A stretch of 64,000 bases of DNA from a virus: IMG/VR virus record IMGVR_UViG_3300045988_050969. One strand, written 5' to 3'. Both the position numbers and the translations under genes were made by a program. The notes under the pieces are model-generated. The model made no database searches, had not been told where the DNA came from, and saw only the letters and a program-made list of their open reading frames with translations. This document shows, piece by piece, positions 1-64,000 of the stretch (positions within the stretch are counted from its first letter, which is position 1; each line of letters opens with the position of its first letter).

Positions 1-1716
1 CTGAGCCCATTGACTTAACTGACTTAAACCAGTCCTACGTATATTTCTAGCAGTAGCTCTATTCTGAGCATTAGCTTCATTAGCCATATTCGTAGCATTA
101 ACCCATTGCTGTCCTAAACTATTCATAGTATTAGCATAATCACCTAAGTACTGATTGTTAACATTACTTTCTTGAGATCTTAAACTAGCTATAGCTCTGT
201 CAGTATTAACAGCTGACTGTAATCTATAAGCTAAATTAGCTCCAGTACTAGTATTAATCTGACTAGCATTATAATTACTAGTAGCTCTATTACGGTTTAA
301 ATCTTCAATAGCAGGACTAATATCATATCTACGTCTACGCATCGTATTACTAATACTAGTAGCATAAGGATTATATACTGCATCAACTGTTTCAGGTCTA
401 CCAGTAAATAGATTAGACATAACAGGAGTTAAAGAAGCTATCCCTGACAAAGCAGAACCCCAATTAAATTTATTATTATCAGGCTCAGGTTTACTATAAG
501 CATTACTTTTAGGTAAAGTAGTAACCTTATCTGCTTGAGAAGTAAGGGCGTCTCCTAAACCTACCATTTCACTATTAGTAGCAGTTAGTAACTCTGGATG
601 TTTTGGTTTCAGCGGATTAACTGTACCATACCAAGTAAACGGTAATTCTGGTTTACCTTCATCAATTAATCCTGTATTCGTAGAAGTAGAAGTTGCTTTA
701 CGTCTACGTGTTGGAGTACTAGTACTTGCTGTAGCTGTATTTGATGCAGTTGGCACATGATACCATTGATTATTACCAGTTCCCCACTGTACACTAGCTC
801 CCCATTTACGATTAGGGTTATAGATAGCATCTACTATTCTATCTCCTAAACCAGGTTTAATCTCATCACCTAAAGCAGCTGCTTGTATCTACTTAGTCTT
901 AGGTTTAATACCTTTACTTTGTTTAACAGATTCCTACATAGCAAATAACTAATCATGAATCATATTATTATTCATTTCATTTAGTTTTGCTGCATTCTCT
1001 GCAAATCTGTCATTATATTTACTTTTCTTCTTTGCCATCATTTTCTCACCAAGTTGTGCAAATGTTTCTTTTCTACCAGGTACTTTAAGCTTATCACTTA
1101 ATACTCTACTACCTTCAGGTAAACTAACTAAATTACTGTCAGTAGGTTTATTATTCTCTGGTACTTTACTTATACTTCCATCGGGAGTCTATATTAATTC
1201 ACCATCATCTACATACGCTAGAGAAGAGGACATTCCTCCATTAGCCATAGTATCTGTATTCATCCCTATCATATCTTCATATGCTTCACTTTGTAGGTAA
1301 TTAGTACCTTGTACAGCGGCTCTATTACCATAAGCATTCTTCTTAATTGCTGCTCTTTTCCTACGAAGTTTTCTATTACTAAATGCTCCAATTAGACCAC
1401 TACCAAGACTACCTTCATCATAATCAGTAAAAGAAGTCATTCTAGCCTCTTCACCGGATCTACCTATTAGCCCTATACCTGCTCCTACTGCAGCACCAAT
1501 TGGACCAGCAACTTGGAAACCAGTAGCTGCACCACTGGCTATGTCACTTACAGATTGTGCAGCAGCTTGCCCTCCTGTAGTAGCGTTAGATTTCTAAAAA
1601 GGAGTAGTTAAAGTATTTAATATATCAGGAGCATTTTCAAGCATGTTATTCCCAATTTCTTTGAATTGAGTTCCAAATGCATATGCTGGTACTTTTGTTT
1701 TCTTTTTACTTTTCAT
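1..1716 (-). CDS. virion/tail-associated protein; its 3' end is cut by the window edge; TAG-recoded
   Basis: ATG at 1716..1714. One frame runs to position 1 (1716 nt = 572 codons) if minus-strand TAG is sense. ORF-track fragment 1189..1440 is in this frame. Confidence 0.55.
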
Positions 1717-1717
1717 A

Positions 1718-4700
1718 TTAAATTAATGAATTTCTGTATGTTGTTGTAATCTATGGTATTTCAAAAGTATGATCTATATCAGAATCTAACTCATAATCGC
1801 ATATCATATACTTACCTCTTAACCTAGCAGGTAACGATAACGCATCTTCATTCTTATCTGCTCTAGGTATAGGGAATCTAAATGTATCTTCTCTATAATC
1901 AGTTATTATATGTTGTTCAGGAGTAATAACATTACCTTCTTCATCAAGTTCTTCTTCAGTATGCTCTCTAATAGCTTCTTGATGTTTGGTACTGAATTTC
2001 ATATAATCTATGATATCGTCCTTAATAGACTCTTGATTACCATCTCTAAACTCTCCTTGTAATCTAACATTATCAAATACTTTAGTATAAGGAGCATTCT
2101 TATTAATAACTATTTCTAATTTAGCTTTTCTATCTAAAGGAGTTAACCCTATTACTCCAGTATCATGTATAGTATGCAATTCATTGTCTTTTATTGCTAC
2201 TACTCTATCAGAAATAGGTAACGACCATTTAGGATTAAATGTATAGAAAGATGTAAATCTACCTAACTACTCATTAAATACTAGTGGTTTATTTAGTACA
2301 TTAAACCATACCTCATTATACTTCTTATCAAATAAAGACATAGCTTTAGCTCTATCTTCTTTAATGTTTTTATTAAAGTAAGATTGTACCTGCTTTTCTT
2401 TAGATAACTAACTTACTTGACCTGTATAAGAACATATTTCGTTCTTATCATAATCGTACCAATAAAGCACATTATCTGAATTAATTATACTCTTGTCATT
2501 CTTAATAGACGAACCATTAGTAGTAGTTACGTAGTCGAATCTACTTAATATACCACCAGTACCTAATACTAGTTGATTTACATTATCGTCAGTAATAAGT
2601 GATCTTTCATTGACAGAAGCTACTCCTACTCCAGTATCTTGGAAATAGAATAGTCTATCTTTGAATACTTTTAGATTGGTTATGTCTCCCCACTGATTAT
2701 CTACATCTAAGTAATCAGCTACTTTGAATTTAGACCACTAATCTATTACTTCATTATTAGTCTTAGCCTATGAAGTTAATATTCTATTAGTATACCTTAC
2801 GTCTTTATCAGCATACATAGAATTAGGTACATACAATTTACCAGTATTCTATACTGAGTAAACAGAATTATATACAAAGTAAGGAAGATCCTGTACGTGT
2901 ATATCTTGCATCTGTGTAGGTTCTAACTATAACCAAGAGTCTGCAAAGTTTGAACTAGTTACGGTTCTATGAATCTAATCACCGTGGAATAAATTCATAT
3001 TAACAGTACTCTCAAATGGTATATAAGATCCTATGTAGTTTTTCATACCATCCCATTCCTTAGCATCAGGCAATTGGAACAACATAGTATTAGGATAATC
3101 TAACAGGCTTAGATAAGTATCCCCTCCGAATACATATTTACTATCGTGTGCAGATATACTTATATATACTGAATTCTATCTAGATGAAAACGTATTACCA
3201 CCATATATGGAATTACCATCACGTTTAATATTAAATACAGGAATAGCATTAGTAGCATCAAAAGGATGAAGTTCAGAATACTTATTAGTAGGTACACTAT
3301 TAAAACCTGTAAATGTATTACTTAATTCAGGCACATGAGCTATGATACATGGACCAGCTGGACCTTGTAATGACTGATTGTCGTTATGAATAAAGTCAGA
3401 CATAGAATAATTAGTATAAGTTCTATTACCAACATTTATTCTTTTAGCTACAACATCAGGAGCTCCATACATATTATAATCTATATTAGGCGGATATTTA
3501 GCGTCTTCTATATATGATATATCTTGAGACTGACCAAAGGTTGGAATAAAATATTTAGCTATAGATGCTCCGCGATATACCTTCTTGCCTCTACTATCCT
3601 AATAAGGAAATCCTACTGCTAATACGTTAAGATCCCATCTTCTACCATAACCTACGTATGGTACAGTATCTTGTTGTAATACTTCTCCGTTTACCTAGGT
3701 AACATAATCTGCTGCAGCGAATATACTACGGCTTACACTATTACCTATAGTATTACCATTAGTGTAGTTGTCTTTAAAATCATCAAATTTGCTATCGTTT
3801 ACTTTTCCACCAACGAATGGGGAATAGTATGAACCAATTCCATCTAAGTACACACTACCTTCAAATAGTCTAGTTGCATCATCTCCTTGTACACATATCT
3901 CTGGAGATACTAGGCGTATATAATCATTTGCCCTCATATTAAGAGAAAAGTTACCAACGTCTTCAGCTGTACCTGTCGATATTGCTAACTGTTCACCAAT
4001 TAGACTACAGAAAAAAGGAGTAGGTCTCATCTCAACGCTGCTATCCAATTCAGTACCTTGTCCTACATACTTATCCTACTCTTGAATTCTATACTCGTAC
4101 ACGTAACTACCTACAGTTTGCATAAGTACAGTTCTATCACGTTCAGTTCTATCACAACGAACTATTTCATAACTTACTGCGCCAACCGGCATTTTCTTTA
4201 CTTTAAATTCTATACCTAAAGCATTACCTATAAGAGTATTGTTCTCATATCTAAATGGAGGCATTTGAGAAGCATGAGGCATTCTAATGTCGCCTATCCA
4301 GAGTACAGGAGAAGCTACAGATTTATCATTATAGAATATTATACCAAATCTATATACTTCATCTCTCTAGTATCCTCTATAATTAGCAGCTATATACGGA
4401 TCAGCGTAATTAGGTATATATGGATTATTCTTCTGCTCTTCAGTAGGCTGTACTATTTCAGGCATTTTATTATCACCCCTGTTTATATACCTAGTATTAT
4501 TTCTAACAGTAGGTACATCCATACTACAGGATTGATCCAATCTAAACTTATCTTGTTTACTACTTAGATTTATATCTGTAGTTACAAAGGAATACTCTAT
4601 ATTAATACCGTAACCACCTAATTCACCATCTTTATTGTATATATATGTATTCTAAGAATTAGATGCATCTTTTGTATACTTTACATTATTAAATGGATTT

Positions 4701-5890
4701 ATACAATCGTGAGTAGTAGGAACACGTTTAATAGCTTCATCATCTGTTATAGACAGACGAATATTATTACTATCTAAACTAGATAACAGCTATACACTTC
4801 CTTCTGAGTTAGCTCTATATGCTCTAGCATCATAGTCATTACCATCTTCATCTTCTGGTATCCAAGTATTCTCTGTTACGTTAGCAGCGAATAATCTATT
4901 TTGCATTTTAGCAAGAGTCTACGCTATAAACTAATAACCAGTCATAGCATTAAACTCATCTATAGATATATCGCTTAATGTAGAACCATAATCTACATAC
5001 TGAATATCTGTTTGACCATCTGGAATATCTATTTCATCTACTATACTAATAACAGGAGTAGAGTTATTCTGTTCATAAAATAGGCGTATTACTCTTAACT
5101 TATTGAAGTCCTAAAGAGATAGCTCAGTAGATAACATTACTGATTTGTTAGATGATTTATTCAAGCCAGTACCTTTATATTCAGAACTACCTTGGCTAGT
5201 TACACTATTTGTTAAGTGAATTAACTCACTCATTGGAGAAGTAACAGTTTCAGTACCATGCACATTAAATAATTGATAACAATATGTTACCATTCCAGCT
5301 TTAAGATTACCTTCAGATAACCAACGGAATTTAAACGGCAATAAACTTACTACTGGAGTTATTTCTAATGAACCAGGATTGATTATATTCCCATTCTCAT
5401 CTATAAGATTAGAATTGTCTATATACTCATTACTCATTATGTTAACAATCTTAATAGGACTGTTTCCATCAGTAAAGTATATCTTTATGTTAGTATCTGA
5501 TTCATAGTTACCTACAATACTTAGTGTGGGATTCTTAGATAAATCTTCACACAACCCTAGAGCTCCTTTACATACTAATTTGATTTGAGGCATATTACTA
5601 TCAAACCCCATTAATCTGTATATCTTATTAATGTTATCAGATGTTTTAGTTATTACTACTGCAATATCATTTATAGTAGTAGTACCTATTATAGTCTCAT
5701 CTTTAGGTATAATAGTATCGTATCTTCTAGGGTTCTCTATACTTTGTAATACTCCTGTAGTTCCTCCATCATTAGTGATAACACGAACATCCTCAGCATA
5801 TCTATACTGAGTATCCGGTATCAAATTTACGTCCTAGTCCATATTAAGACCACCCGTAAATGTATTAACTTGTGCAGTATTACTTATCAT
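1718..5890 (-). CDS. very large (1390 aa) virion/tail protein, TAG-recoded
   Basis: ATG 5890..5888, TAA 1718..1720, 4173 nt = 1391 codons. ORF fragments 5111.., 4076.., 3695.., 3176.. and 1751.. are all in phase and separated only by plus-strand 'cta'. About 19 in-frame TAGs by hand count. Confidence 0.75.
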
Positions 5891-6801
5891 AATCTATTCT
5901 AATTATAAATATTTTGTTCATCTCCACTAGTAGAAAAGAACATACTATGATCATTAATTTCAGGGTATAATTTAGTATAGATATTACTAATAGTTTCTAA
6001 ATCGTCTACAGTGGGCATCATCGCTTCTGCATATGCCTACTTACGATAGAAGTTATAAGAGTTACGTATATCATAGTAATCTCCTTGACTTATCTGACCT
6101 TTTAACTTTTTAGGATACATTAACTTCATAGTAACATACCAGTATATAGCTTCTTTATAAGATTCTAAATCTGGTATCATTGGCATACTATCTTCATCAG
6201 TATATATAGCATAGTAGGATATTTTAACAAATCCTCTAGGCATGCATGTATTAATATAACCAGGTTTAGTAGTATATTGTAATTCATTACTAAACATGGT
6301 GCCATCTCTATGATCTACTACTCCAGGAACAAATTTACCATTTACTGTACCTACTGTCCATTGATTAAGTAATATACTTAATGTTTGCCGTAAGTTAGTG
6401 TCTTCATTTAACTTTTCTAATGCTTCTCTATCAGTATTTAAATTGAACATATTCTTTACTAATGGAAACATTGCAGTATCTGGAATTAACATACAAGGTT
6501 CATTACTGCATTCACGGTCATGGAATACACCAAAACTAGAAGTAGCTTTCCTCATAGGTAACCATCCTCCTCCATTACAGAATGAAAATGCTACTTGACC
6601 TAATTTATATAAATCACAAGGTAAAGCAACCTAATGGCATTCTATTGGTAGTATAGCTACCTTATGCTCATACTATTGTATAGCTCCTATCTTAAGAATG
6701 GCTTCCATGCACCACTCGCGCATATCTGTAATTCGTATATCAGATTCTTGTAATTGCAAATCCGCGATCACTTTAGCAATAACTGTGTTTGAGGATATCA
6801 T
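5887..6801 (-). CDS. hypothetical structural protein (304 aa), TAG-recoded
   Basis: ATG 6801, TGA 5887..5889, 915 nt = 305 codons. Contains fragment 6037..6555 in phase. ATGA-type overlap with the next gene. Confidence 0.65.
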
Positions 6802-6812
6802 TCTATTATTTA

Positions 6813-7274
6813 TCATTTCTCAGGATAATCTCTTAATCGGTTAAAAATCACTTGTGCCAACTCTCTTTTGCAATCTCTACATGCTATAAATTGATATTTA
6901 CCTTTATTAGTTAGTAAGCATCCTTGTTTAGACCAGAAGAATCTGTACTTATAATAATTACTGTGTTCATTAAGTAAGTACACGGGCTTACCAGTTTCTC
7001 TTGTGGCTTTCCAATCCCATCTAAGACTCTTATTATCAAATGATTTAGGTAAATGTTTAATTATACTCAAAGTACCTAACCTACATGGTAACTTTACTTC
7101 TTTACATTCATACATTATTTCGTTTTTAATGTATTTAAAGTAATCAGTAACTATAGCTTTAAAAGTCTTTAAATCTACATCGTACTAAGTATTAGGTTCT
7201 ATGTACTCCTTATAGCTTATATAATAATCGGCAATAGTATAGCACTTTCTCTAATATTTTAATCTCTCTCTCAT
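6813..7274 (-). CDS. hypothetical protein (153 aa), TAG-recoded
   Basis: ATG 7274, TGA 6813..6815, 462 nt. Extends fragment 6813..7115 upstream through two TAGs. ATGA overlap with the upstream gene's stop. Confidence 0.55.
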
Positions 7275-7915
7275 TTATTATTAACTCTATTCTGCGTATC
7301 ATCATGTGCATCATTACTATCATCACTAGGCATAGTAATCATAACAGATAATTCTCTTTGCATTATCATTTGTGTTATTACTGGTATCATTGCAGATGGT
7401 ATAGGAAATTCACTATCTGGATCAAAACAAGCGTTGAGTTCTGTGGGGTCTTCGGCTATTACATCTACGCTGATATACTCTAGCTGATTAGAATCTCCAT
7501 CTACATATATTCTATTGTTTTTAACCCATGCGATGTAATCTTTACATGTAGCCTTTCTATACTTCTATAATTTAGCTTTAGTACGACTACCTATCTAAAT
7601 TATATTACCAAACATATCACGTACATTTATTACTCCAGGTCTATAGTTAAAGTCTATTAACTTAGGGAGTTCTTTATCTCCTACATAAGTAAAGTAACCT
7701 GGTACAGTTTCTTCACGATCTAAGTGGATAGGTTCTATAGTAGTAAGATACATATCATTTATATCTCTGTCTTTATCTATGTCTTGCTTTATTAACATAG
7801 CTCTGTAACCTATAATCCACTTTTCAATTTGTGCTCTACTTAAATGCTCAGACTCTGCAATATTATTATTGCGAGCAATAAGTAGAATATTATCAATTAA
7901 CTAGTTAAGTGTCAT
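7271..7915 (-). CDS. hypothetical structural protein (214 aa), TAG-recoded
   Basis: ATG 7915, TGA 7271..7273, 645 nt. Fragment 7595..7798 is in phase. Confidence 0.6.
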
Positions 7916-8036
7916 ATCTTATTTCTAATAATGTTATAAAGCTTAAAACGCATTTTAAGGCCTTTAGAGACACTTTACGTATTGTAGCTTACAATCCCTT
8001 ACCTTAACTAATAGCGTTTCTTACACGAGCTTAAAA

Positions 8037-8067
8037 CAAAAAAAGGTTGATCTTATTGACCAACCTT
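8037..8067 (-). terminator. rho-independent terminator overlapping the stop of 8053..8616
   Basis: Minus strand reads AAGGTTG-gtcaataagat-CAACCTT followed by TTTTTTTG. Confidence 0.6.
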
Positions 8068-8616
8068 ATCCATTGCATTCTTCATATCCTAAGGAAGCAT
8101 TTCCTTCATAGGTGGTGGCACCATCTAATTAGCTTTCCTTATTATATTTTTTAATTCGTTAACTTCTTTCTATAACTCTATTATCTTATCATTCTCTTTA
8201 GCTGGTTCATTATCTACTCCAAGCTTATCTAACAGAGTCTAACACTTAGCCATTTCTTCATCGCATTTAGCAATGGCTTCTTTTCTTTGTTTGTAAGTAT
8301 TATATTGATTACGTACTATACTTATAATTTCCTATTTATCTGTAGCTATAGTAAGTCCTATAGCATTGTCTGTTATAACTGATTTGTTCTCAGGTATAGT
8401 AAATTTCTTAGTTTCTCCATTACACTAGATAGTTATATCTACTACTTTCTTTCTAGGTTGATTAGGCATAGGAAATTGCCCAGGTGGTAGTGGCTCATCA
8501 TATACTGCACTTACTTGAGTAACAGAACCTTCATTATACTCAGTAGTCTTTTTGAATGTCCCAACCACTTCTATTATATATACTTTATCACCTATATTTA
8601 ATTGATTGAATAACAT
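8053..8616 (-). CDS. hypothetical protein (187 aa), TAG-recoded
   Basis: ATG 8616, TAA 8053..8055, 564 nt. Fragment 8425..8616 continues in phase through TAGs. Confidence 0.55.
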
Positions 8617-8632
8617 AATAAGTTAGTTTTAA

Positions 8633-8651
8633 GGGGCTCATTTAGAGCCCC
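8633..8651 (-). terminator. GC-rich hairpin downstream of 8660..9100
   Basis: GGGGCTC-attta-GAGCCCC, a 7-bp stem. The flanking U-run is weak. Confidence 0.4.
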
Positions 8652-8659
8652 AATTTGTA

Positions 8660-9100
8660 TTAAGCTGCCGGTGTAGCCGGTACTACTATATGATTAATTA
8701 CTTGGAAGATTCCGTCACATTTGTTATAGTATATAAGATATCTGTTACCAGTTGTAATTTCATTATTTGTCATTTGAGCTCCGGAACCATTTAATAGAGC
8801 TTTTGCTCCAGTAGATGTAATAACTGTAGTTGTATTATCAATCTATCTATTAGTAAAGCTAGTAGGATCTAAGAATACTAAATCCGTAGGAGTAGCTGCA
8901 CTAGCAGGAGTAGATGTTACATGCAGTATAAATAAACCTTGGCATGGGAGTTGTCTCCACAGTTTAGGACATATACCATAAGTAACTGAAGTAGTCGTAG
9001 TATCGGTAGTAACATAGTTAGTTCTCAATACTGGAATACCAAAATTATCTACAGTTCTTACTCTACCTCTATTAAAGTAGTTTAAAAAAGGATAAAACAT
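8660..9100 (-). CDS. hypothetical protein (146 aa), one in-frame TAG
   Basis: ATG 9100 is preceded by AGGAGG. TAA 8660..8662, 441 nt. The TAG at 8843 joins the two halves in phase. Confidence 0.5.
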
Positions 9101-9117
9101 AGCTGCCTCCTTTCTTA

Positions 9118-10035
9118 TTAGCAACCGCATCCGCAACCGTTATTATAACCGTAGCCGTAGCCGTAGCCATAATCATTCAAGCCACCCTGACAACCAAAAG
9201 GATTGCAAGTTAAGTAAGCAGGAACAGGACACGGACGAATTTGATTAACGATGTTTGCAGTTTGAGCTTGCTGAGAAGCAGACAATTGTAAAGCTTGTTT
9301 ATCTTCACGCAAAGCATCGATCTTATTCTGCATTTCTCTCATTTCGAGTTGACAGAACTTATCATTGATAATTTGAGTCTGTGCATCTATCTTAGCACCT
9401 ACAATATTAAACTTAGATGCATTATCAGCCATTAAAGAATTGAATCCATTAGTAATAGCGTTCTGCAGTGTGTTAGTCTGATTGCATACAGACAGCTGAT
9501 TTTCATAACCCATCTTAGTGATGTTGTTATTTACACCGCTAATAGATTCTCTAACATTGCAGCAGCAGCTAGCTAACTGAGAAGCCAAGCTTGCATTACC
9601 AGAAGTAATAGCATTAATTACTTCACAGCTAGACAATTTAGTATCGCAAGAAATCTGGCTTACTCCAGAATTGATAGTGTTAAGAGCTGTCTGAACAGAG
9701 TTAATATCACAATTCAAAGTATTAGCCAAGTTATTGATGGCATCTTTATTACCATTAATAGCCTGCATCAACAGATTAGTGTTAGCGTCACTGTTCAGTT
9801 CAGAAGCAAGAGCACCAGCGTTACGTCCGCCGAAACCATTACCACCGAAACCACCCCAGCAGAAGAAGATCAAAATGATCCAAATCCACCACCAACCGCC
9901 GTTTCCACCGAAACCACCGTTGTTCATCATAGCCATCAAAGCAGCCGGATCCATACCTTTATTAGCGTTTTGCATTAGAGCAGCAAGACCAGCGTCAATA
10001 CCGCGATCCTGCACAATAATTCTATCTTCTAACAT
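9118..10035 (-). CDS. Gly/Trp/Cys-rich membrane protein (305 aa)
   Basis: Intact ORF with no TAG. N-terminal GGFGGNGGWWWIWIILIFFCWGGFGGNGFGG segment, a Q/N/S-rich helical middle with many Cys (including CCC), and a C-terminal YGYGYGYGYNNGCGCGC. Visibly higher GC than its neighbours. Confidence 0.7.
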   Translation of the reverse strand: MLEDRIIVQDRGIDAGLAALMQNANKGMDPAALMAMMNNGGFGGNGGWWWIWIILIFFCWGGFGGNGFGGRNAGALASELNSDANTNLLMQAINGNKDAINNLANTLNCDINSVQTALNTINSGVSQISCDTKLSSCEVINAITSGNASLASQLASCCCNVRESISGVNNNITKMGYENQLSVCNQTNTLQNAITNGFNSLMADNASKFNIVGAKIDAQTQIINDKFCQLEMREMQNKIDALREDKQALQLSASQQAQTANIVNQIRPCPVPAYLTCNPFGCQGGLNDYGYGYGYGYNNGCGCGC

Positions 10036-10064
10036 AATTGATTTAATTTAAAAATTGATTTTTA

Positions 10065-10700
10065 TTAATATCTAACGTAGCGAACTGCTTTGCCACGTCC
10101 ATATTCTGAATAAGGTTCGTACTCTTTTTCTCTTTCGAGCATACGTTCATAATCGTCTTCATAGTCTCTAGCTCTGCTAGTAGAATATACTCTACGACCA
10201 CCACGCATCATACCACCTCTTCTACCACCTCTACGGAATAAGCCTATGCGTTCAAATTCGTCGTCATCATCATCTTCGTATTTTTCACGCTTTTCAACTT
10301 CTTCCTCATAGCATTCCATTTCAGCTTGTCTGATCTTATCACACATAACGTAAATATAGTAATACCACATCTTACCTTCATCAATGTCTTTGTCATTGAT
10401 CCAAGCTTTTGCCAATTCAACAAAATGTTTAGTGCTATTAGAATTAGTCATACTTATAATTACCTTATAGTAATCAGAATAAACCATGTTAAGTGCTACG
10501 AACCAATCATAACGATTAAATCTGCTACCCAGATTTATTCCGTATTGACTAGCTAATGCGGTAGTTTCTTCTACAGACCAATGTGGTCCACGAGTACCAT
10601 CCTCATTTTCCATTTTACTTACAGCTTTACGGGCATGTTCCTCATTGAAGTGAGGACCGTGTTCTGCTTCGTAAGCCTTTACACGAAATATTCTATGCAT
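10065..10700 (-). CDS. hypothetical protein with an acidic tract and an RGG-type C-terminus (211 aa)
   Basis: Intact ORF with no TAG. Contains DDDDDEF followed by RRGGRRGGMMRGGRR. Higher GC than neighbours. Confidence 0.7.
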   Translation of the reverse strand: MHRIFRVKAYEAEHGPHFNEEHARKAVSKMENEDGTRGPHWSVEETTALASQYGINLGSRFNRYDWFVALNMVYSDYYKVIISMTNSNSTKHFVELAKAWINDKDIDEGKMWYYYIYVMCDKIRQAEMECYEEEVEKREKYEDDDDDEFERIGLFRRGGRRGGMMRGGRRVYSTSRARDYEDDYERMLEREKEYEPYSEYGRGKAVRYVRY

Positions 10701-10733
10701 ATTATTATTGATTAATATTATTGAATATATTGA

Positions 10734-11375
10734 TTATTGTTTAGGTAACTCGATTACACGAGTATCAGTTACCTTGATTATTGGGTTACTGTTAACTATC
10801 TGATATTTTTTGGTACGTATACGTTTCCAATCAAAGTGCCAGAACCTAACCCAGCCATTCTTATACTTATTACGATATTCTTTCTTTTCTTCTACAAACA
10901 GAATCTGTTGATTCTTAATATCTAATGTGGCTTTAAGGATTGAGTCCTTCCTACTAACTATGATAGTTGTTAATGGATTAATTTTAAGTTCTTCGTCAAA
11001 ATCTATTAACTTGTGTTTTATAATAGTTCTGACTGAATCTTTAATCTCAGTATTGATTACATTTATATTAGTTAGGTTCTTGTCTTTGATTTTGAGCTTT
11101 TTCTAAGCATCCTTGGTTTCTTTTAATAAACTATCATTACTAGTATTTAGTTCTTCTATAGTAAGCTATAACACTCTGTTTAACTATTCTTTCTAGGATG
11201 CTAATTGCTCGTAAGCTCTAACATTGTTAGTTATTCTGTCAATCTCTTTATTCTTCTTTTGTAGCTAATGGTTCTAAACAAAAACAGTCGCAATAAGTAA
11301 ACTAACTAAACCTACTGCGACTGCTCTGAAATTCCTTGTAAACCAATTAACTAACTAATTCAGTATTGGAATCAT
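10734..11375 (-). CDS. spanin-like protein: N-terminal TM anchor plus long coiled coil (213 aa), TAG-recoded
   Basis: ATG 11375 lies inside the 3' end of the holin-like gene. TAA 10734..10736, 642 nt. TM segment AVAVGLVSLLIATVFV is followed by heptad-like K/E/Q/L-rich sequence. Confidence 0.4.
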
Positions 11376-11856
11376 CTGGTAATTCTTTATCTAATGATAT
11401 ATCTAAATATTTCTCTCCTTTTGCTTTTATAACCTTTTTGAGGATTTTCCATATTTTCCATTTAGGATATAAGTCGCTAAATGATTCTAGTAACGACCAA
11501 AACTCAACTAAGGCTATCATTCCTGCTACTATTTCTACAGCGTGCAAGTTAATAGAGGTTACTACCAGCTAATCTATTATTGATGCACTAGTTATTGCTA
11601 CTGCTGCATCTCTAGTCTTCCATATAGTTTTCCATGCTTTATGTGATTCAATCTTAGGATGCCCATATTTTTTAGAGACTTTATAACCATAGATAGCATC
11701 AAGTAGTATCAATATACCGACAGCAGTGATAGGAACCCATACAGGTGCGAATATAGAAAGTAGCCCAGTTATAACAGAAGCTACGCATTTATTCGCACTA
11801 CTGAACATGTTCTTAAATATTGACATAGTATGTTCTCCTAATTGTTGGTAATTCAT
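11347..11856 (-). CDS. holin-like membrane protein (169 aa), one in-frame TAG
   Basis: Fragments 11569..11856 and 11347..11547 are in phase (offset 222 nt) across a TAG. Several hydrophobic helices. The LLDAIYGYKVSKK segment resembles the phage holin-4 family. Confidence 0.5.
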
Positions 11857-11871
11857 AGATAGTAGCTGATA

Positions 11872-11925
11872 ATAAAAATCAAATAAGCCCTGACAGATTA
11901 AAAGGGGAGTAAAATCTGAGAGGGC
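11872..11925 (-). terminator. terminator-like hairpin after the RT gene
   Basis: GCCCT..CAGATT / AATCTG..AGGGC imperfect hairpin, followed on the minus strand by TTATTTGATTTTTATT. Confidence 0.5.
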
Positions 11926-11970
11926 TCGAAATTCCGTTTGAGATTATAATTATATAACGATAAGGTTTAT

Positions 11971-12993
11971 TTAAGGTTTCCGTTTTGAAAATCTTCTTGC
12001 ATAAACTAATAGCTCTTTATAGCGTAATATTTTCTTTAGTAAGTTGATGCCATTACAATGTTTAAGCCAACCTATATGACTACACATTTCTTGTTTGTAA
12101 TCTTCTACTGTAATGTTTTTCTTTCTGCCTAATCTAGCAGCTTTCCTACACATGCTACGCTTAATATTTTTTCTTACTAAAGTATAGTCATGCCTTATTA
12201 CATAACCTACAAAAGATATACCTCTGTCTTCTACTTTAAATATCTAATAGTTATCTTTGAAAGTTAATTTTAAAGTATCTAAATACTATTTCATTTCTTC
12301 AAACAGTTCTCGTAAATACTCTTTATCCTTATGTAGTATTACTATATCATCTGCATATCTGAAGTAATATTTAACCTATTTATCTTCTTTAAGCCAGTGG
12401 TCAAAGTAAGTAAGATACAGATTAGCAAAGAACTAAGATAAGTAATTACCAATAGGTACACCTTCTGCTGAATCTATTATCTCATCTAATAGCTATAATA
12501 ACTTCTAATCCTTTATCTTCTTTCTTATTATGCTCTTTAATACTTCATGGTCTATACTAGGATAGAACTTTCTGATATCTAACTTAAGACAATAAGTAGT
12601 ATTATCTACATCTTTTAAAGCTTCTTTAACATTATGTAATGCTTCGTGAATACCTCTGTGTTTAATGCAACTATAAGTATCTTTAATAAAGATAGATACC
12701 CATATAGGTTCCATTATATTCATTACAGCATGATGTACTATTCTATCTGGATAATAAGGTAATCTAAATATTAATCTTTCTTTAGGTTCTCTAATTATAA
12801 ATGTATTATATTCAGAAGTTTTATACGTACCGTTAATTAAATTCTGCTATAGTTTTTTAAGTAATTCTTCTTTATTCTAGTCAAACTCTTTGATATCTTT
12901 TCTACTAGATTTATTTCTTCTAGCTTTCTTATCTGCTAAATATAAATTGTCTAAGCTAACAATCTTATCGAATAAATTATTATATCTCTTCAT
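11971..12993 (-). CDS. DGR reverse transcriptase (340 aa) with 8 in-frame TAG codons
   Basis: ATG 12993, TAA 11971..11973, 1023 nt = 341 codons. Fragments 12505..12723 and 11971..12153 are in phase. Motifs: KLDIRKFYPSIDH, IGNYLS[TAG] (the I/LGxxxSQ DGR hallmark, TAG at 12433..12435) and YADD at 12346..12357. Confidence 0.9.
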
Positions 12994-13132
12994 AAATAAT
13001 ATTTTCTGAAATACCTTCACGCATCTTCACTTTCGTTACCAATGCGTTCAAGAAGCATGTCATATTTTACCAAGAGGTAAGGTTCAGCCCTTGATTTTTT
13101 GTCAGTTTATAATTTTTTTTACGTATTTCAGT

Positions 13133-13226
13133 GTCCTGACATTAGCATTGGAATTGTCTAACTCATTGTTAGAATTCAAATTGAACAAACCTGCATTAGA
13201 CTCATTGTCTGAGTTACTGCTGATTT
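13133..13226 (-). repeat. DGR template repeat (TR)
   Basis: 94 nt, 70/94 identical to 13371..13464. All 24 mismatches are plus-strand T, which is A on the coding strand, in this copy. Read in the VR frame it is rich in AAT/AAC codons. It lies 30 nt after the target stop and 139 nt before the RT start. Confidence 0.88.
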
Positions 13227-13255
13227 ACTCACGACTGCAACCTTTTATTGGTTAA

Positions 13256-15817
13256 TTAAAACCAGTTTTCTTCAGATTCTATAGAATCCAATTGTTCATA
13301 ATCCTCATCATTTAACTCTAATGTAGCTGGAGCAGCTGGCAATGCCGGTTCACCATAGAAGGTAATTCGAGTCCCGACACCAGCATCGGAATGGCCCAAC
13401 CCAGAGTTAGAATCCAAAGAGAACAAACCCGCAGTAGACCCATTGCCCGAGCAACCGCCGATCAGAAGCGTCCTAGGTGTAGCTGTAGCACTAGTCCAGT
13501 GATAATCACAATAATAAGTTGTAGCACTAGCTCCATTTCCTACTACAGTTGGGAATAGATCTGCCTAATTATTATTAACGAGTTTTTTTACATATTGACC
13601 AGTAATTGTACTTTCTTTAAAGTCTTGTAATTCATAACCTGCTGCAATTAATTGCTCTGCAGTAGGATTAGTTCCTCCTTCAAATGTACCAAACTTAGTA
13701 TAATCTTTGCAGATGTATACACTATTATCAGTACCAGCAACTACTACATCAATTACATTCTTCCACACATGACCAAATGGATTCTCAATACCACGGTATC
13801 TAGGAACATTAACTACCTTAGTACCAGTAGACGTACCCTCTGCATTAGTATTAGTATGTGTATATTCGATTATACCAGTACCATTACCTAATGAATTAGT
13901 AGTACCGCAAGGTACAAATGAATAAGTAGTAGCTCCATTTACAGTTACAGTTCCTGAAGTTACTCCATCACCCAAACCACCTTGATGATAACCTTCTGCA
14001 GTTAAATTAGCATTAAATGCTTTCTGACTATTCAATGTAGCATATTCTACTACGAATAACCAAGTAAGGTCTCTGTGAGCATCATAAGTATAAATATTCC
14101 AGTTGTTAGTTCTATTGTTATTTCTAGCCATAGTCTGGAATTCTGTTCTAGTTTTGCTTATTATAGGAGCAGTATTACGAACTTGAGTTCTTAATGAATT
14201 ATTATGACTTGAACTATCTAGATTTACACTTCCCTCGTATGCACCGATATATTTCTTCTCTACTTTAGTGTAACCAGGAAGATTGTATTCACTCATACGG
14301 ATTTCAACTGTATTATCTGGAGTAGCTATAAGTAATCTATAATGTTCTGGAATTTCTACAAAAGCTTCTACACCAACCCCACTACTATCTTGAGATGAGG
14401 TAGTACCGTCTTCCCACTTAGTCCAGTCGTTTGCTTTTAAGTATTTCTTAGTATTATCCGTATTGCTGATAGTACACCCTCTCATCTTACTCTGGATAGG
14501 AAGTGTTTTATGCATTTCCATATTACCAGTACGTACACCATCAGGACTAGAGCTATTAGCTAAGTCAAACTTAACTCCATACCACAGTTCATTTTCATTT
14601 CTACTAAGCTTACCAATCTCTTCATCAAGAGTAACAGCTGCACTTATAGCACTAGGACTATCAGCTAAGTAATTAGTACTTGATAAGTCAGGCATTTCAT
14701 TAGCTTCAGTTAAACCTACCTTATCATTTACTTTAAGTATAGTACTTCTAAGCTCTGTAATATCTTGATTTAAAGCTGTCTCTAAACTGTCAATATTGCC
14801 TTGAAGTTCTGTATCCTTAGCTTTGAGTTCTTTCACTGCATTCTCTCTTGCAACCTTTTCATCATTAATTGCATCAGGAAGAGTTTCATTAATGGCTAAC
14901 TTTTCAGCACCAGTCATTAAACCAGCAACAGTATTAGTAGCAGGAGTAATAGTAATATTAGATAAAGTAGACTGTACATATTTACCGCCGCTCTTTTCTA
15001 CTCCAGTAAGACTGATAGTAATGTTATTAACATCTGTCTGATCTAACTGGAATGTACTTAATAAATTATCTGGCATAGAGTTAACTACATTCTCCATAGC
15101 TTTACCCTTACCGCCATCATAAGCAGTACCAGTAATATCGCCAATGATAATGGCATTAGAATCAATGTGTACCCATTGTGAACCAGACCATCTAAATTGA
15201 TAGCTTACTTCACCAGGAGTTACATTAACATATATTTTATCTCTTTCACCTACTATAGGAGTTTCGTGTTCAGCATCTGCATATAACTGTATATTCTAAA
15301 GTACTCCAGTAGGAGATACAGTATAAGTAGCATATGCATCCATCACATCATCAACATATGAAGGCAATTGACTAGCAGGTACTTTACCATTACCATCAAG
15401 TTCAGCAAGACCATTAGGTTGACCTTTTAATGCTTTGAAGTCCTGTAAGTCTTCATTCACATCATCAATCTTAGTATCCAGTCTATCTACTTGAGCTTTT
15501 ACAGCAGCATCACCTTTATTAATAGCATCTACTATACTAGTACCTTTAAAGTAGTTATTACTACTATTATCAGGTAAAGATATAATATCACTATTCTTAT
15601 CATAGTTTAAACCAACAGATTGTACAATCTCTTTAATATGAGTCCATTGGTCTACATTAGCATCTCTGTTTAACGGTATCCACTTCTTAAGATCAGGACT
15701 ATATGACTTAATAACATTACCAGTACTATCTGTTGCTAAGTCAATCCAGTAAGAAACCTCTTTAGGATTTGGAGCATACTTAGATGCTATGAAATTAGGA
15801 TTTTCTTGTTTAACCAT
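13256..15817 (-). CDS. DGR target: tail-fibre protein (853 aa) with a C-type-lectin-like variable tip, TAG-recoded
   Basis: ATG 15817, TAA 13256..13258, 2562 nt = 854 codons. Joins fragments 15296..15817 and 13565..15097 with the VR-containing tail across TAGs at 15296 and 13565. C-terminal sequence: YYCDYHW...LLIGGCSGNGSTAGLFSLDSNSGLGHSDAGVGTRITF. Confidence 0.85.
13371..13464 (-). repeat. DGR variable repeat (VR) inside the target gene
   Basis: Partner of the TR. Differs only where the TR has A on the coding strand (24 of the 34 TR adenines are substituted). Confidence 0.88.
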
Positions 15818-15915
15818 ATTTGCAAATATTTAATAATTAAATAATCTCCTGTTCTGGAGTATCGTATTCTTTCTATCTCGTATATTCATCATTGAAATAT
15901 ACAATATTGTTTTCA

Positions 15916-17010
15916 TTATGTTATTGGATTTAATGCTACAACTTGACCAGCTTCAGTCTTATCAAAGTAATTAACTACAGCAAATTCCTCATCTGCTGCC
16001 TAACCGTCTCTACTGCTTACATAACTCCTAATAAACTGCTGACCTCTCTTTTCACTATTACCTGCTACGTATCCGTATCGAAATGCAGTATCTATAGTAG
16101 GATGATATATGGTTCCGTCTTCATTCATAGCGATTACTTTAATCTATCCTTCTTCAGCCATAGTATTAGTATTAAGACACCTAACAGAACCTGTTATTAT
16201 ATTCCCATCTATGTTTGTCTAATTATTCCATGTCTTATACTACTTACCGTTGAATGTAACATAACCATTAACCGAAGTACTTAAAGTGCCTTTAAACGTA
16301 AAATCTCTTTGTATAGTTAGATTGGGCATACCTTCCACACTATCGTCTACAGGATTAATTTTATAATATCTATTAGTATTTGTTCCATCCACGTGTATGA
16401 CCGTTTCTCCAACCCATATTTTATTAGGCATACCTTCTTCATACACCCAACCATCTTTATCAGCGAATACAAATGATTGACCTGTTACTCCCATATCACT
16501 ACCCTTCATTTGATACGCTTTTACTATAACTCCTCCTTTATAAGCAGTACATTCAACAGTCACAATACCGTCATTTTTATTTCCAAACCAGTTTCCTCTA
16601 AGCTATACAATTAACTATTCCGGCATAGTTAAACTAGGATCATTAGTATATACATCTTGTATGGATTTAATGTCTACCATTACACACTCTGCTCCAGATT
16701 GAGTGTTATCGCCTCCCCAGTATAAAAACGGTTGAGTTCTATTTTCAGACGAACCCCAATTCCATCCTACTATTTCACTAGGGATACTAGGAGCGTTAGT
16801 GATGTTAGTACCGGTATCAAAATCTCTACCGTTAGAATCAGTCCATATGAATCTCAACTATATACTATTGAAATCATAGAAGTAAGCTACATCATCCCTA
16901 GTAGGCCATATGTGACTCTAACCATCAAATACATCAGATATATTAGTATTGCCTACGGTTCTCTTTTGTAGGGGAACTGCTCGTCCCCCTGCTATACCTA
17001 ACTCTAACAT
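15916..17010 (-). CDS. hypothetical tail-associated protein (364 aa), TAG-recoded
   Basis: ATG 17010 (TAATG overlap), TAA 15916..15918, 1095 nt. Fragments 16615.. and 16240.. are in phase. Confidence 0.6.
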
Positions 17011-17630
17011 TATTCACTCTCCTCATCAATAATATTATAAGTCATACCTGCTACTTTAGTAAGCTGATTATATTCAGCTTCAGTACCAGTCCATATAGGT
17101 AATGATATCTTACCATTATTAGCACTAGGTAACGCTAAAACAACGCCAGTACCTTTGTTCATTGCCTGTTGTACTGGATCTAATACAGATATCTTATTCT
17201 CACGAATCAGTTTATTTATTAACTGAGTAATGTACTCTTCATCAAGCAGCTCACCAACATTACCAAGATTATTTTCAATACTAGTAATCTTATTGTTAAT
17301 GCTAGTTATGTTCTGCTCAATATCATTTATACTAGATTCAAGATTAGTAATTCTATTATTAACAGTAGTTATCTTACTATCTAAGTTATTTATCTTATTA
17401 GTAAGTTCTGATATACTTTGGTTAACTTCATTCTTGAAATCCCCTACTGAAGATTCTATAGTAGCATCTATATAGTCTTTAATTCTATCATCATTAATTA
17501 CTAAATCAACAATCTAGTTTATAGGAGCTTTATAGTTATGTTCCTTTTCAGCTACAACCATGTATTCACTACCTTCAAGATTGCGCTTAGGATCTAGCTC
17601 CAATATCTTTATGCCATCACATTTATTCAT
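17010..17630 (-). CDS. fibre-associated coiled-coil protein (206 aa), TAG-recoded
   Basis: ATG 17630, TAA 17010..17012, 621 nt. N-terminus MNKCDGIKILELD...GSEYMVVAEKEHNYKAP is paralogous to the N-terminus of 25385..28669. Confidence 0.6.
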
Positions 17631-17635
17631 AACTA

Positions 17636-18541
17636 TTACTCTTTAAAGAATCCACTAGGAGCACTTACTTTATTAAATACTACACTATCAGTAGTAGCTA
17701 ATGATAATTGAGCTCTAGTAACTACATGAGGATTATCTCTTCTAGCTGCATGGGTATCAATAGCATTTTGTGCATTAGTAATCAATTGTTTAAGCTCATT
17801 AATTTGGGATTGCAGATTATTATCTGCATTAGTTCTATTTTCAATCTCTTGATTAATTAACTCAGTAAGATCGGTAACTTTACTATCTACGTAAGTCTTA
17901 AGTTCATTCTTAGCCTTAGTAATCTCACTATTTATATAGCTTCTTAAATCACCAATCTATTGGTCTATTTTACTATCTAACTCTTGTATATTCTGAGTTA
18001 ATTCAGTAATCTTTTGTTGAATAGAACTTAAATCCCCACCTATTACTTCAGTTATATCTTGACGTATCTCTTCAATATTAGAATTGATATTAGTAATATC
18101 TTGATTTATATCATCAATGTTATTATTGATATCTGTAATATCCTACTTGATATTATTAACATCACCTTTGATGTCATTAATCTCATTTCTAATATTACTA
18201 ATCTAAGTAGTTAACTCTTCTACTTTCTGATTAATATACTACCACAGTTTATTAACTTCCTCTTTCAGTTCATCTTTAAATTCAGCTAATTCATTTCTGA
18301 TTTCAGTTATAGCTTCATTAATAAACTGTTCTATCTAATCAAGAGCTCTATTAATATAATCAATGATAGCATCTACTTGCTTATCATTCAGATCTAGCAT
18401 CTCCCATGTATTAGTATCATTACGATAATACCTAATACAACCACCATAGTAATTAGATGTAACGTCAATCCAATAATCTACTTCTAGAGGATTAGGCTAC
18501 GTATCTGATGCTCTAAATCTAACTATCTCTCTCTGTAACAT
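17636..18541 (-). CDS. coiled-coil tail-fibre protein (301 aa), TAG-recoded
   Basis: ATG 18541, TAA 17636..17638, 906 nt. N-terminus ...PNPLEVDYWIDV... is paralogous to the N-terminus of the DGR target. Long N/I/D/E heptad region. Confidence 0.6.
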
Positions 18542-18544
18542 ATA

Positions 18545-18988
18545 TTATGCTTTAAATGTTGTTATTTTGTCTTCTGTACCATCATCATATACATCGATAT
18601 GAACCCAGTTACACTATTCCTCTAAACGTACTTTACATGGCAACAATAAAGGTTTAGCCTTTATTATCTCTCTTATTTCTTCTGCAGTCTTATCGTCACA
18701 AGTAAAATCAATGGCGTTACCTGTAATGTGAGCACTAACATATACTCCTTTCTTACTCTTTACTAAAGGGCACAGGTTACAACGCATACCTCTTTGATGC
18801 ATATTACCAATATTAATATGCATTGGCATTCGTAAAATATCAGTACGTAGACATAGTAATACATGTAGTAACTAAGTACTTAAGAACATCCACGACTATT
18901 CTCCAAATCTACTATATATGTGATTACATACTAATTCCTTTACGTTAAAGTAAGGCTTAAGCTGTTTAATTATTTCTTCTCTCGGCAT
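18545..18988 (-). CDS. endolysin, peptidase M15 (VanY / D-Ala-D-Ala carboxypeptidase-like) family (147 aa), TAG-recoded
   Basis: ATG 18988, TAA 18545..18547, 444 nt. Zn-ligand-type motifs SAHITGNAIDF and WVHIDV. Fragment 18614..18829 is in phase. Confidence 0.7.
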
Positions 18989-19157
18989 CATTGTTATTTG
19001 CAATTAGAGCCTCACCAACTAGATTGGCTGCTACGTTCATACCAAATTGTTTAGTATCGTTATCTATCTCACTTACCTTCACGTTGATTTGAAGGAGCAG
19101 AAGATATATCTGCTCCAACAATTCTCTATCTGTCATATGTGCTAAGTATGGATTCAT
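18966..19157 (-). CDS. small hypothetical protein (63 aa)
   Basis: Intact ORF. TAATG overlap with the upstream gene's stop. Ends TAA. Confidence 0.4.
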   Translation of the reverse strand: MNPYLAHMTDRELLEQIYLLLLQINVKVSEIDNDTKQFGMNVAANLVGEALIANNNDAERRNN

Positions 19158-21427
19158 TATCTTACAAATATTACTGTAGCTGTTATTTCTTTGTATGAAG
19201 GGAATGTTCTAGTTATAGTAGCCTATACTTCCTGATACGAAGAGGTAGTGTCACTTATTGTTATAGTAGTCTGACCTGCACTTCCGCTAGTTGGAGATAC
19301 AGTACTATAGTTAGTACCTTGTCCAATACGTGCTGTCCACGGTGAGGAACTATTTACTACTGCAGTAGCACTATTGCCACTGACCGTCTAACTAGAAGGT
19401 GTTACTGTAAATGTATCAGTTACCCCCCCCTAGCCCGCCGCTTGAGTTACTGTAACAATACCTTTACTTTTTCCTCCTACTTGTGTAAGAGTAAATGTAG
19501 CACTTCTCTATGAAGTTGTTATATTAGAAGTTATAACTATGCCAGTAGTATTAGTAGTATTACCATAACAAGTAAACCATTTAGAGTCGGTAGAGAATGT
19601 ATAATCTACAGATTCTTCAGTTTCACTACCATCGGAGTGTAGTACTGTTTTGTAAGAATCAACGCTAAAATTAACATTCTATGCTGAACTAGATACATGT
19701 ATAGAAGAAGGAGAAATTCTCATTCCATGTGTAGGAATATATTCCTGTTGATATATATTAATATAACATTTTAAACCAGATTCGCCCTAGGTCAATGTAA
19801 TAGTACCCTGTCTAGGTAAACCACTTGTATTATGCGCTACAGTGTAACCACCATTACTATCAACTGTTATCCAGCTTACGTTAGCCGAGAAGCTCACATT
19901 ATCAAAAAATACTCCATTCTTCCTACTTACATAAGTATAATCTCCTGACCAGTTAGTAGTCTTTGCTGGTACGTTATTAAACGTAATGCTCTCATATGAG
20001 GATGTTTCACCAGATTTTCTGACTCCTAAATAGTATTCATCTGTAGCTTTAGCATCCTGACTAACATTAACAGTAAGCGTTTTACCAGAACCGCTCTGAG
20101 TTAATACTACTTCTCCACTTCTTGCAGATCCGCTATTATCAGATGCACTGATAGTCACTTTACTACTAGTAGTAGAAGTAGTTATCCAGCTAGGTTTACT
20201 AGACACACTCCAAGATTGACTACTACCATTCTTAGTAGATATTACAGGTATATTAGCAGCAGTTCCATTAGCAGAAAAATCCCACGGGAAGCTTGCGCTA
20301 ACATCTGAGGTACTACCATCTTCCCAAGTAAATACATAATTATCTGCAGGTGGTACGTAACCACTTTGTGATATTGTAGCATAATCTCTCTTACCAGATT
20401 CTTCCTATGTAAAGTATACATTTGCAGATCTAGAAGATGTAGATGAGTTAGAACTTATAGTAAATCTACCATTACTATATGTTGCCCACGAAGGTAATGT
20501 ACTACTATCTATACTATATCCTAAACTGATCTGATTACCATTTACCAACTTATATGAAGTAAAGCCTATATCTCCTGTACCACCACTAGCTCCAACATTA
20601 ACTTGCCATGGACTAATTGTAAATACATACTCAATAGTAGGTTCAGCACCAGCTTGAGTAACTGTACAAGTAGCTGACTTACCACTATAAGATGCAGTAA
20701 TAGTTGCAGTTCTACTAGATGTAGATGTATTCTCTCCCAATGTTAAAGTACTAGGTGAAGAAGTACTGCTAAGACTACCTAAGTTAGTAGACAGTGTAGG
20801 ATTGCCTGTTTCTTCAGTAACATCTCCACTAACCCAATATACAGTTCTCTTAGCACTAGCTGTAATACGTGAAGTACCACCATCACTAGATACACTGGTA
20901 GGATTAGCTGATACAGATATAGTCCATTCTCCATATGAGCTAATAGTATCTCCACTCTGTGATAGACTAATAGTAGCTGTCTTATTAGACTCATTCTGAG
21001 TTATAGTAACTGTACCTGTTCTATTTGAAGTGATTTCATTAGCAGAAGCACTTACTGTAGTTCCACTTAAAGAGAACCCACTACCAGATATAGTAGTAGA
21101 CTTTAGAGATACATTAGTATTACCGCTCTATTCTACTCCATCTAATACCTTTCTCTTATAAGAACTAACAGTGAAAGATTTACTACCACCACCAGCTCCA
21201 AATGACATGCTAGTAGGAGATACTGTCAAATAGTAATTCCAAGTCTCTACCTTCTTACGTATATCATCTATCTTTACACATTCGTTAGCTCCATAAGTAG
21301 AAGCATTATCAATAACGATTAATGAATTAATAGCTAAAATCTAGGTCTTAGTAGGACATTCTGTCCCACTCTTACCTAGACTAAGCTTACTTAATATCAT
21401 AGAATATGTTGCTATTTCATTACTCAT
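19157..21427 (-). CDS. BACON/Ig-like repeat protein (756 aa), TAG-recoded
   Basis: ATG 21427, TAA 19157..19159, 2271 nt. About 6 repeats of roughly 90 aa, each ending in the pattern ...R[ST]A.[IV]T.....G.....V.[VI].Q.G (for example SRTATITASYSGKSATCTVTQAG and ARSGEVVLTQSGSGKTLTVNVSQ). Confidence 0.7.
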
Positions 21428-24400
21428 GTTGCTTATTCTTTAAAGTTTCTATTTCAGCTTTAAGCTTTTCAATCTCATCTTTAAGCATCTTAACTCCTTC
21501 AATAGCTAATACACCTAACATCTCATACTCTACCTTCTTGACCTTAACATACTCTTCACCATCTTTAGTGAATGATTCAAACTGTTCAGGATTCTTTACT
21601 TCAGATTTAAGAGTATCACCTTCAGTTACTATATCTTCAAAACCTAATTCCTCTAAGTTCTATGCTATAGTACCTATTTGCTTCTAATCATTCATTATAA
21701 ATGATACAGTAGGTATAGAGCATATCTAGTCTAAAGTATAATCTAATGGTTTAATATCTGATTTTAAACGAGCATCAGATTCTTTGAAGAAACCACCGGC
21801 TGCGTATATTTTTTCAGTAGATGAAATACCACCTAACACATGTAGTTTTTGAGGTGGTGTAGTAGTACCACCTATTACAACTCCTCCGCCATTACCACAC
21901 ATTATAATATTTTTGGTTCCATCCATATTTCTATGGTTTAAATATAGATGACCAGAGTATGAATTTATTTCATTTGTATGTTCTATATTTATACTACCTG
22001 CAGCCTTAATAATATCATCTCCAGCATATATAGCCTATTTAGGAGTTATAGTTACTTCTCTAGTTACTCCAGAAGTAGGCATAGCAGCATTGGTTATACT
22101 TTGAACTAGATTATCTTTTGAAGCACTGGTATACGCATGAACATGGAATGTCTAACATGTTCTTGTCTATTTAAACCACAAATGAACATACCCTTGATGT
22201 ATAAATGCTTTTATATCACCGAAGCTAGTTCCGTTGTTGACTCCAGTAGGTTGTAAAATCTCATTATTGTCGTCATAGTTATAAAACTATATTACTGTAT
22301 CAAATGGAGGTTTACTATCATAAGAATTACCAAAAATTCTTACTGTTACCATTGTGTTACCATTAGATGATATTCTTAGTTTTACTAAACAACCCTTATC
22401 GTAATTATATGCAGTATATGGGGAGTATCTTTTATCTAACTCATTAGCATAATTACCTTTATGGAGTAATTTATAATGAGTACCTCCATAATAGAAAGTT
22501 GCTCCTTCATCTAAACTATCTACTCTACCTAATGATATACATGGATGAGTTGTCAGTTTATCATTGTATAAATATGCTCCTAATGAATTTGTATACCCTA
22601 CTTCTGCAGTTTCTACTTCGTTATTAACAAACTAGATAAGACCCGTAGTATTAGTACCGCGCAAAGTTAAAGGCTAGCCAGATGAAGTTTGATTTATTGA
22701 TAATACTCCCGTCATAGTATCCCCAGCTTTTTTTACAAAAGCAGATGGACTAATACCACCAACTGTGTCAGCATTGCCAGCATTAGCTGGCTTACCAACG
22801 CTTACAGTCTATGCACTACCTCCAGATGGAGTTACTGTGAAATTACCAGCAGAACCATTAGCAAATGTATAAGTAGTATTAGTATTCTATGCAGGTATAC
22901 CTAAAGCAGTTATATCAGCTTTAGTTACAGCAGTAACACTAGCTACATGACTAGTAGAGTCAGTAGAGAACTTATAGAATCCAGATGATTTACTAGGTGC
23001 AGAACCAGCAGGATGTACATAGTTATTATATGTAGCTCCTTTAGTTAGAGTAAGAGTATCGCCACTAATAGATGCAGTAGTAACAGCATTACCAGAACCA
23101 GCTACAGTTACTTTACCAACCTTCTTAGCTAATTCTGTATTCATAGTAGACTACAGATTGTTGATGTTAGTCTGTAACTGATTATCACCATCTTTTCTAG
23201 CTTGAATCTCTACATTCAAATCATTGATAATATCGTTTGAACTATTCTCAATAAGCTCTTCTATCCTATTTACCTCAGTAGTTACTCTATTATCTAGATT
23301 AGTAATTCTATTAGGTATATTAACGTCTAAGTTCTATTTATCAGTAGCAGTCATTACACCGGCTGCAGATTGTGTAGCAGCAGGTATAGTCTATGACTTA
23401 GTAATAGGATTCGCATATGAATTACTAGCTGCAGATAAATCAGATTGCTTATAGTTAATAGTTACACTAGTTGCATTTCTAGACGTTGCATCTACACCAG
23501 TAACTAGGTTATTAGGTAGTGAATCAAGCTTATCACCAGGATTCTGTATACTACCAAATTCATTATATAAGTCATCTAATCTGCCTTTATCTATTGCAGA
23601 CATAGCACCTGCATTAGTAGTTGTAGCTGATGGTATATCTATATTATCATCCTGTAATGGACCATAATTTAAACCATCTTTAGCTGCATACTTATAGTTA
23701 ATCTTAACTAATTCACCAGTACTAGTAGTAGGAGTAAGGTATGAAGTAATCTTAGTAGGCATACTATTTAAAGCATCTCTATTGGCTTTACCTTTATCTC
23801 CAGGATATGCAGTACTAGGAGTTTCACCTAATGCCAAACTCTAACTAATCTCTAAGTATTGAGTACCAGTCCATCTATATGTTAAGTTAGTATCCTTAGA
23901 TACATATATCTTACCAGTTTCACCAATCTGAGGGAATTGAGCTTTAGTAGAGAACTCTAATACATCATCTACATAAGATGGTAATTGAGCTGCAGGAACC
24001 TTACCAGTTGAGTCTAACTCAGCTAATCCACCAGGCTGACCTTTAGTACTAATAAAAGCATTTAAACTATTAGTAATAGTAGTATCGCCTGCTTTCCTAT
24101 CTTCAATTTCTTTCTGTAAAGCATCTTCTAGTTTATCAGTAACTCCATCAAACTTATTCTCTATACGGTCTATCTCTGCTTCTCTATCTGCAATCTCCTT
24201 ATCAATCTTATCATCAAGATTATCTATTCTATCACTTAGATTAGAGTCAGCTTCCTTTAGGTCTTCAATCTACCCAGGAATAGTAGTATTAAGTTCTACA
24301 TAATCTTCCTTACTCATAAGACCGTCCATAGAAGCAGTAGCATTAGCTATACGTATATCCATATAGATATTGTTACCACTCTTAATAGTATTCCAAGATA

Positions 24401-24986
24401 CACAAGGAGTAGCATTCTATCTGAAAGTGATGCCATTAGTTACTAAGTCATAAGTAGATGTATTAGTACCATCTTTAAACTTAATATTAGTTAATGCTAA
24501 ATTACCTATATATACGTACTGTCCATTGTCTGTAAGTACTTTAGTACCATCTCCAGTAGTCTTAATTACTGTAGTAGTATATTGTTCTTTACTATAGTTT
24601 AATGAACCATCTACAGTAATAGTATCAAATACTACTTGAGATATATTATCTGTACCTTCTTCTTTAATAAAATCAGGAGATTCAATGTATATAGTACCAC
24701 CAACTATAGCTACTTCAGTTGCTAAGTCTAATCCATTTCTACTAGAATTAATAGTATAGATAAGCTTACCTTCCTCTATAGCTTGCTTTAATGCGTCATA
24801 ATCTTCTTGACTTACTTTACCATCAACGATAGTAGGATCAAAGATATACATAGTCATATCTTTAAACTCTATCATTCGAATCTTACCATTTCTTTCACCA
24901 TCTTGGAATGGAATCATTTCCTATCCTGTGACAGCAGTACGTTCTGAAGCTTGACTAATCTTTAAACCTTTAATTCTTGCTATCAT
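21420..24986 (-). CDS. tail fibre (1188 aa) with a C-terminal intramolecular-chaperone (peptidase S74) domain, TAG-recoded
   Basis: ATG 24986, TAA 21420..21422, 3567 nt = 1189 codons. Four ORF fragments are in phase. C-terminus SDARLKSDIKPL...IGTIA[TAG]NLEELGFEDIV... followed by a coiled coil. Also contains the GQPGGLAELDSTGKVPAAQLPSYVDDV fibre motif. Confidence 0.8.
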
Positions 24987-25374
24987 TGTCAATCAAATTA
25001 TTTTCTTTCTACTATTCTAACAGTACTACACCGTTATCTTCCCATAACCAAGGATCTGCATCCTCTGTTAACAATGCTAATACATAAGGATCATACAATC
25101 CTCTAAAGTATCCATTACCACAACCACACTTAATACAATACGGTTTGAGTTTCATAGGTATACCGCTATATAATTGTGGTTTAACCTAATGTAAGTATCT
25201 CTTTAGTATTTCAGAATCTATAGGAGTAGTAACACTAGATGTATTACTAAACTCCAATAAATCTGTTAACTCATTGTATACTATGGTTGCTACAACATCT
25301 CTATTGTTCCTAAGTATATTAGTTTTAAGTATAGAGTTTGTTTTACTGTTTATATATTCTTTTGCTTTATCCAT
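24970..25374 (-). CDS. hypothetical protein (134 aa), TAG-recoded, contains a TAG-TAG tandem
   Basis: ATG 25374, TAA 24970..24972, 405 nt. TAGs at 25186 and at 25012..25014 plus 25009..25011. Overlaps the next gene's start by 17 nt. Confidence 0.45.
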
Positions 25375-25384
25375 AGTAGTTTAA

Positions 25385-28300
25385 TTAAGCTTCACCAACA
25401 CAAATACCTCCTACAAAACGCAAACCATTTTTAGTACCAGTCCATCCTGTATAAGTACCACTAAGATTAGTTACTGTAATCATACTTCTCATAATATCTA
25501 TATGAGTATTTACACCGTCAGATACAGTCACTCCTAACGGAGATATATATGCCTTATTACCCTAAGAATCATAAGCGGTTACTGAAATAGCGTCTGATGC
25601 ATCATCGTCTAAAGCTTTTATCTCTATTCTAGATGAATCTATGCCAGTAGGATTCTTTAATACTATGGAAGAAGTATTATTATCATAAGTAATGACGATA
25701 TTATCAAGAGTGCTATTCTTTAATGAGAAGCTGCCACTATTAATAATAGCATGCTCATCGCTTGTATTTCCTATAGTTATACTATCATTTAATTTCAAGT
25801 TACCACTAGTATCTACGCTGAACCATTCAGTAAACGGAGACTGAGCCTAACCTAGATGCATACCAGTTGAATCTAGTTTAAACTAATAATCACCTGTAAG
25901 CTAGGATATATTATTTTTCTTTATATATGTACCTACAGTAGACAGCCCACTAGTATTATTAATCATACTCAATCCGCTACCGTCTAACGTAAGCTTAGTG
26001 TCTGCCGTAGTTAACTGTAACTAACTGTTCTCAGAATCAGCAGCTAAGTGTATACCTCCAGCTCCAAAGTAAGCTTCACCATTCTCAAAGTCTAACAAGA
26101 AATTAGGTCTAAATGAGTTAGAAGTGTTCATAGGATCTGAAGTATTAATCAAATGATATTCAGAACTATCACCACCACTAGAGTTCTTACCTCTTTGTGA
26201 GAACATCAAGTTATTGTTAAATACAGCTCCACCTACTAATGAGTTAGGTGCAATAAGTAAGTCGGTATATATTGCTTCATAATTCTCTAATACAGTCCAT
26301 GCACCAGATGTATCTGTAGCAGGTGATACATTATTCTATTGTGTACCAATCCAAGTCATAACTGACTTGAGGAAGTAATAATTACCATCACTGGTATCAT
26401 ATACATATGGAGCTTTCTCACCATCATTAATATACGGAGTACTAACACTATATATACCCATAGGATAAGCTATTGGCTATTTACCTACTGGATCAGGAGT
26501 AATAATACCACCCATAGGATTAGGTTTAGACCATGCTGACTCTAATTCGTCATCTATTATTCTGGCTTGAGTAAACCATATATAGTTATATTCATCTCCA
26601 TTAGTAAGCTCAGGTACATCCATAGACCAACCTAAACTAGTAATATCTCTAGTCCATTTCATACTGTCATTATATGTACCAGTATAAGTAGTTTCTGTAC
26701 CTTTACAGTATCTAACTTCATAACCTACTCCAGGAACACCTGAACCACCATTATCACCAGTCATACCAGTCATATAGTATGGATCGCACCAGTCTTCTAT
26801 CATAGTATTATCACTACCATTGATATAAGCAAAAGTAGCCCATAAGACTTTACCATCACTTAAAGCAGGAGCTGAAGAACTCCAACCAGAAGGATAACGA
26901 GTATCTTGGTCTAACGAAGGAGCTGAACTCCAACTATTGTTTCTAGCAAATCTGTATTCGTAGTAGTTACCATCCGTGCCTTGAACCTTACCTACATTTA
27001 CCCAGTCACTACCATTCCATACCCACAAGAAACCATCAATAACCCAACCGTCTCCTATTTCATTACCACTAGTTGGAAGATCATCTGTAGAATCTAAAGT
27101 GCCTTTAATGATAACCCCCTGCCCGGTTACTTTTACTACAGCTCCCCATTCTATTACTGTACCTGTTTCACCTTGAACTAACGCTATACATTTCCACCAT
27201 ATACCAGTAGACATATCAGGAGTAAGTACCCAACCATCACCAGGATTATATGGGTCATTGCTAGTAGGCTTTTCAGGTTGAGTCTGACTCTGTTTAAATG
27301 CTTCTACTTGATAATTAAAGTTATTACCATCAAGACCAGGTACACCTGTAATCAAATAAGGACCTTGCCAACCTCTTTCGTCTTCAGGTAAAGATTCATC
27401 AATTACTAATTGATTATCAAAAGTAACCAAAGCTTGAATACCCCATATTGCTTCTTTACCAGTTGCAGTAGGCATACCTACACCCCAGATACTACCAGGA
27501 TTAATATTCAATCTATCTGGATCTCTAGGTTTAACATCACTACCAGATGTCTTAGTATACATTACTCTAAGATGATTACCGTCTTGACCATTATCTCCAT
27601 ATTTAGCCCATAATGCTGGAGAACTAAAGTTACCCCATTTATGTGTGTTACCTTTATACTTTCTTTGACTAACCCATTCGTATTGGAATTCTTGTGTTAC
27701 TCCCTTAGGATCATCTGTCCAAGGTTGTTTACCAGGAGCTGATTGAGGTATATATTCATCCTGATCTGGATTATTATCTGTAATCTCTGCAGGAGAAGCA
27801 GGTAATTTAGTACGCTGATATATATACTCTACGCCATCTCCATCTTTACCATTCACTCCCCATTTGGACCAAATAGTAGGGTCACTCCATTCACTCCAAC
27901 TGCCATCAGTTTGCAAGTTATGTGAACAAACCCATTCACATTGATACGATTCACTGATGCCTGTAGGATGATCAGTCCAACCTTGTCTAATGGCTTCGGT
28001 TTGGCTATTACCTGTAGGTTTAGTAGGAGTAACTAAACTAGTTACAGTGAGTTTATATACAAACTCAATATTACTACCGTCTGCACCATCATGTCCATCT
28101 GCTCCTGTAAGACGTACAGGTGTACTCCAAGGTACTACTATTGTGCCTTTACTAGAGAAAGTAGCAGTAGACATCCATACATAGCCATTAGGATTACTAT
28201 CACTACCAGACCAACCTTCAGGATATGTAATAGTATTAGTATCGTAATCCCAACTACCACCTACAGGAGTATCGGGTCTTTCTATACTCTTAGTAGACTT

Positions 28301-28669
28301 ATATGCTATTACTACTCTAGTAGTATCCCCATCTATACCTGGTACACCGTCAATACCGTCCTTGCCATCTTTACCATCTTTACCATCTTTACCGTCCTTA
28401 CCTGCATCTCCTGTTCTACCTGCTGGTATGCCAAATGAGAATAAGAACTTATCTTTATCTAAAGATACAGATGCTGTAGGAGTACTTGATTCGTATACAT
28501 CCTTAATTGCAGCCTTAAACTTAGAATTACCTATAACTATATCAGCTACTGATTCAAGTGGTAATTTATAGTTATTGTCTTTTTCTGCAGTAACAATGTA
28601 TTCACTACCTGTAGCTTCAAGCTTCTCTTCTAAGTCCAATATCTTTACACCATCACATTTTTGTATCAT
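25385..28669 (-). CDS. collagen-repeat tail fibre / receptor-binding protein (1094 aa), TAG-recoded
   Basis: ATG 28669, TAA 25385..25387, 3285 nt = 1095 codons. Fragments 26477.., 26021.. and 25562.. are in phase. G-X-Y run GDAGKDGKDGKDGKDGKDGIDGVPGIDGD and repeated W-rich roughly 80-aa modules. Confidence 0.8.
28325..28412 (-). repeat. collagen-like G-X-Y coding repeat (9-bp tandem units)
   Basis: Plus strand ...ccatctttaccatctttaccatctttaccgtccttacc... encodes (GKD)n. Confidence 0.8.
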
Positions 28670-28680
28670 ATCTATTTATT

Positions 28681-29379
28681 TTATAATTTACAATAACCAT
28701 TACTGCAATTTCCTGTACTGCAAGTATTATTAGAACAAGAGTAACAAATACCACTAAATAAAGTAGCAGAGTTACGCTCTTTCTCTAAGTGAAGACATTT
28801 ATCGTTTTCTGTATTGAAACAATCACCTTTCTGAGTAAGAATAGCATTGTTACAGCAAGTACTAGCTGCACATTTTGGTTTAATAGATATCTCAAGTAAT
28901 CTACAGATATCTACATATAATTGTAAAGCATCGCGATAGTAATCGGATGCTAAAGCATACTCAAGCAGCTATCTCTTAAAGACTACTAACATTATGTTCT
29001 GCATAGTCTGATCATCTAAACAAGTTGAGCAGTGAGTATGTAATTTCCTAATCTCTGCCATATATACAATTGAAGGATTGTAGTATATGCCATGAAAATG
29101 TATTTCTTCCTATTCCGTAAAACATCTCAAAGTAACATACTTCATATTCCAATCTAATTCTAGAATGTCGTCATTAGTTACAGTTACATTATTATCGGAA
29201 TCTACTGTAATATTCTCAGAAAAGCTAATGTTATGTATAGGACTGTCTTCAAGTATGTTCTTTAAATTCCATACTTCATCTATATAAACCTCCTTACTGT
29301 AGCTACTAAGATCTACTTCAGTCTCTATCTTAAAGGTCAGTTTATCACCATCTATTTGTATATTTGTTAATTTGTCCAT
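28681..29379 (-). CDS. hypothetical protein with a Cys-rich C-terminal half (232 aa), TAG-recoded
   Basis: ATG 29379, TAA 28681..28683, 699 nt. Fragment 29110..29379 reads through its TAG into a Cys-rich tail (CSTC...CAASTCCNN...CYSCSNNTCSTGNCSNGYC). Confidence 0.5.
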
Positions 29380-29389
29380 ATATCAACAA

Positions 29390-29425
29390 TAAAAAAAGTG
29401 GAGAGTGGAATATTCCACAACTCCA
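29390..29425 (-). terminator. strong rho-independent terminator after 29481..30455
   Basis: Minus strand GTGGAGTTGTGGAATATTCCACTCTCCAC followed by TTTTTTT. Confidence 0.75.
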
Positions 29426-29480
29426 CTTCTGTAGTTTGTAAAAGGAATGTTTATCCCAAATTCAATCTCTCTAACGTGGA

Positions 29481-30455
29481 TTAGGCAATTGTCTTACCAG
29501 CAATAAATGACTGAATACCTTTATCTACGATAGAATCAACTAAACTAGGACAATAAACTTCCGTAGTCAACGGAGTAGTCTTGATATACTGATTATCATT
29601 GCTCAAGTACAGGTTATCATTTTCAATAATAGCGTAGTCATATTCTGTACCTTCAACAGTCTTACGAATCTGTTCTACTTCAGGATATGCGCCAGTAAAT
29701 ACATGACCTTTATAACCCATGTTACGTACTTCTGCGTCACGTACCTGTTTCCAATAACCCTTACCAGGATTACCTGCAGTCTTTTCAATCTTAGCACCAA
29801 CAACGGCTTTAGGCTGATTAGCGAGTAATGCACCAGGAATAGTTTCGTACAGAGAAGCTTCCATAGATACAACGCTGTATTCATTTAAAGAATAAACGCC
29901 TTCATTATCATCCTTCGGCATAGCAGTCAAAGTCAGAACTGCAGCAGAAGCAGAAGCCTGTACTCTACGGTTCTTGTGTGCGTTAATCTTCTTCAAGAAA
30001 GCGTCTACTAAGTCTTTAGCAGTAGTAGTTTCAGCATATACTTCATAAGTATGAGTAAACTGGAAGTTGTTTACTTCAAAATCCTTATAAACAATACGCA
30101 AAACGTAACGATTACCAGCAATGATAGTAGCGTTAGTTAAAGTGATTACAATCTTTTCTTCAACAGGAGCTACATATTCGCCAATTACTGCAGACGGTTT
30201 AGAAGCTTTCTGAATTTCAGTAGAGAAATCAATATTAGCTTTCTGTGCTACTGTACCATCAGGCATAGTAACATTCATCTTTTCACCTGCTACACCTACA
30301 TACAGAGAGTTAGCATTTACTGCATCAGCAGCAGTCTTAATAAGAGCCTTATTCTCATCGAACAAAGCAACATCACCAACAGCCAAAGCATCTACTGTAG
30401 TGTAAGAAGCCGGAGCTTGTTTTCCGATTAATACGGAGTGTACTGATTGTAACAT
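29481..30455 (-). CDS. abundant-looking structural protein (324 aa), TAG-free
   Basis: Intact ORF with no TAG, higher GC, followed by a strong terminator. Function not recognised. Confidence 0.75.
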   Translation of the reverse strand: MLQSVHSVLIGKQAPASYTTVDALAVGDVALFDENKALIKTAADAVNANSLYVGVAGEKMNVTMPDGTVAQKANIDFSTEIQKASKPSAVIGEYVAPVEEKIVITLTNATIIAGNRYVLRIVYKDFEVNNFQFTHTYEVYAETTTAKDLVDAFLKKINAHKNRRVQASASAAVLTLTAMPKDDNEGVYSLNEYSVVSMEASLYETIPGALLANQPKAVVGAKIEKTAGNPGKGYWKQVRDAEVRNMGYKGHVFTGAYPEVEQIRKTVEGTEYDYAIIENDNLYLSNDNQYIKTTPLTTEVYCPSLVDSIVDKGIQSFIAGKTIA

Positions 30456-30552
30456 ATTAAAATATTAAAATTAAATTAGACATTAGCGCTTAGTCTATTC
30501 GCTTACTTTCTACTTTCATTATTTCAGATTTCCACGGCCGTAAGCGCCTTAA

Positions 30553-31221
30553 TTATTCGTCCTAAGATTTCTTAGAACTAGTATTAGGTATAGTTTGCAC
30601 TATCATTTGAACTGCTAGATCAACTATATCCTAATGTGTATTTTCTGGAAGATCTGTATATTCTTTAGTAAGATCACTTACATTACCCAGATCTTTTGCT
30701 TTTCTTAAATAGGTAAGCTAATATGAACTTATATCATAATTACCATCAGTATATAATACAATTTTATTGTCAGTATATACTCTAATAGGTTTTGCTTGAT
30801 TATAACGCAATTTATGATCTGATAGACTATTACTTAGTCTAGAGCTTACTGTCTCTATTGTAGCCTCTATTACATCAGATTCACGAGTAATTAAGTTATT
30901 GCATTTATTATCCTTTATACTTATGTATACATTTTCACCAAGTGCAAACATATAATCTTCAGGATAATCAGTTTCCCATTTATTACCTAATTTACTAAAG
31001 CTATAAGTAGTATAGCTCTTAGTATTTACTAAAGTACGTATGTTATCAGTAATCTCTTGATTTCTCTAGAATACTCTAAAGTTCTGTTTAACATATTCGT
31101 CTTTAGCTTTGTTTATGAAATGAAACAAAGTATCTGAAGGAAACTTAATAGTATCATTATAGTTTGTTATAATGTTATTCAGTTGCCTTTCTACATTTAT
31201 TTGAAAATCTCTTTCGCGCAT
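30553..31221 (-). CDS. hypothetical structural protein (222 aa), TAG-recoded
   Basis: ATG 31221, TAA 30553..30555, 669 nt. Fragment 30718..30951 is in phase. Confidence 0.55.
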
Positions 31222-31223
31222 AA

Positions 31224-31934
31224 TTATTCAGATACTTGGTTTAACTAAAATTTAGAAGATTGTCTTTGAGATTCTATATTCTCTAAAGCAATTACTACAG
31301 CTCTATTAATAATCTCATACATGACATCTTCAGGAAAATCTAATTCTTGTTCAGGTTTAGTATAATCAAACTTAGTTGGTTTCTTAACATAAGTGAGATC
31401 TACTCTATAGAACTCTGTATTATCTTCTACTCTTGGAGCATACATAGGATCCTGCATTAAAACAGGATCTACATATACTAAGAGTTTATCATTTTCTAAA
31501 GTAGCTACTGGATTCTCTACCCAAGGTATATTATTATAAGTCTGCTTAAAAGGCTTTACTAACTCATGGCTAGTAAGTACACAGTTAGTCTAGAATTGTC
31601 CATACTTAAGTAATACACTAAGTATAGTCATTCTATTATCTTCATCATGAACATCTTCTAATGCATACTCATTGTAGTCTGTATGTACAGCATGAAGGTT
31701 AACATCTGTAGCTATTAACTTCTCTATTTCAGATAAGTTAGATACAGAACCTTCTAAACCTACTCTTAAAGCATTGTTACCAGTAATCTTATTACTTAAG
31801 ATTTCCAACTATGCTTGATTAAGAAATAAGTCTACTTCTTCATCTAAGAATGCTGGGCATCCACCATAAGCAATACCTTCTGCATTCTTATCCAGAACTA
31901 CCTTGAAAATTATATGAGAATCTTTATTAGTCAT
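31224..31934 (-). CDS. hypothetical structural protein (236 aa), TAG-recoded
   Basis: ATG 31934 (TAATG overlap). TAA 31224..31226, 711 nt. The TAG at 31245 is 7 codons before the TAA. Confidence 0.55.
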
Positions 31935-32686
31935 TACTTAGATTTAATTTCATTGAGTATCGCTAATTTAATATCTTGATTCTTTTTATCTTGTAAATAA
32001 GCAATAACATCATCGATACCATTACCAATCAAATCTGTACCAAAGAAATATTGAGTACGATTCTTTCTAATAATGTTTTTAGCAATAGCTTCTTCAATAA
32101 CAAAGTTAATTTCTTTATTTGGGTTTTCTACCCATTTCAGCATAAACTTTTCAGGAGAAGTCTCAACTTGTTCTGTAAGTTTAGCTTCAACTAATTCATT
32201 TGACATTGTATCTGATTTCATACCATACAGACGTAAGCACTTACGCATATCTTCAATGGACATTTTATCGAGCTCACGATAAGCTTCACGTTTAACTTTA
32301 TTAACACGATTAGCTTGTTCAGCTTCTGCATCTTTATTAATCAGTACATAATCTTTAGAAGGATTCATATTACTTAACCCATCTGCTACTCTTTTATGAC
32401 CTTTAAGGAATAAGTATTGCAATTCATCTAAAGGTTTCTCAGTATCAAGAATCAAATCTCTCTTACCGATTTTAACTGCAAAGGTAGTCCAAAAATCACT
32501 ATTAGGAGCTAATTCACCTTCTTCTTTATTTAAGGCTTTTTCTAATCTACGAGCATCTTCTGAGCTCAAGCCAGTGTAGATATTACCAGATCTAGTCCAG
32601 TACGGGCCTACATAATCAAAAGTAGTAGGCCATTTAGTAAGTCCTGTCCAAGGATTTACTTTCATTATTCTAACGATTACTTCCAT
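31934..32686 (-). CDS. hypothetical protein (250 aa), TAG-free
   Basis: Intact ORF ending in TAA. Confidence 0.7.
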   Translation of the reverse strand: MEVIVRIMKVNPWTGLTKWPTTFDYVGPYWTRSGNIYTGLSSEDARRLEKALNKEEGELAPNSDFWTTFAVKIGKRDLILDTEKPLDELQYLFLKGHKRVADGLSNMNPSKDYVLINKDAEAEQANRVNKVKREAYRELDKMSIEDMRKCLRLYGMKSDTMSNELVEAKLTEQVETSPEKFMLKWVENPNKEINFVIEEAIAKNIIRKNRTQYFFGTDLIGNGIDDVIAYLQDKKNQDIKLAILNEIKSK

Positions 32687-32714
32687 AATACTTTGTATTA
32701 GATTTATCCTGTTA

Positions 32715-33386
32715 TTAAGCGGCGAAATTCAAAGAATGATTGTTATACTCTTCTAATGTTATCTTTCTTATATAAACATTTTGTTTCTTCCATAATTTCG
32801 GAATATCTGGTTCACTGTATGTCCTAACTAAAGTTATAGTAGTATTATAAAACCTAGCACAATCTGCTTTAGATCTAAACACATTGATAACGTTGTTATC
32901 TACATCTAGTATGGCTACAGGTTGTTGACATTTTTCAACTAAATTCATTATATGATTATGCAACTTATCTGTAGTCTTACCTTTTCGTGTTTCCGACATC
33001 TTCTTTTTAGTTTCTTCAGATGCTTTTCTTCCAATAGCTTTTTGACGAATTTTATCTTTAGTTTCTTCAGAGTGCATTCTACCAAATGTTCTGTCTCCGC
33101 CTTCTGTTAAGTTATAACCTTTTTCTCTATTCATAGAGTCGTATTGCTTAATCCAATACTTTTCTTTTTCTTTTAACTCTTCATACGTATCAGCAAAATC
33201 AATTATTTCTAATGTAAAATTTTCTTCTCCGTATTTAGCCATTGAACGATGAATAGGAGCAGGTTCGCCAATGCGAGCTTCATACCAATGATGGCGATAC
33301 CTCGCACCAGCGCCCTGATTAGTTATTCCTATATAAACTTTTCCAGTAATCTTGTTAGTAATTTTATATACGTCGTTGCTTTTCAT
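32715..33386 (-). CDS. GIY-YIG homing endonuclease with NUMOD3 repeats (free-standing)
   Basis: VYKITNKITGKVYIGIT...R..HH...KYWIKQY...GYNLTEGG, then HSEETKDKIRQK and ASEETKKKMSETRKGK. Intact in the standard code. Confidence 0.85.
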   Translation of the reverse strand: MKSNDVYKITNKITGKVYIGITNQGAGARYRHHWYEARIGEPAPIHRSMAKYGEENFTLEIIDFADTYEELKEKEKYWIKQYDSMNREKGYNLTEGGDRTFGRMHSEETKDKIRQKAIGRKASEETKKKMSETRKGKTTDKLHNHIMNLVEKCQQPVAILDVDNNVINVFRSKADCARFYNTTITLVRTYSEPDIPKLWKKQNVYIRKITLEEYNNHSLNFAA

Positions 33387-33480
33387 ACAATATATCTTTG
33401 TTTGGTATATTATATATAACGTACAAAATACAAAAAAGTTACTCGAAAATTAGTTAAATTTTATTTAATTGATGCTCGAC

Positions 33481-34944
33481 TTACTCTAAAATGAGCTCTC
33501 CGCAAGCTCTAGGATCTCGTAACATTATACCCATTTCACCAAGGAAGAATACGGTGTAGCCGTCCTTACCATTAGATCTCAAGGTATCCTTAGACTTAGC
33601 ATAACCAGACGGAGCAACAGCACCACCAGTGTACCAAGTTACGAATTCACGATCCTTACGAACTACTTTAACGATATTAGCTTCACCATCACGACGACCA
33701 AGATCCAAGAAAGTCATACGATATGATTCCTTCGGCTTCAAGGTTACAGGATGCAACTCACGATTATAAGTAGGATCGTCATACAACGGGAAATATTTCA
33801 AAGTCAACTCGATGCCATTAGTCATCTTGTAAGTCTTGAACTAACCGCCAAAAGTCAAGTTATCACCAGAACCAGTTACAAATACTGTATCCATTAAGTT
33901 CATAGTAGCTACTTTTTCTTTCAAGATACGGTCAAATTCACGCATACCCATTTCACCAGTCAAGGCAACAAACTTACGTTCATTAGTACCCAGGCAGTTA
34001 TAAGACAGGTCAAACAAGAAGTCTTCCAACATCTCACCAGTCAAGTGAGTGTAGTAACGTCTATTAGACGGAGCAATCTGTTCCAACAGACCAGCACCGA
34101 TAAATACCGGACGACCGTTAGTACCCTTCAGATTACAAGAACCATCTTTGTTAACATTAGTCTTCATATAAACGAGCATACGTTCACATCTCTTGTACCA
34201 TTCACGTAAAGCTTTCCATTCCTGATAATCAGCCCACAGATAAGAAGTCTTGCCAGTAGCAGGATCTTTCAAAGCTATTGCCATTACTGTAGAATAAGCT
34301 GAACCAGTAATATCATAGTTAACACGAATAGTAGTAAGATAGTTACGCATCTTGAAGTGAGTGTTGTAGTTCAAGATATCACCCTCTTCACTGTATTCTT
34401 CATATGCAGAAGCAAGACGAGATACCTGTTTTCCAGCTTCAAGATATTCAGAAGGAATATAGGAAGTAGGCTGACCATCTGCTACAAAGCAGGTATATAC
34501 CCACAGATTACCATCTTGATAGGGAGCACCTGATACACGTACTTGGAACTCTCTGTTATCAAATTCGAGAATAGCACCAGGACCAAACCAATTATCTTCT
34601 AACCATAACATGATAGGAGTGTTACCCAAACCTGCAGTAGAAGTAGCAGTAATAGCTGCGCCATTCCATTTAGCGTCTCTAATTGTTACGGCTCTGTCAT
34701 TATCAACCATTACAGACCATTCAAAAGAAGGCTGATCAATTGTCATTACATTGCCAAGACCACCTGTCAACATATCCAAAGAAGTGCTATAACCACTATC
34801 TTTTGTACCAAATACGTAAGACAAGATAGTAGACACCTGATACGGATTCTGCTGAGAAGCTACTGAAATCTTAGCAGTATCAATCAAGTCGGAAAACCAC
34901 TTACCTTTGTAGAGTTGAAGGTTATTAAGAATATTGTTATCCAT
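33481..34944 (-). CDS. major capsid protein (487 aa) with a single in-frame TAG
   Basis: ATG 34944, TAA 33481..33483, 1464 nt = 488 codons. Fragments 33841..34944 and 33481..33825 join across the TAG at 33841..33843. Called from its size, its position after the scaffold-like gene and the TerL-portal-...-MCP order. Identity was not checked by search. Confidence 0.7.
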
Positions 34945-34984
34945 AAAAATACTAGTAATTTAATTTTTTAATTATTTAATTTTA

Positions 34985-36208
34985 TTATGCGACACGTAGT
35001 TGTCGTGCGAAAGCATCCCAGATAGATGAGTTGCTATCGTTATTTATCACTTGCCTTTTAGATTTCTTAGATACTCCACTATTTCTAGATAGTGTATTCT
35101 TGAAATTATCAATAGCATCTTTTTTACCTTTCTTCTTAGCTATATCAATTAAGGCATCACCTTTCATTGTAAAGTAAGCAGAAGTGATTAAATTCTTAAG
35201 GCTTTTAGCATAATCTTTCTAGTATCTAGTAATGCCATCTGCATCCGGTTTGAATATGTATTCCAACAGGGCTTTCTTATCCTTTTCAGGAATATCAATT
35301 CCATAGATACTATCCATGCCTTTTATTTCTGTGACAACGTTATTAAAGAAGTCACGTTGTTGCTTTTCAGCCTCTCTAGCCTATTTTTCCTGGTTGGCTA
35401 ATAGCTCTTCTTTACGTGCAACTTTGATGTCTCTAAGAGCCTCTAAAGCGTCTGTAGCCTCGTCCTCTAATAGGCCTGCTTCTTCATATTTGTTAAGTTT
35501 CTTTTCAATTTGTTTTGAAGTAAAGCCTTTTTCTTTTAAAAATTCTTTAATGACCAGTTTTTGATTTACTTCATCATCTTCTATCTCGATATTATCAATA
35601 TCAAGATCAGCATCGATACTAAAATAATCTTTAAGCTTACCTCCATTATGAACAAATTTATCAAGCTTTTCTACTTCCTCGCTAGCATACTGAGGAGTAG
35701 AATTTTCTTCTATTACCTCTTTAAAGTAATCAATTAGATCTTCAGCAGTTCTAGGCTTTTCGTCATCTTCTACGTCATCCCATCCTAATTGTGTTGCTAA
35801 CGAATCGAAGAATCCTACAATTATTTCTTCATCACTTGTATCATTTCCACCATCGGTATTATCACTATTAGATTCTTGTTCCCTATCCTCATCCTCATCT
35901 TCATTAGTTTCTGTATTTTCAGATTTGGATTTCTTTTGAGTTTTAGTAGTTTTTTTAGGTTTAGATGTAACATCTTCATCTTCATCTTCCTCTTCAGGAT
36001 CTTCGTCTTCAAGCTCATCGTCTTCTACTTTAGTTGTTTTCTTAGGTTTAGGATTACGTAACGCCTCTAACTCTTCATCAGTTAGTTCTTCTGCTGCTGC
36101 ATCAATTACGTCAGTATCGTTGTCTTCTGTTTTAGTCTTAGTACCTACATGAGGGTTTAAGGTATCTAATATAGCCTCAAAACCATTCAATGTGTTCTTT
36201 GCTTCCAT
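34985..36208 (-). CDS. acidic scaffold-like protein (407 aa), TAG-recoded
   Basis: ATG 36208, TAA 34985..34987, 1224 nt. TAGs at 35381 and near 35220. Long D/E-rich low-complexity region. Lies immediately upstream of the MCP. Confidence 0.55.
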
Positions 36209-36226
36209 AATTATATATAATTAGAT

Positions 36227-36436
36227 TTATTTTTTTCTTCCTTTATGTTTCCATTTTTTCGCATTCTAAGCGAAGATAGCTCGCTTACGAGTCAATGGAT
36301 TCTTACTATGAGTAAGTTCTTCTGTACTTTTACCTGTTCTCTTCTTCAAAGCATTAAACTTACCTCTATTCTTCTTCTTTATATGTATCCCTCCATCTTT
36401 ATAACTTGGTATTGGATACTGCGGTATTATTGTCAT
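36227..36436 (-). CDS. small basic protein (69 aa), one in-frame TAG
   Basis: ATG 36436, TAA 36227..36229, 210 nt. Sequence ...GGIHIKKKNRGKF...RKRAIFA[TAG]NAKKWKHKGRKK. Confidence 0.45.
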
Positions 36437-36523
36437 AACTGTTAAACAATCTCTTGATTCTTGTTTTTATTTACCTTATTTACTAAAGGTCTAGTTAGAA
36501 AATCTTTATATAATACACTTGGT

Positions 36524-37537
36524 TTAGGGAGCTGATTCTATAACCTATCTAAACTATTTAGTATTAGTAGGATAAGTACTAGGAGTTAATGTATTCATCA
36601 AGTACTCATCAAACTAATTCATAATACTTTTCTTTTCTGTAGGCTTACGCAAATATTCATATACACTTTTAGCTCTGTCTTTATCTGGAAACATATGCTC
36701 CACTTCAGAGAATGGTCTGTACTTACTTGGTTTACCTAACTATCTTAAGTATGCATTATTTGGTACTCCTCCGGGATAAGCTTTCTCATCTACATAATGA
36801 CCTATTTCATGTCTTATTAATCCTTTAGGATAGTCTTCTGCAGTTCTAATATTATCTGTAGACAGATTTATAGTTTTACCTTCAGATGGATTAATGTTAG
36901 CATAATCTTTTTTATTTGATACAAAATTAGGTTCAGGCAAGTTAACATAACTATTTATATCTTCATATTCTTTAGTTAAGTCATCGTATACTTTATTATA
37001 TTCAGTACCGTACTTTCTATCAATAGTCTATGCCCTTCTTCTAGCTTCTGGAGTATTTAATAATTCATATGCTCTATTACGCTGATCAGAATATTCTTCT
37101 AATACTCGTCTTCTATTGTTGTTTTCTAAATCTCTTCTAAGATCATTAGCATCAACCTATCTTTGAAAACTTCTAGTAACAGTAGGAATCTCCCTTGAAA
37201 TTTTGCTTTTAAGAGATTTATATATATTAGGTATAAAAGGAATCATAGCTGAAGCAGCCAAACCAGCACCTAACCAATCTCTATTCTTTACTGCATTATA
37301 AGTATCTCTAGCTGATATAGCATCACCAATAGGAGTCATATTAGCAGCATCTTCAAGACTAAATACAGGCTTTAAACCTTCTTCTAAAGGTCTACCACTA
37401 CTACTTCTACCTGTAGCTTGATAAAATCTCTCCTTCTCAGGATCACCTGTCTGACCACCATCTGCAAATGCTTCTACCTTCCAATCCCAATAGCCTTTAC
37501 CGGGATTATTCTCCCGGTAAGACTTTAGGTTCTGCAT
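36524..37537 (-). CDS. HExxH-motif protein (337 aa), TAG-recoded
   Basis: ATG 37537, TAA 36524..36526, 1014 nt. Fragments 37157.. and 36740.. are in phase. Contains the motif GLIRHEIGHYVD. Confidence 0.55.
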
Positions 37538-37556
37538 TCTCTATTTAAATGCTTGT

Positions 37557-37814
37557 TTATCCATATATAAAATCTGTAAAATTTCTTTTACCTAAGAATT
37601 GTTGTCCATTCATGTAAATCTCAGCTTCTTGAGAAGATTCAGATATGCAAATAGTAATTATATCTTTTTTAAATATTCTAGTATCCAAAGGAGTACCTAT
37701 AAAGAACATTATATACTATTGTACTTCATCTTCATCCTACTCTACGAATCCGTTATCTAATAGTCTCTATATAAACAATTCAATTCTTTCTTTAACAGTA
37801 GGTTCTCGTTCCAT
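37557..37814 (-). CDS. small hypothetical protein (85 aa), three in-frame TAGs
   Basis: ATG 37814, TAA 37557..37559, 258 nt. Confidence 0.4.
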
Positions 37815-37894
37815 AACTATTATTTCTTTCCGCCTTTACCCTTCTTAGAGCTACCGGATTTCTTACCTCCACATGCCATAATTAATTCCTCCTA

Positions 37895-38359
37895 TTATTT
37901 AATTGTTTTAAGATATTGTCTCCAATTTTTCTTATTAGCCTTATAAGTCTTCTTTCTATCCTTAATCTTATATTTATCAAGATCTTCAGGCTTACGTGTT
38001 TTCAGATAATCAAAGTTATCATCATTAGCATAAGCTTCCATTTCATAAGGAATAGTATAGTAAGCACTAGATGCAGGATAGATAATCGGATTACCTTTAA
38101 TCCATTCCCATGCATAAGACCAATAATAACTTATCCATCTCTTTTTATCTTTAGCTTCATAGAGATGAATATTTTCATGATTCCAAGTAGTAGGCTTAAT
38201 CTGAGATTCAGGTTTTCTACTTAACAAGTAACCACACCAGCTCATTGCAGAATAACCACTAAATGGATAATGGTCCATATGCTTATACTCTACTTTGTCT
38301 GCTTCTACTTTAGTGAATAACTATTTGATTATCCACCACGTTTCTTTAAACCAATTCAT
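37895..38359 (-). CDS. HExxH-motif protein (154 aa), one in-frame TAG
   Basis: ATG 38359, 465 nt, ends TAA. Contains the motif WNHENIHLYE. Confidence 0.55.
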
Positions 38360-38361
38360 AA

Positions 38362-40872
38362 TTATTTCTCTCCTGTTACTTTATTCTTAATCGCAGTTTT
38401 GGCTTTTAATCTTTCTCTTTCCATTGCTGCCTTGTCTTTAGCTGCTTGCAACTTCATTTCATGATCCATTCTTTCTCTTTCAAGCTAATTCTTCTTATCT
38501 TCTATCTCTTTTTTCATTTTCTGCTCTCTAATCTTAGCATTGAATTCAAATTGTTTAGAAGCTTCATCAGATGCTTGCTTACGTTCAGCTAAAGCTTGCT
38601 GGGCTATTTCCATGACATCAGGTACACCATTCTCATTCTAATCCATATTTTCAGCACCTCTATAAGCATTAAGTTGAGCTACAGTAATCTTAGTAGCATT
38701 ATCTTGGTCTATTTTATATTTCTCAAGATCCATCTCTGCCTCTTTAATCATAAGCTCTTCTTCCTTAACCTCATTTTGCATTTGAATAGCTTGCTGTTCA
38801 CGTTCTGCTTGAGCTTGCTCCATAGCTTGTTGTTGCTCCATACGTTTCTACTCAATCTCCTCTAATCTAGACTTAATCATACTAATATTATCCATAGTAA
38901 TGATTTCGGCTATATCGAGTAAGCTAGCTCCATTCTGCATAGCAGGTTGCATAAGTTGTTTAAGAGCTTCTACTTGTTGTTGATTCTTAGTAGTATCATC
39001 AATGAATATATCCATGTCTTCATAGAAGAACTCATCAGAAAGAGTTATAAATGCTCTAGTAGCATCATCAAGGATATAATGTAAGCATCTTTTATTATCT
39101 TTCCATGCTACTTTAGAAGTATCTAATAACATAGTAAGAGCTTCTTTCTTTACTTGATTATGAACCCAGAACCAAGGTTCAGTAATATGAGCTGACTATA
39201 CTATAGATCTCTCTACATTACCTACTAATTCATTAGATGCAACAGAACCTTCACGCTATTTACTTACTCCTGATATTTCTGATACCATAGCTTCAATCTT
39301 ATCCATAAGATTAATATACTAATCAATAGTATTAGCCATAGTAAGATCCAATGAAGTAAATTGATTGAACTGAGATGGCTTACCACCTTCTCTACCGGGT
39401 ATATCCCATCCTTCTTCGTATGGATTAATAAATACTACACCAAGAGCACCTAAGTAATGCATCCATTTATTCACATCTATGCCCATAGATTTAGGTATCT
39501 AAGTAACGTCAATAACAGGTACTTTACCTTTATCTCTAGCCATAGCGAGTTCTAGTCTGTACCATAGTACAATATACATATACTGCAATGGTTTCATCAT
39601 ACTTACCAAAGATCTAGGAGCACTATTAGTATTATTGTATACAACTCCTGTATAAGGTAATTTTTGAGAATTAAGATTATCAGCAGATATGTGTTGGTAT
39701 TCTAGTGGTTGTATACCTATATATAAGTCTTCTCCAACTCTATAACCTTCCCATACCTCTATAATCCAAGTCCATTCAACGTTCAACTCCATACCAGTAA
39801 CCTTGTAGGACTCGTCTACTTGTAACTCATCAATTTCTCCAGTATTAGGATCTTGATAAGTAACGAAACCTATTTTCTTAAATGACTTCCAACAGCAATG
39901 CCAAACATTAATGTTATCAGACCCTTCAAACGGATTTGAAGTTAACCCATTAATAGTTCTTGTTTTTAAGTGAGGATAATCCATAGATGTCTTACGTACT
40001 TCAGGATTAATGCCTCCCCTGCTTACATCATCTACCATTTCAAGCAATTCATTTAATTGCTTTTCTGTCATTTTATCATAGAATCTATCATAAATTTCTG
40101 TAGCTGACATAATCATCTTACGGCAACACCAATCAGAGTCATGAATGAATTCTAAGTCTGCGCTCTAGTCATAACTAAAGTAAAGAGGATTAACTCGTTC
40201 TAAATAAGGATTACCATTTATAATACCAATATAGTATATTTCTTCTCCAGCTATCAACGCGTCCTTCCAACCTTTATAAAACTCATGAACTACATTAAGT
40301 TTATTCTTAAGATAATTAAGGCTATGATATGCTGTTACTTCTGCTATATCCTTATAATCCTTACTTAGATATTTCTATATCTTTTCTGGAGGTAATATTT
40401 CACCATTCTGTAATGCTTGTTGATATCTCTAAGCCTCTTCAGGGCCTAACTGACTCATAATAGTAGCCATTACATAATCTTCAAGCATTTGTTTAGCAGT
40501 ATCCTGTACTTCACTAGTAGCTATATCACTAGTACGTACTACTCTAAAATTAAATGGTCTTTTTGTTTCTTCACCTAATAATAAGTCTATTTTAGGCTTA
40601 ATTATATTATAATCCTATGCTGTGGCAGGGAATCCATCTTTCTATTTAAAAGGATTTGTAACATACAAAAGATCTTTCTCATTATAGATACTATTGTATA
40701 AATCATAGTAAGTCTACATCTCCTCATATCTAGTACGCCCATTTCTACCGCCTCCACTATTAAAGCCTGACTTACCTATTATATAGTCAACACAGGCTTC
40801 TTTCCAATCTTTAGTCTTTTTAGACATAGGAAGTTTTTGCACAGGAAATGAACCAATATTTCTACTTATCAT
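38362..40872 (-). CDS. portal protein (836 aa) with a C-terminal coiled-coil extension, TAG-recoded
   Basis: ATG 40872, TAA 38362..38364, 2511 nt = 837 codons. Fragments 39499.., 38848.. and 38638.. are all in phase. Lies directly after TerL. More than 10 in-frame TAGs. Confidence 0.75.
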
Positions 40873-40878
40873 ATTCTG

Positions 40879-42924
40879 TTAATTAAATGTATATACATCG
40901 TCATCGACTTGACTGAAGCTATCGTCATAACTCCAGTTACCATAAGTAAAGAGAGGACCGTCGAATAATAATCTCTCTCTGTTAGTTTTTTTCTTCTCTT
41001 TTACAACTACATTATATAGCTGTTCACGATAAATCATTACCTGCATCAACGCCATCACACGGTCAAAGTTACCTATATCATTATAACCTATAAGCTCTTC
41101 TAATAGCGGTTCTGATAATATATCGTGTAGGTTTTTATGCCCTGGAGATTTCTCATCATTTAACCAATCTTTGATGAGTCCTTCACCCCATTGTTTAATC
41201 TGTTTATTCATGTGACAACCTTTCTTTCGTTGCACCTTAGAATTGCTGATGATATCAGATATAATATCTGGCTAATCAGCCAAAAGATAGTCACAATGCT
41301 TAGCAGTAAAGTATGGAAACAAACCTTTACGCTCATTTTCATACATAATTCTGCCATTATAATAAACTGCGAGTTTACGTAAGTTTTCATAATATTCCTC
41401 TGCTGTAGCAGGCCTTCCTGTATACTCAGCTACTATTATATCATAGTAGTTTTCAAAGTTCTAAAATCTCTTATATACAAAAGTAGATCCTAATGAGTTA
41501 GTACCCGATTGATCATGATCATAAGGGTCTACTCCAAGTATATATAAACCGATAGGAGCATCCTTTACAGGGTGTTCCCATATAACTATAGAACCAGTAG
41601 GATCATCCTCTTTAGATAAAGGATAATGAGTAATATCACCTTGTTTTTTTATTACCCATTTAAGACTACCATCTGATTCCCATACTAAATCACCTATCTA
41701 TTTGTGATTTGATAATTTCTTATTCGTACGTATTTTAGCTAGTTGTTCTTGTAATTCTTTTTTAGGGAATATATTACCATTAAATTCTAGACATGCTTCA
41801 GCTGGAGTAATACAACGTTCCGCTACATAACGGTCTACTGCTACAGAACTAGTAGCATTCTCTATTACGTCTTTACGCTGTTGTAATACGTATTCTAAAG
41901 CTTTATGTCTTATAGTATTACCGTCATTATCCATATACATACGATTTCCCTACTCATCTCGTATGTCCATGTTTGTATACTAAGGTATGAAGAATCCACA
42001 TTTAGTATCTCCTACATTCTCATCCCATATGTTATCAAGCTCTAAACAATTATAACCTTTAGGCTTATAAAACATATCTTTAAGAGTAAAGAAGTTAGAA
42101 TCTTCATCACCACCAGTACCAAATGCAATCATAGTAGCAAATGCTCTACCATCATTCTCTACAGAAGGTCTAGCGATTTGCCATGCTGCGCCTAATTCTT
42201 TAAATGAACCAGCTTCTTCAAATAGAATAAGGTTAGCTTTCTTACCACGTACTACATCAGGATTGTCTTTCAAAGTAACCCCAATAATTTCAGATTTATA
42301 ACCTACTTCTATTTGATTACCATACTCATCCTTCATACTTACTGCAGCGCGTTTACGTAATTGAGTATTTACAGCTCTTTTCTTACCCCACGCAGTATGT
42401 TCATCTATAAAGTCTAAGTAGTCCCAAGCTTTAGTAAGAATACCATCATCTGTTAAATATTGCTTATTTGAAGCATATACATATGATTTAGAGTTAGGTA
42501 TAAGATAGTAATTACGACATAACATAGCAGCTCCTTTATAGGAGTAACCTTTACGTCTAGACTTAAGTACACATAAATGTTTACCCTATTTATGAGCTTC
42601 ATTTACTGCATTAAAATAGTAATAATCATAGTCCCAAAAATCAGGAAATGTAACCAACTACTCTGATACTACTTCCCCATTTACTATACTATTGACAGTA
42701 CGGTTAATAGGACAATAATTTAAATAAAAATAGTTATACCCACTAATGAAATCACCATCATCAGCTGTATAACCATTAATACAACGTTCCTTTTCCTCTG
42801 TCCAGAAACGCATATATTCTGCCGTACCTTTGGGGTGTGGACAGTATTGACCTGTTCTAATATATGTAAGAGCAGGCTATCTAAACTTATTACTATTTAC
42901 TATCTTCTTATTAAAGTCGACCAT
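40879..42924 (-). CDS. terL: terminase large subunit (681 aa), TAG-recoded
   Basis: ATG 42924, TAA 40879..40881, 2046 nt = 682 codons. Fragments 41980.., 41698.. and 40879.. are in phase. ATPase Walker-B-like LILFEEAGSF, followed by a nuclease-like C-terminal half. About 8 in-frame TAGs. Confidence 0.85.
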
Positions 42925-43129
42925 TTCTCTTCTTTGTTCTAGTGAGACTGATTAAAGCTTCTTTTATAGTCTTTTCTGTAATCTTACTGTACACAGTACT
43001 GTTGGCGATATCGAATTGACAAATAATACCATTACCGGCAGCCTTCCATATCTCCGGAGTAATTTGGTATCCATCAAGCTCATCCTGCATAGCAAGGAAA
43101 GTTACATTCTTACCTCTAAGTTTATCCAT
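42911..43129 (-). CDS. small protein upstream of TerL (72 aa)
   Basis: Intact ORF. Overlaps the TerL start by 14 nt. First gene of the late block. Confidence 0.5.
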   Translation of the reverse strand: MDKLRGKNVTFLAMQDELDGYQITPEIWKAAGNGIICQFDIANSTVYSKITEKTIKEALISLTRTKKRNGRL

Positions 43130-43150
43130 GTTCGTGCGTTTTATAATTGA

Positions 43151-43178
43151 AAGGGGCGCGTTTCACAACGAACCCCTT
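43151..43178 (-). terminator. terminator-like or attenuator-like hairpin just upstream of the late block
   Basis: AAGGGG-N16-CCCCTT. On the minus strand it is followed by TTTCAATTATAAAA and ends about 20 nt before the ATG at 43129. Confidence 0.4.
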
Positions 43179-43407
43179 CTATTGAGATAATAATTTATAA
43201 CTTAAAATTCTTTAATTATGAAAAATATATGTTGGGGAGATTTCCAGTGACTGCAACCTAGTTTCTTAAGCTAGGGATTTATACGCCTTATGTTTAGTAC
43301 TCCCCACCTGGGCTAACGTTTACCCCAGACTACCTGTTCGTGATAACTACCTATCCAACAAGTTTCCTTCTGCTATTGTAATTTCAAAGGACTAGTGTTT
43401 TAATTTG

Positions 43408-43479
43408 TCCTCCTACCATAGAATCGAACTCGGACTTACGGGGCTAGAATCCGTCGTGCTGCCACTACACCATAGGAGA
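43408..43479 (-). tRNA. suppressor tRNA, anticodon CUA (decodes UAG)
   Basis: Minus strand: TCTCCTA-TG-GTGT-AGTGGCA-GCAC-G-ACGGA-[TT CTA GC]-CCCGT-AAGT(C)-..G-TTCGATT-C..-TAGGAGG-A. Anticodon loop is U33-CUA-G37, and the D-loop GG and T-loop TTCGA are present. The T-stem is weak and the acceptor/T register is ambiguous. Confidence 0.75.
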
Positions 43480-43547
43480 GGGTTGCGTGGATATTCTTAC
43501 CCTCCACGTAAGGGTCCCTTCAGGGTTAAATTAATGATATCTTAAAA

Positions 43548-43700
43548 TTAAAACCAGCTCTTGATACGCTTAGCTATTCTTTTATACCAAGGTTTTACTT
43601 GCAATCTAGCTGCTTCACATTCAGCAATTGCTTCCTCAACAGTCTTGGTATCATCAGTCAAATCTACGATAATTGTAGGCATTTTTGTATTTTTATCCAT
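43548..43700 (-). CDS. small hypothetical protein (50 aa)
   Basis: ATG 43700, TAA 43548..43550, 153 nt. Below the ORF-track size cutoff. Confidence 0.3.
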   Translation of the reverse strand: MDKNTKMPTIIVDLTDDTKTVEEAIAECEAARLQVKPWYKRIAKRIKSWF

Positions 43701-43755
43701 AATCTCAATTTTGTATTATTAAACGTTGTTGTTATTTTTTAGTGTTTATCAAATG

Positions 43756-44301
43756 TTATACTCTAACATTTTGATTAGGAAGTTCAAATAAATTAATCTT
43801 AGCGTCACCTTTTACTTTGCTAGTTTCAAGCTCACCAGATTTAACAGCTTTCTCTAAGTAATCTAGAGTAACAAATGTATCTTTTACTTTAGCAAACCCT
43901 GCATAATACTTCTCTATTTTTTTTTCATCAAGTTCTTCCAATAAAGAATCTTTATAGTATTTATTGAAAGTATCCAGCTTTAATCTGATGCTATCTAGCA
44001 TATCTAAAGTACGAGTATGTTGTAATCTAATAAAGCTATCTTCTGCTTTCTGCTCATCCTCAGAAAGCTCATAATCTGTGCTTCCTAAGAATTCTTCTTT
44101 TAGTTTACTTTCTATTTGATCGTATGGAATACTCAGTACATAAGGACTATCCCATTTATTCTTAAATACTATATAACTAAGTATTGCAGTAGCATGTTGT
44201 TTATCAGCTTTATCTGATTCCCATATTTTCTTAAAAGCAGGTATAGCTAAAGCATTTTCATGTATTACTACTTTTCCTCCTATTATATCAAATAGTTTCA
44301 T
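43756..44301 (-). CDS. hypothetical protein (181 aa)
   Basis: Intact ORF ending in TAA. Confidence 0.65.
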   Translation of the reverse strand: MKLFDIIGGKVVIHENALAIPAFKKIWESDKADKQHATAILSYIVFKNKWDSPYVLSIPYDQIESKLKEEFLGSTDYELSEDEQKAEDSFIRLQHTRTLDMLDSIRLKLDTFNKYYKDSLLEELDEKKIEKYYAGFAKVKDTFVTLDYLEKAVKSGELETSKVKGDAKINLFELPNQNVRV

Positions 44302-44313
44302 AATTATTATGTA

Positions 44314-44658
44314 TTAGTTATTTGATACGTTTGAGGCACATTCACATTTAGAGAATGTACTACTTATTTTCTGTTTTTCATCTTGCATCTTTGCAATATG
44401 CTCTTTAATAGCTTTATCACTAATTACAGCATAAACGAAAGTTTTATCATCAAGTTTATATGTTTTTGCTATCAAATCACCTTTAGACACTTTTACATTT
44501 TCAGTAGTTCCATCTTTTTTTGTGATACTGTATTCCCCATCTTCAGGAACAATCCATATATAATCGAAATAGAAACTATCTAAAACAGTTACCTCATTTG
44601 TATCCGGATTATAACCTGCCATGCAACTACTATTATTGCTATTTACGTATTTATTCAT
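44314..44658 (-). CDS. hypothetical protein (114 aa)
   Basis: Intact ORF. First ATG at 44658 (the track start at 44664 is TTG). Confidence 0.6.
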   Translation of the reverse strand: MNKYVNSNNSSCMAGYNPDTNEVTVLDSFYFDYIWIVPEDGEYSITKKDGTTENVKVSKGDLIAKTYKLDDKTFVYAVISDKAIKEHIAKMQDEKQKISSTFSKCECASNVSNN

Positions 44659-44757
44659 AATCAATCTATTCTATAATCAGTATAATATTCTTTTTGTAAT
44701 CTTGCTAATATTACTCTAGCTTGTTTCTCTGAACAATTAGGATTTGTGTATTCGGGA

Positions 44758-45501
44758 TTATTCTGATACTTGTTTATCACTGTCTGATAATACGCTATCT
44801 CCTGTTCTAGACTTTCCTTTGTTATATTCATAAATAGTTTCTTCTACTAAGTCTTTTAATCTATCTTTATAGGAACACAGTTTTGCTATAACCTCTTCAT
44901 TAGAACCATATAAATTACGATCTGTAAATATTCCTTTAACTACATTTTTGTTATTATCTTCTATAATGGCTCCAGTTTCATCTTCGCTTAACCAATAATT
45001 AAAGTTTGTTCTTTTAGCCAGCTCTTTAGATAGTTCTATAATCGAACGATGTATTTCTTTCTTTAAATCACTGATAGTGTCAAATTCAGCTCTTCTATCT
45101 AACTCTTCTTTGGAAGAAAGTTGTATCTTATCGAGTATGTCATTACAACTGTTTATTTTTTCTTCAATACGTTCATCTAGAGCTTTAGATAAATCTTCAA
45201 TAGTTGCTTTTCTAATAGTGTGTTTACTTATCCACAGCATTGCTATTGCATTCCAAGCTACTTGAGCTAAGTGATGACAACCAGTATCTTTGTCAATAGT
45301 ATTACCTTTTTCATACTCAAGTAAGTGCCTTAGCATGGCAGCTTTATAACGTTGATAACCATTCTCTAAGTTCTGCCAATTATTATCGCCATACTTAATA
45401 GAACCAGCTGTGTATACTTTTACGATGTCTTCAATTTCTTCTAAAGGTAATAAATCCCATCTTAATTTCTTGTCTAAGAAATCATTCTTCTTTCCTTCCA
45501 T
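44758..45501 (-). CDS. protein with a dATP/dGTP-diphosphohydrolase-like (DUF5664-type) N-terminal domain
   Basis: KLRWDLLPLEEIEDIVKVYTAGSIKYGDNNWQN...YKAAMLRHLLEY...GCHHLAQVAWNAIAML matches the pattern of that family as I remember it. Confidence 0.55.
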   Translation of the reverse strand: MEGKKNDFLDKKLRWDLLPLEEIEDIVKVYTAGSIKYGDNNWQNLENGYQRYKAAMLRHLLEYEKGNTIDKDTGCHHLAQVAWNAIAMLWISKHTIRKATIEDLSKALDERIEEKINSCNDILDKIQLSSKEELDRRAEFDTISDLKKEIHRSIIELSKELAKRTNFNYWLSEDETGAIIEDNNKNVVKGIFTDRNLYGSNEEVIAKLCSYKDRLKDLVEETIYEYNKGKSRTGDSVLSDSDKQVSE

Positions 45502-45922
45502 TTTCTTTATCTCTTAAATAATCTATCATAAATTGACCTACTTTGCCTGCTATCCAACCTAGTAAATAAGCATAAGGTTCATTACCTTGATCGTATCCTT
45601 GTCCTACTCCTCCTATTATATCCCATATTACATCGGTAGCATGCGTAGATTCATGAGCAGCTACTTCTATAGCTGTACCATCTAATTTATCTGGAGCTTC
45701 TATAAGAATAAGCACTCCTTTGTCTCCAGTTCTCTTATCTCTTACTATAAATGTAACTCCATCTGCACTGACTGGACTAATAGGGGAGCCGTTATTCTCA
45801 TTATTCAATAAATCTTTAATAGTAGGATAGAACAAGAACTTTTTCTTCATATCTTCAAAACAATCTATAGTAGAAATATAGAGATCTACGGGATATATAT
45901 CAAGACAGTATTTCCTAATCAT
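45482..45922 (-). CDS. HExxH-motif protein (146 aa)
   Basis: Intact ORF. Contains the motif EVAAHESTHATD. Confidence 0.55.
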   Translation of the reverse strand: MIRKYCLDIYPVDLYISTIDCFEDMKKKFLFYPTIKDLLNNENNGSPISPVSADGVTFIVRDKRTGDKGVLILIEAPDKLDGTAIEVAAHESTHATDVIWDIIGGVGQGYDQGNEPYAYLLGWIAGKVGQFMIDYLRDKENGRKEE

Positions 45923-46175
45923 CTTTTATTATTTTATATATATTAGCAATTGCTCTATTACTAAGTAAGTACACATACAAAAATACTTCATCTGACAATC
46001 TATAAGTTGAATCAGGGGTAATGATTTCATTACTACTTTCTTTAATTTGTATTGTGCATTCATCTTTCTGACCTGTTGGATAAGACATTTTGTAATATAT
46101 CATGAGCTCTACTAATTCTGTTAGAATGTCATTTTGTGGTATCTTTGTTATCCGTATCTTCTTTCTTTCGCTCAT
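45900..46175 (-). CDS. small protein (86 aa to the TAG at 45915; 91 aa to the TGA at 45900)
   Basis: The ORF ends at a TAG, and an in-frame TGA follows 5 codons later. Confidence 0.5.
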
Positions 46176-46321
46176 ATACCTTCTTAATTTTGATTTTACC
46201 TAAGTAAGTGAATAGCATTGGTCTTTCATCACCTTCTGTTATTCTTCTATTAGCGAACATAAAAGGATGATTACATATAACCTTTATTACCTAACTAGGA
46301 AGTTGATATTTATTACTTAGT

Positions 46322-46750
46322 TCAGAATATATACTCATTCCAGTTTTTTTCATTTGATAACCATCTAGTATTATAATATTTATTATTTAAGAAAGCCTGT
46401 AAATCATTAGTATTATCTGAAAATGTGTTAGTTCTAATAACATTAATTGCTGCAAATAAATCTTCAATCTTTATACCTTCTTCTGAACTTGTAGCAATAT
46501 CACCTTTAAATTCTAGAATCTTCTCTAATGTATTAATCTCTTTCTTACTATAGTTCTTTTTAGGTTCAGCAATAATAACGTCTGTATTTTTACTATATGC
46601 GTTTACTAAATCACACGAATCTTTAAAGATAACAAAATGATTATAAGGTAATACTTTCTTGCTTAGCTTAGCCCAAAATCTTTTAAACCAATTATACTTT
46701 TTACATAATAAAACACAACCTGGTTTAAGTGTTACATATTGTATATTCAT
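46322..46750 (-). CDS. hypothetical protein (142 aa)
   Basis: Intact ORF ending in TGA. Confidence 0.6.
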   Translation of the reverse strand: MNIQYVTLKPGCVLLCKKYNWFKRFWAKLSKKVLPYNHFVIFKDSCDLVNAYSKNTDVIIAEPKKNYSKKEINTLEKILEFKGDIATSSEEGIKIEDLFAAINVIRTNTFSDNTNDLQAFLNNKYYNTRWLSNEKNWNEYIF

Positions 46751-46751
46751 A

Positions 46752-47123
46752 TTATTCTTTCTCCAATCTAAGTACGATAGTTAGCTGAACTCTATCTCCT
46801 ATTACTTCAGGTATTAATGCTGGATTAACCATCCATTCATCATCAGCTTTACCTTTTATTATCAGACCTTTATCTCTTAATTTCCCTATGTATCTACTTA
46901 AGTTATCACTAGTAATGCCTGTTGCAGCTTTTAGATAACGTCTGTTTTCGGTACTTATCACATTCTTGCTGTACCCAGGGAGCTTAGGTGTATTAATATC
47001 TATATCAATTAATAAAACCATCAAGTCTTGCTCCCTAGTGGTCAGCTAAAGTACACCATCAAGTGATTTGAGGAATTCTCTGTAAAGATCTGTTTTTTTA
47101 ACCGTCTTTACAAGTTTATTCAT
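46752..47123 (-). CDS. winged-helix-like DNA-binding protein; the long form needs read-through of the TAG at 47046..47048
   Basis: The short form starts at ATG 47021. An upstream in-frame extension, MNKLVKTVKKTDLYREFLKSLDGVL[TAG]LTTREQDLMVLL..., starts at ATG 47123. C-terminal ITSDNLSRYIGKLRDKGLI looks HTH-like. Confidence 0.45.
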
Positions 47124-47523
47124 TAATGATTTCCTTTACCTTTTTAAGAATTTGATTCATATTGAAATATACCGTGTCTGCTTCAACCTTAACACAAGTA
47201 GGAATTTCTTGATTGTTATAGGCTTCTACTAAATCGTCATGGTCTTTCTTATATTGAGCTTCTAATGTATCTACTAAATCAGATAATGCACACAATTTAT
47301 CAATTGCAGAGATTTCCTTATCCTCATCTTCAACAACTAACAGATTACCTGATTCTACAAACTCTTCTGCTGTTTCCTCATCCATACACATATAACGTGA
47401 ACACTTCTTATTATCGTTTTCAGTTATCATACTGAATTCATATAAATTAGTATCCTCATTATAAGTAAGCATATCACCTTTTTGTGCAGATGCAAATTCT
47501 TTAATTACTTTATAGTTCTTCAT
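47116..47523 (-). CDS. acidic hypothetical protein (135 aa)
   Basis: Intact ORF. Confidence 0.6.
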   Translation of the reverse strand: MKNYKVIKEFASAQKGDMLTYNEDTNLYEFSMITENDNKKCSRYMCMDEETAEEFVESGNLLVVEDEDKEISAIDKLCALSDLVDTLEAQYKKDHDDLVEAYNNQEIPTCVKVEADTVYFNMNQILKKVKEIINE

Positions 47524-47632
47524 AATAATTATTATTTAGTTGTTTAATAGTTGTTACATATACCTAAACGGTAAATGTTAAAATAGTATTTATTCTTTAA
47601 CATTTGTTAACTTATATTTAAGTAAAGACATG

Positions 47633-47660
47633 AAAAAAGGCTAGATCCGCAGACCTAGCC
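47633..47660 (-). terminator. rho-independent terminator
   Basis: Minus strand GGCTAG-gtctgcggat-CTAGCC followed by TTTTTT. Confidence 0.65.
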
Positions 47661-47689
47661 CCACAACAACTATTAATACGCATTAATAT

Positions 47690-48043
47690 TTAGTCTTTTC
47701 TTGCTATAATATCATAAGGTTTAACTAACTGACTATCCTTGAATAAGTCAAAGTCTTTAGCAAACTTCTTATTAAATACTATTGTATCTCCTACTTTAAA
47801 GTCTGTTATATTTAGACTTTCTGGAATAGCAAGTACAATTCCTAATCTCCACTCTGACTCTACTTCTTTTACTTCAGTCTTAGTCTCAAACTTCTCATAA
47901 CCATCAACATCTTTTTCACCTGTACCAACTGCTTCAGTTATTTCTTTCTTCAGCTTAATAGGTTCAAGAGGTTTAACTAACACATCTTTCAGAGGAGTAT
48001 AACCAATTCCATTAATTACTGTTTCTAGTACTTTATCTTCCAT
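47690..48043 (-). CDS. GroES/gp31-like co-chaperonin candidate (117 aa)
   Basis: PLKDVLVKP...GIVLAIPES...FKVGDTIVFNK...YDIIA fits the GroES pattern with an extended loop. Confidence 0.4.
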   Translation of the reverse strand: MEDKVLETVINGIGYTPLKDVLVKPLEPIKLKKEITEAVGTGEKDVDGYEKFETKTEVKEVESEWRLGIVLAIPESLNITDFKVGDTIVFNKKFAKDFDLFKDSQLVKPYDIIARKD

Positions 48044-48216
48044 AATATTCTTATTTATATTCTATAACGTATTATTTGTTGTTTTGTTTCTTTAATCTCA
48101 ATATATTTCCGCCATTAGAACAGCAGTATCTCCTAGCTAAAGTAGGACAATTTTTATCTAAGTAATAGCATCCATCACAACTACCTATAGGATTAGACTC
48201 TACTATAAACTATTTG

Positions 48217-48495
48217 TTATCTATTATTACTGGTATTCTATTCTTTACTATCTTTGCTAATTCCTAGTCGTTCAAAGTCATTACCTTCAATTTTATATAT
48301 CCATATAAAGTAGTCTACTATATACTTAGCCATTTCACTAGTTTCACCATCTTCTATGTAGCTATTCACAACCGCATTATAAGTAGACTTATCAAAAGAT
48401 AAGCTATTATTATCTATAATAGCTCCGTTATCTAATAGCTTTTGATTTATTCTTTCTAATCCCTTTATAGAAGGATTATATTCTACTATATTCAT
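48217..48495 (-). CDS. small protein (85 aa to the TAG at 48238; 92 aa to the TAA at 48217)
   Basis: The ORF ends at a TAG, and an in-frame TAA follows 7 codons later. Confidence 0.5.
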
Positions 48496-48692
48496 TATTG
48501 TTTTCTTTCTCTTTTAAGTATAAAGCCTTGAGTGCATAGTGAAGTAATCCTAGAAGGACAATAGCAATTGTATAAATCACAACCTTGACACATACCCTTT
48601 ACTTCGTTCTCTACTAAAGTATAAGGTTTATTACCAAAATATACTTTCTTACCTAAGTAAGCTACTTCTTTAACTTGTTGTTGTTTATTCAT
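48495..48692 (-). CDS. small Cys-containing protein (65 aa)
   Basis: Intact ORF. Contains the motif CQGCDLYNCYC. Confidence 0.5.
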   Translation of the reverse strand: MNKQQQVKEVAYLGKKVYFGNKPYTLVENEVKGMCQGCDLYNCYCPSRITSLCTQGFILKRERKQ

Positions 48693-48858
48693 AATATAAA
48701 TATCTAAAGTAGGAGACTATAATCAGTCTATACTGTCTTAGACTGTCTTTAACTGTTATAGACAGTAACGTATAAACTCTTATAAAAGTTTCTTTTATGA
48801 TAAACTTTTTAACATTTGTTAAGAACAATTATAGCTATTTAATAGCTAATTTTTAACA

Positions 48859-49719
48859 TTATTTATGAATTAATTTATATAATTCATCGGCTAACTTCTT
48901 AGCATCTGGATGAGCTGCACCACTACAACGTAACTTAAAGAAACCTTCCCAATCACTTTCAAAGCCTGTCATTACTAATTCTGTCTTAGTTGCATTAGGT
49001 AGTACTCCACGAGCTTCTTGAGGCTTTAAACCTTTGTTTATTAGCAGTCTGTATTGCATTCCTGCATTGTTCAAACACCATAAAAAGTTATCTGCTACAC
49101 CATTATCTGAAGGTAATTGGATTTTCATATTATCAATATCACACCAATCTCCATCCCAGTAAGTATAATCACCTGTAGGTATATCTAACCAAGTAGGTTT
49201 AATAAAAGTAAGCTCGTTATTAAATTTATCCTTATTGTAGTTACAATATCTCTGTGACTCCTGTGCAAAGCTGAATACTCTGTGTCTAACAAATTCATGG
49301 CTTACTCCTCTATCGCATATAAATTTAGCTGTGATGCGCTTTTCATGATGTTCTGTAGGTTCTACTTGATATTGCAAGTCATCTAATCTATTATTCTCTA
49401 CTATTACTCGTAGATTGGTTGTCACGTATATTGAATTTCCATGTATACGCACTTTTGTATATTTCTTGTGATTACCATCTGACCAATATAGTCTAGCTGG
49501 TGGAAGATGTCCGTCTTCTGTTTTATCTATCTTTAAATAAATAGTACCATGCTCTAACATAGCCCCATGACCAAGCTTAATCATACGGTCTACAAACTCT
49601 TTAGCGCTATCCTCTGTTATCTTATCTTCACTCTTATAGCAAGTTCTACCTGCTAATTCTATCATCTTGTAAGGGTCTTTTTCCTCAATAATCTGTACGC
49701 TGGATTCTATTAGTTTCAT
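48859..49719 (-). CDS. thyX: flavin-dependent thymidylate synthase ThyX
   Basis: ThyX signature RHRVFSFAQESQRY (RHRxxSxxxxSxR), with an appropriate length of 286 aa. Confidence 0.9.
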   Translation of the reverse strand: MKLIESSVQIIEEKDPYKMIELAGRTCYKSEDKITEDSAKEFVDRMIKLGHGAMLEHGTIYLKIDKTEDGHLPPARLYWSDGNHKKYTKVRIHGNSIYVTTNLRVIVENNRLDDLQYQVEPTEHHEKRITAKFICDRGVSHEFVRHRVFSFAQESQRYCNYNKDKFNNELTFIKPTWLDIPTGDYTYWDGDWCDIDNMKIQLPSDNGVADNFLWCLNNAGMQYRLLINKGLKPQEARGVLPNATKTELVMTGFESDWEGFFKLRCSGAAHPDAKKLADELYKLIHK

Positions 49720-50007
49720 ATTATATAGTTATTTGTTATATACTCTATAACGCAGATATTAAGAATAATTACAGATATTTAACATAAATTAAACATATTT
49801 TAAAAATAAAATATAAAAAATTTTATAAAAATTTTTTGAGAGAGGTGGTGCGTGTGTAGAATTAAAAAAATATAAAATACCCCCGCGTGTGCGAAACAGC
49901 AAAGATTCACTCCCCTCTATTAAGTATTGGCAGGGAACACCCCGTACTGTTTCGGTATTGGCGTTCCCTTTTATTGTGTATTGTGTAATTCTTAAAATTG
50001 TGTAGTT
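49720..50007. promoter_or_regulatory. divergent intergenic control region
   Basis: Lies between oppositely oriented modules. It has a long A/T tract (about 49790..49850), then a GC-rich part with direct repeats GCGTGTG x2 and GTATTGGC x2, the inverted repeat GGGAAC/GTTCCC plus TTTTATT, and ATTGTGT x3 just before the ATG at 50008. Confidence 0.5.
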
Positions 50008-50592
50008 ATGAAATGTAATGTAACAAGTTTTGTTAAAGTTGAAAGAGAGAATGAAATGCCGTACTTTATTATTAAAGCAACGGGTGTCGAAGGTGATGAA
50101 GGTGCAAACGTAGTGGACGAAGACGGATGTATTAATCCGTTCGCTATGATGTCAAGGCGTTTTAACTTTACAAAAACACTTTTTCCGTCAACGGACAAAC
50201 AAGTAGAGCAATTAGAAAAACTTTATGAGGTGGATGAGAATGGGAAAGTAGTTAAGGGTGCGCCAATACGGTTGATGTCGGTATCTTGGGCAACGGGTAC
50301 GGAGTTTTACATTCGCAAAGAAGGCTCTGTTACGGGAGTCTATGAAACGGAGGAGGAAGTAACGGAAAAGGTTGTTCGTAATGGCAAAACCATTGAAGTG
50401 ACTAAAACAAAGTACATACCGAAAGTGTTTAAAAGTGTTAATTTAACACTCTTTGAAAATGCTGATGGTACATGCGCCGAAAACGGTGGAAATGCTGATG
50501 CCTTATGCAAAAGGACTTTTGAAAGGGGACTTGAATCCGGTGCTTATATTCTATGCGAAACAGCTACAGACATTACCGAGGTAATCGCTTAA
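50008..50592 (+). CDS. hypothetical early protein (194 aa)
   Basis: Intact ORF, higher GC, ends TAA. Confidence 0.7.
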   Translation: MKCNVTSFVKVERENEMPYFIIKATGVEGDEGANVVDEDGCINPFAMMSRRFNFTKTLFPSTDKQVEQLEKLYEVDENGKVVKGAPIRLMSVSWATGTEFYIRKEGSVTGVYETEEEVTEKVVRNGKTIEVTKTKYIPKVFKSVNLTLFENADGTCAENGGNADALCKRTFERGLESGAYILCETATDITEVIA

Positions 50593-50620
50593 TATATGGC
50601 GGTTCTATCCGACAAGCACG

Positions 50621-50646
50621 GTCTACAGATTATGTAGACTTTGCTT
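50621..50646 (+). terminator. terminator-like hairpin
   Basis: GTCTACA-gatta-TGTAGAC followed by TTTGCTTGCTTTG. Confidence 0.5.
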
Positions 50647-50689
50647 GCTTTGCAAATCAACATTTATTATTAACATAACAACTTTGCCT

Positions 50690-50836
50690 ATGTATTCATT
50701 AATACACGGACTATTGAACATTGTATCTTTCCTATTTTGTTATTTTGCTATAGGAGAGATTAATGGTTTAATCTTTTATCTCGTCTTTAATGTGTTTCAC
50801 ATTCTATATCTTACTTTAAGATTAGATGATGAGTAA
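50690..50836 (+). CDS. small two-TM membrane protein (48 aa)
   Basis: The ATG at 50690 lies inside track ORF 50645..50836. The sequence is hydrophobic. Confidence 0.35.
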   Translation: MYSLIHGLLNIVSFLFCYFAIGEINGLIFYLVFNVFHILYLTLRLDDE

Positions 50837-51117
50837 GAGAACAAAAACAGTAAGTACTCTATCACACCTACCTGACTAGAATTCAGGAGTGGACGGCCTC
50901 TGATAAGTAACTTACTAAAAAACTCAATAACATCCCAAGACATTGAGGGCACCAGTTTCTTATATTAGCGTAAGGCTTACGGAAGAAGTTATAGTTCCTA
51001 CATGGATGAAAAGACGTACTTAGAGTTAATAACTCAGCGCTATAACAGTATGCAGCTATAAAGATATAAGTTTTAGGTGTAAAATGCAATTTAACTATTA
51101 ACTAAATAAATAATCAT

Positions 51118-51201
51118 ATGGATAGAGACACAGAATTAGGTATATTATCAGTAATAATCACAATGATAGTACTATATCTATCTATATGGTTATTTAACTA
51201 A
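51118..51201 (+). CDS. mini-ORF encoding a 27-aa TM peptide
   Basis: MDRDTELGILSVIITMIVLYLSIWLFN. Preceded by the same aactaaataaata-type leader seen before 51899 and 52150. Confidence 0.3.
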   Translation: MDRDTELGILSVIITMIVLYLSIWLFN

Positions 51202-51898
51202 GATATACAGATTTATTCGCAAAGTAATTATTCTATGAAATGCAAATTATCCTCATATGTTGTGAAACATAATTTAACCACGTTAAAGTATAATAATATA
51301 AGTTAGGTATGCCCTTATAAAGACTTAGGTAGCGCTAAGGACTATATTATTATACTTCTCTTCTTAATGCAGCCGAGTGCCGGTGACAAGCCCGACAGAA
51401 TGCAGAGTCAAGAAAAATAATTTATTATCATTATTACGCATTCTATGCACAAGAAATGTAGTAGTTGAGAAGATGATAGATTATAATCCACGTGGTAGAT
51501 GCAGTTGTAGGTTCCAACTGGTGCACATCTTTTAGAGACAGTAACCAAGCTCGAAGTAAGCAGAGCGAAGATAGAAGCTATACCTTGATAGGCTTAATGA
51601 GGTGCTTAACAGTCTGACACTAACTGAACAATAAGTGTCCTCAGTTCCGGGTGAGTAAAGTGAATGTGGAATATATCGGACTACAGCCTCGAAGAAAGGT
51701 TCCACCAAGTATGTCAAAACTTGAGTAGAAAGTTGTACTATAACCAAAAGTATAACAGACTTAATAGAGTAAGAGAATAGAAATGTGTATATCTACGTAG
51801 TTCATAGCATAGCTTATAATCGTATAATGCAACATCGATTATATTAATGCGCTTACTCTATTATTTTTATTGCATTAACTAACAAATAAATCAATTAT

Positions 51899-52129
51899 AT
51901 GGAAACAAAAGTAATACTGTTTATTATTCATCTAACATTAGGTATAATTAGTGGTATAATCTATCTAATATACTGTTATAAAAAATACGAGGTATTGACA
52001 TTAGCAGATGCAATAGCATCTTTATTAATGTTATTTGGATGGCCAATTGTTCTATTAGCTTTATCTAGTCATTACTTTTTACTTTTTATGAGTAATCTTG
52101 AAGAGATTAGAATATTAGAGAAAAAATAA
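51899..52129 (+). CDS. small membrane protein (76 aa)
   Basis: Intact ORF with two hydrophobic helices. Confidence 0.6.
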   Translation: METKVILFIIHLTLGIISGIIYLIYCYKKYEVLTLADAIASLLMLFGWPIVLLALSSHYFLLFMSNLEEIRILEKK

Positions 52130-52149
52130 CTAATAAATAATATCAAATT

Positions 52150-52578
52150 ATGAAGAAAATAACTTGTATTCAGAATTATGTAATAGATAAGCTTATTGAA
52201 GACGAGAAATTATCTACAAATAGTCTATTAGATGCAATATCCAAAGTATGTTCAAAGGAACAATTTGATAATATACTATCTATTCTTATAGAAACACCTA
52301 TTCCTTGTACAAATATGCCTGAATTAGAAAGTAAAACAAGCTTAGTAGGAATAAGCATGTTTATACCTGAAGAAGTTAGTGGTTCTACTAAAATAGAGAT
52401 AATAAAAATAATAAAAGACCAATTTGGTCTTCGTCTTGGACAAGCTAAAGAATATGTAGATAGTTGCATAGGGAAATACGGTATGGTTCCTAAGGTTGTT
52501 GCACAAGAAGAAGTAGATATTATTACCGAAAAATTAAAACCTTACCATGTAAGTGTATCTATAGTAGGATTTTATTAA
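52150..52578 (+). CDS. protein with a ribosomal L7/L12 C-terminal-domain-like region (142 aa)
   Basis: KIEIIKIIKDQFGLRLGQAKEYVDS...VVAQEEVDIITEKLKPYHVSVSI parallels the L7/L12 CTD sequence [25 protein letters not shown]...[22 protein letters not shown]. Confidence 0.45.
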   Translation: MKKITCIQNYVIDKLIEDEKLSTNSLLDAISKVCSKEQFDNILSILIETPIPCTNMPELESKTSLVGISMFIPEEVSGSTKIEIIKIIKDQFGLRLGQAKEYVDSCIGKYGMVPKVVAQEEVDIITEKLKPYHVSVSIVGFY

Positions 52579-52609
52579 AAGTTAATGCAGTAAATATTAC
52601 TGCATCTAT

Positions 52610-52712
52610 ACTGTGAGAATCAGTATCAACTTTGTGGGGCTTATATTTAGACAATGTATGATAATAGTTGCAAATGTTATTATATAATCTAATATTAGTG
52701 CAGATGAAATCA
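52610..52712 (+). ncRNA. structured RNA-like element, copy A1
   Basis: Hairpin ACTG-tgagaat-CAGT (52610..52624), TGTGGGGCTTATAT (52633..52646) and ATTAGTGCAGATGAAATCA (52694..52712). Confidence 0.4.
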
Positions 52713-52791
52713 AAGATAGTTCGTATTTGCGGTATTGCGGGATACGAACAAGTCAAGTCATTATAAGACTGGGTAGCGTAATACAAAAAAT

Positions 52792-52812
52792 CCTAGCTGA
52801 CCTGTAGCTAGG
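52792..52812 (+). terminator. terminator-like hairpin between copies A1 and A2
   Basis: CCTAGCT-gacctgt-AGCTAGG followed by TATCTTT. Confidence 0.4.
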
Positions 52813-52819
52813 TATCTTT

Positions 52820-52934
52820 AAGGTGAGAATCCTTGACAATCCTGTGGGGCTTATATCTATCAAAAGAACTTACAGCAGCTTTTATATTAGCTTAGCTGGA
52901 CTTTATGATAGTATTAGTGCAGACGTTAAAATCA
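52820..52934 (+). ncRNA. structured RNA-like element, copy A2
   Basis: Hairpin AAGG-tgagaat-CCTT (52820..52834), TGTGGGGCTTATAT (52843..52856) and ATTAGTGCAGACGTTAAAATCA (52913..52934). Confidence 0.4.
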
Positions 52935-53263
52935 GGAACAACTACATCATTACTAACAATATTATCGGTCACAAGTCTAACGACAATATGATGTAGCCAA
53001 GTTTGTTCGTCCTTAGATTTACAGTATCAGCCATTTGTTTATTTAATCATTGTTCGTTCTTAATTATACAGATTGATTAATTAAGCATAACAGTAAGCGT
53101 ACTGTTGTCAGTATATTTATATGTGAATATAGATATACTGATTGCACTCAAAAGCTGGCCTTCACGTGGCGAGTGTGTTAAGTAATAGGTCTAAAAAATC
53201 TTCCAGTTTTACCTATGAAAACTAACAGCTACCTTTTTATTAACTTTAATAACTATCAAAAAT

Positions 53264-53449
53264 ATGTATAAAAAACTATCAAATTTAAATGTTGGAGATA
53301 TATTCCAATATGGAGACACTATATATGAAATAGTAGAAAAAGGAGTATGGCATGCAAAATGCAAGTATATTAATGAAACTCCTAAATCGGAATATTCACC
53401 TGAATATTTATTTATAAATTTTAGTCTTTATACTCGAGTTAAAGTTTAA
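53264..53449 (+). CDS. small hypothetical protein (61 aa)
   Basis: Intact ORF. Confidence 0.5.
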   Translation: MYKKLSNLNVGDIFQYGDTIYEIVEKGVWHAKCKYINETPKSEYSPEYLFINFSLYTRVKV

Positions 53450-53460
53450 TAATTTTAAAT

Positions 53461-53544
53461 GCCCAGATGTTGAAATAGGTAGACAATCCACACTTAAACT
53501 GTGGTGACCATTTGGTCGTGCGGGTTCGACTCCCGCTCTGGGTA
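53461..53544 (+). tRNA. tRNA-Leu (anticodon UAA), class II
   Basis: Acceptor GCCCAGA/TCTGGGT, D-loop AATAGGTA, anticodon arm CCACA-[CT TAA AC]-TGTGG, long variable arm GACC-ATTT-GGTC, T-arm GCGGG-TTCGACT-CCCGC. Closely parallels E. coli tRNA-Leu(UAA). Confidence 0.9.
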
Positions 53545-53576
53545 CAATTAGTAATTAACATTAAAATCAATTTAAT

Positions 53577-53876
53577 ATGAAAGAAGAAAAACTTACAAGA
53601 TTAAAAATTCTAAGAGTAATGTCATATGATCTCTTACACTTCCTTATGAGGGAAAAAATACTTAGTGTATTTCTAACTGAATGCTTAAACAATAGCTATT
53701 CCTGGGTTCTTAAAAACAGAATAGAACAAGGAATATTTCAAAATCGAAGTATTACATTACATGATATGTATGAATTTGAAAATTATTTCACATTTAGTGT
53801 GTCTACTACTTTTACTGAAAGTGCTTGGTGGAGATATGCATTTAAATATAGGGAGGAGTATTCATGGAAAGTCTAA
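53577..53876 (+). CDS. hypothetical early protein (99 aa)
   Basis: Intact ORF. Confidence 0.55.
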   Translation: MKEEKLTRLKILRVMSYDLLHFLMREKILSVFLTECLNNSYSWVLKNRIEQGIFQNRSITLHDMYEFENYFTFSVSTTFTESAWWRYAFKYREEYSWKV

Positions 53877-54175
53877 ATAGTATTACTAAATATATAGTAG
53901 GTGCTATAATATTTGTATTTATACTTATGTGGATAGCTGACAAGCTATTTATTGCGCATGTTAATACTGCTACAGAGTTTTTAGATAATTATAAGAATTA
54001 TATAATAATAAGAAAAGATAAAGGTATAAATGATTATATACTTACTATTAAAAATCCTTATACTCAAGATATTAGGTATCGAATTACTAATGTAACTGTT
54101 CCTTCTGGATTATGGTATAATTATTCTATAGGAGATACTATTGGTAAGAAAAAGCAGATATATTTTAATCAATAA
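53864..54175 (+). CDS. membrane-anchored early protein (103 aa)
   Basis: Intact ORF. N-terminal TM segment. GGGAGGAG lies upstream of the ATG. Confidence 0.55.
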   Translation: MESLNSITKYIVGAIIFVFILMWIADKLFIAHVNTATEFLDNYKNYIIIRKDKGINDYILTIKNPYTQDIRYRITNVTVPSGLWYNYSIGDTIGKKKQIYFNQ

Positions 54176-54187
54176 AAGTAAGTAGTT

Positions 54188-54556
54188 ATGAAAAGAGAAG
54201 AAATTAAATCTTACAAAGATGCCTGCAAAGTAATAGGTAGAAAACCTAGAACTTATAAAGATAAGCATCTAAATCTGTATGAACAGCTTAGTACAATTAC
54301 AGCTGCTCTGAACTTTATTAGTAATAATAACAAACCTTGGAAACCTAAGTTTGATTATTATTATATCTATTCTTGGTTATACAGAAAAGATGGATATAAT
54401 AAATCTGCGGGTTTGTTCTCTTTGGCTTCTCGCAATGGGTTGGACGATTCCCTTGCTCATGTCGGGACTTCTCTGAAGATAAAAGAAAGAGAGGATGGAA
54501 ATTACATAATAGAAAACTTTAAAGAACTACTCCAAGATTGGTTTTGGGGAAATTAA
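54188..54556 (+). CDS. hypothetical early protein (122 aa)
   Basis: Intact ORF. Confidence 0.55.
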   Translation: MKREEIKSYKDACKVIGRKPRTYKDKHLNLYEQLSTITAALNFISNNNKPWKPKFDYYYIYSWLYRKDGYNKSAGLFSLASRNGLDDSLAHVGTSLKIKEREDGNYIIENFKELLQDWFWGN

Positions 54557-54582
54557 TTACTAATTTTAAAAACATTATCAAA

Positions 54583-55041
54583 ATGGAAAATGAAATGATG
54601 GCGAGACCCGAACCGCCAAGAAGAACTGTTTGGGTAATAGTAGCAATCATTGCCTTAATAGGCATGTTTGGAGCAATGATTTATGCAGAGCGTGAAAACA
54701 TTGCTAATTTCTTAAATGGTGTGAACCAAGAAGAAGTACAAGAAGATCCTCAAGTTATCATTGAGGAACCTGTAACAACAATACAGGATATTCTCGATAT
54801 GAGAGAGCAAATGAGAGAAGATAGAAGAGTTGACAGTGTATTTTTAGCTATGCCAAAGGTAGTATTAATTGATATTTTGATGCAGCATGGTACATCATTG
54901 TCTATAAAAGACATGATTTACATATATGAATCAAACACATCAACGTACAACACAGTATTATCTGGAGCAAGAGCTCAAAAATATCTTGATGATTCTATAA
55001 AAACTAGTCCCTTACCAACGGTTGTAAACGACTCTATTTGA
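54583..55041 (+). CDS. membrane-anchored early protein (152 aa)
   Basis: First ATG at 54583, within track ORF 54538..55041. TM segment VWVIVAIIALIGMFGAMIY. Confidence 0.55.
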   Translation: MENEMMARPEPPRRTVWVIVAIIALIGMFGAMIYAERENIANFLNGVNQEEVQEDPQVIIEEPVTTIQDILDMREQMREDRRVDSVFLAMPKVVLIDILMQHGTSLSIKDMIYIYESNTSTYNTVLSGARAQKYLDDSIKTSPLPTVVNDSI

Positions 55042-55088
55042 AATTAAAACTAAACCTTCTTTCTGTTTTAAATGAATATTAGAGTCTA

Positions 55089-55263
55089 GTATACTCAGTC
55101 TGTGAAGATAGAGTATACGTCCTCAGAAAATGACAAGCATGTGGGGCGTAAGTATATACAGTAGGTTATCGTTTATCCTCATTTATACAGGTTAATTGCG
55201 CAACTGTAAAAAACGGGATTGATAGAATAGATGGTATATATGATCGTGCGGACGTTAAAATCA
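55089..55263 (+). ncRNA. structured RNA-like element, copy B
   Basis: Hairpin GTATACTC-agtctgtgaagata-GAGTATAC (55089..55118), TGTGGGGC (55140..55147), stem GTATATAC/GTATATAT and GTGCGGACGTTAAAATCA (55246..55263). Confidence 0.4.
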
Positions 55264-55457
55264 TGTACTCCAATAAGATTTAGTTTGACAGCTACTTCTG
55301 CTTATGAGTTAAAACTATAGTGAGAGTCATAGTAAGTAACGATTGTGGTCGTTTATCTTTGTCTTATAACAAATGCTATAAACCCAGTAGTTGGCACTAA
55401 CTTAATTAAATCCTGAGTGCCCAGGCGTCATTATTAATCAATTTAAACGTTTAGATT

Positions 55458-55721
55458 ATGGGAATATTATCAAAATTAACCAGAACAATGCGTATTAGAA
55501 AAATACGCAGAGAAGCTAGGCAAAAAGCTTATGAAGCATTGTGCCTGTCACCATTAAAATACTCTAGAGCAATTGCTGAAATAGATTGTATTATTGATGG
55601 TCACAAATGGAGTAGTGAATTTGATCCTAAAAAGGAAATAGCTAAAGGCACTACTAAGAGAGCATATTGCAAACATTGTGGAGTATACTATCATACTCAC
55701 ACTTATAAAGAAGATATATGA
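55458..55721 (+). CDS. hypothetical early protein (87 aa)
   Basis: Intact ORF ending in TGA. Confidence 0.55.
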   Translation: MGILSKLTRTMRIRKIRREARQKAYEALCLSPLKYSRAIAEIDCIIDGHKWSSEFDPKKEIAKGTTKRAYCKHCGVYYHTHTYKEDI

Positions 55722-55945
55722 AAAAATTAAGTAATGGATACCTAGAGACAAAATTTAAAGTATTCCGTCGTAGTGATGATACTATGGTAGACGAAACAGA
55801 AGCTTATATTAAAATAGACTCTATAGTAGGAATATGTAGAAGTATTAAAAGTAATACTACAGATATAATACTTGCAAGTGGAGATAGGTATACAACTACA
55901 GAGAATTTTGAGGATTTCTGCATAGATTTTTTTAAAGAAAATTAA
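55718..55945 (+). CDS. hypothetical early protein (75 aa)
   Basis: Intact ORF. ATGA overlap with the previous gene. Confidence 0.55.
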   Translation: MKKLSNGYLETKFKVFRRSDDTMVDETEAYIKIDSIVGICRSIKSNTTDIILASGDRYTTTENFEDFCIDFFKEN

Positions 55946-55969
55946 TTTTAATCAATAAAACTTAAACAA

Positions 55970-56368
55970 ATGAAACTTTTAATTATTGGATTTAAAGATG
56001 GAGTTAATGATGAACTCATCGAAAATGGTGTACTTGCTCTTCAAGGTATAATGGGAATAGATGTTAAAGCTACTATCTATACTGAAGATGAATTTCTACC
56101 TACTAACAAAAATAAGAAATCTATTCGTAAGAGCGATTTTATGATTGCTATAGAAAAGATTATTGAGGTATGTGGAGAAGAATCAGATAGTATAGCTTTC
56201 CGTAGTTCTTTTTATACTCTTGTCTTGAAAGGAGTAATAGAGAGACCTATTCTTGAAGTACTATCATATGGTCCTAAAACTAACAGAGATCTTGAATTCC
56301 TTTCTAAAAGAAAAGAAATGGAAAATATTGTAGAATATGCTCGCGTAGCTTTATCAATGATTTCATAA
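55970..56368 (+). CDS. hypothetical early protein (132 aa)
   Basis: Intact ORF. Confidence 0.6.
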   Translation: MKLLIIGFKDGVNDELIENGVLALQGIMGIDVKATIYTEDEFLPTNKNKKSIRKSDFMIAIEKIIEVCGEESDSIAFRSSFYTLVLKGVIERPILEVLSYGPKTNRDLEFLSKRKEMENIVEYARVALSMIS

Positions 56369-56493
56369 TGGGAAAGACATTCAAAGATAGTAATTATACC
56401 ATGAAATATGGTAATACTAAAAAAACAAGATCACGTAGAGCTAAGTTACAGCCTTATGATCGTAAAGCTAGAGACTATGAGACTGATAAGTAA
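56368..56493 (+). CDS. small basic peptide (41 aa)
   Basis: TAATG overlap with the previous stop. Sequence MGKTFKDSNYTMKYGNTKKTRSRRAKLQPYDRKARDYETDK. Confidence 0.3.
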   Translation: MGKTFKDSNYTMKYGNTKKTRSRRAKLQPYDRKARDYETDK

Positions 56494-56665
56494 TCAAAAA
56501 CTTAAAGCAACAGTAAATAATCGTTTAAAGAACGATTGTCCGTTACAATGTAATAAAAAACATTGTGATGTATGTCAATTCAGAAATGACAAATCTGAAT
56601 CGATTCCAACAGTAACTACTAATACTCCTTCGCCAGAGGTATACGGTAGAGATATGTATTATTAA
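56477..56665 (+). CDS. small Cys-containing protein (62 aa)
   Basis: Internal ATG of track ORF 56408..56665. Contains CPLQCNKKHCDVC. Confidence 0.35.
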   Translation: MRLISNQKLKATVNNRLKNDCPLQCNKKHCDVCQFRNDKSESIPTVTTNTPSPEVYGRDMYY

Positions 56666-56885
56666 CCCTAAACAAGTTAGTATGGTGCAGTCAACCCAGA
56701 ACTATTATTATCAACCAGACCCCTAATGGAAGCTTAGTAACAACTAAGCTTACTAAGCAAGAGTACAATGGACTATACAACGGTCAACCAGTATCTAATA
56801 TTGGTTTAAGATGAAGGAAAAGGGTTGCCTATGAATAAGAGATACGAATAAGTAGGATAGTAGTTCTTTTAAAGAAATTAAAGAA

Positions 56886-56945
56886 ATTGACTGTTAGGTC
56901 TATTGAATCGTCGTTTGGACGAGGGTTCGACTCCCTCATGCTCCA
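56886..56945 (+). tRNA. tRNA-like element: class-II variable arm, T-arm and 3' acceptor strand; no convincing 5' half
   Basis: GTC-gtttg-GAC, then GAGGG-TTCGACT-CCCTC, then ATGCTCC-A. No complementary GGAGCAT lies upstream. The only local stem is AATTGAC-tgttag-GTCTATT, which has a 6-nt loop. Confidence 0.3.
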
Positions 56946-56960
56946 CTAATAATAAACTGT

Positions 56961-57065
56961 ATGAAAAATAAAGAAAGAACTTGGCTTGAAGCTATTTTCT
57001 ATGCTATGTTTGCTGTAGGTATCACAGGTACTATAATACTTATAATTGGGGCATTATGGTTTTGA
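56961..57065 (+). CDS. mini-ORF encoding a 34-aa TM peptide
   Basis: MKNKERTWLEAIFYAMFAVGITGTIILIIGALWF. Confidence 0.3.
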   Translation: MKNKERTWLEAIFYAMFAVGITGTIILIIGALWF

Positions 57066-57190
57066 CAGCGATATAAGAAGAAATAGAATAGGTCAATAAG
57101 CAGATAACTGGCAATACAAGTTATGTTATGAACTATAGCCGTATTGCGGCGTAAGTTCAAAACGGCTAAGCTAATGTCGTAGAAAGCTGG

Positions 57191-57270
57191 AGTAAGGATA
57201 GTACTCAGATGGTAGAGCGGTGAGATAATATCAAAAGCTGGTATCGGAGGTTCGAGTCCTCCCCTTACTA
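57191..57270 (+). tRNA. tRNA-like gene with a good acceptor, D-arm and T-arm but an unfoldable anticodon arm
   Basis: AGTAAGG...CCTTACT-A acceptor (7 bp), ACTC-AGATGGTA-GAGC D-arm, GGAGG-TTCGAGT-CCTCC T-arm. Total 80 nt. The central GTGAGATAATATCAAAA does not pair. There are 5 nt rather than 2 between the acceptor and D stems. Confidence 0.4.
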
Positions 57271-57287
57271 CAAAAAAGTAAAATAAT

Positions 57288-57458
57288 ATGAAAAAATGTA
57301 TTGTTAATTTCGACGGAAAGCAATATATAGGAGAAATAATTAGAGAAGGTTCTAATGAATACAGAAATGGAACTCTAGTAGACATTAAAATAATTCCTGA
57401 TTACCTGTATAAAAGTACAATATGGTTTAGTAAAGAAGAAGTAAAATTACTTGACTAA
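57288..57458 (+). CDS. small hypothetical protein (56 aa)
   Basis: ATG 57288, TAA 57456..57458. Below the track size cutoff. Confidence 0.4.
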   Translation: MKKCIVNFDGKQYIGEIIREGSNEYRNGTLVDIKIIPDYLYKSTIWFSKEEVKLLD

Positions 57459-57469
57459 TTATCAAAATT

Positions 57470-57715
57470 ATGAGAACAATAAAACAAATCAAAGCAACAA
57501 AAAGAAATTTTTCTATTTTGTATCTTACTAGTGTTTTAAAAATGTTAGATCGTATAGAGTCTTGGACTAGAAATTATTCTATAAAACAAGCTATAAACAT
57601 GACTAGAAACGCTGCTAAATATGCTATATTAGAGATAAAAGATACAAATTATGAACATTCTTTTTATGGACCTCAAACAGATGTAAAGTATGAGTGTAAA
57701 GAAAGCAATCAATGA
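57470..57715 (+). CDS. hypothetical early protein (81 aa)
   Basis: Intact ORF with a tatcaaaattATG leader. Confidence 0.55.
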   Translation: MRTIKQIKATKRNFSILYLTSVLKMLDRIESWTRNYSIKQAINMTRNAAKYAILEIKDTNYEHSFYGPQTDVKYECKESNQ

Positions 57716-57971
57716 TTTAATTCCACCTGAGTGGGATTATGTTCTTAGAAAGAACAAAGTTCTAACAAAGTTCATAGATTATATGTATGAATTTTGCGTA
57801 CCAACTTACTGGAGAAATAACAAGTATCATAGAAAAGCAGTTGAAAGAATTCGATTTAAATTCAGTCGAGGAATTCTAGATTGCATTGATGCTATAAATA
57901 CTCCAGAAGGATATTATTTTTGGAAGAAAATTGAATTAGAAATAGAAACATATAAAGAGCAAATACGATGA
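57690..57971 (+). CDS. hypothetical early protein (93 aa)
   Basis: Intact ORF that overlaps its neighbours. Confidence 0.55.
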   Translation: MSVKKAINDLIPPEWDYVLRKNKVLTKFIDYMYEFCVPTYWRNNKYHRKAVERIRFKFSRGILDCIDAINTPEGYYFWKKIELEIETYKEQIR

Positions 57972-58153
57972 ATAAAATTGAAATCATTCCTTGGGTTAAG
58001 TTTAATGATCCAGGAGTAAAACAAGAAATCGAAAAACTTGCAGAAAAGTCTACATCTAAAATGGATTTTCTTTCAAGAGTAAAAGATCAGTATAATTTAT
58101 CATTATCTGATGCTAAAATTGTTGCAGATAAATTCTTTAAAAAGGAGGTATAA
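57968..58153 (+). CDS. small early protein (61 aa)
   Basis: Intact ORF. VKDQYNLSLSDAKIVADKF echoes the IKDQFGLRLGQAKEYVDS segment of 52150..52578. Confidence 0.5.
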   Translation: MNKIEIIPWVKFNDPGVKQEIEKLAEKSTSKMDFLSRVKDQYNLSLSDAKIVADKFFKKEV

Positions 58154-58612
58154 ATGTTAGAACTTAAAAGAGCTGGCTTGTATATAGCCAATGGAAAGAA
58201 CACAAGTGTTTTAGTAAGAGTTGCTGGTGAATATCCTTATTTACGAGTAATTAGTGGCGTTCTATTGAACGATATGGAGAAAGATGGTACAGTTACTGTC
58301 TTAAAAGAAGATGATCCTGAATTGCAGGATATAGTATGTAATCCAAAGAACTATATCTTTGATCTTCCATCTGTAAGTAGTTCTATTAAGAATGAAAACG
58401 GATTAAAGACTACTGAGAAAAAGTCTATTGAGTTTACAAATGAGCAATTTGATGAATGGGTTAATAAATATATTAGCTTCACTAAAATGTATCCAGAACA
58501 GTACAATGTCAAAGCTCAAGTAATGATTATTAGTGCAGGATTTAGCATATCTCAAGCTGATCTTATCATTCAACAAATTCAAACAAGACTTCGTTTACGT
58601 GGTATTATGTAA
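58154..58612 (+). CDS. hypothetical early protein (152 aa)
   Basis: Intact ORF. AAGGAGG lies 7 nt upstream. Confidence 0.6.
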   Translation: MLELKRAGLYIANGKNTSVLVRVAGEYPYLRVISGVLLNDMEKDGTVTVLKEDDPELQDIVCNPKNYIFDLPSVSSSIKNENGLKTTEKKSIEFTNEQFDEWVNKYISFTKMYPEQYNVKAQVMIISAGFSISQADLIIQQIQTRLRLRGIM

Positions 58613-58618
58613 AGTATT

Positions 58619-59101
58619 ATGAAAGCATTTGAGTATTTACAAAAAAATATTAAGAAAGAATATTCTTTCTATCCTGGTACAATCATATCTTTAACTACTA
58701 AAGACGCAGTTACTCCATTTAAACTTAACGAAAAGGAATATTGTACTGGAAGAACTAAAATAGGTAATCAGTATTATAACTTTCTAAAAGATGAATCTAG
58801 CGATGGTGCAATCTTTAGTGGATTACCTGATAGTATATATAAAAGAATAGAATATCCTATGCTTAATACAATAGCACAAAGAATCCAAGACAAAGTTATG
58901 ATATTTGCTGTCAGCCATGCAGAAATGCAACAAACTAAAACTGAGTTAGTTCAGTTAAGAATAGCAAATAGTATGATTATGAATCTCAAATGTCTTAGTT
59001 CAGATGATAGAATTCTCTGGGCTAATTGGATAAAAGAACTTTACTGGGAAAGAAAAAAGATACTACACAGATGGTATCTAGAGTATGTATTACCATTTTA
59101 A
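58619..59101 (+). CDS. hypothetical early protein (160 aa)
   Basis: Intact ORF. Confidence 0.6.
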   Translation: MKAFEYLQKNIKKEYSFYPGTIISLTTKDAVTPFKLNEKEYCTGRTKIGNQYYNFLKDESSDGAIFSGLPDSIYKRIEYPMLNTIAQRIQDKVMIFAVSHAEMQQTKTELVQLRIANSMIMNLKCLSSDDRILWANWIKELYWERKKILHRWYLEYVLPF

Positions 59102-59113
59102 ATTATCAAAATT

Positions 59114-59524
59114 ATGCAATGGGAAGAAAATAAAAGTAATAATACCTCTATTTGGGGTATAGTATTATTAGTATTAATAATATTAATATTAACACTAGGT
59201 TTTATGTTCGGTTGGCCAAAATATCAAGTATGGCAACAAGAAATGTCCGGTAAAGCAGAATTTGCTAAAGCCGAACAAAATCGTAGGATTAAAATAGAAG
59301 AAGCTAAAGCTAACCTTGAAGCTGAAAAACTAAATGCACAAGCAGAAGTAGAAAGAGCTAAAGGAGCAGCAGAAGCAATTAAGATTGAAAATGGAAGTTT
59401 AACTAAAGAATACATACAATATCTTTGGGTAAGACAACAAGGAAATCTTAATGATAAAACAGTAATCTATATTCCTACTGAGGGTAATTTGCCTCTAACT
59501 GAGGCTATGCGCTTACCACAATAA
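59114..59524 (+). CDS. membrane-anchored coiled-coil protein, possibly SPFH/Band-7-related (136 aa)
   Basis: N-terminal TM segment followed by AEQNRRIKIEEAKANLEAEKLNAQAEVERAKGAAEA. Confidence 0.4.
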   Translation: MQWEENKSNNTSIWGIVLLVLIILILTLGFMFGWPKYQVWQQEMSGKAEFAKAEQNRRIKIEEAKANLEAEKLNAQAEVERAKGAAEAIKIENGSLTKEYIQYLWVRQQGNLNDKTVIYIPTEGNLPLTEAMRLPQ

Positions 59525-59579
59525 TAAATAAGGATTAAAGTCATTGGGTTGGCTTTAGTCCACTAAAATCTAGCGAACT

Positions 59580-60128
59580 ATGAAAGAAGAAGAAAAGCTT
59601 CTTGTAGAGCAAGCTAGAGACGGTTCCGAGAGAGCTTTTAGTACACTCTATAATACTTACAAAAAGACTGTTTGGTATACTGCTTTTAAAGTGGTAAACA
59701 ACGCAGATGCAGCAGATGATATAACATCCCAAGTATTTACTAAAGTATATTTAAAGCTTAAATCTTATACACATCACTTATCATTCGAGATGTGGTTAAA
59801 AACTATTACAGTTAATACTGCAATAGATTATATAAGAAGGAACAAAAAAGAGCAATTAAATAACTATATTGATGAAGAAGACTCTACAATTCAATTAAGT
59901 GGATTAGAACATAGTCCAGAAGATAATCTTATATTTCAACAGAATATAAATATTGTTATGGATTGTATTCCTCGTCTTAAGAAAAAATATAGAGATTTAA
60001 TTTATGCTCGGTTGGATGGAAAATCCTACCAACAAATTTCAGAAGAGCTTGCTATTCCAGAAGCGACTGTAAAGACGTGTTTGAATAAAGCAAGACAAAG
60101 ACTGAGAGAGATGTTTAACAAATATTAA
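59580..60128 (+). CDS. ECF-type (sigma-70 family) RNA polymerase sigma factor
   Basis: Region-2-like FSTLYNTYKKTVWYTAFKVVNNADAADDITSQVFTKVY and region-4 HTH SYQQISEELAIPEATVKTCLNKARQRLRE. 182 aa. Confidence 0.85.
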   Translation: MKEEEKLLVEQARDGSERAFSTLYNTYKKTVWYTAFKVVNNADAADDITSQVFTKVYLKLKSYTHHLSFEMWLKTITVNTAIDYIRRNKKEQLNNYIDEEDSTIQLSGLEHSPEDNLIFQQNINIVMDCIPRLKKKYRDLIYARLDGKSYQQISEELAIPEATVKTCLNKARQRLREMFNKY

Positions 60129-60144
60129 CCAATACTTACAAATT

Positions 60145-60510
60145 ATGGCAAATTCATTTGGTCTACTGTGTCTTGCAGTAGTAATTGGATTCATTGCTTC
60201 TATAGTAATGAAGGATGCCAAAGCTTTCGGCAAATTGATGGCCATCATGCTGATAAGCTTACTTGTAGGTGCAGGAGTAAAGGAGTTAGTAGATATTACT
60301 AATGATGATATTACTTCTGAGAAAACTGCAGTGGTTTCTACAGAATCTACTCCCATGCACAGTAGTATTTCTCCTTTTGTATTGGAGGATACTGTTGCTA
60401 TTCCAGATTGTGCAAGTAAGGAAATAGTAGAGCGTGACAGTGTAGAAATTGAAGCAGAAGGAATACCTACAAAGCAGAGAGTGAAAAGTAGTTATATAGA
60501 TGATTCATGA
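60145..60510 (+). CDS. two-TM membrane protein directly after the sigma factor (121 aa)
   Basis: Intact ORF with a hydrophobic N-terminal half. An anti-sigma role would be inferred from position only. Confidence 0.55.
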   Translation: MANSFGLLCLAVVIGFIASIVMKDAKAFGKLMAIMLISLLVGAGVKELVDITNDDITSEKTAVVSTESTPMHSSISPFVLEDTVAIPDCASKEIVERDSVEIEAEGIPTKQRVKSSYIDDS

Positions 60511-60592
60511 GAGTATATTACTCTCAATATTATTTATATATATCTACAAGTATTTAATCTAATTTACGCGTAAGGAGCGCATCATTATCAAA

Positions 60593-61975
60593 ATGGCAAA
60601 AAGTAATAAAAATGCAATTAAAACTGCAAAGAAACAAACTAAGACTGTAGAGGAAAAAGTAAAGACTCAAGCAGCAGAAGCTGCGGTTGAAGCGCCGAAA
60701 GCAGAGGAAACTAAGGTTGAAGAAACCAAAGTTGAAGAACCTACTCCTGCTCCTGTAGAAGAGAAGAAGGAAGAGATTACTAGCCCAAATGGAGAGGTAA
60801 TCGATCCAGAAGTAGTTGAAGAGACTAGTACTGAAGAACCTAAGCATACTACTCCAGTAGTAAATGCACCAAAAGTGACATCTTTAGGTGCTGCACTTTC
60901 TTCAGCTGGAGGTTCTACAGACCGTATTGACAAGAATCATGCAATTGACCTTGCAAAGATGGTATATCAAGAGTATGTAAATAATCCGGATACTCCTAGT
61001 AGTGTTCGACAGACTGCCAAAAAGCAATTCGATGTAATGACTGGAGTTGCTTTGCTTCAGTATTTTACTCAGCTAGAGGAAGACTTTGAGAATCTAGGAG
61101 TACGCATTAAACCGCATATGCGTGAACAAGCAGAAAACGTTCTTACGAATTATCTTGGAGTTAAAGTAAAGACTACTGCCCAAGATGATGGTCAGTTATT
61201 ACTTCAATTTGAAGAAATTCCAACTGAAACTCGTAAGACCGCTGCACAGGACAATAAAGCTAAGGAAAAGCCTATACCAGAACCAAGTCCTGAACTTCCT
61301 GAGAAAGAGAAGTTAGAAGCATTACGTACGATTTTCGCTCAAACTAATAAAGGTGGAATTGGAGGTAATCTCTTGAGTGGTATTGAATGGGCACGTAAAG
61401 CATTCTCATTTGCTGCTGAAGAGAAGAAGTCTGTTATCTTTGCAAATATCCTTCACAAGGGTACTGAAGCTACCATGATTAACTGCCTACGTGGTATGGT
61501 TAACGGAAAGATGGGAGCCGAGCATAGTATTCTTGGAGCTCATGCATTATTGAAAGCTTGGTGTCCTACATTGAGTGAACAAGAAGTTGCAGAATTGACT
61601 GCAGTACTCATGTCTGCTGCTTCTAAGAAGAAAGTTGATGATTGGAACGAGAAGGGCGGTTCGTCTCATGGAAAGCCAACTTATGACGGAGAACTTACTG
61701 TAGTAAATCGTCAGATTTTAGCAGCAAATGCAGGAAATGTAATCGATGCTATCCTGAAGGGTAATATTGAAGACGTTGCTGTAAAGGTTCCAGACAGTCA
61801 GCTTGATATGATTGTTCATCCAAATTCTATCCGTAAAACGCTTATAGCAGCATATGGAGATTCTGAAAATATTCTAAAAGACAAGTTAAAAGAACTTGTT
61901 CAGTATTATGCTAAGCCTATTATGCGTTTGTCTTCATATGTGGACAAGTCAGCATACGCTGAAGCTAAAAAGTAA
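60593..61975 (+). CDS. hypothetical early protein (460 aa) with a K/E/A/P-rich N-terminus
   Basis: Intact ORF with higher GC. Confidence 0.7.
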   Translation: MAKSNKNAIKTAKKQTKTVEEKVKTQAAEAAVEAPKAEETKVEETKVEEPTPAPVEEKKEEITSPNGEVIDPEVVEETSTEEPKHTTPVVNAPKVTSLGAALSSAGGSTDRIDKNHAIDLAKMVYQEYVNNPDTPSSVRQTAKKQFDVMTGVALLQYFTQLEEDFENLGVRIKPHMREQAENVLTNYLGVKVKTTAQDDGQLLLQFEEIPTETRKTAAQDNKAKEKPIPEPSPELPEKEKLEALRTIFAQTNKGGIGGNLLSGIEWARKAFSFAAEEKKSVIFANILHKGTEATMINCLRGMVNGKMGAEHSILGAHALLKAWCPTLSEQEVAELTAVLMSAASKKKVDDWNEKGGSSHGKPTYDGELTVVNRQILAANAGNVIDAILKGNIEDVAVKVPDSQLDMIVHPNSIRKTLIAAYGDSENILKDKLKELVQYYAKPIMRLSSYVDKSAYAEAKK

Positions 61976-61980
61976 TCAAT

Positions 61981-62364
61981 ATGAAGCGTTTTAATATATT
62001 AGTCACACTAGTAATGGTGTGCCTAGGAGGATTTATAGGATTTGATCCTAATTCTCCGTCTCAAACTGCAAATGCTGAAGAAACTCGAATTCGTTGGGTA
62101 GACGTACCTAAAATGCCAGTAGACGTACTAGGCTTGAATGAAGAGAAATCTATCAACATTGACTTGCAGGAAAAGACTGTATTATTTAATGGAGACGTTG
62201 ATAATACTACTGTGACAATTAAAACGGACGTTGAGACACGCCCAGAGTATATAACCAAGATAGTAGAAAAGGTAGTATATCTGCCTGAAGATATTGCCTA
62301 TAGAAGCAAATTTTTTAATCGCCTAAAACCGATTAATAAAGAACTACCAGTGAAGAATTGGTAA
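61981..62364 (+). CDS. signal-anchored or secreted small protein (127 aa)
   Basis: Intact ORF. N-terminal hydrophobic segment ILVTLVMVCLGGFIGF. Confidence 0.6.
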   Translation: MKRFNILVTLVMVCLGGFIGFDPNSPSQTANAEETRIRWVDVPKMPVDVLGLNEEKSINIDLQEKTVLFNGDVDNTTVTIKTDVETRPEYITKIVEKVVYLPEDIAYRSKFFNRLKPINKELPVKNW

Positions 62365-64000
62365 CTGCCGAAGAGAAACGCAGACCGCTACTAGAACTAT
62401 ACAAGCGGTATACAAGAGCTATAAGTATAAATATTCATTATTTGAGCCTAACTAAGCCGTGTAATGTGAGTAATACAGGATACTGAAATGTATTAAGTAA
62501 AAGCTAACACTATTTACTTATGCTATAGTATGATAACTTGTTGTGTTATAAAATTACTCTATAACTGAAGAAGCAACAGGAAAATGGGAGAGCGTGCATA
62601 ACCCATGAGCGAGAACCGTACTGGTGGCTAAAAGACGCAGATGTGGAAGGAGCAGCTATCGCATCTAAACAAAGCAAGGGGTATCGTTTACCTCTATACA
62701 CATTCGTTGACCAATATCACTGGTGAAATCACGAAGGAATGTGAACACGTGCTGTTTATACGTTGTCATCTTAACTGAGAATCGACTAGCATTCTAGGGT
62801 GTCTCCAAAACCCCCTTGGCCCACTACTTAAGTGTGTACGAGCCTAAAGAATATTGCCTTAGTGTTCTATATTATATCTAAAGATCTTCTGTTGTATAGA
62901 AGTGTAAAATTCAATTGGGAATCGGGAAAATCGATAGCAAGATTAGTACTTGGATATGATATATATGAAGGAGGAGGATAATATAATAATGAGCAGAAAT
63001 TAATTAAGACATGGCTGAGTGGCTATGATCCGTATAATATCTTTTTGTATGAGAGTTATATGACAGATTAACCGGATTGGGTGCAAAACCCTTACGCAAT
63101 ACAGTGAACGTTAGAGTTAGCTGTTTGGGAGAAATCCCTATGGAAAGTAAATTGCGTGTCTTACAGCTTAAGAGATTTCATAATATAGTTGCAATTACTA
63201 TAGTGTTTAGAAATAAGCATAATGAAGTTTAGGTTATTATATTATAAAGTGACTTGTTAGTAATGTCACTATAAAGCTTAGTGTGCTTTGCACCGAGTAA
63301 TAAACTAACTAGCGCTTGAAGTCCGCGAAAAGACTATTAGTAGTTGGATATATGATCAATATAAGTATATTCATGGGAAACAAAGGAAGGTGGAACTGAG
63401 ACCACCCATAAAACTCAGGCAAAGTAAGTAAGGTATCTTTAACCAAGATTCGCTAGAAATAATTAGGTAAGAGCTATGCACTCCAGCATAGAGCAGGATC
63501 TTACGATGCGTCTTAAGGGGCCGACACGAAGTAGAATGGAAGTAATCTACGTATTGCCTTGATTAGTTAATGTTATATAAGATGTTATATACTTTAGTAA
63601 GTCTAATCAATGAGTGCCTACGCTGAAACGAACAGCTAAAACAAATAAGGAGAGTGTAAACATGTTTAATTTTTTAAAACAATAGGGAAGTTCAATGGTA
63701 GTACCTTGACAAAGTATGAGCCACCCCGCTATTGAAGTAACTTGCTACATGAAATTCCGTAAACTAATATGCGCAACATATTAGCTAAGGAGATCGCTGA
63801 GACGGCTGGTATGCTTCTCATTAGAGTGTACTAAAACGTTGTTGAATGGTTGGAAATACCATGAGTAGAAAATAGTAACCTGAGATTTATCGCAATGTCA
63901 GAAGTGAAATGTCCAAAAGTGGGTGCTGCGAAACATCAGCAGCTTTTGTAAATCAGTAGTTTTAGTAACGTTTCTCAACAGAAACGACCCTCATTCGCCA
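62365..64000. other. 1.6 kb ORF-free, locally GC-rich region rich in short hairpins (candidate large structured RNA or RNAs); continues past the window edge
   Basis: The six-frame track shows no ORF of 60 aa or more here. TAA and TGA are dense in all frames, so TAG recoding does not rescue coding. There are many 4-7 bp stems with GAAA/GCAA-type loops. Confidence 0.45.

What the first reader, a model, noticed from the sequence alone, without database searches (positions are those of the whole stretch)
1..43129. The whole late/structural module is written with TAG as a sense codon, most likely Gln
Minus-strand ORF fragments are separated only by plus-strand 'cta' (TAG) and join exactly in frame:
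- MCP 33481..34944 is 1464 nt with one TAG.
- TerL 40879..42924 is 2046 nt.
- Portal 38362..40872 is 2511 nt.
- 1718..5890 is 4173 nt with about 19 TAGs.
- 21420..24986 is 3567 nt.
- 25385..28669 is 3285 nt.

Every merged gene I checked ends in TAA or TGA, never TAG. Two TAGs sit where well-known motifs carry a conserved Gln. One is the DGR RT motif IGNYLS[TAG], the I/LGxxxSQ hallmark, at 12433..12435. The other is the S74 chaperone-domain motif GTIA[TAG]N, an IAQ-type motif, at 21660..21662. TAG-to-Gln recoding is already described for some crAss-like and other gut phages, so the phenomenon is not new. It is still essential for reading this window correctly.
Basis: partly seen in the sequence, partly recalled or inferred. 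Interest (0 to 1): 0.65.

Follow-up and report, generated by a model that had tools for sequence, protein, structure and literature searches.

The report
Gut phage reads TAG as glutamine
This is a crAss-like gut phage whose late genes for building the virus particle and lysing the host use the stop codon TAG for glutamine, read by a phage-encoded suppressor tRNA; this is real and essential for annotation, but already well described for this phage group.

Summary
The 33 minus-strand genes in 1..42924 carry 155 in-frame TAGs and no in-frame TAA or TGA. Reading TAG as sense raises coding density in 1..43129 from 48% to 93%.

The window is a Crassvirales phage (Suoliviridae, Uncouvirinae). Its 33-43.5 kb stretch is about 96% identical in nucleotides to Birpovirus hiberniae cr115_1, whose RefSeq record already annotates the full-length genes.

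Glutamine is strongly supported:
- In 80 related contigs, the window's TAGs align to TAG (33%), CAA (22%) and CAG (17.5%). Every other codon is at 3% or less.
- The non-recoded relative cr10_1 has Gln at 17 of 22 TerL, portal and MCP sites (P = 3e-18).
- The two motif TAGs align to genuine Gln codons in standard-code homologs.

A tRNA(CUA) at 43407..43479 sits just upstream of TerL, as in 67 of 80 relatives. It most resembles Bacteroidales tRNA-Gln.

Refinements: five late genes contain no TAG, three upstream genes each contain one, and no gene clearly ends in TAG.

The phenomenon is already known (Yutin 2021, Borges 2021 preprint, Peters 2022). The one possibly new point is that the suppressor-tRNA slot differs among near-identical relatives, and in some of them the tRNA is split by an intron.

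The parts
1..42924 (-). Late (structural, DGR and lysis) module: 33 co-oriented genes that must be read with TAG as sense. It holds 155 in-frame TAGs, which is 28.5% of all Gln-type codons (TAG+CAA+CAG).
   Evidence: Twenty-eight of the 33 genes contain at least one TAG. The first gene (1..1716) runs off the window edge.
40879..42924 (-). Terminase large subunit, 681 aa, 8 in-frame TAGs.
   Evidence: 99.4% identical to the TerL annotated in NC_055898. It aligns full-length to the TAG-free cr10_1 TerL, which has Q at 6 of the 8 TAG columns.
38362..40872 (-). Portal protein, 836 aa, 13 in-frame TAGs.
   Evidence: cr10_1 has Q at 10 of 13 columns. Sites 539 and 559 are Q in the cultured standard-code phages crAss001 and DAC17.
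33481..34944 (-). Major capsid protein, 487 aa, 1 in-frame TAG (codon 368).
   Evidence: Pfam Crass_capsid E = 8.5e-218, aligned over residues 3-486 across the TAG. The column is CAG or CAA in all 57 aligned relatives and is Q in Flavobacterium phage Fpv1.
11971..12993 (-). DGR reverse transcriptase, 340 aa, 8 TAGs out of 10 Gln-type codons. The hallmark-motif TAG is at 12433..12435.
   Evidence: Pfam RVT_1. PDB 8ub7 bRT E = 3.9e-43, with IGNYLS[TAG] aligned to IGSLTSQ.
21420..24986 (-). Tail-fibre-like protein, 1188 aa, 18 TAGs, with a C-terminal Peptidase_S74 chaperone domain. The motif TAG is at 21660..21662.
   Evidence: Pfam PF13884 E = 5.6e-8. IGTIAQ is nearly invariant in homologs. The Q is encoded as CAA in two independent contigs.
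1718..5890 (-). Largest late gene, 1390 aa, 19 TAGs. The longest TAG-free fragment is 241 codons.
25385..28669 (-). Structural protein with a collagen-like stretch, 1094 aa, 7 TAGs.
   Evidence: 42% identical over 782 aa to a DAC17 protein.
18545..18991 (-). Endolysin, 148 aa, 3 TAGs out of 5 Gln-type codons.
   Evidence: phrog_894 endolysin E = 3.5e-18. Weak Peptidase_M15_3 match.
43407..43479 (-). Suppressor tRNA with anticodon CUA, the inferred decoder of UAG. It has a tRNA-Gln-like body (U1, G10, A73) and a bulged T stem, and CCA is not fully encoded.
   Evidence: ARAGORN. Rfam tRNA 37.7 bits. Same position in 67 of 80 relatives. Its D-arm motif hits tRNA-Gln in 93 of 118 cellular tRNAs. 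The best cellular match is tRNA-Gln(CUG) at 77%.
42913..43129 (-). Small TAG-free gene (72 aa) overlapping the TerL start.
   Evidence: Yutin et al. propose that the small gene next to terL encodes TerS. This was not tested here.
46755..47123 (-). Gene upstream of the tRNA with one in-frame TAG at codon 26. It is a possible winged-helix regulator.
   Evidence: TAG is kept in 35 of 69 relatives; the others have AAG, GAC, GAT or CAA. The MarR_2 match is weak, E = 0.0077, below threshold.
45900..46175 (-). Small gene with a TAG five codons before its TAA, so its reading is ambiguous (stop or sense).
   Evidence: Relatives have TAG, AAA, AAC or AAG at this column.
48217..48495 (-). Small gene with a TAG seven codons before its TAA, so its reading is ambiguous.

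Best explanation
The window is part of a Suoliviridae (crAss-like 'delta' group) phage that uses a code-15-type dialect, in which UAG is translated as glutamine.

Shown: TAG is a sense codon in the late module. It occupies positions where standard-code relatives encode Gln. A tRNA with anticodon CUA lies immediately upstream of the TerS/TerL operon.

Inferred:
- This tRNA derives from tRNA-Gln, analogous to E. coli supE, where Gln CUG becomes CUA. The host GlnRS charges it, and it outcompetes host release factor 1 at UAG.
- The early and replication genes on the plus strand contain no TAG, and the upstream minus-strand block contains only three. Those genes can therefore be made in the naive host.
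- Full-length virion, DGR and endolysin proteins need the suppressor. This gates late and lytic functions in time, as in the model of Borges et al.
- No gene in the window clearly ends in TAG, so suppression does not cause harmful read-through of the phage's own genes.
For: TAG is sense:
- 155 TAG versus 0 TAA/TGA in frame, and coding density rises from 48% to 93%.
- MCP matches Pfam Crass_capsid end to end across its TAG.
- TerL and portal align full-length to TAG-free homologs.

TAG is Gln:
- Opposite the window's TAGs, 80 relatives have TAG 742, CAA 492 and CAG 388 of 2221 cells; no other codon exceeds 3%. Tyr, Trp and Leu codons, which are one mutation away from TAG, are almost absent.
- Gln has the highest likelihood (-2643, versus -5628 for Glu, the next best). 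It is the modal residue at 25 of 42 sites.
- cr10_1, which has no in-frame TAG, has Q at 17 of 22 sites, P = 3e-18.
- The cultured standard-code phages crAss001, DAC17 and Fpv1 have Q at several of these sites.
- The RT motif Q is confirmed and the S74 motif Q, encoded as CAA.

The tRNA.

TAG distribution: late module 1.13% of codons, upstream minus-strand block 3 TAGs in 1800 codons, plus-strand genes 0 in 2840. The endolysin uses TAG for 3 of 5 Gln-type codons.

Literature: TAG to Gln in delta-group crAss-like phages with suppressor tRNAs, mostly in late genes (PMC7886860). Metaproteomic proof of Gln at TAG in two crAss-like phages (PMC9523058). The lysis-timing model (10.1101/2021.08.26.457843).
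Against: - There is no protein or RNA data for this phage. Expression, charging and timing of the tRNA are inferred.
- The tRNA is atypical: U1-G72, a bulged T stem and a low Rfam score of 37.7 bits. Its CUA anticodon departs from the GlnRS identity set at position 36.
- The D-arm scan was chosen from the suppressor itself, and it also hit 23 tRNA-His.
- About 40% of aligned non-TAG codons are not Gln. This is as expected for variable columns but is not proof at each site.
- The split between early and late is not clean. Three genes upstream of the tRNA carry a TAG, and five late genes carry none.
- No terminator was detected between the tRNA and the late operon.
- No release factor, GlnRS or other code-switch protein was seen in the window.
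Confidence: 0.92

Rival explanations
1. TAG is a sense codon but encodes an amino acid other than Gln. Candidates are pyrrolysine (the ARAGORN label), or Tyr, Leu, Ser, Lys, Glu or Trp as with classical amber suppressors.
For: ARAGORN labels the tRNA 'Pyl' from its anticodon alone. Lys and Glu are the next most common partners of TAG columns. Two relatives carry a 91-nt tRNA(CUA) with a long variable arm, the shape of Leu, Ser and Tyr tRNAs.
Against: Gln outscores every other residue by about 3000 log-likelihood units. Tyr, Trp and Leu partners are at or below 0.04% even though they are one mutation from TAG. CAA, which is two mutations from TAG, is the commonest non-TAG partner. The tRNA body matches Bacteroidales tRNA-Gln. 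In the relatives with the long-arm tRNA, cr10_1 has Q at 55-62% of their TAG sites, as for the other relatives. Metaproteomics in related phages found Gln.
Confidence: 0.04
2. TAG remains a stop codon. The fragments would then be pseudogenes, split genes or assembly errors, and the apparent in-frame joining would be incidental.
For: Under code 11 the region still yields many ORFs of 80 aa or more, covering 48%.
Against: Only TAG interrupts the frames, never TAA or TGA. The same architecture is found in all 80 related contigs, with 16-27 TAGs in TerL plus portal in each. Homology runs across every TAG. TAG positions are partly conserved and exchange with CAA and CAG. A dedicated tRNA(CUA) is present.
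Confidence: 0.01
3. TAG is read as Gln constitutively, with no role in timing. Recoding would then be neutral drift after the phage captured a suppressor in an AT-rich genome, or an anti-host weapon that causes read-through of host genes.
For: Three genes upstream of the tRNA already carry TAG. TAG use varies widely among late genes, from 0 of 20 to 8 of 10 Gln-type codons. Yutin et al. suggest host read-through as an anti-defence strategy. Borges et al. link recoding to low GC content and loss of TAG stops. The window is 33% GC.
Against: The contrast is sharp: 155 TAGs in late genes against 0 in 2840 codons of plus-strand genes. The tRNA sits exactly at the module boundary in 67 of 80 relatives. 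The endolysin is recoded.
Confidence: 0.3

Closest known systems
Birpovirus hiberniae, uncultured phage cr115_1 (NC_055898; Crassvirales, Suoliviridae, Uncouvirinae)
   Same: About 96% nucleotide identity over window 33-43.5 kb (80% of that stretch aligned). Same gene order. TerL is 99.4%, portal 96.8% and MCP 99.6% identical. The same TAG positions are used (7 of 8 in TerL, 10 of 13 in portal). RefSeq already annotates full-length MCP (1464 nt) and TerL (2046 nt).
   Different: cr115_1 has an HNH endonuclease gene between portal and TerL that the window lacks. Its tRNA slot holds a different tRNA(CUA), split by a 228-nt insert in the anticodon loop, and RefSeq does not annotate it. The window's MCP TAG is CAG in cr115_1.
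Code-15 (TAG to Gln) crAss-like phages of the delta, beta and zeta groups (Yutin et al. 2021; Borges et al. 2021 preprint; Peters et al. 2022)
   Same: In-frame TAG concentrated in late, structural and lysis genes. A suppressor tRNA(CUA) is present. Replication genes are compatible with the standard code. Gln was inferred from homologs and confirmed by metaproteomics in two such phages.
   Different: Nothing essential. This window is one more genome of that kind, and no proteomics exists for it.
E. coli supE (glnV44) amber suppressor, tRNA-Gln with anticodon CUA (textbook knowledge, not tested here)
   Same: A tRNA-Gln body with anticodon CUA inserts Gln at UAG in competition with RF1. The window's tRNA shares the acceptor, the D arm and the 'UUCUnG' anticodon loop with cellular tRNA-Gln(CUG).
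   Different: The window's tRNA is phage-encoded. It is only 77% identical to the nearest cellular tRNA-Gln, has U1-G72 and a bulged T stem, and serves about 1.1% of late codons rather than rare nonsense alleles.
TGA to Trp recoded phages (Agate, Jade, Lak; code 4)
   Same: The same logic: a stop codon becomes sense in late genes and is read by a phage suppressor tRNA.
   Different: A different codon and amino acid. Some of those phages also encode RF1 and TrpRS, and no such proteins were seen in this window.

Membership tests
TAG-to-Gln (code-15-type) recoded phage | In-frame TAG, and only TAG, inside conserved phage genes whose homology continues across it | tested here: met
TAG-to-Gln (code-15-type) recoded phage | Homologs that use the standard code carry Gln at the TAG columns | tested here: met
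   (17 of 22 in cr10_1, P = 3e-18). Searches cover the two motif sites.
TAG-to-Gln (code-15-type) recoded phage | A phage-encoded suppressor tRNA with anticodon CUA | tested here: met
   The tRNA lies at 43407..43479 on the minus strand. It is conserved in position in 67 of 80 relatives.
TAG-to-Gln (code-15-type) recoded phage | The suppressor tRNA is charged with glutamine | not testable with these tools
   Only indirect evidence: a tRNA-Gln-like body. An aminoacylation assay or peptide mass spectrometry is needed.
TAG-to-Gln (code-15-type) recoded phage | Recoding is concentrated in late, structural and lysis genes, and early genes are compatible with the standard code | tested here: met
   155 TAGs in late genes, 3 in the upstream minus-strand block, 0 in plus-strand genes. 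Timing itself was not tested.
Crassvirales / Suoliviridae / Uncouvirinae | crAss-type major capsid protein, TerL and portal, with high nucleotide identity to a classified member | tested here: met
   Crass_capsid E = 8.5e-218. About 96% nucleotide identity to Birpovirus hiberniae.
Pyrrolysine decoding (the ARAGORN label 'tRNA-Pyl') | Special tRNA-Pyl architecture plus pylS/pylBCD genes, with Pyl-specific TAG sites | tested here: not met
   The tRNA has an ordinary tRNA-Gln-like cloverleaf. No Pyl-synthesis family appeared among the roughly 40 window proteins scanned with Pfam or PHROGs; the window was not scanned exhaustively. TAG columns are Gln.
Diversity-generating retroelement (context of the RT motif) | RT with the I/LGxxxSQ motif, plus a TR/VR pair whose mismatches are all at TR adenines | tested here: met
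   (motif, with Q encoded by TAG). TR 13133..13224, VR 13371..13462, and 22 of 22 mismatches at A on the coding strand. An accessory Avd gene was not examined.

The most novel reading that the evidence does not exclude
The decoder, rather than the recoding, may be the unusual part. The suppressor-tRNA slot between the upstream gene block and TerS/TerL behaves like a rapidly exchanged cassette.

Among contigs with about 98% identical TerL and 88-98% identical flanks, the slot holds at least six different tRNA(CUA) versions:
- The window has an intact 73-nt type, otherwise seen only in a relative with 76% TerL identity.
- Others carry different intact types.
- Some carry the same tRNA split between anticodon bases 35 and 36, by a 228-nt insert that is a weak group-I-intron match, or by an insert of about 1 kb.

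This could reflect an arms race over the tRNA, for example host anticodon nucleases or tRNA-targeting defences. It could also add a layer of control in which splicing of the suppressor tRNA, together with a TAG-containing putative regulator upstream (46755..47123), sets when the code switches.
Probability: 0.2. Interest if true: 0.6.

Novelty: already known. Interest (0 to 1): 0.22.

Why it matters
In practice, this window cannot be annotated with code 11. More than half of the late module would appear non-coding or fragmented. TerL, portal, the tail fibres, the DGR reverse transcriptase and the endolysin would all be missed or truncated. In biology, it is one more instance of a phage that changes the meaning of a stop codon inside a standard-code host. 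That already has metagenomic, comparative and proteomic support for this very phage group, and the nearest named relative is annotated accordingly in RefSeq. The result therefore adds a clean, quantified case but no new principle. The only lead that might go further is the variability of the suppressor-tRNA slot among near-identical relatives, including intron-split forms.

Tried and rejected
I used DNA-level codon alignments instead.
- Pfam found no family for the merged TerL or portal at E <= 0.01. Their identity rests on RefSeq-annotated homologs and a precomputed PF16510 hit on relatives.
- A PDB sequence search with the S74 C-terminal region found nothing. The homolog search for it returned only fairly close relatives, many predicted with Q at TAG, which would be circular. 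I therefore fetched DNA for two homologs at 47-51% identity and confirmed CAA.
- The single-sequence MFE fold of the tRNA is not a cloverleaf and is not better than shuffled sequences. ARAGORN and Rfam do give the cloverleaf.
- The terminator scan between the tRNA and the late operon found none. A GC hairpin at about 43148..43175 lacks a proper T run. The sigma-70 promoter scan is not informative for Bacteroidota or for the phage RNA polymerase.
- Rfam found nothing in the 1-kb tRNA insert of L009, and only a sub-threshold group I intron match in L003.
- The RT homolog in cr130_1 has Gly at the motif column in my alignment. I treat this as a different RT subtype or a misalignment and rely on the 8ub7 alignment instead.
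- Rejected readings: pyrrolysine, other amino acids, pseudogenes and assembly artefacts (see the rival explanations).
Full report
OBSERVATION. Every coordinate in the finding checks out. When only TAA and TGA are treated as stops, the minus strand of 1..42951 tiles into 33 consecutive genes. The quoted genes are:
- MCP 33481..34944, 1464 nt, 1 TAG.
- TerL 40879..42924, 2046 nt, 8 TAG.
- Portal 38362..40872, 2511 nt, 13 TAG.
- 1718..5890, 4173 nt, 19 TAG.
- 21420..24986, 3567 nt, 18 TAG.
- 25385..28669, 3285 nt, 7 TAG.

The coding frame of these 33 genes holds 155 TAG, 0 TAA and 0 TGA in 13,675 codons. The other two frames of the same strand carry TAA or TGA at 9.3% of codons, so chance cannot produce such frames (about 10^-577). 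Greedy ORF coverage of 1..43129 is 48% with code 11 and 93% with TAG as sense. Making TGA or TAA sense instead gives 55% and 68%. In 43130..64000 the change is only 63% to 67%. Of the 33 genes, 29 end in TAA and 3 in TGA; one runs off the window edge.

WHAT THE WINDOW IS. The merged MCP matches Pfam Crass_capsid end to end (E = 8.5e-218, residues 3-486), straight across its TAG. Window 33-43.5 kb is about 96% identical in nucleotides to NC_055898, uncultured phage cr115_1, with 80% of that stretch aligned. That phage is Birpovirus hiberniae (Crassvirales, Suoliviridae, Uncouvirinae). Its RefSeq record already annotates a 1464-nt major head protein, a 2523-nt portal and a 2046-nt TerL. The curators therefore already read through TAG.

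WHICH AMINO ACID. I worked at the codon level to avoid circularity, because many database proteins of this clade were predicted with Q at TAG.

(a) Close relatives. Eighty IMG/VR contigs with TerL 72-98% identical were fetched. Opposite the window's TAG codons they have TAG 33%, CAA 22% and CAG 17.5%, and no other codon exceeds 3%.
- CAA is two mutations from TAG yet is the commonest partner.
- Tyr, Trp and Leu codons are one mutation away and are almost absent.
- In the reverse direction, relatives have TAG opposite 9.8% of the window's Gln codons, and opposite at most 1.1% of the codons for any other residue.
- With a substitution matrix estimated from the same alignments, Gln has log-likelihood -2643 and the next best residue, Glu, -5628. 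Gln is the modal non-TAG residue at 25 of 42 sites.

(b) Relatives without recoding. These have no in-frame TAG in the same genes: cr10_1 and cr1_1 (Boorivirinae), Azobacteroides phage ProJPt-Bp1, crAss001, cr106_1, cr116_1, DAC17 and Flavobacterium phage Fpv1.
- They have Q in 66 of 157 aligned cells; the next residue is K with 22.
- cr10_1 alone has Q at 17 of the 22 TerL, portal and MCP sites, against a Q background of 5.2% (P = 3e-18).
- Portal sites 539 and 559 and MCP site 368 are Q even in cultured standard-code phages.

(c) The two motif claims.
- The RT aligns to the Bordetella phage DGR RT (PDB 8ub7, E = 3.9e-43), with IGNYLS[TAG] opposite IGSLTSQ.
- In the S74 chaperone domain, IGTIAQ is nearly invariant. 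Two independent homologs at 47-51% identity encode that Q as CAA.
- The plus-strand triplets at 12433..12435 and 21660..21662 are both CTA.

THE DECODER. ARAGORN and Rfam both find a tRNA with anticodon CUA at 43407..43479 on the minus strand. It lies about 280 nt upstream of the first late gene (42913..43129), which overlaps the TerL start. ARAGORN finds a tRNA(CUA) at the same place in 67 of the 80 relatives.

ARAGORN's 'Pyl' label comes only from the anticodon. A genome-wide scan with the tRNA's D-arm motif hit 118 cellular tRNAs. Of these, 93 are tRNA-Gln(UUG or CUG), many from Prevotella, Bacteroidaceae and Muribaculaceae, and 23 are tRNA-His.

The best overall cellular match is a tRNA-Gln(CUG) at 77% identity. 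It shares the same length, the acceptor, the D arm, A73 and the UUCUnG anticodon loop. The window's tRNA lacks the G-1/C73 signature of tRNA-His (base -1 is C). It is atypical in three ways: U1-G72, a one-base bulge in the T stem, and CCA not fully encoded. Charging by host GlnRS, as with E. coli supE, is an inference from established knowledge and was not tested here.

EXTENT AND TEXTURE OF THE RECODING. TAG is 1.13% of late codons and 28.5% of Gln-type codons. Use is uneven.
- Five late genes have no TAG: 9118..10035 (0 of 20 Gln-type codons, P = 0.001), 10065..10700, 29481..30455, 31934..32686, and the GIY-YIG homing endonuclease 32715..33386.
- MCP has 1 of 12.
- The DGR target gene 13256..15817 has 2 of 27.
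- The RT has 8 of 10 (P = 0.001).
- The endolysin (phrog_894, E = 3.5e-18) has 3 of 5.

The boundary is not perfectly sharp. In the co-oriented upstream block (43.7-49.7 kb; it includes ThyX and a dATP/dGTP diphosphohydrolase), three of 13 genes carry one TAG each.
- 46755..47123 has a TAG at codon 26. It is kept in 35 of 69 relatives and replaced by sense codons in the others. The protein has a weak MarR-like winged-helix match.
- 45900..46175 and 48217..48495 each have a TAG 5-7 codons before a TAA.
- The plus-strand genes at 50-62.4 kb have no TAG in 2840 codons and all end in TAA or TGA.

The whole window is therefore compatible with code 15. Only the plus-strand part and most of the upstream block are also compatible with code 11.

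MECHANISM. Shown: TAG is sense, it corresponds to Gln, and a tRNA(CUA) sits at the module boundary. Inferred: the tRNA is transcribed with or after the upstream block, charged with Gln, and competes with RF1. Late, DGR and lysis proteins would then be completed only once it accumulates. This is the timing model of Borges et al., which fits the recoded endolysin here. A constitutive or anti-host role (Yutin et al.) is not excluded. I found no terminator between the tRNA and the late operon and no release factor or synthetase gene in the window.

COMPARISON AND NOVELTY.
- Yutin et al. 2021 (PMC7886860) describe TAG to Gln in delta-group (now Suoliviridae) crAss-like phages, with suppressor tRNAs, mostly in late genes.
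- Peters et al. 2022 (PMC9523058) showed Gln at TAG by metaproteomics in two crAss-like phages.
- Borges et al. (10.1101/2021.08.26.457843) give the evolutionary and lysis-timing framework.
- The nearest genome is already annotated this way.

The finding is therefore correct, necessary for annotation, and already known.

A SIDE LEAD. All 80 relatives are recoded, and cr10_1 has Gln at 48-63% of their TAG sites whatever tRNA class they carry. The tRNA slot itself, however, is strikingly variable. Its flanks match the closest relatives at 88-98%, and the content between them differs.
- The window's tRNA type recurs only in L051, whose TerL is 76% identical.
- L006 has another intact type.
- L008 and L009 have that same type interrupted after CUCU by about 1 kb.
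- cr115_1 (L003) has a third type interrupted by 228 nt. Removing the insert restores a perfect 73-nt cloverleaf with anticodon CUA. The insert gives a sub-threshold group I intron match (21.3 bits, E = 0.0028).
- L002, L005 and L040 carry aberrant-looking tRNA(CUA) genes.

A full-text search found no paper that links suppressor tRNAs, group I introns and phages in this way. This lead concerns relatives, not the window, and I only partly followed it.

Noticed in passing
window 51210..57245, + strand: A dense cluster of non-coding RNAs, all above Rfam gathering scores. It holds RAGATH-6 (51210..51360), RAGATH-7 (51417..51640), three Hatchet ribozymes (52604..52715, 52814..52937, 55119..55266), tRNA-Leu(UAA) (53461..53545), RAGATH-9 (56687..56867) and a permuted tmRNA (56899..57154). 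ARAGORN also calls the tmRNA, with tag peptide GNTSYVMNYSRIAA.
   Followed up: no
L003 (= NC_055898 cr115_1) 9433..9733; L008 and L009 tRNA slots; window 43400..43485 for comparison: In the closest relatives the suppressor tRNA(CUA) gene is split in the anticodon loop (CUCU | insert | AAC) by 228 nt or by about 1 kb. Removing the 228-nt insert gives a perfect cloverleaf. The insert is a weak group I intron match. RefSeq does not annotate this tRNA. The window has an intact tRNA of a different type in the same slot.
   Followed up: partly
tRNA slot upstream of TerL in L002..L081 (for example L024 8977..9067, L041 9131..9221): Relatives carry many unrelated-looking tRNA(CUA) classes in the same position. 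Two are 91-nt genes with a long variable arm, and some have aberrant T loops. The Gln signal at TAG sites is the same for all classes.
   Followed up: partly
window 46755..47123, - strand: A well-conserved small protein (median 90% identity in relatives) with a weak MarR-type winged-helix match. It has an in-frame TAG at codon 26 in the window and in half of the relatives. It lies upstream of the suppressor tRNA, so it could be a regulator whose synthesis depends on suppression.
   Followed up: partly
window 11971..15817, - strand: An apparently complete diversity-generating retroelement: RT at 11971..12993, template repeat at 13133..13224, and variable repeat at 13371..13462 near the C-terminus of the 853-aa gene 13256..15817. 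All 22 mismatches are at template adenines on the coding strand. The RT uses TAG for 8 of its 10 Gln-type codons, and the target gene for only 2 of 27.
   Followed up: partly
window 9118..10035, 29481..30455 and 32715..33386, - strand: These late-module genes avoid TAG completely despite having many Gln codons: 0 of 20 for the Gly/Cys-rich membrane-like protein at 9118..10035 (phrog_16490), and 0 of 11 for 29481..30455. The GIY-YIG/NUMOD3 homing endonuclease next to MCP also has none. This may reflect high expression or recent acquisition.
   Followed up: partly
P0025 and P0109 (portal homologs); L001 10231..10791: Some portal homologs are about 1190 aa long and contain intein or homing-endonuclease domains (PF05203, PF05204, PF14528). 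cr115_1 has an HNH endonuclease gene between portal and TerL that is absent from the window.
   Followed up: no
window 43148..43175, - strand: A GC-rich hairpin (GGGGUUCGUUGUGAAACGCGCCCC) lies just upstream of the first late gene. It has no proper T run, so the terminator scan does not call it. It might be a processing or attenuation signal between the tRNA and the late operon.
   Followed up: no
L196 (genome-contig hit): One tRNA(CUA), 76% identical to the window's, sits on a contig filed under a bacterial genome assembly. It may be a binned phage contig or a prophage.
   Followed up: no

What the first reader, a model, noticed from the sequence alone, without database searches (positions are those of the whole stretch)
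11971..12993. The DGR reverse transcriptase is itself gated by the code switch
The 340-aa RT contains 8 in-frame TAGs by my translation, including the one inside the catalytically relevant I/LGxxxSQ motif. The DGR target gene carries two more, at 15296 and 13565. Under the standard code the RT would terminate after 38 codons. Mutagenic retrohoming can therefore happen only in cells where the suppressor tRNA is active, which presumably means late infection.

This couples tropism diversification to the recoding timer. I am not aware of this coupling being discussed explicitly.
Basis: inference. Interest (0 to 1): 0.8.

Follow-up and report, generated by a model that had tools for sequence, protein, structure and literature searches.

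The report
Amber-recoded DGR reverse transcriptase in crAss-like phage
The reverse transcriptase that diversifies this gut phage's tail protein does contain eight in-frame TAG codons, but so do about 85% of its late genes, and the feature is already annotated and published, so it is an ordinary consequence of a known genome-wide code change rather than a special switch.

Summary
Observation confirmed. The minus-strand ORF 12993..11971 encodes a 340-aa DGR reverse transcriptase with eight in-frame TAGs, the first at codon 39 and one at the Q of the IGxxxSQ motif. The target gene has two more TAGs at the stated coordinates.

The window is a crAss-like phage (Suoliviridae, Blohavirus), about 97% identical to RefSeq cr53_1, where this RT is already annotated full length. 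It lies in a TAG-to-Gln recoded late block: 27 of 32 genes carry TAG, and a tRNA(CUA) sits at the head of the block. The DGR is active: against cr53_1 the TR is identical and all 16 VR differences fall on TR adenines.

The RT depends on suppression, but not specially. Its TAG density (2.35/100 codons) is within the late-gene range (third of 32; pooled over six lineages 39 observed vs 29.8 expected, P=0.06). In 80 IMG/VR relatives, RT TAG content tracks flank recoding: 34/34 recoded, 0 internal TAGs in 46 unrecoded. Unrecoded relatives keep the RT in the same tail-lysis module.

"Recoded RT" with multiple in-frame TAGs was reported by Lou et al. 2023 and for Zeta crAss phages in 2025. The explicit "timer coupling" was not stated in the papers I could read, but it follows directly from the published late-gene recoding model. 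Low interest.

The parts
11971..12993 (-). DGR reverse transcriptase CDS, 340 aa, 8 in-frame TAG (read as Gln), TAA stop
   Evidence: Searches give the translation and codon positions. Pfam RVT_1 2e-19. PHROG RT 1e-123. Best PDB hit is BPP-1 Brt 8ub7, E=7e-45 over residues 2-310. 97% identical to cr53_1 gp70 'Reverse transcriptase'.
12877..12879 (-). First in-frame TAG (codon 39); a standard-code product would be 38 aa
   Evidence: The other TAG codons are at 12847-12849, 12505-12507, 12493-12495, 12376-12378, 12286-12288 and 12244-12246.
12433..12435 (-). TAG at codon 187, the Q of the DGR-type IGxxxSQ motif
   Evidence: The column is invariant Q. It is encoded by TAG in 5 of 9 RefSeq-level relatives and in 23 of 34 recoded IMG/VR RTs, and by CAA/CAG in the rest. 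It aligns with the Q of TSQ in Brt.
12994..13132 (-). 139-nt spacer between TR and the RT start codon (presumed part of the DGR RNA)
   Evidence: Position only. The role is inferred by analogy with BPP-1.
13133..13224 (-). Template repeat (TR), 92 nt, 32 adenines
   Evidence: 100% identical in cr53_1.
13371..13462 (-). Variable repeat (VR) in the 3' end of the tail protein gene
   Evidence: 22 mismatches to the TR, all 22 at TR adenines (hypergeometric P 7e-14). It differs from the cr53_1 VR at 16 sites, all 16 at TR adenines (P 2e-9).
13256..15817 (-). DGR target gene, 853-aa tail protein, 2 in-frame TAG (15296-15298, 13565-13567)
   Evidence: PHROG tail protein 1e-84. The RefSeq homologue is annotated 'tail protein; similar to sulfatase, major tropism determinant'.
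11347..11856 (-). Holin immediately downstream of the RT (1 TAG)
   Evidence: Pfam Phage_holin_4_1 1.7e-6. cr53_1 gp69 is annotated 'holin'.
10734..11375 (-). LysB-like lysis regulatory protein, 7 TAG in 213 codons (TAG-richest neighbour)
43407..43479 (-). Suppressor tRNA with anticodon CUA, at the head of the recoded block just upstream of terminase
   Evidence: ARAGORN. Rfam tRNA 37.7 bits. The homologue in cr53_1 is annotated tRNA-Gln, and ARAGORN finds anticodon CTA.
1718..43129 (-). TAG-recoded late block (terminase, portal, major head, tail, DGR, lysis, virion proteins): 150 TAG in 13,104 codons; 27 of 32 genes have at least one TAG
   Evidence: Gene names come from the cr53_1 annotation.
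43756..49719 (-). Co-oriented, essentially TAG-free genes upstream of the tRNA
50008..62364 (+). Divergent early block with no in-frame TAG in any called ORF

Best explanation
This is a conventional, currently active diversity-generating retroelement. It consists of a Brt-like RT, a 92-nt TR, and a VR at the 3' end of a tail-protein gene, with no adjacent Avd. It sits between the tail genes and the lysis cassette of a Blohavirus-like crAss phage. The whole late block of this phage is written in genetic code 15 (TAG = Gln).

The eight TAGs in the RT are ordinary Gln codons of that block. They are decoded by the phage tRNA(CUA) encoded at the head of the block. RT synthesis, and therefore mutagenic retrohoming, does require suppression. 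That requirement is shared with about 85% of late genes, including the target, holin, terminase and portal. It arises from block-wide, drifting recoding, not from a design specific to the RT.

Shown: the anatomy, TAG = Gln at conserved columns, recent DGR activity, and that RT TAG content tracks flank recoding. Inferred: a standard-code host, Gln charging of the tRNA, and late timing.
For: The RT has 8 TAGs and no TAA/TGA. Best PDB hit is BPP-1 Brt, E=7e-45. TR/VR mismatches are 22 of 22 at TR adenines.

Between the window and cr53_1 the TR is identical, the RT differs at 4 of 1023 nt and keeps the same 8 TAGs, and the VR differs at 16 sites, all at TR adenines. So the TAG-containing RT works in vivo.

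TAG aligns with invariant or conserved Q at four columns. The SQ-motif Q toggles between TAG (23) and CAA/CAG (11) among 34 recoded RTs.

The tRNA(CUA) lies directly upstream of terminase. The late block has 150 TAGs in 13,104 codons with 27 of 32 genes affected, and the early block has none.

Among 80 IMG/VR relatives, all 34 with recoded flanks have 3-9 TAGs in the RT, and all 46 with standard-code flanks have no internal TAG.

Literature: recoding of late and lysis genes in crAss-like phages; recoded RTs whose VRs mutated over 3 years and largely stopped changing after an RT deletion.
Against: In this lineage the RT is somewhat TAG-rich. It has 2.35 TAG per 100 codons against 1.11 for the rest of the block. 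It has the highest TAG share of Gln codons in the block, 8 of 10 against 0.28 pooled. The RT exceeds its flank in 13 of 14 close IMG/VR relatives, with a ratio of 1.5. These genomes are not independent, and only 10 Gln codons are involved, but a lineage-specific selective component is not excluded. Timing of tRNA and RT expression was not measured, and promoter/terminator scans were uninformative.
Confidence: 0.85

Rival explanations
1. The TAGs in the RT are a selected gate that confines mutagenic retrohoming to the period after the suppressor tRNA becomes active. Tropism diversification would then be coupled to a recoding timer as a distinct regulatory layer.
For: There are eight TAGs, the first at codon 39, so leaky expression gives a 38-aa peptide. 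The RT has the highest TAG share of Gln codons in the block and about twice the block density. The RT/flank ratio is 1.5 in the Blohavirus-like lineage. The RT adjoins the lysis cassette, the class that Borges et al. found preferentially recoded.
Against: The RT is not an outlier: third of 32, P=0.038 uncorrected. No enrichment appears in five other RefSeq relatives (P 0.08-0.89; pooled P=0.06), and the ratio is only 1.1-1.2 in two other IMG/VR lineages. TAG positions are gained and lost among RTs at least 94% identical, and the first TAG ranges from codon 10 to codon 163. Unrecoded relatives keep an intact DGR in the same late module. The tRNA sits at the head of the same co-oriented block, so the 'timer' may simply be late transcription.
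Confidence: 0.12
2. TAG acts as a low-efficiency codon that sets the level of a protein rather than its timing. Eight suppression events in series would keep RT abundance very low, while abundant virion proteins avoid TAG.
For: The major head protein has 1 TAG in 487 codons. Several other late genes have none, and the DGR target has 2 in 853. The RT, the LysB-like gene and small genes reach 2.2-3.3 per 100 codons. Borges et al. frame recoding as an extreme form of codon-based regulation.
Against: Expression levels are only inferred from gene names. Portal and terminase also carry 8-13 TAGs. In cr6_1 and cr7_1 the target gene is TAG-rich, with 11 and 14 TAGs. Suppression efficiency is unknown. 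Relaxed selection on lowly expressed genes would give the same pattern.
Confidence: 0.15
3. The host itself reads TAG as Gln, or supplies the suppressor, so TAG imposes no gate at all.
For: The host of this phage is unknown. Yutin et al. mention host suppressors as a possibility where no phage tRNA is found.
Against: The phage carries its own tRNA(CUA). The early block of about 20 ORFs and most middle ORFs avoid TAG completely, which would be unnecessary in a TAG=Gln host. The literature predicts standard-code Bacteroidetes hosts, with Bacteroides vulgatus predicted for one of three similar code-15 phages with recoded RTs.
Confidence: 0.04
4. The RT is a decayed pseudogene and the TAGs are genuine nonsense mutations, so the DGR is a fossil.
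For: Under code 11 the ORF is broken eight times.
Against: There is no TAA or TGA in 340 codons (P about 3e-10). The catalytic YADD and SQ motifs are intact. TAG aligns with conserved Q. VR differences from a near-identical genome occur only at TR adenines while the TR is unchanged. 34 of 34 recoded relatives keep full-length frames.
Confidence: 0.01

Closest known systems
CrAssphage cr53_1 (NC_055889.1; Suoliviridae, Loutivirinae, Blohavirus americanus), gp70 Reverse transcriptase / gp71 tail protein / gp69 holin
   Same: 96.9% nucleotide identity over 11300-16000. The RT is 97% identical at protein level, with the same 8 TAGs and the same TR. Gene order is the same and a tRNA(CUA) lies upstream of terminase. 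RefSeq already annotates the RT across its TAGs.
   Different: The VR differs at 16 adenine-templated sites. The head module (terminase/portal) is only 80-83% identical, and the cr53_1 terminase region is about 1.1 kb longer.
Code-15 'recoded persister' gut phages I57/I79/I123_PsAC1 (Lou et al., bioRxiv 10.1101/2023.08.07.552389)
   Same: These are lytic TAG-recoded phages of about 99.6 kb. [quoted passage not shown] The RT sequence printed in that paper is clearly homologous to this one by eye (MKRYNNLFDK...IGNYLSQFFANLY...). The VR was observed mutating in vivo.
   Different: They are different strains. That paper links DGRs to persistence, not to timing of expression. Its RT sequence was not aligned to this one with a tool.
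Zeta crAss-like phage DGRs (PMC12386605)
   Same: DGR RT plus tail-fibre target, mostly without Avd, with a GxxxSQ motif. [quoted passage not shown]
   Different: A different crAss family with genomes of about 145-190 kb. Recoding of the RT is treated there as an annotation obstacle.
Bordetella phage BPP-1 DGR (brt-avd-TR-mtd)
   Same: The RT is homologous over its full length (E=7e-45 to PDB 8ub7, which is 100% BPP-1 brt). Both show adenine-specific TR-to-VR mutagenesis and have the VR at the 3' end of a tail/receptor-binding gene.
   Different: BPP-1 uses the standard code and has Avd between the target and the TR. Here there is no Avd ORF in the 262-nt gap, the gene is recoded, and the phage is a strictly lytic crAss-like podovirus-type phage.
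Late/lysis-gene stop-codon recoding model (Yutin 2021, PMC7886860; Borges 2021 preprint 10.1101/2021.08.26.457843)
   Same: Early genes and the suppressor tRNA are in the standard code, while structural and lysis genes carry in-frame TAG. The model is that alternatively coded products can only be made after the code switch.
   Different: Those papers do not mention DGRs or RTs. The present case simply adds the DGR RT to the list of gated late genes.

Membership tests
Diversity-generating retroelement (DGR) | Reverse transcriptase of the DGR clade with the I/LGxxxSQ motif and YxDD | tested here: met
   IGNYLS(TAG=Q) and YADD are present. The best solved-structure hit is BPP-1 Brt, E=7e-45 over the full length. 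Scores are below the NCBIfam cut-offs for group II intron RT, Drt3a, Drt2 and retron RT.
Diversity-generating retroelement (DGR) | TR/VR near-repeat whose mismatches fall on TR adenines | tested here: met
   92-nt pair with 22 of 22 mismatches at TR adenines (P 7e-14).
Diversity-generating retroelement (DGR) | VR at the 3' end of a target gene, TR next to the RT | tested here: met
   The VR is at 13462..13371 and ends 112 nt before the target stop. The TR is 139 nt upstream of the RT start.
Diversity-generating retroelement (DGR) | Evidence of ongoing mutagenic retrohoming | tested here: met
   Window versus cr53_1: the TR is identical and the VR differs at 16 sites, all at TR adenines.
Diversity-generating retroelement (DGR) | Target variable domain with a C-type lectin (Mtd-like) fold | not tested
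   Sequence search of the C-terminal 288 aa against PDB found nothing, and NCBIfam found nothing. Support is limited to a PHROG 'tail protein' hit and the RefSeq note 'similar to ... major tropism determinant'. No structure prediction was run.
Diversity-generating retroelement (DGR) | Accessory protein Avd adjacent to TR/RT (typical but not universal) | tested here: not met
   The 262 nt between the target stop and the RT start hold only the TR. The flanking genes are a holin and a 364-aa protein of unknown function. PMC12386605 reports that only two of the Zeta crAss-like phages carry Avd genes. The rest of the window was not scanned exhaustively for Avd.
Genetic code 15 (TAG=Gln) recoded crAss-like phage | In-frame TAG in conserved genes whose frames lack TAA/TGA | tested here: met
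   27 of 32 late genes carry TAG, 150 TAGs in total. Coding coverage rises from 42.7 to 67.4 kb of ORFs of at least 100 aa when TAG is read as sense.
Genetic code 15 (TAG=Gln) recoded crAss-like phage | TAG aligns with conserved Gln in homologues | tested here: met
   Four RT columns show it, including the invariant SQ-motif Q.
Genetic code 15 (TAG=Gln) recoded crAss-like phage | Phage-encoded suppressor tRNA(CUA) | tested here: met
   43407-43479, minus strand. It is conserved in position in cr53_1 and cr7_1.
Genetic code 15 (TAG=Gln) recoded crAss-like phage | Early/replication genes compatible with the standard code | tested here: met
   No in-frame TAG in any + strand ORF from 50008 to 62364, and most ORFs in 43756-49719 are TAG-free.
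Genetic code 15 (TAG=Gln) recoded crAss-like phage | Host uses the standard code; Gln actually inserted at TAG | not testable with these tools
   Literature only: standard-code Bacteroidetes hosts are predicted, and metaproteomics supports TAG=Gln in other crAss-like phages (PMC9523058, as summarised).
Crassvirales, Suoliviridae, Blohavirus | Genome-level similarity to classified members | tested here: met
   96.9% identity over 4.7 kb to cr53_1 (Blohavirus americanus) and 98.5% to cr115_1. The head module is only 80-83% identical, so species assignment is open.

The most novel reading that the evidence does not exclude
In the Blohavirus-like lineage the RT's excess of TAG is selected. The excess is 8 of 10 Gln codons and about 1.5-2 times the block density. 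Serial suppression would make RT output a steep function of suppressor-tRNA activity, so cDNA synthesis and retrohoming would be restricted in time or amount to the end of infection.

A related, equally untested twist is that code 15 widens what DGR mutagenesis can tolerate. In cr6_1 an in-frame TAG inside the VR sits opposite a TR AAA codon. That would be a nonsense outcome under the standard code and is Gln here.
Probability: 0.12. Interest if true: 0.5.

Novelty: already known. Interest (0 to 1): 0.2.

Why it matters
If TAG gating of the RT were a selected control, it would be the first example of a phage tying targeted hypermutation of its receptor-binding protein to a switch in genetic code. 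It would also suggest that uncontrolled RT activity is costly.

As it stands, the result matters mostly in practice. DGR finders and gene callers run under code 11 will fragment these RTs and miss DGRs in recoded crAss-like phages, as already noted in PMC12386605. The data also give clean comparative evidence that a TAG-laden RT is functional in vivo. That adds an independent line of support for TAG=Gln decoding in Suoliviridae.

Tried and rejected
- Sigma-70 promoter and intrinsic-terminator scans around the DGR and around the tRNA gave counts no better than shuffles. No terminators were found in 11000-16200, so they say nothing about transcription units.
- I looked for a theta/HDV-like ribozyme or other Rfam family next to the suppressor tRNA and found none. 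The 267-nt tRNA-terminase spacer folds with a z-score of only -1.4.
- A PDB sequence search and NCBIfam search of the target C-terminus gave no hit, so the C-type lectin fold was not confirmed.
- NCBIfam has no DGR-specific RT model. The RT scores below the cut-offs of group II intron, Drt3a, Drt2 and retron models.
- I tested whether code 15 relaxes the 'no-stop' design of TRs, meaning AAG/AAA codons that can mutate to TAG. Such codons are rare in both the 38 recoded and the 40 standard-code relatives, and the window's TR has none. The single anecdote is cr6_1.
- TAG share of Gln codons looks striking (z=4.1 pooled). I discounted it because the RT is Gln-poor, many TAGs sit at non-conserved K/E/D columns, genes are overdispersed and lineages are not independent.
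- The final Borges et al. paper is not held, so the preprint was used instead.

Full report
**1. What is there**

The finding's coordinates hold a minus-strand ORF, 12993..11971. It has 340 sense codons and ends in TAA. In-frame TAGs lie at codons 39, 49, 163, 167, 187, 206, 236 and 250, and there is no internal TAA or TGA. On this strand TAA+TGA make up 6.2% of trinucleotides, so 340 codons free of both has a probability of about 3e-10.

With TAG read as Gln the product matches Pfam RVT_1 (2e-19) and the PHROG reverse-transcriptase family (1e-123). Its best solved-structure relative is PDB 8ub7 chain A (E=7e-45, residues 2-310). That chain is 100% identical to brt of Bordetella phage BPP-1 over the 126 residues I checked. 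The TAG at codon 187 pairs with the Q of the TSQ motif of Brt.

**2. The DGR**

A 92-nt template repeat (13224..13133, minus strand) lies 139 nt upstream of the RT start. Its variable copy (13462..13371) lies in the 3' end of the 853-aa tail-protein gene 15817..13256. All 22 mismatches are at TR adenines (P 7e-14).

The TR codons that contain adenine are AAY, AGY, GAC, GAG, TCA, GCA, TTA and AGG. None of these can mutate to a stop in any code. There is no Avd ORF in the 262-nt gap between target and RT. The gene after the RT is a holin (Pfam 1.7e-6), followed by a LysB-like gene.

**3. Identity of the genome**

Region 11300-16000 is 96.9% identical to RefSeq NC_055889.1, CrAssphage cr53_1 (Crassvirales; Suoliviridae; Loutivirinae; Blohavirus). 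It is 98.5% identical to cr115_1 over the part that record covers.

RefSeq annotates the orthologous 1023-nt CDS as 'Reverse transcriptase' (gp70). It is flanked by 'tail protein; similar to sulfatase, major tropism determinant' (gp71) and 'holin' (gp69). The annotators therefore already read through the TAGs. The head module is only 80-83% identical to cr53_1, so the window is a mosaic relative rather than the same strain.

**4. The code switch**

With TAG read as sense, the minus-strand genes from 43129 down to 1718 become long ORFs. By homology with cr53_1 these are terminase, portal, major head protein, tail genes, the DGR, the lysis genes and the large virion proteins. Together they hold 150 TAGs in 13,104 codons (1.14 per 100), and 27 of 32 genes have at least one.

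The + strand block 50008-62364 has no in-frame TAG in any ORF. The co-oriented genes 43756-49719 are almost entirely TAG-free.

A tRNA with anticodon CUA lies at 43407-43479 (minus strand), directly upstream of terminase, at the head of the recoded block. The same arrangement is seen in cr53_1, where it is annotated tRNA-Gln, and in cr7_1. This is the architecture described for crAss-like phages by Yutin et al. and Borges et al..

**5. TAG means Gln, and the recoded RT works**

Nine Suoliviridae RTs were aligned. TAG alternates with CAA/CAG at four conserved Q columns, including the invariant SQ-motif Q. Among 34 recoded IMG/VR RTs that Q is TAG in 23 and CAA/CAG in 11.

The window and cr53_1 have an identical TR, and RT genes that differ at 4 of 1023 nt and carry the same eight TAGs. 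Their VRs differ at 16 positions, all 16 at TR adenines (P 2e-9). The DGR has therefore been active since these genomes diverged, which a truncated 38-aa product could not achieve.

No second RT exists in the window. The complete cr53_1 genome also has only one (one place in the record).

**6. Is the RT specially gated?**

- **In the window.** The RT has 2.35 TAG per 100 codons against 1.11 for the rest of the block. It ranks third of 32, with a binomial P of 0.038 uncorrected. The LysB-like gene (3.29) and the 8053-8616 ORF (3.21) are higher.
- **TAG share of Gln codons.** This is the highest in the block (8 of 10). It rests on ten codons in a Gln-poor protein, and several TAGs sit at variable K/E/D columns.
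- **Five other RefSeq Suoliviridae.** Using annotated CDS, the RT is never significantly above its late-block background (P 0.08-0.89; ranks 9/22, 7/25, 12/29, 4/12, 5/6). Pooled over six lineages it is 39 observed vs 29.8 expected, P=0.06.
- **80 IMG/VR loci encoding RTs 57-97% identical.** RT TAG content tracks the recoding state of the flanks. All 34 loci with recoded flanks (about 1.0-1.8 TAG per 100, apart from one short contig with sparse flank data) have 3-9 TAGs in the RT. All 46 with standard-code flanks have no internal TAG.
- **RT/flank ratio.** It is 1.5 in the Blohavirus-like group, and 1.1 and 1.2 in two other groups.
- **TAG positions.** They are gained and lost among RTs at least 94% identical. 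The first TAG ranges from codon 10 to codon 163.
- **Unrecoded relatives.** The standard-code relatives cr55_1 and cr50_1 have TAG-free RTs with intact adenine-mismatched TR/VR pairs in the same tail-holin module. In total, 40 standard-code and 38 recoded relatives have such TR/VR pairs.

The RT's position in the late/lysis module is therefore ancestral and independent of recoding. Its TAGs follow the block.

**7. Mechanism**

*Shown.* The RT frame needs TAG read-through. A phage tRNA(CUA) is available. The DGR is active.

*Inferred from the literature.* The host uses the standard code. The tRNA is charged with Gln by a host enzyme. Late products are made only after the tRNA appears.

On this model retrohoming is indeed impossible before suppression is established. 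The same holds for capsid, tail, packaging and lysis functions, so there is nothing RT-specific. The tRNA is co-oriented with, and immediately upstream of, the late block. The 'recoding timer' may therefore not be separable from late transcription itself; I could not test this.

A secondary possibility is that eight serial suppression events keep RT levels low. The major head protein has 1 TAG in 487 codons and several other late genes have none. That is consistent either with such tuning or with relaxed selection on weakly expressed genes.

**8. Prior knowledge**

- Lou et al. (bioRxiv 10.1101/2023.08.07.552389) describe three code-15 gut phages of about 99.6 kb. [quoted passage not shown] They call it a 'recoded RT', show VR change over three years, and show that the VR remained largely unchanged after a 502-nt RT deletion. 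The RT sequence they print is plainly homologous to this one by eye; I did not align it with a tool.
- Yutin 2021 and the Borges preprint do not mention DGRs.
- The large virome catalogues treat DGRs and recoding separately.
- I found no paper that spells out the timing argument. It is, however, a one-step corollary of the published late-gene recoding model.

**9. Verdict**

It is unsupported in its strong form of a dedicated coupling, and it is not new as an observation. The novelty class is 'already known' and the interest is low (0.2). A residual possibility of about 0.12 remains that the modest TAG excess in this lineage's RT is selected.

Noticed in passing
window 51210-57154 (+): Dense cluster of Rfam-level structured RNAs in the TAG-free early region: RAGATH-6 (51210-51360), RAGATH-7 (51417-51640), three Hatchet ribozymes (52604-52715, 52814-52937, 55119-55266), RAGATH-9 (56687-56867) and a permuted tmRNA (56899-57154; ARAGORN 56853-57245). 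There is also a tRNA-Leu(UAA) at 53461-53545. cr7_1 also has an annotated tmRNA.
   Followed up: no
window 43150-43401 (-): The roughly 250-nt non-coding stretch between the suppressor tRNA and terminase is 91% identical to cr53_1. The flanking terminase and portal coding DNA is only 80-83% identical. No Rfam family matches, including HDV-like/theta ribozymes, and the fold z-score is -1.4. A G+C-rich hairpin (GGGGTTCGTTGTGAAACGCGCCCC, about 43148-43180) sits just before the terminase start.
   Followed up: partly
window 38000-44000 vs NC_055889.1 6000-13500: The window is a mosaic relative to cr53_1. The DGR/lysis region is 97-99.6% identical but the head module only 80-83%. The cr53_1 terminase region is about 1.1 kb longer, possibly from an intron, intein or endonuclease insertion.
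   Followed up: no
window 13256-15817 (-); L002, L003, L005, L006, L007: The DGR target gene is markedly TAG-poor here (2 in 853 codons) and in Buchavirus relatives (0-2 in 413). It is TAG-rich in cr6_1 (11 in 595) and cr7_1 (14 in 705). Target genes may be exchanged or evolve under different constraints from the RT.
   Followed up: partly
L006 (cr6_1, NC_055894.1) 1840-1842: An in-frame TAG codon lies inside the VR, opposite a TR AAA codon. This is a DGR outcome that would be nonsense under the standard code but is Gln under code 15 (frame confirmed). Stop-capable TR codons are otherwise rare in both recoded and standard-code relatives.
   Followed up: partly
window 43407-43479 (-): The tRNA(CUA) shows about 80% identity to a stretch (presumably a tRNA) in a 735-kb uncultured phage record (LR756501/LR756503). 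This hints that suppressor tRNAs are shared between crAss-like phages and very large gut phages.
   Followed up: no
window 12994-13255: There is no Avd-like ORF between the target gene and the RT; the gap holds only the TR and a spacer. cr55_1 and cr50_1 have an ORF of about 111-114 aa overlapping the RT 3' end that might be an accessory gene. It was not analysed.
   Followed up: no
window 9118-10035 (-): This TAG-free late ORF has a Gly/Trp-rich N-terminal segment and a C-terminal ...GYGYGYGYNNGCGCGC tail. It is annotated 'spike protein/glycoprotein' in cr53_1. It is one of five late genes with no TAG.
   Followed up: no
L044 (IMGVR_UViG_3300030943_000465): On this short contig the RT has no TAG, but two small neighbouring ORFs carry 8 TAGs in 317 codons. 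The sample is too small to interpret. It could be a recombinant or an ORF-calling artefact.
   Followed up: no

What the first reader, a model, noticed from the sequence alone, without database searches (positions are those of the whole stretch)
13133..13464. Textbook DGR template/variable repeat pair targeting a tail-fibre tip
TR 13133..13226 and VR 13371..13464 are 94 nt each and 70/94 identical. All 24 differences occur where the TR has T on the plus strand, which is A on the coding strand. So 24 of the 34 TR adenines are substituted and no other base differs.

Read in the VR frame, the TR gives I S S N S D N E S N A G L F N L N S N N E L D N S N A N V. That is rich in AAY codons, as expected for DGR templates. 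The VR encodes LLIGGCSGNGSTAGLFSLDSNSGLGHSDAGVGT near the C-terminus of an 853-aa fibre, a pattern like a C-type-lectin/FGE-type DGR scaffold. DGRs on gut-phage fibres are known. This one is complete and apparently active, since the VR has diverged heavily from the TR.
Basis: seen in the sequence. Interest (0 to 1): 0.8.

Follow-up and report, generated by a model that had tools for sequence, protein, structure and literature searches.

The report
Two-target DGR in a crAss-like phage

Summary
TR 13133-13226 and VR 13371-13464 are 94 nt with 24 mismatches, all at template adenines (P about 9e-15).

Both genes are intact only if TAG is read as glutamine. The fibre has 2 in-frame TAGs and the reverse transcriptase (RT) has 8, and a tRNA(CUA) lies at 43407-43479.

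The RT is of the DGR type. It has the GxxxSQ motif, and its best solved relative is a 328-aa RT at E 7e-45. The fibre C-terminus models confidently, and its best structural matches are the DGR variable proteins TaqVP and Mtd.

The window is 94.8% identical, over the 6 kb compared, to RefSeq crAssphage cr53_1 (Suoliviridae). That record already annotates the RT and an "Mtd-like" tail protein, so the core finding is a rediscovery.

Across about 30 related contigs the TR is 99.7% conserved. The VR is different in almost every genome, almost only at TR-adenine sites, so the element is active.

New here:
- A second VR (54406-54468, + strand) lies in a conserved 122-aa TAG-free ORF in the replication-side gene block. 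It is equally hypervariable at adenine sites only.
- No Avd accessory protein was found.
- Template adenines followed by G are written as G about 95% of the time.

The parts
13256..15817 (-). Target gene 1: an 853-aa tail fibre or tail protein, with in-frame TAG codons at 15296-15298 and 13565-13567. The C-terminal receptor-binding module ends in a C-type-lectin-like variable domain followed by a 37-aa acidic tail.
   Evidence: The ORF is continuous only with TAG as sense. It matches PHROG 5302 'tail protein' at 6e-82 (on the proxy P0001). cr53_1 annotates it as 'tail protein; similar to sulfatase, major tropism determinant'. The AF2 model has pLDDT 87.5 and its best PDB fold matches are TaqVP 5vf4 and Mtd.
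13371..13464 (-). VR1, the variable repeat, encoding residues 785-816 of the fibre.
   Evidence: It has 24 of 94 mismatches to the TR, all at TR adenines. 32 of 33 copies from related genomes are distinct, and they vary almost only at A sites. It is the least conserved stretch of the locus, at 82% mean pairwise identity.
13133..13226 (-). TR, the template repeat. It is non-coding and holds 34 adenines, 10 AAY codons in the VR frame, and no codon that adenine changes can turn into a stop.
   Evidence: It is identical in cr53_1 and invariant in 26 of 30 related copies. It is the most conserved stretch of the locus, at 99.7%.
12994..13132 (-). A 139-nt spacer between the TR and the RT start codon. 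It is presumed to be part of the TR-containing RNA that the RT copies.
   Evidence: The position follows. TR plus spacer folds more stably than shuffles (z = -3.35). It is 93.5% conserved. Its function is inferred by analogy with the BPP-1 DGR RNA and is not shown here.
11971..12993 (-). DGR reverse transcriptase, 340 aa, with 8 in-frame TAG codons. The Q of the diagnostic GxxxSQ motif (GNYLSQ, residue 187) is itself a TAG codon at 12433-12435. The YADD catalytic motif is present.
   Evidence: Pfam RVT_1 at 2e-19. PHROG 1423 'Reverse transcriptase' at 1e-123. The best PDB chain is 8ub7_A (a 328-aa RT) at E 6.8e-45, against 1e-17 or weaker for retron and group II intron RTs, and the TAG aligns to its SQ glutamine.
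54406..54468 (+). VR2, a second variable repeat of 63 nt. It matches TR positions 32-94 and encodes residues 73-94 of a 122-aa protein. It ends in the same GTCGGGAC as VR1.
   Evidence: It has 14 mismatches to the TR, all at TR adenines (P = 1e-9). 26 of 28 copies are distinct. In a retrieval that did not depend on the VR pattern, entropy was 1.32 bits at TR-A columns, against 0.10 at non-A VR2 columns and 0.15 in the rest of the gene.
54188..54556 (+). Target gene 2: a 122-aa protein of unknown function with no TAG codons and no Pfam domain. It lies in the + strand block, which is co-oriented with the replication genes.
   Evidence: The ORF is intact in 52 of 56 related loci, and a 53rd runs off a contig end. 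Variation outside VR2 is biased to third codon positions, 161:141:376. There are 670 clusters at 90% identity; the 120 listed are 121-125 aa long. It matches PHROG 11581 (unknown function) at 8e-7 and has no Pfam hit. The AF2 model is poor, pLDDT 50.
43407..43479 (-). Suppressor tRNA with anticodon CUA, needed to translate the RT and the fibre.
   Evidence: ARAGORN and Rfam tRNA at 37.7 bits. All in-frame stops of the RT and the fibre are TAG. TAG aligns with CAA/CAG Gln codons in orthologous RTs and with the motif Q.

Best explanation
This is a diversity-generating retroelement (DGR) of a crAss-like phage in the Suoliviridae, close to Blohavirus americanus cr53_1.

Proposed mechanism:
1. The non-coding TR (13133-13226, - strand) is transcribed together with the 139-nt spacer.
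2. The RT encoded just downstream (11971-12993) copies it into cDNA, misincorporating opposite template adenines.
3. The cDNA replaces the homologous variable repeats. VR1 lies at the C-terminal C-type-lectin-like tip of the 853-aa tail fibre. VR2 is a shorter repeat that shares only the 3' 63 nt of the TR. It lies in a 122-aa ORF 41 kb away on the other strand.

Because the TR is rich in AAY codons, only the ligand-contacting residues change, and no stop codon can arise.

The RT and the fibre carry in-frame TAG codons. They can be made only once the phage's tRNA(CUA) reads TAG as Gln, presumably late in infection. The VR2 gene has no TAG and sits in the replication-side block.

Shown here:
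- The anatomy of the element.
- The DGR-type RT.
- The lectin-like fold of the fibre tip.
- A-site-restricted hypervariability of both VRs across genomes, with a nearly invariant TR.

Inferred from the BPP-1 paradigm:
- The RNA intermediate, the priming and the cDNA integration.
- The timing of expression.
- The role of the fibre in receptor binding.
For: - Repeat anatomy and A-specificity.
- TAG recoding: every in-frame stop in the RT (8) and the fibre (2) is TAG. Long TAG-containing ORFs tile the - strand at 1-43000, while + strand genes have none. A tRNA(CUA) is present.
- TAG reads as Gln: TAG aligns with Gln codons in orthologues and with the GxxxSQ glutamine.
- RT identity: RVT_1 at 2e-19; PHROG RT at 1e-123; 8ub7_A at E 6.8e-45, against 1e-17 or weaker for other RT classes.
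- Fibre fold: AF2 pLDDT 87.5 and pTM 0.87. The eight best Foldseek PDB hits are all DGR variable proteins: TaqVP at E 7e-8 with probability 1.0, and Mtd at E 0.01-0.12.
- Activity at VR1: 33 copies, 32 distinct. Mean pairwise differences are 15.6 at 31 A sites and 0.375 at 60 non-A sites. The TR is identical in 26 of 30 copies.
- Identity by region: TR 99.7%, VR1 82%, flanks 88-96%.
- VR2.
- Synteny: the same holin-RT-TR-tail protein cassette, with its own A-specific TR/VR pair, occurs in cr60_1 and cr6_1.
Against: - No Avd (or other known accessory) gene was found among 34 small ORFs of the window or 7 of the rest of the cr53_1 genome.
- There is no long GC-rich IMH. The stretch downstream of VR1 does not fold better than shuffles (z = -0.7).
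- There are no reads from the source sample, so activity within this particular population is not shown. The variation measured is between assemblies.
TM-scores to TaqVP are modest (0.38-0.49), since the query is multi-domain.
- The fold and function of the VR2 protein are undetermined.
Confidence: 0.93

Rival explanations
1. Fossil DGR. The element was active in the ancestry of this lineage but is dead in this genome, and the TR/VR difference is only a historical record.
For: No reads are available for this sample. No Avd was found. Decayed DGR cassettes are reported in other crAss-like groups (PMC7290462, PMC11054128).
Against: The RT ORF is intact once TAG is read as Gln, and it keeps GxxxSQ and YADD. 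The TR is identical to that of cr53_1, and both VRs have zero non-A mismatches. A dead element would accumulate non-A differences. Almost every related genome carries a different VR, so turnover is faster than genome divergence of about 5%.
Confidence: 0.05
2. VR2 is a bystander. It would be a relic fragment of a fibre tip that still carries the homing signal and so is overwritten. On this reading its diversification has no function of its own, and the 122-aa product may be dispensable.
For: Homology to the fibre family is limited to the 31-column VR segment (hhalign probability 67%). Upstream of TR position 30 there is a 3-nt indel and non-A mismatches, as expected for a decayed longer VR. 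The Afonbuvirus (cr6-type) DGR shows no second target. No function or fold could be assigned.
Against: The ORF is intact in 52 of 56 loci, with a 53rd running off a contig end, and shows third-position-biased variation outside VR2. The non-VR residues are nearly invariant across 45 sampled members of the 670 clusters. The frame places the AAY codons in register, and the structural Gly and Leu codons of the VR are maintained.
Confidence: 0.25
3. This is not a retroelement. The repeat would be an assembly duplication, or the variability would come from recombination or gene conversion among fibre alleles.
Against: The same pair at the same 238-nt spacing occurs in more than 20 independent assemblies. 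The differences are confined to one template base, at P = 9e-15, which recombination does not produce. A DGR-type RT lies adjacent.
Confidence: 0.01

Closest known systems
RefSeq NC_055889.1, crAssphage cr53_1 (Crassvirales; Suoliviridae; Loutivirinae; Blohavirus americanus)
   Same: It is 94.8% identical over window 11000-17000, with identical gene order. The TR is identical. The record annotates 'Reverse transcriptase' and 'tail protein; similar to sulfatase, major tropism determinant'.
   Different: The record lists no TR or VR features in the stretches inspected. It calls the RT an 'intron reverse transcriptase', and the ORFs under VR2 are 'hypothetical protein'. Its VR1 differs from the window's at 17 positions, all at TR-A sites.
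DGR of crAssphage LMMB and other genus I Intestiviridae (Morozova et al. 2020, PMC7290462)
   Same: It is a crAss-like phage with the architecture target gene-VR-TR-RT. There is no avd, and the target is a tail fibre with a C-type-lectin VR.
   Different: It belongs to a different family (alpha versus delta group). That paper describes a single target and a standard-code genome with no tRNAs. Here the RT and fibre need TAG suppression, and there is a second, remote VR.
Bordetella phage BPP-1 DGR (Mtd, Avd, TR, bRT), the paradigm
   Same: Mutagenesis is adenine-specific. The VR is at the C-terminus of a receptor-binding protein with a C-type-lectin fold. The TR lies just upstream of the RT. The RT aligns over 309 residues with the 328-aa PDB chain 8ub7_A, which from memory I take to be bRT. 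Mtd is among the best fold matches.
   Different: No Avd is present. The terminal element shared by the VRs is only about 8 nt (GTCGGGAC against GTCAGGAC in the TR), not a 14-bp GC run plus 21 bp. There is no significant downstream hairpin. AAT rather than AAC is the dominant TR codon.
[quoted passage not shown] 2023, PMC10743442; zeta crAss-like Lera, PMC12386605)
   Same: One DGR serves more than one variable gene.
   Different: In the tentaclin phages both targets carry a recognisable C-type-lectin domain, and the authors interpret them as receptor-binding proteins or adhesins. Here the second target is a 122-aa protein with no recognisable domain. It lies in the TAG-free, replication-side block, 41 kb from the cassette on the opposite strand, and it uses only the 3' two-thirds of the single TR.
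Thermus aquaticus variable protein TaqVP (PDB 5vf4)
   Same: It is the best structural match of the modelled fibre C-terminus (Foldseek E 7e-8, probability 1.0). It is a DGR variable protein with a C-type-lectin fold.
   Different: Sequence identity is only 13-15% and TM-scores are 0.38-0.49. TaqVP is a bacterial protein, not a phage fibre.

Membership tests
Diversity-generating retroelement (DGR) | An RT of the DGR clade: an RVT_1 domain with the [I/L/V]GxxxSQ motif and YxDD, closer to DGR RTs than to group II intron or retron RTs. | tested here: met
   RVT_1 at 2e-19. PIGNYLSQ and YADD are present. 8ub7_A scores E 6.8e-45, against 3.8e-17 for retron and 2e-16 for group II intron RTs. PHROG 1423 at 1e-123.
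Diversity-generating retroelement (DGR) | A template/variable repeat pair whose differences are confined to template adenines. | tested here: met
   VR1 has 24 of 24 mismatches at A (P = 9e-15). VR2 has 14 of 14 at A (P = 1e-9).
Diversity-generating retroelement (DGR) | The VR lies at the 3' end of a protein-coding target. The TR is rich in AAY codons in the VR frame and cannot generate stops. | tested here: met
   VR1 is residues 785-816 of 853. VR2 is residues 73-94 of 122. The TR has 10 AAY codons, 7 of them within VR2, and no codon can reach a stop.
Diversity-generating retroelement (DGR) | The variable residues are displayed on a C-type-lectin (or Ig) fold. | tested here: met
   For the fibre, the AF2 model has pLDDT 87.5. 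The top 8 Foldseek PDB hits are TaqVP and Mtd, and TvpA also appears. For the VR2 protein the test is inconclusive: the model has pLDDT 50 and there is no profile or PDB match.
Diversity-generating retroelement (DGR) | IMH at the 3' end of the VR, a non-identical IMH* at the 3' end of the TR, and a hairpin downstream of the VR. | tested here: inconclusive
   Both VRs end in GTCGGGAC+T and the TR ends in GTCAGGAC+A. That G is fixed in all 58 distinct VR copies of this lineage, 32 VR1 and 26 VR2. The equivalent site is fixed in all 48 distinct cr6- and cr60-type VRs. This fits a short IMH/IMH* distinction, but it is also an AG site. No significant hairpin was found downstream of VR1 (z = -0.7).
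Diversity-generating retroelement (DGR) | An accessory variability determinant (Avd) or another accessory gene in the cassette. This feature is common but not universal. | tested here: not met
   No Avd-like Pfam hit was found in the cassette neighbours, in 34 small ORFs of the window, or in 7 small ORFs of the remaining 37 kb of cr53_1. Avd-less DGRs are documented in crAss-like phages (PMC7290462), so this does not exclude membership.
Diversity-generating retroelement (DGR) | Ongoing mutagenic homing: the VR is hypervariable at A sites in the population while the TR is conserved. | tested here: met
   Tested between assemblies, not within one sample.
Diversity-generating retroelement (DGR) | An RNA intermediate and adenine-mutagenised cDNA. 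| not testable with these tools
   This needs cDNA sequencing or reconstitution.
Crassvirales, family Suoliviridae (delta crAss-like phages) | Genome-level similarity to a classified member. | tested here: met
   Identity to NC_055889.1 (Blohavirus americanus) is 94.8% over 6 kb at 100% coverage. A second region at 53400-55300 is 93.1% identical, with 68% of the query covered.
Phage stop-codon recoding, TAG to Gln (genetic code 15) | In-frame TAG only, concentrated in late genes; a phage-encoded tRNA(CUA); TAG aligned with Gln in homologues. | tested here: met
   TAG aligns with CAA/CAG at RT columns 49 and 251, and with the motif Gln at column 187.

The most novel reading that the evidence does not exclude
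The DGR of this phage lineage diversifies a second product besides its receptor-binding fibre. That product is a small (122-aa), TAG-free protein with no recognisable domain, encoded in the replication-side (presumably early) block, so it is probably not a virion component.

It would then be a phage-made hypervariable binder that acts inside or on the infected cell, for example against a variable host defence or takeover target. It would not be a second adhesin.

A linked point concerns the RT of this clade. It writes template AG as GG about 95% of the time, so TR 'Ser' codons (AGY) are effectively hard-wired Gly. This is a far more deterministic context rule than the published average for BPP-1.
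Probability: 0.3. Interest if true: 0.65.

Novelty: new member of a known kind. Interest (0 to 1): 0.4.

Why it matters
The core finding matters little. DGRs on gut-phage tail fibres, including those of crAss-like phages, are established, and the near-identical RefSeq genome already flags the two genes.

Three points are useful.

1. TAG recoding cuts the RT into fragments under the standard code. The longest table-11 ORFs in the RT region are 72 and 60 aa. It also cuts the VR off many database copies of the fibre. Standard DGR finders and protein catalogues will therefore under-count DGRs in recoded phages.

2. The remote second target is a concrete, testable case of a phage DGR diversifying something that is probably not a virion protein. 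It occurs in one of the most abundant human-gut phage groups.

3. About 100 natural VR alleles per lineage give a free in vivo read-out of the RT's context-dependent error spectrum, including the AG-to-GG rule. This is relevant to designing synthetic DGR templates.

Tried and rejected
I used the 96%-identical proxy P0001 instead.
- A sequence search of the fibre C-terminus against the PDB gave only chance histone hits. Only the fold search was informative.
- VR2 protein:
  - There was no Pfam hit, and the PDB profile search gave nothing.
  - hhalign to the fibre family matched only the 31-column VR segment.
  - The AF2 model was too poor to search (pLDDT 50).
  - Its fold is therefore left open. 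A minimal lectin-like fold is only my inference, from the order of predicted helices and the YYYIYSW / VR / SLKIKE strands.
- Hairpin downstream of VR1: not better than shuffles.
- Avd: not found in the window or in the rest of cr53_1. One ORF could not be scanned because of an in-frame stop.
- Second target in the Afonbuvirus (cr6-type) DGR: the shortened pattern found essentially only TR and VR1, so the dual-target layout is lineage-specific.
- My first full-length pattern missed VR2. It was found only by reading the translated small ORFs.
- A first ungapped comparison of the spacer and RT gave spuriously low identities because of poly-A length variants. I redid it with an alignment.
- The main text of Yutin et al. 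2021 (PMC7886860), cited elsewhere for DGRs in Suoliviridae, does not contain the words DGR or reverse transcriptase. The published basis for 'DGRs in Suoliviridae' is thus the statements in PMC11054128 and PMC12386605 plus the RefSeq annotation.
- I considered protein-level selection as the cause of the near-fixed A-to-G changes. I rejected it because they also occur at four-fold degenerate third positions, while a four-fold site in a TAT context shows all four bases.
Full report
**Observation.** The repeat is exactly as described. The repeat finder reports one direct-repeat family at 13133-13224 and 13371-13462, 238 nt apart. Over 13133-13226 against 13371-13464 there are 24 mismatches in 94 nt. 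Every one falls where the TR has T on the + strand, which is A on the coding (-) strand. The changes are 16 T>C, 4 T>G and 4 T>A, and the TR has 34 such positions. The chance that all 24 mismatches fall on the 34 A sites is 9e-15. A pattern with N at each TR adenine matches only these two places in the window, with 0 expected.

**Coding context.** Under the standard code the region is a litter of short ORFs. All in-frame stops in the frame that carries the VR, and in the RT frame, are TAG: two in the 853-aa target (13256-15817) and eight in the 340-aa RT (11971-12993).
- With TAG as sense, the - strand from 1 to about 43000 is tiled by long ORFs carrying up to 19 TAGs each. The + strand genes beyond 50000 have none.
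- A tRNA with anticodon CUA lies at 43407-43479.
- TAG most likely reads as Gln. The Q of the RT's diagnostic GxxxSQ motif is a TAG in this genome and in three relatives, and it aligns with Q in the best solved homologue. Two further TAGs align with CAA/CAG in both orthologues.

**The RT.** It matches Pfam RVT_1 at 2e-19 and PHROG 1423 at 1e-123. Against the PDB, the best match is 8ub7_A, a 328-residue 'Reverse transcriptase', at E 6.8e-45 over residues 2-310. Retron and group II intron RTs score 1e-17 or weaker. From memory I take 8ub7_A to be the BPP-1 DGR enzyme. PIGNYLSQ and YADD are present.

**The target.** The C-terminal roughly 410 residues belong to a large family of C-terminal modules on proteins of very different lengths. 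There are 1469 representatives at E below 1e-3, and the family matches PHROG 5302 'tail protein'.
- The model has pLDDT 87.5 and pTM 0.87.
- Its eight best Foldseek matches in the PDB are all DGR variable proteins: TaqVP 5vf4 (E 7e-8, probability 1.0) and five Mtd variants. TvpA appears further down. TM-scores are modest (0.38-0.49) because the query is multi-domain.

**What genome this is.** Window 11000-17000 is 94.8% identical at full coverage to RefSeq NC_055889.1. This is crAssphage cr53_1 (Crassvirales, Suoliviridae, Blohavirus americanus), from human faeces. That record already annotates a 'Reverse transcriptase' and a 'tail protein; similar to sulfatase, major tropism determinant'.
- DGRs of architecture target-VR-TR-RT without avd are described for alpha-group crAss-like phages (PMC7290462).
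- Later papers state that DGR cassettes occur in Suoliviridae, and that amber suppression in RT genes hampers their detection (PMC11054128, PMC12386605).
- The core finding is therefore a rediscovery.

**Activity.** The TR is identical in the window and cr53_1, yet their VRs differ at 17 positions, all at TR-A sites.
- A scan of IMG/VR with the A-degenerate pattern, followed by a relaxed re-scan of the loci, gave 33 VR1 copies (32 distinct) and 30 TR copies (26 identical, the rest one change each).
- VR1 copies differ pairwise at 15.6 of 31 A sites, but at 0.375 of 60 non-A sites.
- In an alignment of 23 loci the TR is the most conserved stretch (99.7%) and VR1 the least (82%). The flanks are at 88-96%.

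**A second target.** Reading the small ORFs, I noticed '...SAGLFSLASRNGLDDSLAHVGT...' in a 122-aa + strand ORF (54188-54556).
- Its nucleotides 54406-54468 match TR positions 32-94 with 14 mismatches, all at TR adenines (P = 1e-9). It is in the same reading frame as VR1 and ends in the same GTCGGGAC.
- Upstream of TR position 30 the similarity breaks, with a 3-nt indel and non-A mismatches.
- A pattern scan found 28 copies, 26 of them distinct.
- To avoid circularity, I retrieved 57 loci through the protein's non-VR peptides. Entropy is 1.32 bits at the 21 TR-A columns, 0.10 at the 43 non-A VR2 columns and 0.15 in the rest of the gene.
- The ORF is intact in 52 of 56 loci, and a 53rd runs off a contig end. 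Variation outside VR2 is biased to third codon positions (161:141:376). The protein forms 670 clusters at 90% identity; the 120 listed are 121-125 aa long. It is a real gene and a real, active target.
- VR1 and VR2 of this genome differ at 11 positions, so they were written by separate events.
- The gene has no TAG and is co-oriented with the replication module of cr53_1. I infer early or middle expression and a non-virion product, but I have not shown this.
- Its fold is open.
- The related Afonbuvirus DGR shows no such second target.

**Accessory parts.** No Avd-like protein was detected in the window or in the rest of cr53_1.
- The only sequence that the two VRs share and the TR lacks is the terminal GTCGGGAC+T, against GTCAGGAC+A in the TR.
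- That G is fixed in all 58 distinct VR copies of this lineage. The equivalent site is fixed in all 48 distinct cr6- and cr60-type VRs. This fits a very short IMH/IMH* distinction.
- No significant hairpin follows VR1. TR plus spacer RNA folds better than shuffles (z = -3.35).

**Error spectrum.** In 32 VR1 alleles, TR adenines followed by G are G in about 93% of cells, against about 26% at other A sites.
- This includes two four-fold degenerate third positions (TCA and GCA): 30 of 32 are G, and C or T never appear.
- The independent cr6-type DGR (44 distinct VRs) shows the same. A before G becomes G 95% of the time. GCA in a CAG context gives G 42, A 2. A four-fold site in a TAT context (CTA) gives A 26, C 8, G 9, T 1.
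- Protein-level selection cannot explain this. Template AG is written as GG almost deterministically, so the TR's AGC/AGT 'Ser' codons are Gly in every VR.
- A dominant effect of the 3' neighbour on bRT errors was recently published for BPP-1 (PMC12875486). A rule this extreme for AG is not stated in that paper's text.

**Verdict.** The kind of element is known, and this phage species is already in RefSeq with the two genes flagged.

The added value lies in four things: the TAG-gated RT, the remote second target in a small non-structural-looking gene, the absence of Avd, and the AG-to-GG rule.

Noticed in passing
window 54188-54556 (+); VR2 at 54406-54468: A second DGR variable repeat lies in a 122-aa TAG-free ORF, 41 kb from the cassette on the opposite strand. 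It matches TR positions 32-94 with 14 of 14 mismatches at adenines. It is hypervariable at A sites only across about 55 related genomes.
   Followed up: yes
window 1-43000 (- strand ORFs); tRNA at 43407-43479 (-): TAG is a sense codon, most likely Gln, in the - strand (structural or late) genes, with up to 19 TAGs per ORF. It is absent from the + strand genes beyond 50000. A tRNA(CUA) is encoded. The Gln of the RT's GxxxSQ motif is itself a TAG (12433-12435).
   Followed up: yes
TR 13133-13226 and VRs; L128 5470-5557 and 5684-5771 (cr6_1) with related loci L138-L187: Template adenines followed by G are written as G in about 93-95% of natural VR alleles, including at four-fold degenerate sites. 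Adenines before T, A or C show the usual mixed spectrum. TR codons AGY therefore always appear as Gly in VRs. This looks like a property of the RT rather than selection.
   Followed up: partly
window 51210-51360, 51417-51640, 52604-52715, 52814-52937, 55119-55266, 56687-56867 (+): A cluster of Rfam-threshold structured RNAs lies in the + strand block around the VR2 gene. It comprises RAGATH-6, RAGATH-7, three Hatchet ribozymes and RAGATH-9.
   Followed up: no
window 56899-57154 (+) (ARAGORN: 56853-57245): A permuted tmRNA is called by both Rfam (50.1 bits, threshold 47) and ARAGORN (tag peptide GNTSYVMNYSRIAA*). It is borderline in score, but it is unusual cargo for a phage that reassigns a stop codon.
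   Followed up: no
proteins P0078 and P0090 and others (homologues of window 13256-15817): Many database copies of the fibre are truncated at the TAG just upstream of the VR (77% query coverage, ending ...LVNNN), so their variable tip is missing. One such cluster, from a 101-kb contig, is labelled 'Catenibacterium sp.' by NCBI/UniRef. It is probably a mis-binned phage genome.
   Followed up: partly
L128 5684-5771 (cr6_1 VR): The cr6_1 VR contains an in-frame TAG made by A-to-T at a TR AAG codon. This is harmless only because TAG is sense in these phages, so recoding widens the codons a DGR template can safely use.
   Followed up: no
window 59580-60128 (+) and 52150-52578 (+): The phage encodes a sigma-70-like factor (Sigma70_r2 at 1e-13, r4_2 at 7e-12). 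It also encodes a small protein with a ribosomal L7/L12 C-terminal domain (6e-6, just above the Pfam cut-off).
   Followed up: no
window 15817-15700 (-) and 18541-18430 (-): The DGR-targeted fibre and the coiled-coil protein at 17636-18541 share an N-terminal motif (…NP.EV.YWID…). This suggests a common attachment domain for several fibres. It was seen only by eye.
   Followed up: no

What the first reader, a model, noticed from the sequence alone, without database searches (positions are those of the whole stretch)
43408..43479. Suppressor tRNA(CUA) sits at the head of the recoded late block and has a non-canonical body
The minus strand encodes a tRNA whose anticodon loop reads UU-CUA-GC, so it decodes UAG. 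It lies between the last middle gene (ending 43548/43756) and the first late gene (43129). It would therefore be transcribed just before the genes that need it.

Its structure is odd:
- There is an A31-C39 mismatch closing the anticodon stem.
- The T-stem has only 3 of 5 Watson-Crick pairs in the register that keeps the TTCGA loop (CCGAG/CTATG).
- The acceptor can be drawn as 7 bp with a U1-G72 pair. It can also be drawn as an 8-bp helix with only one nucleotide before the D-stem.

A weak first base pair is a known GlnRS identity feature, which would fit Gln charging.
Basis: partly seen in the sequence, partly recalled or inferred. Interest (0 to 1): 0.7.

Follow-up and report, generated by a model that had tools for sequence, protein, structure and literature searches.

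The report
Phage amber suppressor tRNA-Gln, slightly odd
A gut crAss-like phage carries a glutamine tRNA altered to read the UAG stop codon, placed just before the late genes that are full of in-frame UAG; this is an expected part of such phages, though two of its structural quirks look conserved rather than defective.

Summary
ARAGORN and Rfam both call a 72-nt tRNA with anticodon CUA at 43408-43479 (-).

The window is a crAss-like phage of the family Suoliviridae, 94% identical to cr115_1. Its minus-strand late block (1718-42924) holds 150 in-frame TAG codons. The 4,324 early and middle codons hold none.

The tRNA is a Bacteroidales-type tRNA-Gln(CUG) with G36 changed to A. It shares the host D-arm, the UU-CUN-GC loop and A73, and like host genes it does not encode CCA. 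In standard-code relatives, glutamine sits opposite 32 of 71 window TAGs. This matches the published TAG-to-Gln recoding in crAss-like phages, so the kind is already known.

- The T-stem is CCGAG/CU[A]UGG, five pairs with one bulged A, not 3 of 5.
- The 8-bp acceptor is not needed.
- The first recoded gene (TerL) starts at 42924, not 43129.

The A31·C39 mismatch is not a defect. All five U32-type Gln-like tRNA(CUA) lineages recovered from other crAss-like phages also have an open 31-39 pair with C39. The same mismatch makes yeast tRNA-Gln(CUG) a UAG suppressor.

In near-identical phages the same ~90-nt slot holds eight different tRNA(CUA) alleles. Some are split by introns, and some sit beside homing endonuclease genes.

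The parts
43408..43479 (-). Suppressor tRNA(CUA), tRNA-Gln type, 72 nt. Acceptor is 7 bp with U1·G72. D arm is GUGU/AGUGGCA/GCAC. The anticodon stem has 4 pairs plus A31·C39. The anticodon CUA is at 43447-43445. The variable loop is AAGU. The T arm has one bulged A. A73 is at 43408, and CCA is not encoded.
   Evidence: ARAGORN. Rfam RF00005 at 37.7 bits. Stem-by-stem comparison with relatives and host tRNA-Gln.
43442..43450 (-). Anticodon loop UU-CUA-GC, closed by the non-Watson-Crick A31 (43450)·C39 (43442). In effect this is a 4-bp anticodon stem.
   Evidence: Sequence and Infernal's non-canonical marks. The same A·C occurs in L001, L196, L197/198, L199 and the cr114 type; L206/209 has C·C. 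In host tRNA-Gln, A·C occurs in 2 of 95.
43419..43419 (-). Single bulged A between U62 and U63 in the 3' strand of the T stem.
   Evidence: Infernal insert state. The host L108 T arm CCGAG-UUCGAGU-CUUGG lacks it. It costs about 3.8 kcal/mol. L001 shares it, and L058/L068 have an extra A at the same place.
43396..43485 (-). Replaceable 'suppressor cassette' slot. It lies between the conserved upstream ...TATCCACG and the conserved downstream ACTAGTCCTTTGAAA.
   Evidence: Phages whose flanking 181-aa protein is 98-99% identical carry eight different inserts here, from 90 nt to 1.27 kb.
43487..43512 (-). Conserved H-type pseudoknot. It ends 7 nt upstream of the tRNA 5' end. Helix A is CTTAC/GTAAG and helix B is GTGGA/TCCAC.
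   Evidence: The same architecture, fully paired, occurs in 9 sequence-distinct lineages. Helix A has 7 different sequences and helix B has 7. Loop 3 is A-rich.
43233..43391 (-). Conserved structured non-coding RNA between the tRNA and TerL, of unknown function.
   Evidence: About 89-90% identical in Birpovirus-like loci and in cr53_1, although TerL of cr53_1 is only 72% identical. RNAalifold predicts 47 pairs, 4 of them with compensatory changes. No Rfam hit.
43153..43176 (-). G+C-rich hairpin GGGGUUCG...CGCGCCCC followed by UUU. It may end the middle transcription unit.
   Evidence: It is conserved in most syntenic loci. It resembles the terminator hairpin of BTnc060. The simple terminator scan does not call it because the T run is short.
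42911..43129 (-). 72-aa TAG-free ORF that overlaps the TerL start. It is absent from cr115_1.
   Evidence: It has a weak sub-threshold Pfam match to a piece of the crAss capsid protein.
40879..42924 (-). Terminase large subunit, the first TAG-recoded late gene (8 in-frame TAG).
   Evidence: It is 98% identical to cr115_1 TerL.
1718..42924 (-). TAG-recoded late block: 32 ORFs and 150 in-frame TAG (11.4 per 1000 codons). All stops are TAA or TGA.
43548..44301 (-). The last two standard-code genes upstream of the tRNA, of 181 aa and 50 aa. Neither contains TAG. They are conserved markers of the locus.

Best explanation
This is a working phage-encoded amber suppressor. It is a Bacteroidales-type tRNA-Gln(CUG) whose anticodon became CUA through G36 to A.

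**Proposed mechanism**
- It is made from the standard-code part of the genome.
- Host enzymes process it, and the host CCA-adding enzyme supplies the CCA end.
- The host glutaminyl-tRNA synthetase charges it with glutamine.
- It then inserts Gln at the 150 in-frame UAG codons of the late block. This allows terminase, portal, capsid and tail proteins to be completed.

**Shown here**
- The tRNA, its anticodon and its homology to tRNA-Gln.
- The sharp boundary between the two codes at this locus.
- Glutamine at UAG-aligned positions in standard-code relatives.
- Conservation of the tRNA and its quirks in a diverged phage.

**Inferred**
- Charging by GlnRS.
- The timing of expression.
- The open A31·C39 pair improves UAG decoding or charging specificity.
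- The bulged A in the T stem is tolerated or mildly useful.
For: **It is a tRNA.** Two independent detectors call it.

**The genome needs it**
- Reading TAG as sense raises total ORF length from 12,148 to 21,526 aa and joins the minus-strand late genes.
- The late block has 150 TAG, 119 CAG and 251 CAA codons. The 4,324 middle and early codons have no in-frame TAG.

**TAG means Gln**
- Opposite window TAGs, Q accounts for 19/30 in cr10_1, 7/23 in ProJPt-Bp1 and 6/18 in crAss001 (gaps set aside).
- The next most common residue accounts for about 8%, and the Q background is 2.8%.
- Metaproteomics has shown TAG=Q in two crAss-like phages (PMC9523058).

**The body is tRNA-Gln**
- The D-arm motif was searched across bacterial genomes, and 120 matching loci were sampled. 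110 of the 120 tRNAs carrying it are tRNA-Gln.
- Bacteroidales tRNA-Gln(CUG) shows UU-CUG-GC, U1-A72 and A73, and does not encode CCA.
- The window T stem equals a host T stem plus one A.

**It is under selection**
- L001 sits in a phage whose flanking genes are only 68-80% identical. Its tRNA matches at 68 of 72 positions. Two of the four differences form a compensatory pair at 4-69. It keeps both the A·C mismatch and the bulge.

**No alternative suppressor was found**
- None appears in the window.
- The complete genome of the closest relative, cr115_1, has its only candidate at this same locus.

**A31·C39 is retained**
- Four different covarying anticodon stems all keep A31·C39: ACGGA/CCCGT, AGAAA/CTTCT, AGGGA/CCCCT and GAGGA/CCCTC. 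The cr114 type keeps it too. A single C39-to-U change would restore the host A-U pair.
- The same A31·C39 mismatch in yeast tRNA-Gln(CUG), allele sup70-65, creates an efficient UAG suppressor (PMC3664417).
Against: - Nothing here shows expression, processing or charging.
- Its tRNA score (37.7 bits) is the lowest among the related suppressors, which score 40-55 bits.
- The bulge costs about 3.8 kcal/mol.
- Pair 2-71 is C-G, whereas host tRNA-Gln has G2-C71, an E. coli GlnRS identity element (identity set as listed in PMC1483225).
- G37 follows A36, so the usual G36-G37 context of host tRNA-Gln(CUG) is lost.
- The allele is rare. Only one other copy was found in IMG/VR, and none in the metagenome set.
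- About 36 kb of the phage genome lies outside the window.
Confidence: 0.8

Rival explanations
1. This is a decaying or poorly working allele. The bulge, the open 31-39 pair, C2-G71 and the lost CCA are damage. Suppression comes mainly from another tRNA, either host-encoded or in the unseen 36 kb.
For: - It has the lowest Rfam score among the relatives.
- The bulge costs about 3.8 kcal/mol.
- The allele is rare.
- L058/L068 carry the same extra A plus a G·G mismatch in the T stem.
Against: - Both quirks are kept in L001 even though the flanking genes have diverged 20-32%, and the acceptor shows a compensatory change.
- The open 31-39 pair recurs in five further U32-type lineages.
- Host tRNA genes also lack an encoded CCA.
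- No other suppressor was found in the window or anywhere in cr115_1.
- The 150 late-gene TAG codons need an efficient suppressor.
Confidence: 0.1
2. It decodes UAG but is charged wholly or partly with another amino acid. Lysine is the most plausible, because the anticodon keeps U35 and the discriminator is A73.
For: - U35 and A73 are E. coli LysRS identity elements, and amber suppressors are typically mischarged with Lys or Gln (PMC1483225).
- C2-G71 departs from the host tRNA-Gln acceptor.
Against: - Opposite window TAGs, Q appears 32 times and K 4 times out of 71.
- The body is tRNA-Gln.
- In E. coli, every tested change away from A31-U39 lowered Lys acceptance.
- Proteomics in other crAss-like phages found Q.
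Confidence: 0.05
3. Its main role is not decoding. It could be a recombination or homing target, a decoy for a host anticodon nuclease, or a processing signal.
For: - The slot is hypervariable.
- In relatives it is flanked or invaded by HNH and GIY-YIG endonuclease genes and by introns.
Against: The CUA anticodon is kept across about two dozen very different tRNA sequences at this locus. That includes the two exons of the split genes, which rejoin to give CUA. This constraint points to decoding.
Confidence: 0.03

Closest known systems
Suppressor tRNAs annotated as 'tRNA-Gln' in crAss-like phages cr125_1, cr114_1 and cr53_1 (Suoliviridae; Yutin et al. 2021, PMC7886860)
   Same: - The locus is the same: after the conserved 181-aa and roughly 50-aa ORFs and before TerL.
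- The anticodon is CUA.
- Most have the Gln-type D arm, a weak 1-72 pair and A73.
- The late genes are TAG-recoded.
   Different: - The body sequence differs.
- Those tRNAs have regular 5-bp T stems and an encoded CCA.
- Most have a C32 loop (CU-CUA-AC) with a paired 31-39.
- The window has a U32 loop, an open A31·C39 and a bulged A, and does not encode CCA.
E. coli supE (glnV44): tRNA-Gln(CUG) mutated to CUA. This comparison rests on my own knowledge.
   Same: It is a tRNA-Gln(CUG) turned into an amber suppressor by the single change G36 to A, and it is still charged by GlnRS.
   Different: - supE is a cellular mutant allele with A37, G73, G2-C71 and a paired 31-39.
- The window tRNA is phage-encoded, with G37, A73, C2-G71, an open 31-39 pair and a T-stem bulge.
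Yeast sup70-65, a tRNA-Gln(CUG) allele with an A31·C39 mismatch (Kemp et al. 2013, PMC3664417)
   Same: [quoted passage not shown]
   Different: - The yeast tRNA keeps the CUG anticodon and reads UAG by first-position wobble. It is also unstable and poorly charged.
- The window tRNA has the cognate CUA anticodon.
tRNAs with 4-bp anticodon stems that read stop codons (Fakih et al. 2026, PMC13092985)
   Same: One terminal pair of the anticodon stem is open in a tRNA that decodes a stop codon. Such stems are over-represented among bacterial Sup(UUA) tRNAs, at 20.5% against 5.6% overall.
   Different: The documented cases are near-cognate tRNA-Trp(CCA) reading UGA. Here the anticodon is cognate, and the open pair is specifically 31-39.

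Membership tests
tRNA (Rfam RF00005) | A cloverleaf that scores above the family's gathering threshold | tested here: met
   37.7 bits against a gathering score of 29, covering model positions 1-71. ARAGORN agrees.
tRNA (Rfam RF00005) | Conserved tertiary-interaction nucleotides: U8, A14, G18, G19, A21, U33, G53-C61, U54, U55, C56 and A58 | tested here: met
   All are present in the sequence.
Bacteroidales-type tRNA-Gln | D arm with the motif AUGGUGUARUGGYAGCAC, including G10 | tested here: met
   The motif is present. Among 120 sampled bacterial genome loci carrying it, 110 tRNAs are tRNA-Gln, 8 His and 2 Gly.
Bacteroidales-type tRNA-Gln | Anticodon loop UU-YUG-GY with U35 | tested here: met
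   UU-CUA-GC. It is identical to host tRNA-Gln(CUG) loops except G36 to A.
Bacteroidales-type tRNA-Gln | Weak 1-72 pair that starts with U1, and discriminator A73 | tested here: met
   U1·G72 and A73. The five representative hosts have U1-A72 and A73.
Bacteroidales-type tRNA-Gln | G2-C71 | tested here: not met
   The window and L001 have C2-G71. Host tRNA-Gln and most related phage suppressors have G2-C71.
Bacteroidales-type tRNA-Gln | Aminoacylation with glutamine by GlnRS | not testable with these tools
   Only indirect evidence: Q predominates opposite window TAGs.
Phage amber suppressor of a TAG-to-Gln recoded genome (genetic code 15) | Anticodon CUA in a genome whose genes carry many in-frame TAG | tested here: met
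   150 in-frame TAG in 32 late ORFs. Every late ORF ends in TAA or TGA.
Phage amber suppressor of a TAG-to-Gln recoded genome (genetic code 15) | TAG positions correspond to Gln in homologues that use the standard code | tested here: met
   Q at 32 of 71 aligned positions, against a 2.8% background.
Phage amber suppressor of a TAG-to-Gln recoded genome (genetic code 15) | The suppressor is encoded in the standard-code part of the genome and expressed before the recoded genes | tested here: inconclusive
   Its position fits: it is the last element before the recoded block and follows TAG-free genes. Expression was not tested.
tRNA-Pyl (ARAGORN's label) | Compact body with a 3-nt variable loop, a 6-bp anticodon stem, a short D loop without GG and no TΨC sequence. 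These defining features are from my own knowledge. | tested here: not met
   The D loop has GG, the T loop is UUCGA, the variable loop is 4 nt, and the anticodon stem is 4-5 bp. The label only reflects the CUA anticodon.
tRNA-Sec-like or 'allo-tRNA' bodies with 8/5, 8/4 or 9/3 acceptor/T-stem geometry (geometry from my own knowledge) | An acceptor helix of 8 or more bp with a single nucleotide before the D stem | tested here: not met
   The eighth pair, U8·G65, is equally available in ordinary host tRNA-Gln. The 7-bp cloverleaf with the bulge is 1.5 kcal/mol more stable and matches the host T stem.

The most novel reading that the evidence does not exclude
The 'defects' are adaptations, and the locus is a battleground.
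- The open 31-39 pair (A·C, in effect a 4-bp anticodon stem) may be a decoding or charging enhancer. It would have been selected repeatedly in U32-type phage amber suppressors, and it is the same mismatch as in yeast sup70-65.
- The suppressor may sit in a roughly 90-nt replaceable cassette, bounded by a conserved pseudoknot and a conserved 160-nt RNA. Intron and homing-endonuclease traffic would keep overwriting that cassette.
- If so, many TAG-recoded phages that seem to lack a suppressor actually carry one that is split by an intron or has a non-canonical T loop.
Probability: 0.4. Interest if true: 0.65.

Novelty: new member of a known kind. Interest (0 to 1): 0.4.

Why it matters
The tRNA itself is the expected switch that lets a TAG-recoded crAss-like phage make its late proteins. 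It confirms published models and does not change them.

Three comparative points could be useful:
- **A testable rule.** Phage suppressors with a UU-CUA loop keep an open 31-39 pair with C39. This links to a known yeast suppressor mutation and to the recent work on 4-bp anticodon stems. It could guide the design of efficient amber suppressors.
- **Missing suppressors.** Published surveys found a suppressor in only about 40% of TAG-recoded phages. At this locus the 'missing' ones are present but split by introns or carry odd T loops. Annotation pipelines could recover them.
- **Cassette turnover.** The eight alleles among near-identical phages, often beside homing endonuclease genes, suggest that selfish elements drive turnover of a gene the phage cannot live without.

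Tried and rejected
- **Free-energy folding.** Neither the window tRNA nor a genuine host tRNA-Gln control folds into a cloverleaf, and z-scores are only -0.7 to -1.7. This is uninformative. I scored the specified structures instead.
- **ARAGORN's 'tRNA-Pyl' label.** Rejected. It only names the CUA anticodon.
- **8-bp acceptor and the '3 of 5' T stem.** Rejected in favour of the 7-bp acceptor with a bulged T stem.
- **Exact-pattern scans for more copies of this allele.** Three scans of IMG/VR found only L001. The T-stem bulge therefore cannot be tested by covariation.
- **Search for a stepwise intermediate.** I looked for a phage tRNA-Gln(CUG) that already has A31 and C39. None was found in IMG/VR with that D-arm pattern.
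- **UU-CUA-AN pattern scan.** Six of the eight hits were coding-sequence chance matches. Only L206/L209 were tRNAs.
- **Rfam on the flanks.** It gave nothing for the upstream pseudoknot or the downstream 160-nt RNA. A broad Rfam search missed the cr115_1 intron. Only a narrow search gave a sub-threshold group I hit.
- **MAFFT alignments.** MAFFT could not align the pseudoknot's 3' half or place the tRNA bulge. Pairs were therefore counted with my own scripts rather than with the count of structure pairs.
- **TerL homologues from the protein database.** All were at least 77% identical, and their TAG positions may already have been translated by an alternative-code gene call. That would be circular. 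I used tblastn against standard-code genomes instead.

Full report
**1. Is it there?**

Yes. ARAGORN reports a tRNA with anticodon CTA at 43407-43479 on the minus strand. Rfam's tRNA model matches 43408-43479 at 37.7 bits, against a gathering score of 29, with E = 2.4e-4 for the whole window.

Read 5' to 3' the gene is:

UCUCCUA UG GUGU AGUGGCA GCAC G ACGGA UUCUAGC CCCGU AAGU CCGAG UUCGAUU CU[A]UGG UAGGAGG A

The anticodon CUA is at 43447-43445. A31 (43450) faces C39 (43442). U1 (43479) faces G72 (43409). A73 (43408) is followed by CAA, not CCA. A permissive Rfam scan of all 64 kb finds no other suppressor-like tRNA.

**2. What genome is this, and is it recoded?**

- The region is 94% identical to crAss-like phage cr115_1 (Crassvirales, Suoliviridae, Birpovirus).
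- Reading TAG as sense raises total ORF length from 12,148 to 21,526 aa. It also fuses the minus-strand genes from 42924 down to 1718 into long ORFs of up to 1,390 aa.
- Those 32 late ORFs hold 150 in-frame TAG codons, 11.4 per 1000. That is more than CAG at 9.1 per 1000. All of them end in TAA or TGA.
- The 30 middle and early ORFs (4,324 codons) have no in-frame TAG, and two of them use TAG as their stop.
- The tRNA sits exactly at this boundary. Upstream lie the TAG-free 181-aa and 50-aa ORFs (ends at 43756 and 43548).
- Downstream lie a TAG-free 72-aa ORF (43129-42911, absent from cr115_1) and TerL, which starts at 42924 rather than 43129.

**3. Which amino acid?**

*Protein evidence.* I ran tblastn with the late proteins (X at each TAG) against relatives that use the standard code in these genes.
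- Opposite window TAGs, glutamine accounts for 19 of 30 in cr10_1, 7 of 23 in Azobacteroides phage ProJPt-Bp1 and 6 of 18 in crAss001.
- That is 32 of 71 overall. The next residue (E) reaches 6 and K reaches 4. The Gln background is 2.8%.

*tRNA evidence.*
- The D-arm motif AUGGUGUARUGGY(N)AGCAC was searched in GTDB genomes, and the scan stopped at 120 matching loci. 110 of the 120 tRNAs carrying it are tRNA-Gln (76 UUG, 34 CUG), 8 are His and 2 are Gly.
- Bacteroidales tRNA-Gln(CUG) genes read UU-CUG-GC in the loop, start with U1-A72, have A73 and do not encode CCA.
- The window tRNA is therefore such a tRNA with G36 changed to A. The missing CCA is normal for the likely host group.

*Published evidence.* Metaproteomics showed TAG=Gln in two crAss-like phages (PMC9523058). 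Suppressor tRNAs in crAss-like phages are described in PMC7886860.

**4. The 'non-canonical body', feature by feature** (comparison table)

*T stem*
- Infernal treats one A (43419) as an insertion. This gives C49-G65, C50-G64, G51·U63, A52-U62 and G53-C61.
- Those five pairs are identical to the T stem of a host tRNA-Gln(CUG) (locus L108: CCGAG-UUCGAGU-CUUGG). The oddity is therefore a single bulged A, not a 3-of-5 stem.
- Energies of the specified structures:

| Structure | kcal/mol |
|---|---|
| Bulge cloverleaf | -14.5 |
| 8-bp acceptor with 3-of-5 T stem | -13.0 |
| Other registers | -11.4 and -12.2 |
| Bulged A deleted | -18.3 |

- The bulge therefore costs about 3.8 kcal/mol.

*Acceptor*
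- The 7-bp helix is supported. L001 changes C4-G69 to U4-A69.
- The eighth pair, U8·G65, is equally drawable in ordinary host tRNA-Gln.
- U1·G72 fits a trend. The related phage suppressors have U·G, U·U, A·C or U-A at 1-72, where the five representative hosts have U-A.
- One departure from host tRNA-Gln stands: pair 2-71 is C-G rather than G-C.

*A31·C39*
- This turned out to be the most interesting feature.
- In other, distantly related TAG-recoded crAss-like phages (TerL about 33% identical), every Gln-like tRNA with a UU-CUA loop that I could find has an open 31-39 pair with C39:

| Lineage | Anticodon stem | 31-39 |
|---|---|---|
| L196 | AGAAA/CTTCT | A·C |
| L197 = L198 | AGGGA/CCCCT | A·C |
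| L199 | GAGGA/CCCTC | A·C |
| cr114 type | GGAGA/CCTCT | A·C |
| L206/L209 | GGAGC/CCTCC | C·C |

- The other four stem pairs covary freely. A single C39-to-U transition would restore the host A-U pair, yet no lineage has it.
- Suppressors at this locus with a C32 loop (CU-CUA-AC or -AA) have a normal 31-39 pair.
- In 95 distinct host tRNA-Gln sequences, the 31-39 pair is A-U in 53, U·U in 13, G·U in 9 and A·C in only 2.
- The literature gives two leads. First, the yeast allele sup70-65 creates exactly an A31·C39 mismatch in tRNA-Gln(CUG) and makes it an efficient UAG suppressor (PMC3664417).
- Second, in E. coli the 31-39 pair shifts amber suppressors between Lys and Gln acceptance, with A31-U39 the best for LysRS (PMC1483225).
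- In addition, tRNAs with 4-bp anticodon stems are now linked to stop-codon reading (PMC13092985).
- I therefore read the mismatch as a retained, probably useful feature. Which of these effects applies here is not shown.

**5. Is this copy under selection?**

L001 is the only other copy of this allele in IMG/VR. It lies in a phage whose neighbouring genes are 68-80% identical in nucleotides to the window. Its tRNA is identical at 68 of 72 positions. Two of the four differences are the compensatory 4-69 pair, and the other two lie in the D loop. Both the A·C mismatch and the bulge are kept. L001 encodes ACCA where the window has ACAA. L058/L068 share the D arm, the T loop UUCGAUU and an extra A at the same place, although their T stem also has a G·G mismatch.

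**6. The locus in relatives**

Using the 181-aa protein as a marker, I fetched 64 syntenic IMG/VR loci. Most have a tRNA(CUA) between the small ORF and TerL.

The window plus 11 loci whose marker protein is 98-99% identical make 12 phages. One of those loci, L009, is cr115_1 itself. Together they carry eight different inserts in the slot between ...TATCCACG and ACTAGTCCTTTGAAA:
- the window allele;
- a canonical Gln-like tRNA (L008, L015);
- the same tRNA with identical exons, split after CU of the anticodon by a 1.0-kb insert that encodes an HNH endonuclease (L012, L017);
- the cr114-type tRNA (L010);
- a different tRNA split at the same point by a 242-nt insert (cr115_1);
- two kinds of CUA tRNA with non-canonical T loops that ARAGORN misses, each followed by an endonuclease-like ORF (L011/L016 and L014/L018; HNH_3 in L014);
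- a 91-nt tRNA(CUA) with a long variable arm (L013).

*The cr115_1 insert*
- A narrow Rfam search gives a sub-threshold group I intron match: 21.3 bits, E = 0.0023, gathering score 50.
- Its P1 helix places the splice-site U at U35, so the spliced anticodon is CUA.
- cr115_1 has no annotated suppressor. ARAGORN finds none in its complete genome unless introns are allowed.

This bears on a published puzzle. Suppressors were detected in only about 40% of TAG-recoded phages, and the authors suspected non-canonical tRNAs (bioRxiv 10.1101/2021.08.26.457843; also PMC7886860).

**7. Flanking RNA elements**

- *Upstream pseudoknot.* It ends seven nucleotides upstream of the tRNA and spans 43512-43487. 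Helix A is CTTAC/GTAAG. Helix B is GTGGA/TCCAC, with its 5' strand inside the loop of helix A.
- The same architecture is fully paired in nine sequence-distinct lineages. Helix A has seven different sequences and so does helix B. Loop 3 is A-rich.
- *Downstream RNA.* About 160 nt (43391-43233) is conserved at roughly 90%, even in cr53_1, whose TerL is only 72% identical. RNAalifold predicts 47 pairs, four of them with compensatory changes.
- *Hairpin.* A widely conserved G+C-rich hairpin (43176-43153) follows.
- None of the three matches an Rfam family. Their roles are unknown. Processing, transcription termination and cassette boundaries are all possible.

**8. Mechanism, rivals and verdict**

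The best explanation, at confidence about 0.8, is a functional Gln-inserting amber suppressor that licenses late-gene translation. Rivals:
- a decaying allele backed up by another suppressor (about 0.1);
- charging with Lys or another residue (about 0.05);
- a role other than decoding (about 0.03).

The kind is already known, and this is a new member with unusual details. Interest is moderate. The tRNA itself is expected. The recurrent open 31-39 pair, the bulged T stem, the cassette turnover with intron-split suppressors, and the conserved flanking RNAs are worth follow-up.

Noticed in passing
window 43487-43512 (-); also L001, L003, L006, L007, L029, L047, L053 and L061, upstream of their tRNA(CUA): A conserved H-type pseudoknot ends a few nucleotides 5' of the suppressor tRNA. 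Both helices covary across nine lineages, and loop 3 is A-rich. In several lineages it starts only 6-12 nt after the stop codon of the small upstream ORF. It has no Rfam match and its function is unknown.
   Followed up: partly
window 43233-43391 (-): A structured non-coding RNA of about 160 nt lies between the tRNA and TerL. It is about 90% conserved even in cr53_1, whose TerL is only 72% identical. It shows a few compensatory pairs and has no Rfam match.
   Followed up: partly
L002/L009 (cr115_1, NC_055898.1 30533-30833); L012 and L017 3324-4400: These are suppressor tRNA(CUA) genes split after C34-U35 by introns. One intron is 242 nt and gives a sub-threshold group I match with a U·G splice site in P1. 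The other is about 1.0 kb and encodes an HNH endonuclease. The exons of L012 and L017 are identical to the unsplit tRNA of L015. cr115_1 has no annotated suppressor.
   Followed up: partly
L011, L016 (about 3320-3400); L014, L018 (about 3320-3400): These CUA tRNAs have non-canonical T loops (GGUUGGCAC or GGCCGAU) and odd D loops, and ARAGORN misses them. Each is followed by a homing-endonuclease-like ORF. L014 and L018 share the window's acceptor sequence UCUCCU.../...GGAGG.
   Followed up: partly
L013 3324-3414; L064 3280-3370; L069 3318-3408: These are 91-nt tRNA(CUA) genes with a long variable arm, a D loop without GG and C1-G72 or U1-A72, at the same locus. The best Rfam match is a sub-threshold tRNA-Sec hit. 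Which amino acid they carry is unclear. It could differ from Gln, even though the phages are otherwise nearly identical.
   Followed up: no
L016 3323-3426; L048 and L058, just upstream of their tRNA(CUA): A second tRNA-like gene of about 104 nt, with a large insert in the anticodon region (Rfam tRNA 35.8 bits), sits in tandem before the suppressor.
   Followed up: no
window 51210-57245 (+): A dense cluster of known structured RNAs sits in the early region. It holds RAGATH-6, a sub-threshold twister-P1, RAGATH-7, three hatchet ribozymes, tRNA-Leu(UAA), RAGATH-9 and a permuted tmRNA with tag peptide GNTSYVMNYSRIAA.
   Followed up: no
window 42911-43129 (-): A 72-aa TAG-free ORF lies between the conserved hairpin and TerL. 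It is absent from cr115_1. It has a weak sub-threshold match to an internal piece of the crAss major capsid protein and may be a relic of endonuclease-driven gene conversion.
   Followed up: partly
window 40879-42924 (-), compared with database relatives P0003-P0007 and others: The window TerL is 681 aa and has no intein. Many relatives that are 80-99% identical are about 1,027-1,060 aa and carry LAGLIDADG or Hint domains, which indicates intein presence/absence polymorphism.
   Followed up: no
window 13002-13084 (-): A sub-threshold Rfam match to RT-17 RNA (33.7 bits, gathering score 40.4, E=0.013) lies inside the late block.
   Followed up: no
L196 93-165: This suppressor tRNA(CUA) has the T loop UCCGAAU, with C in place of the universal U55.
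   Followed up: no
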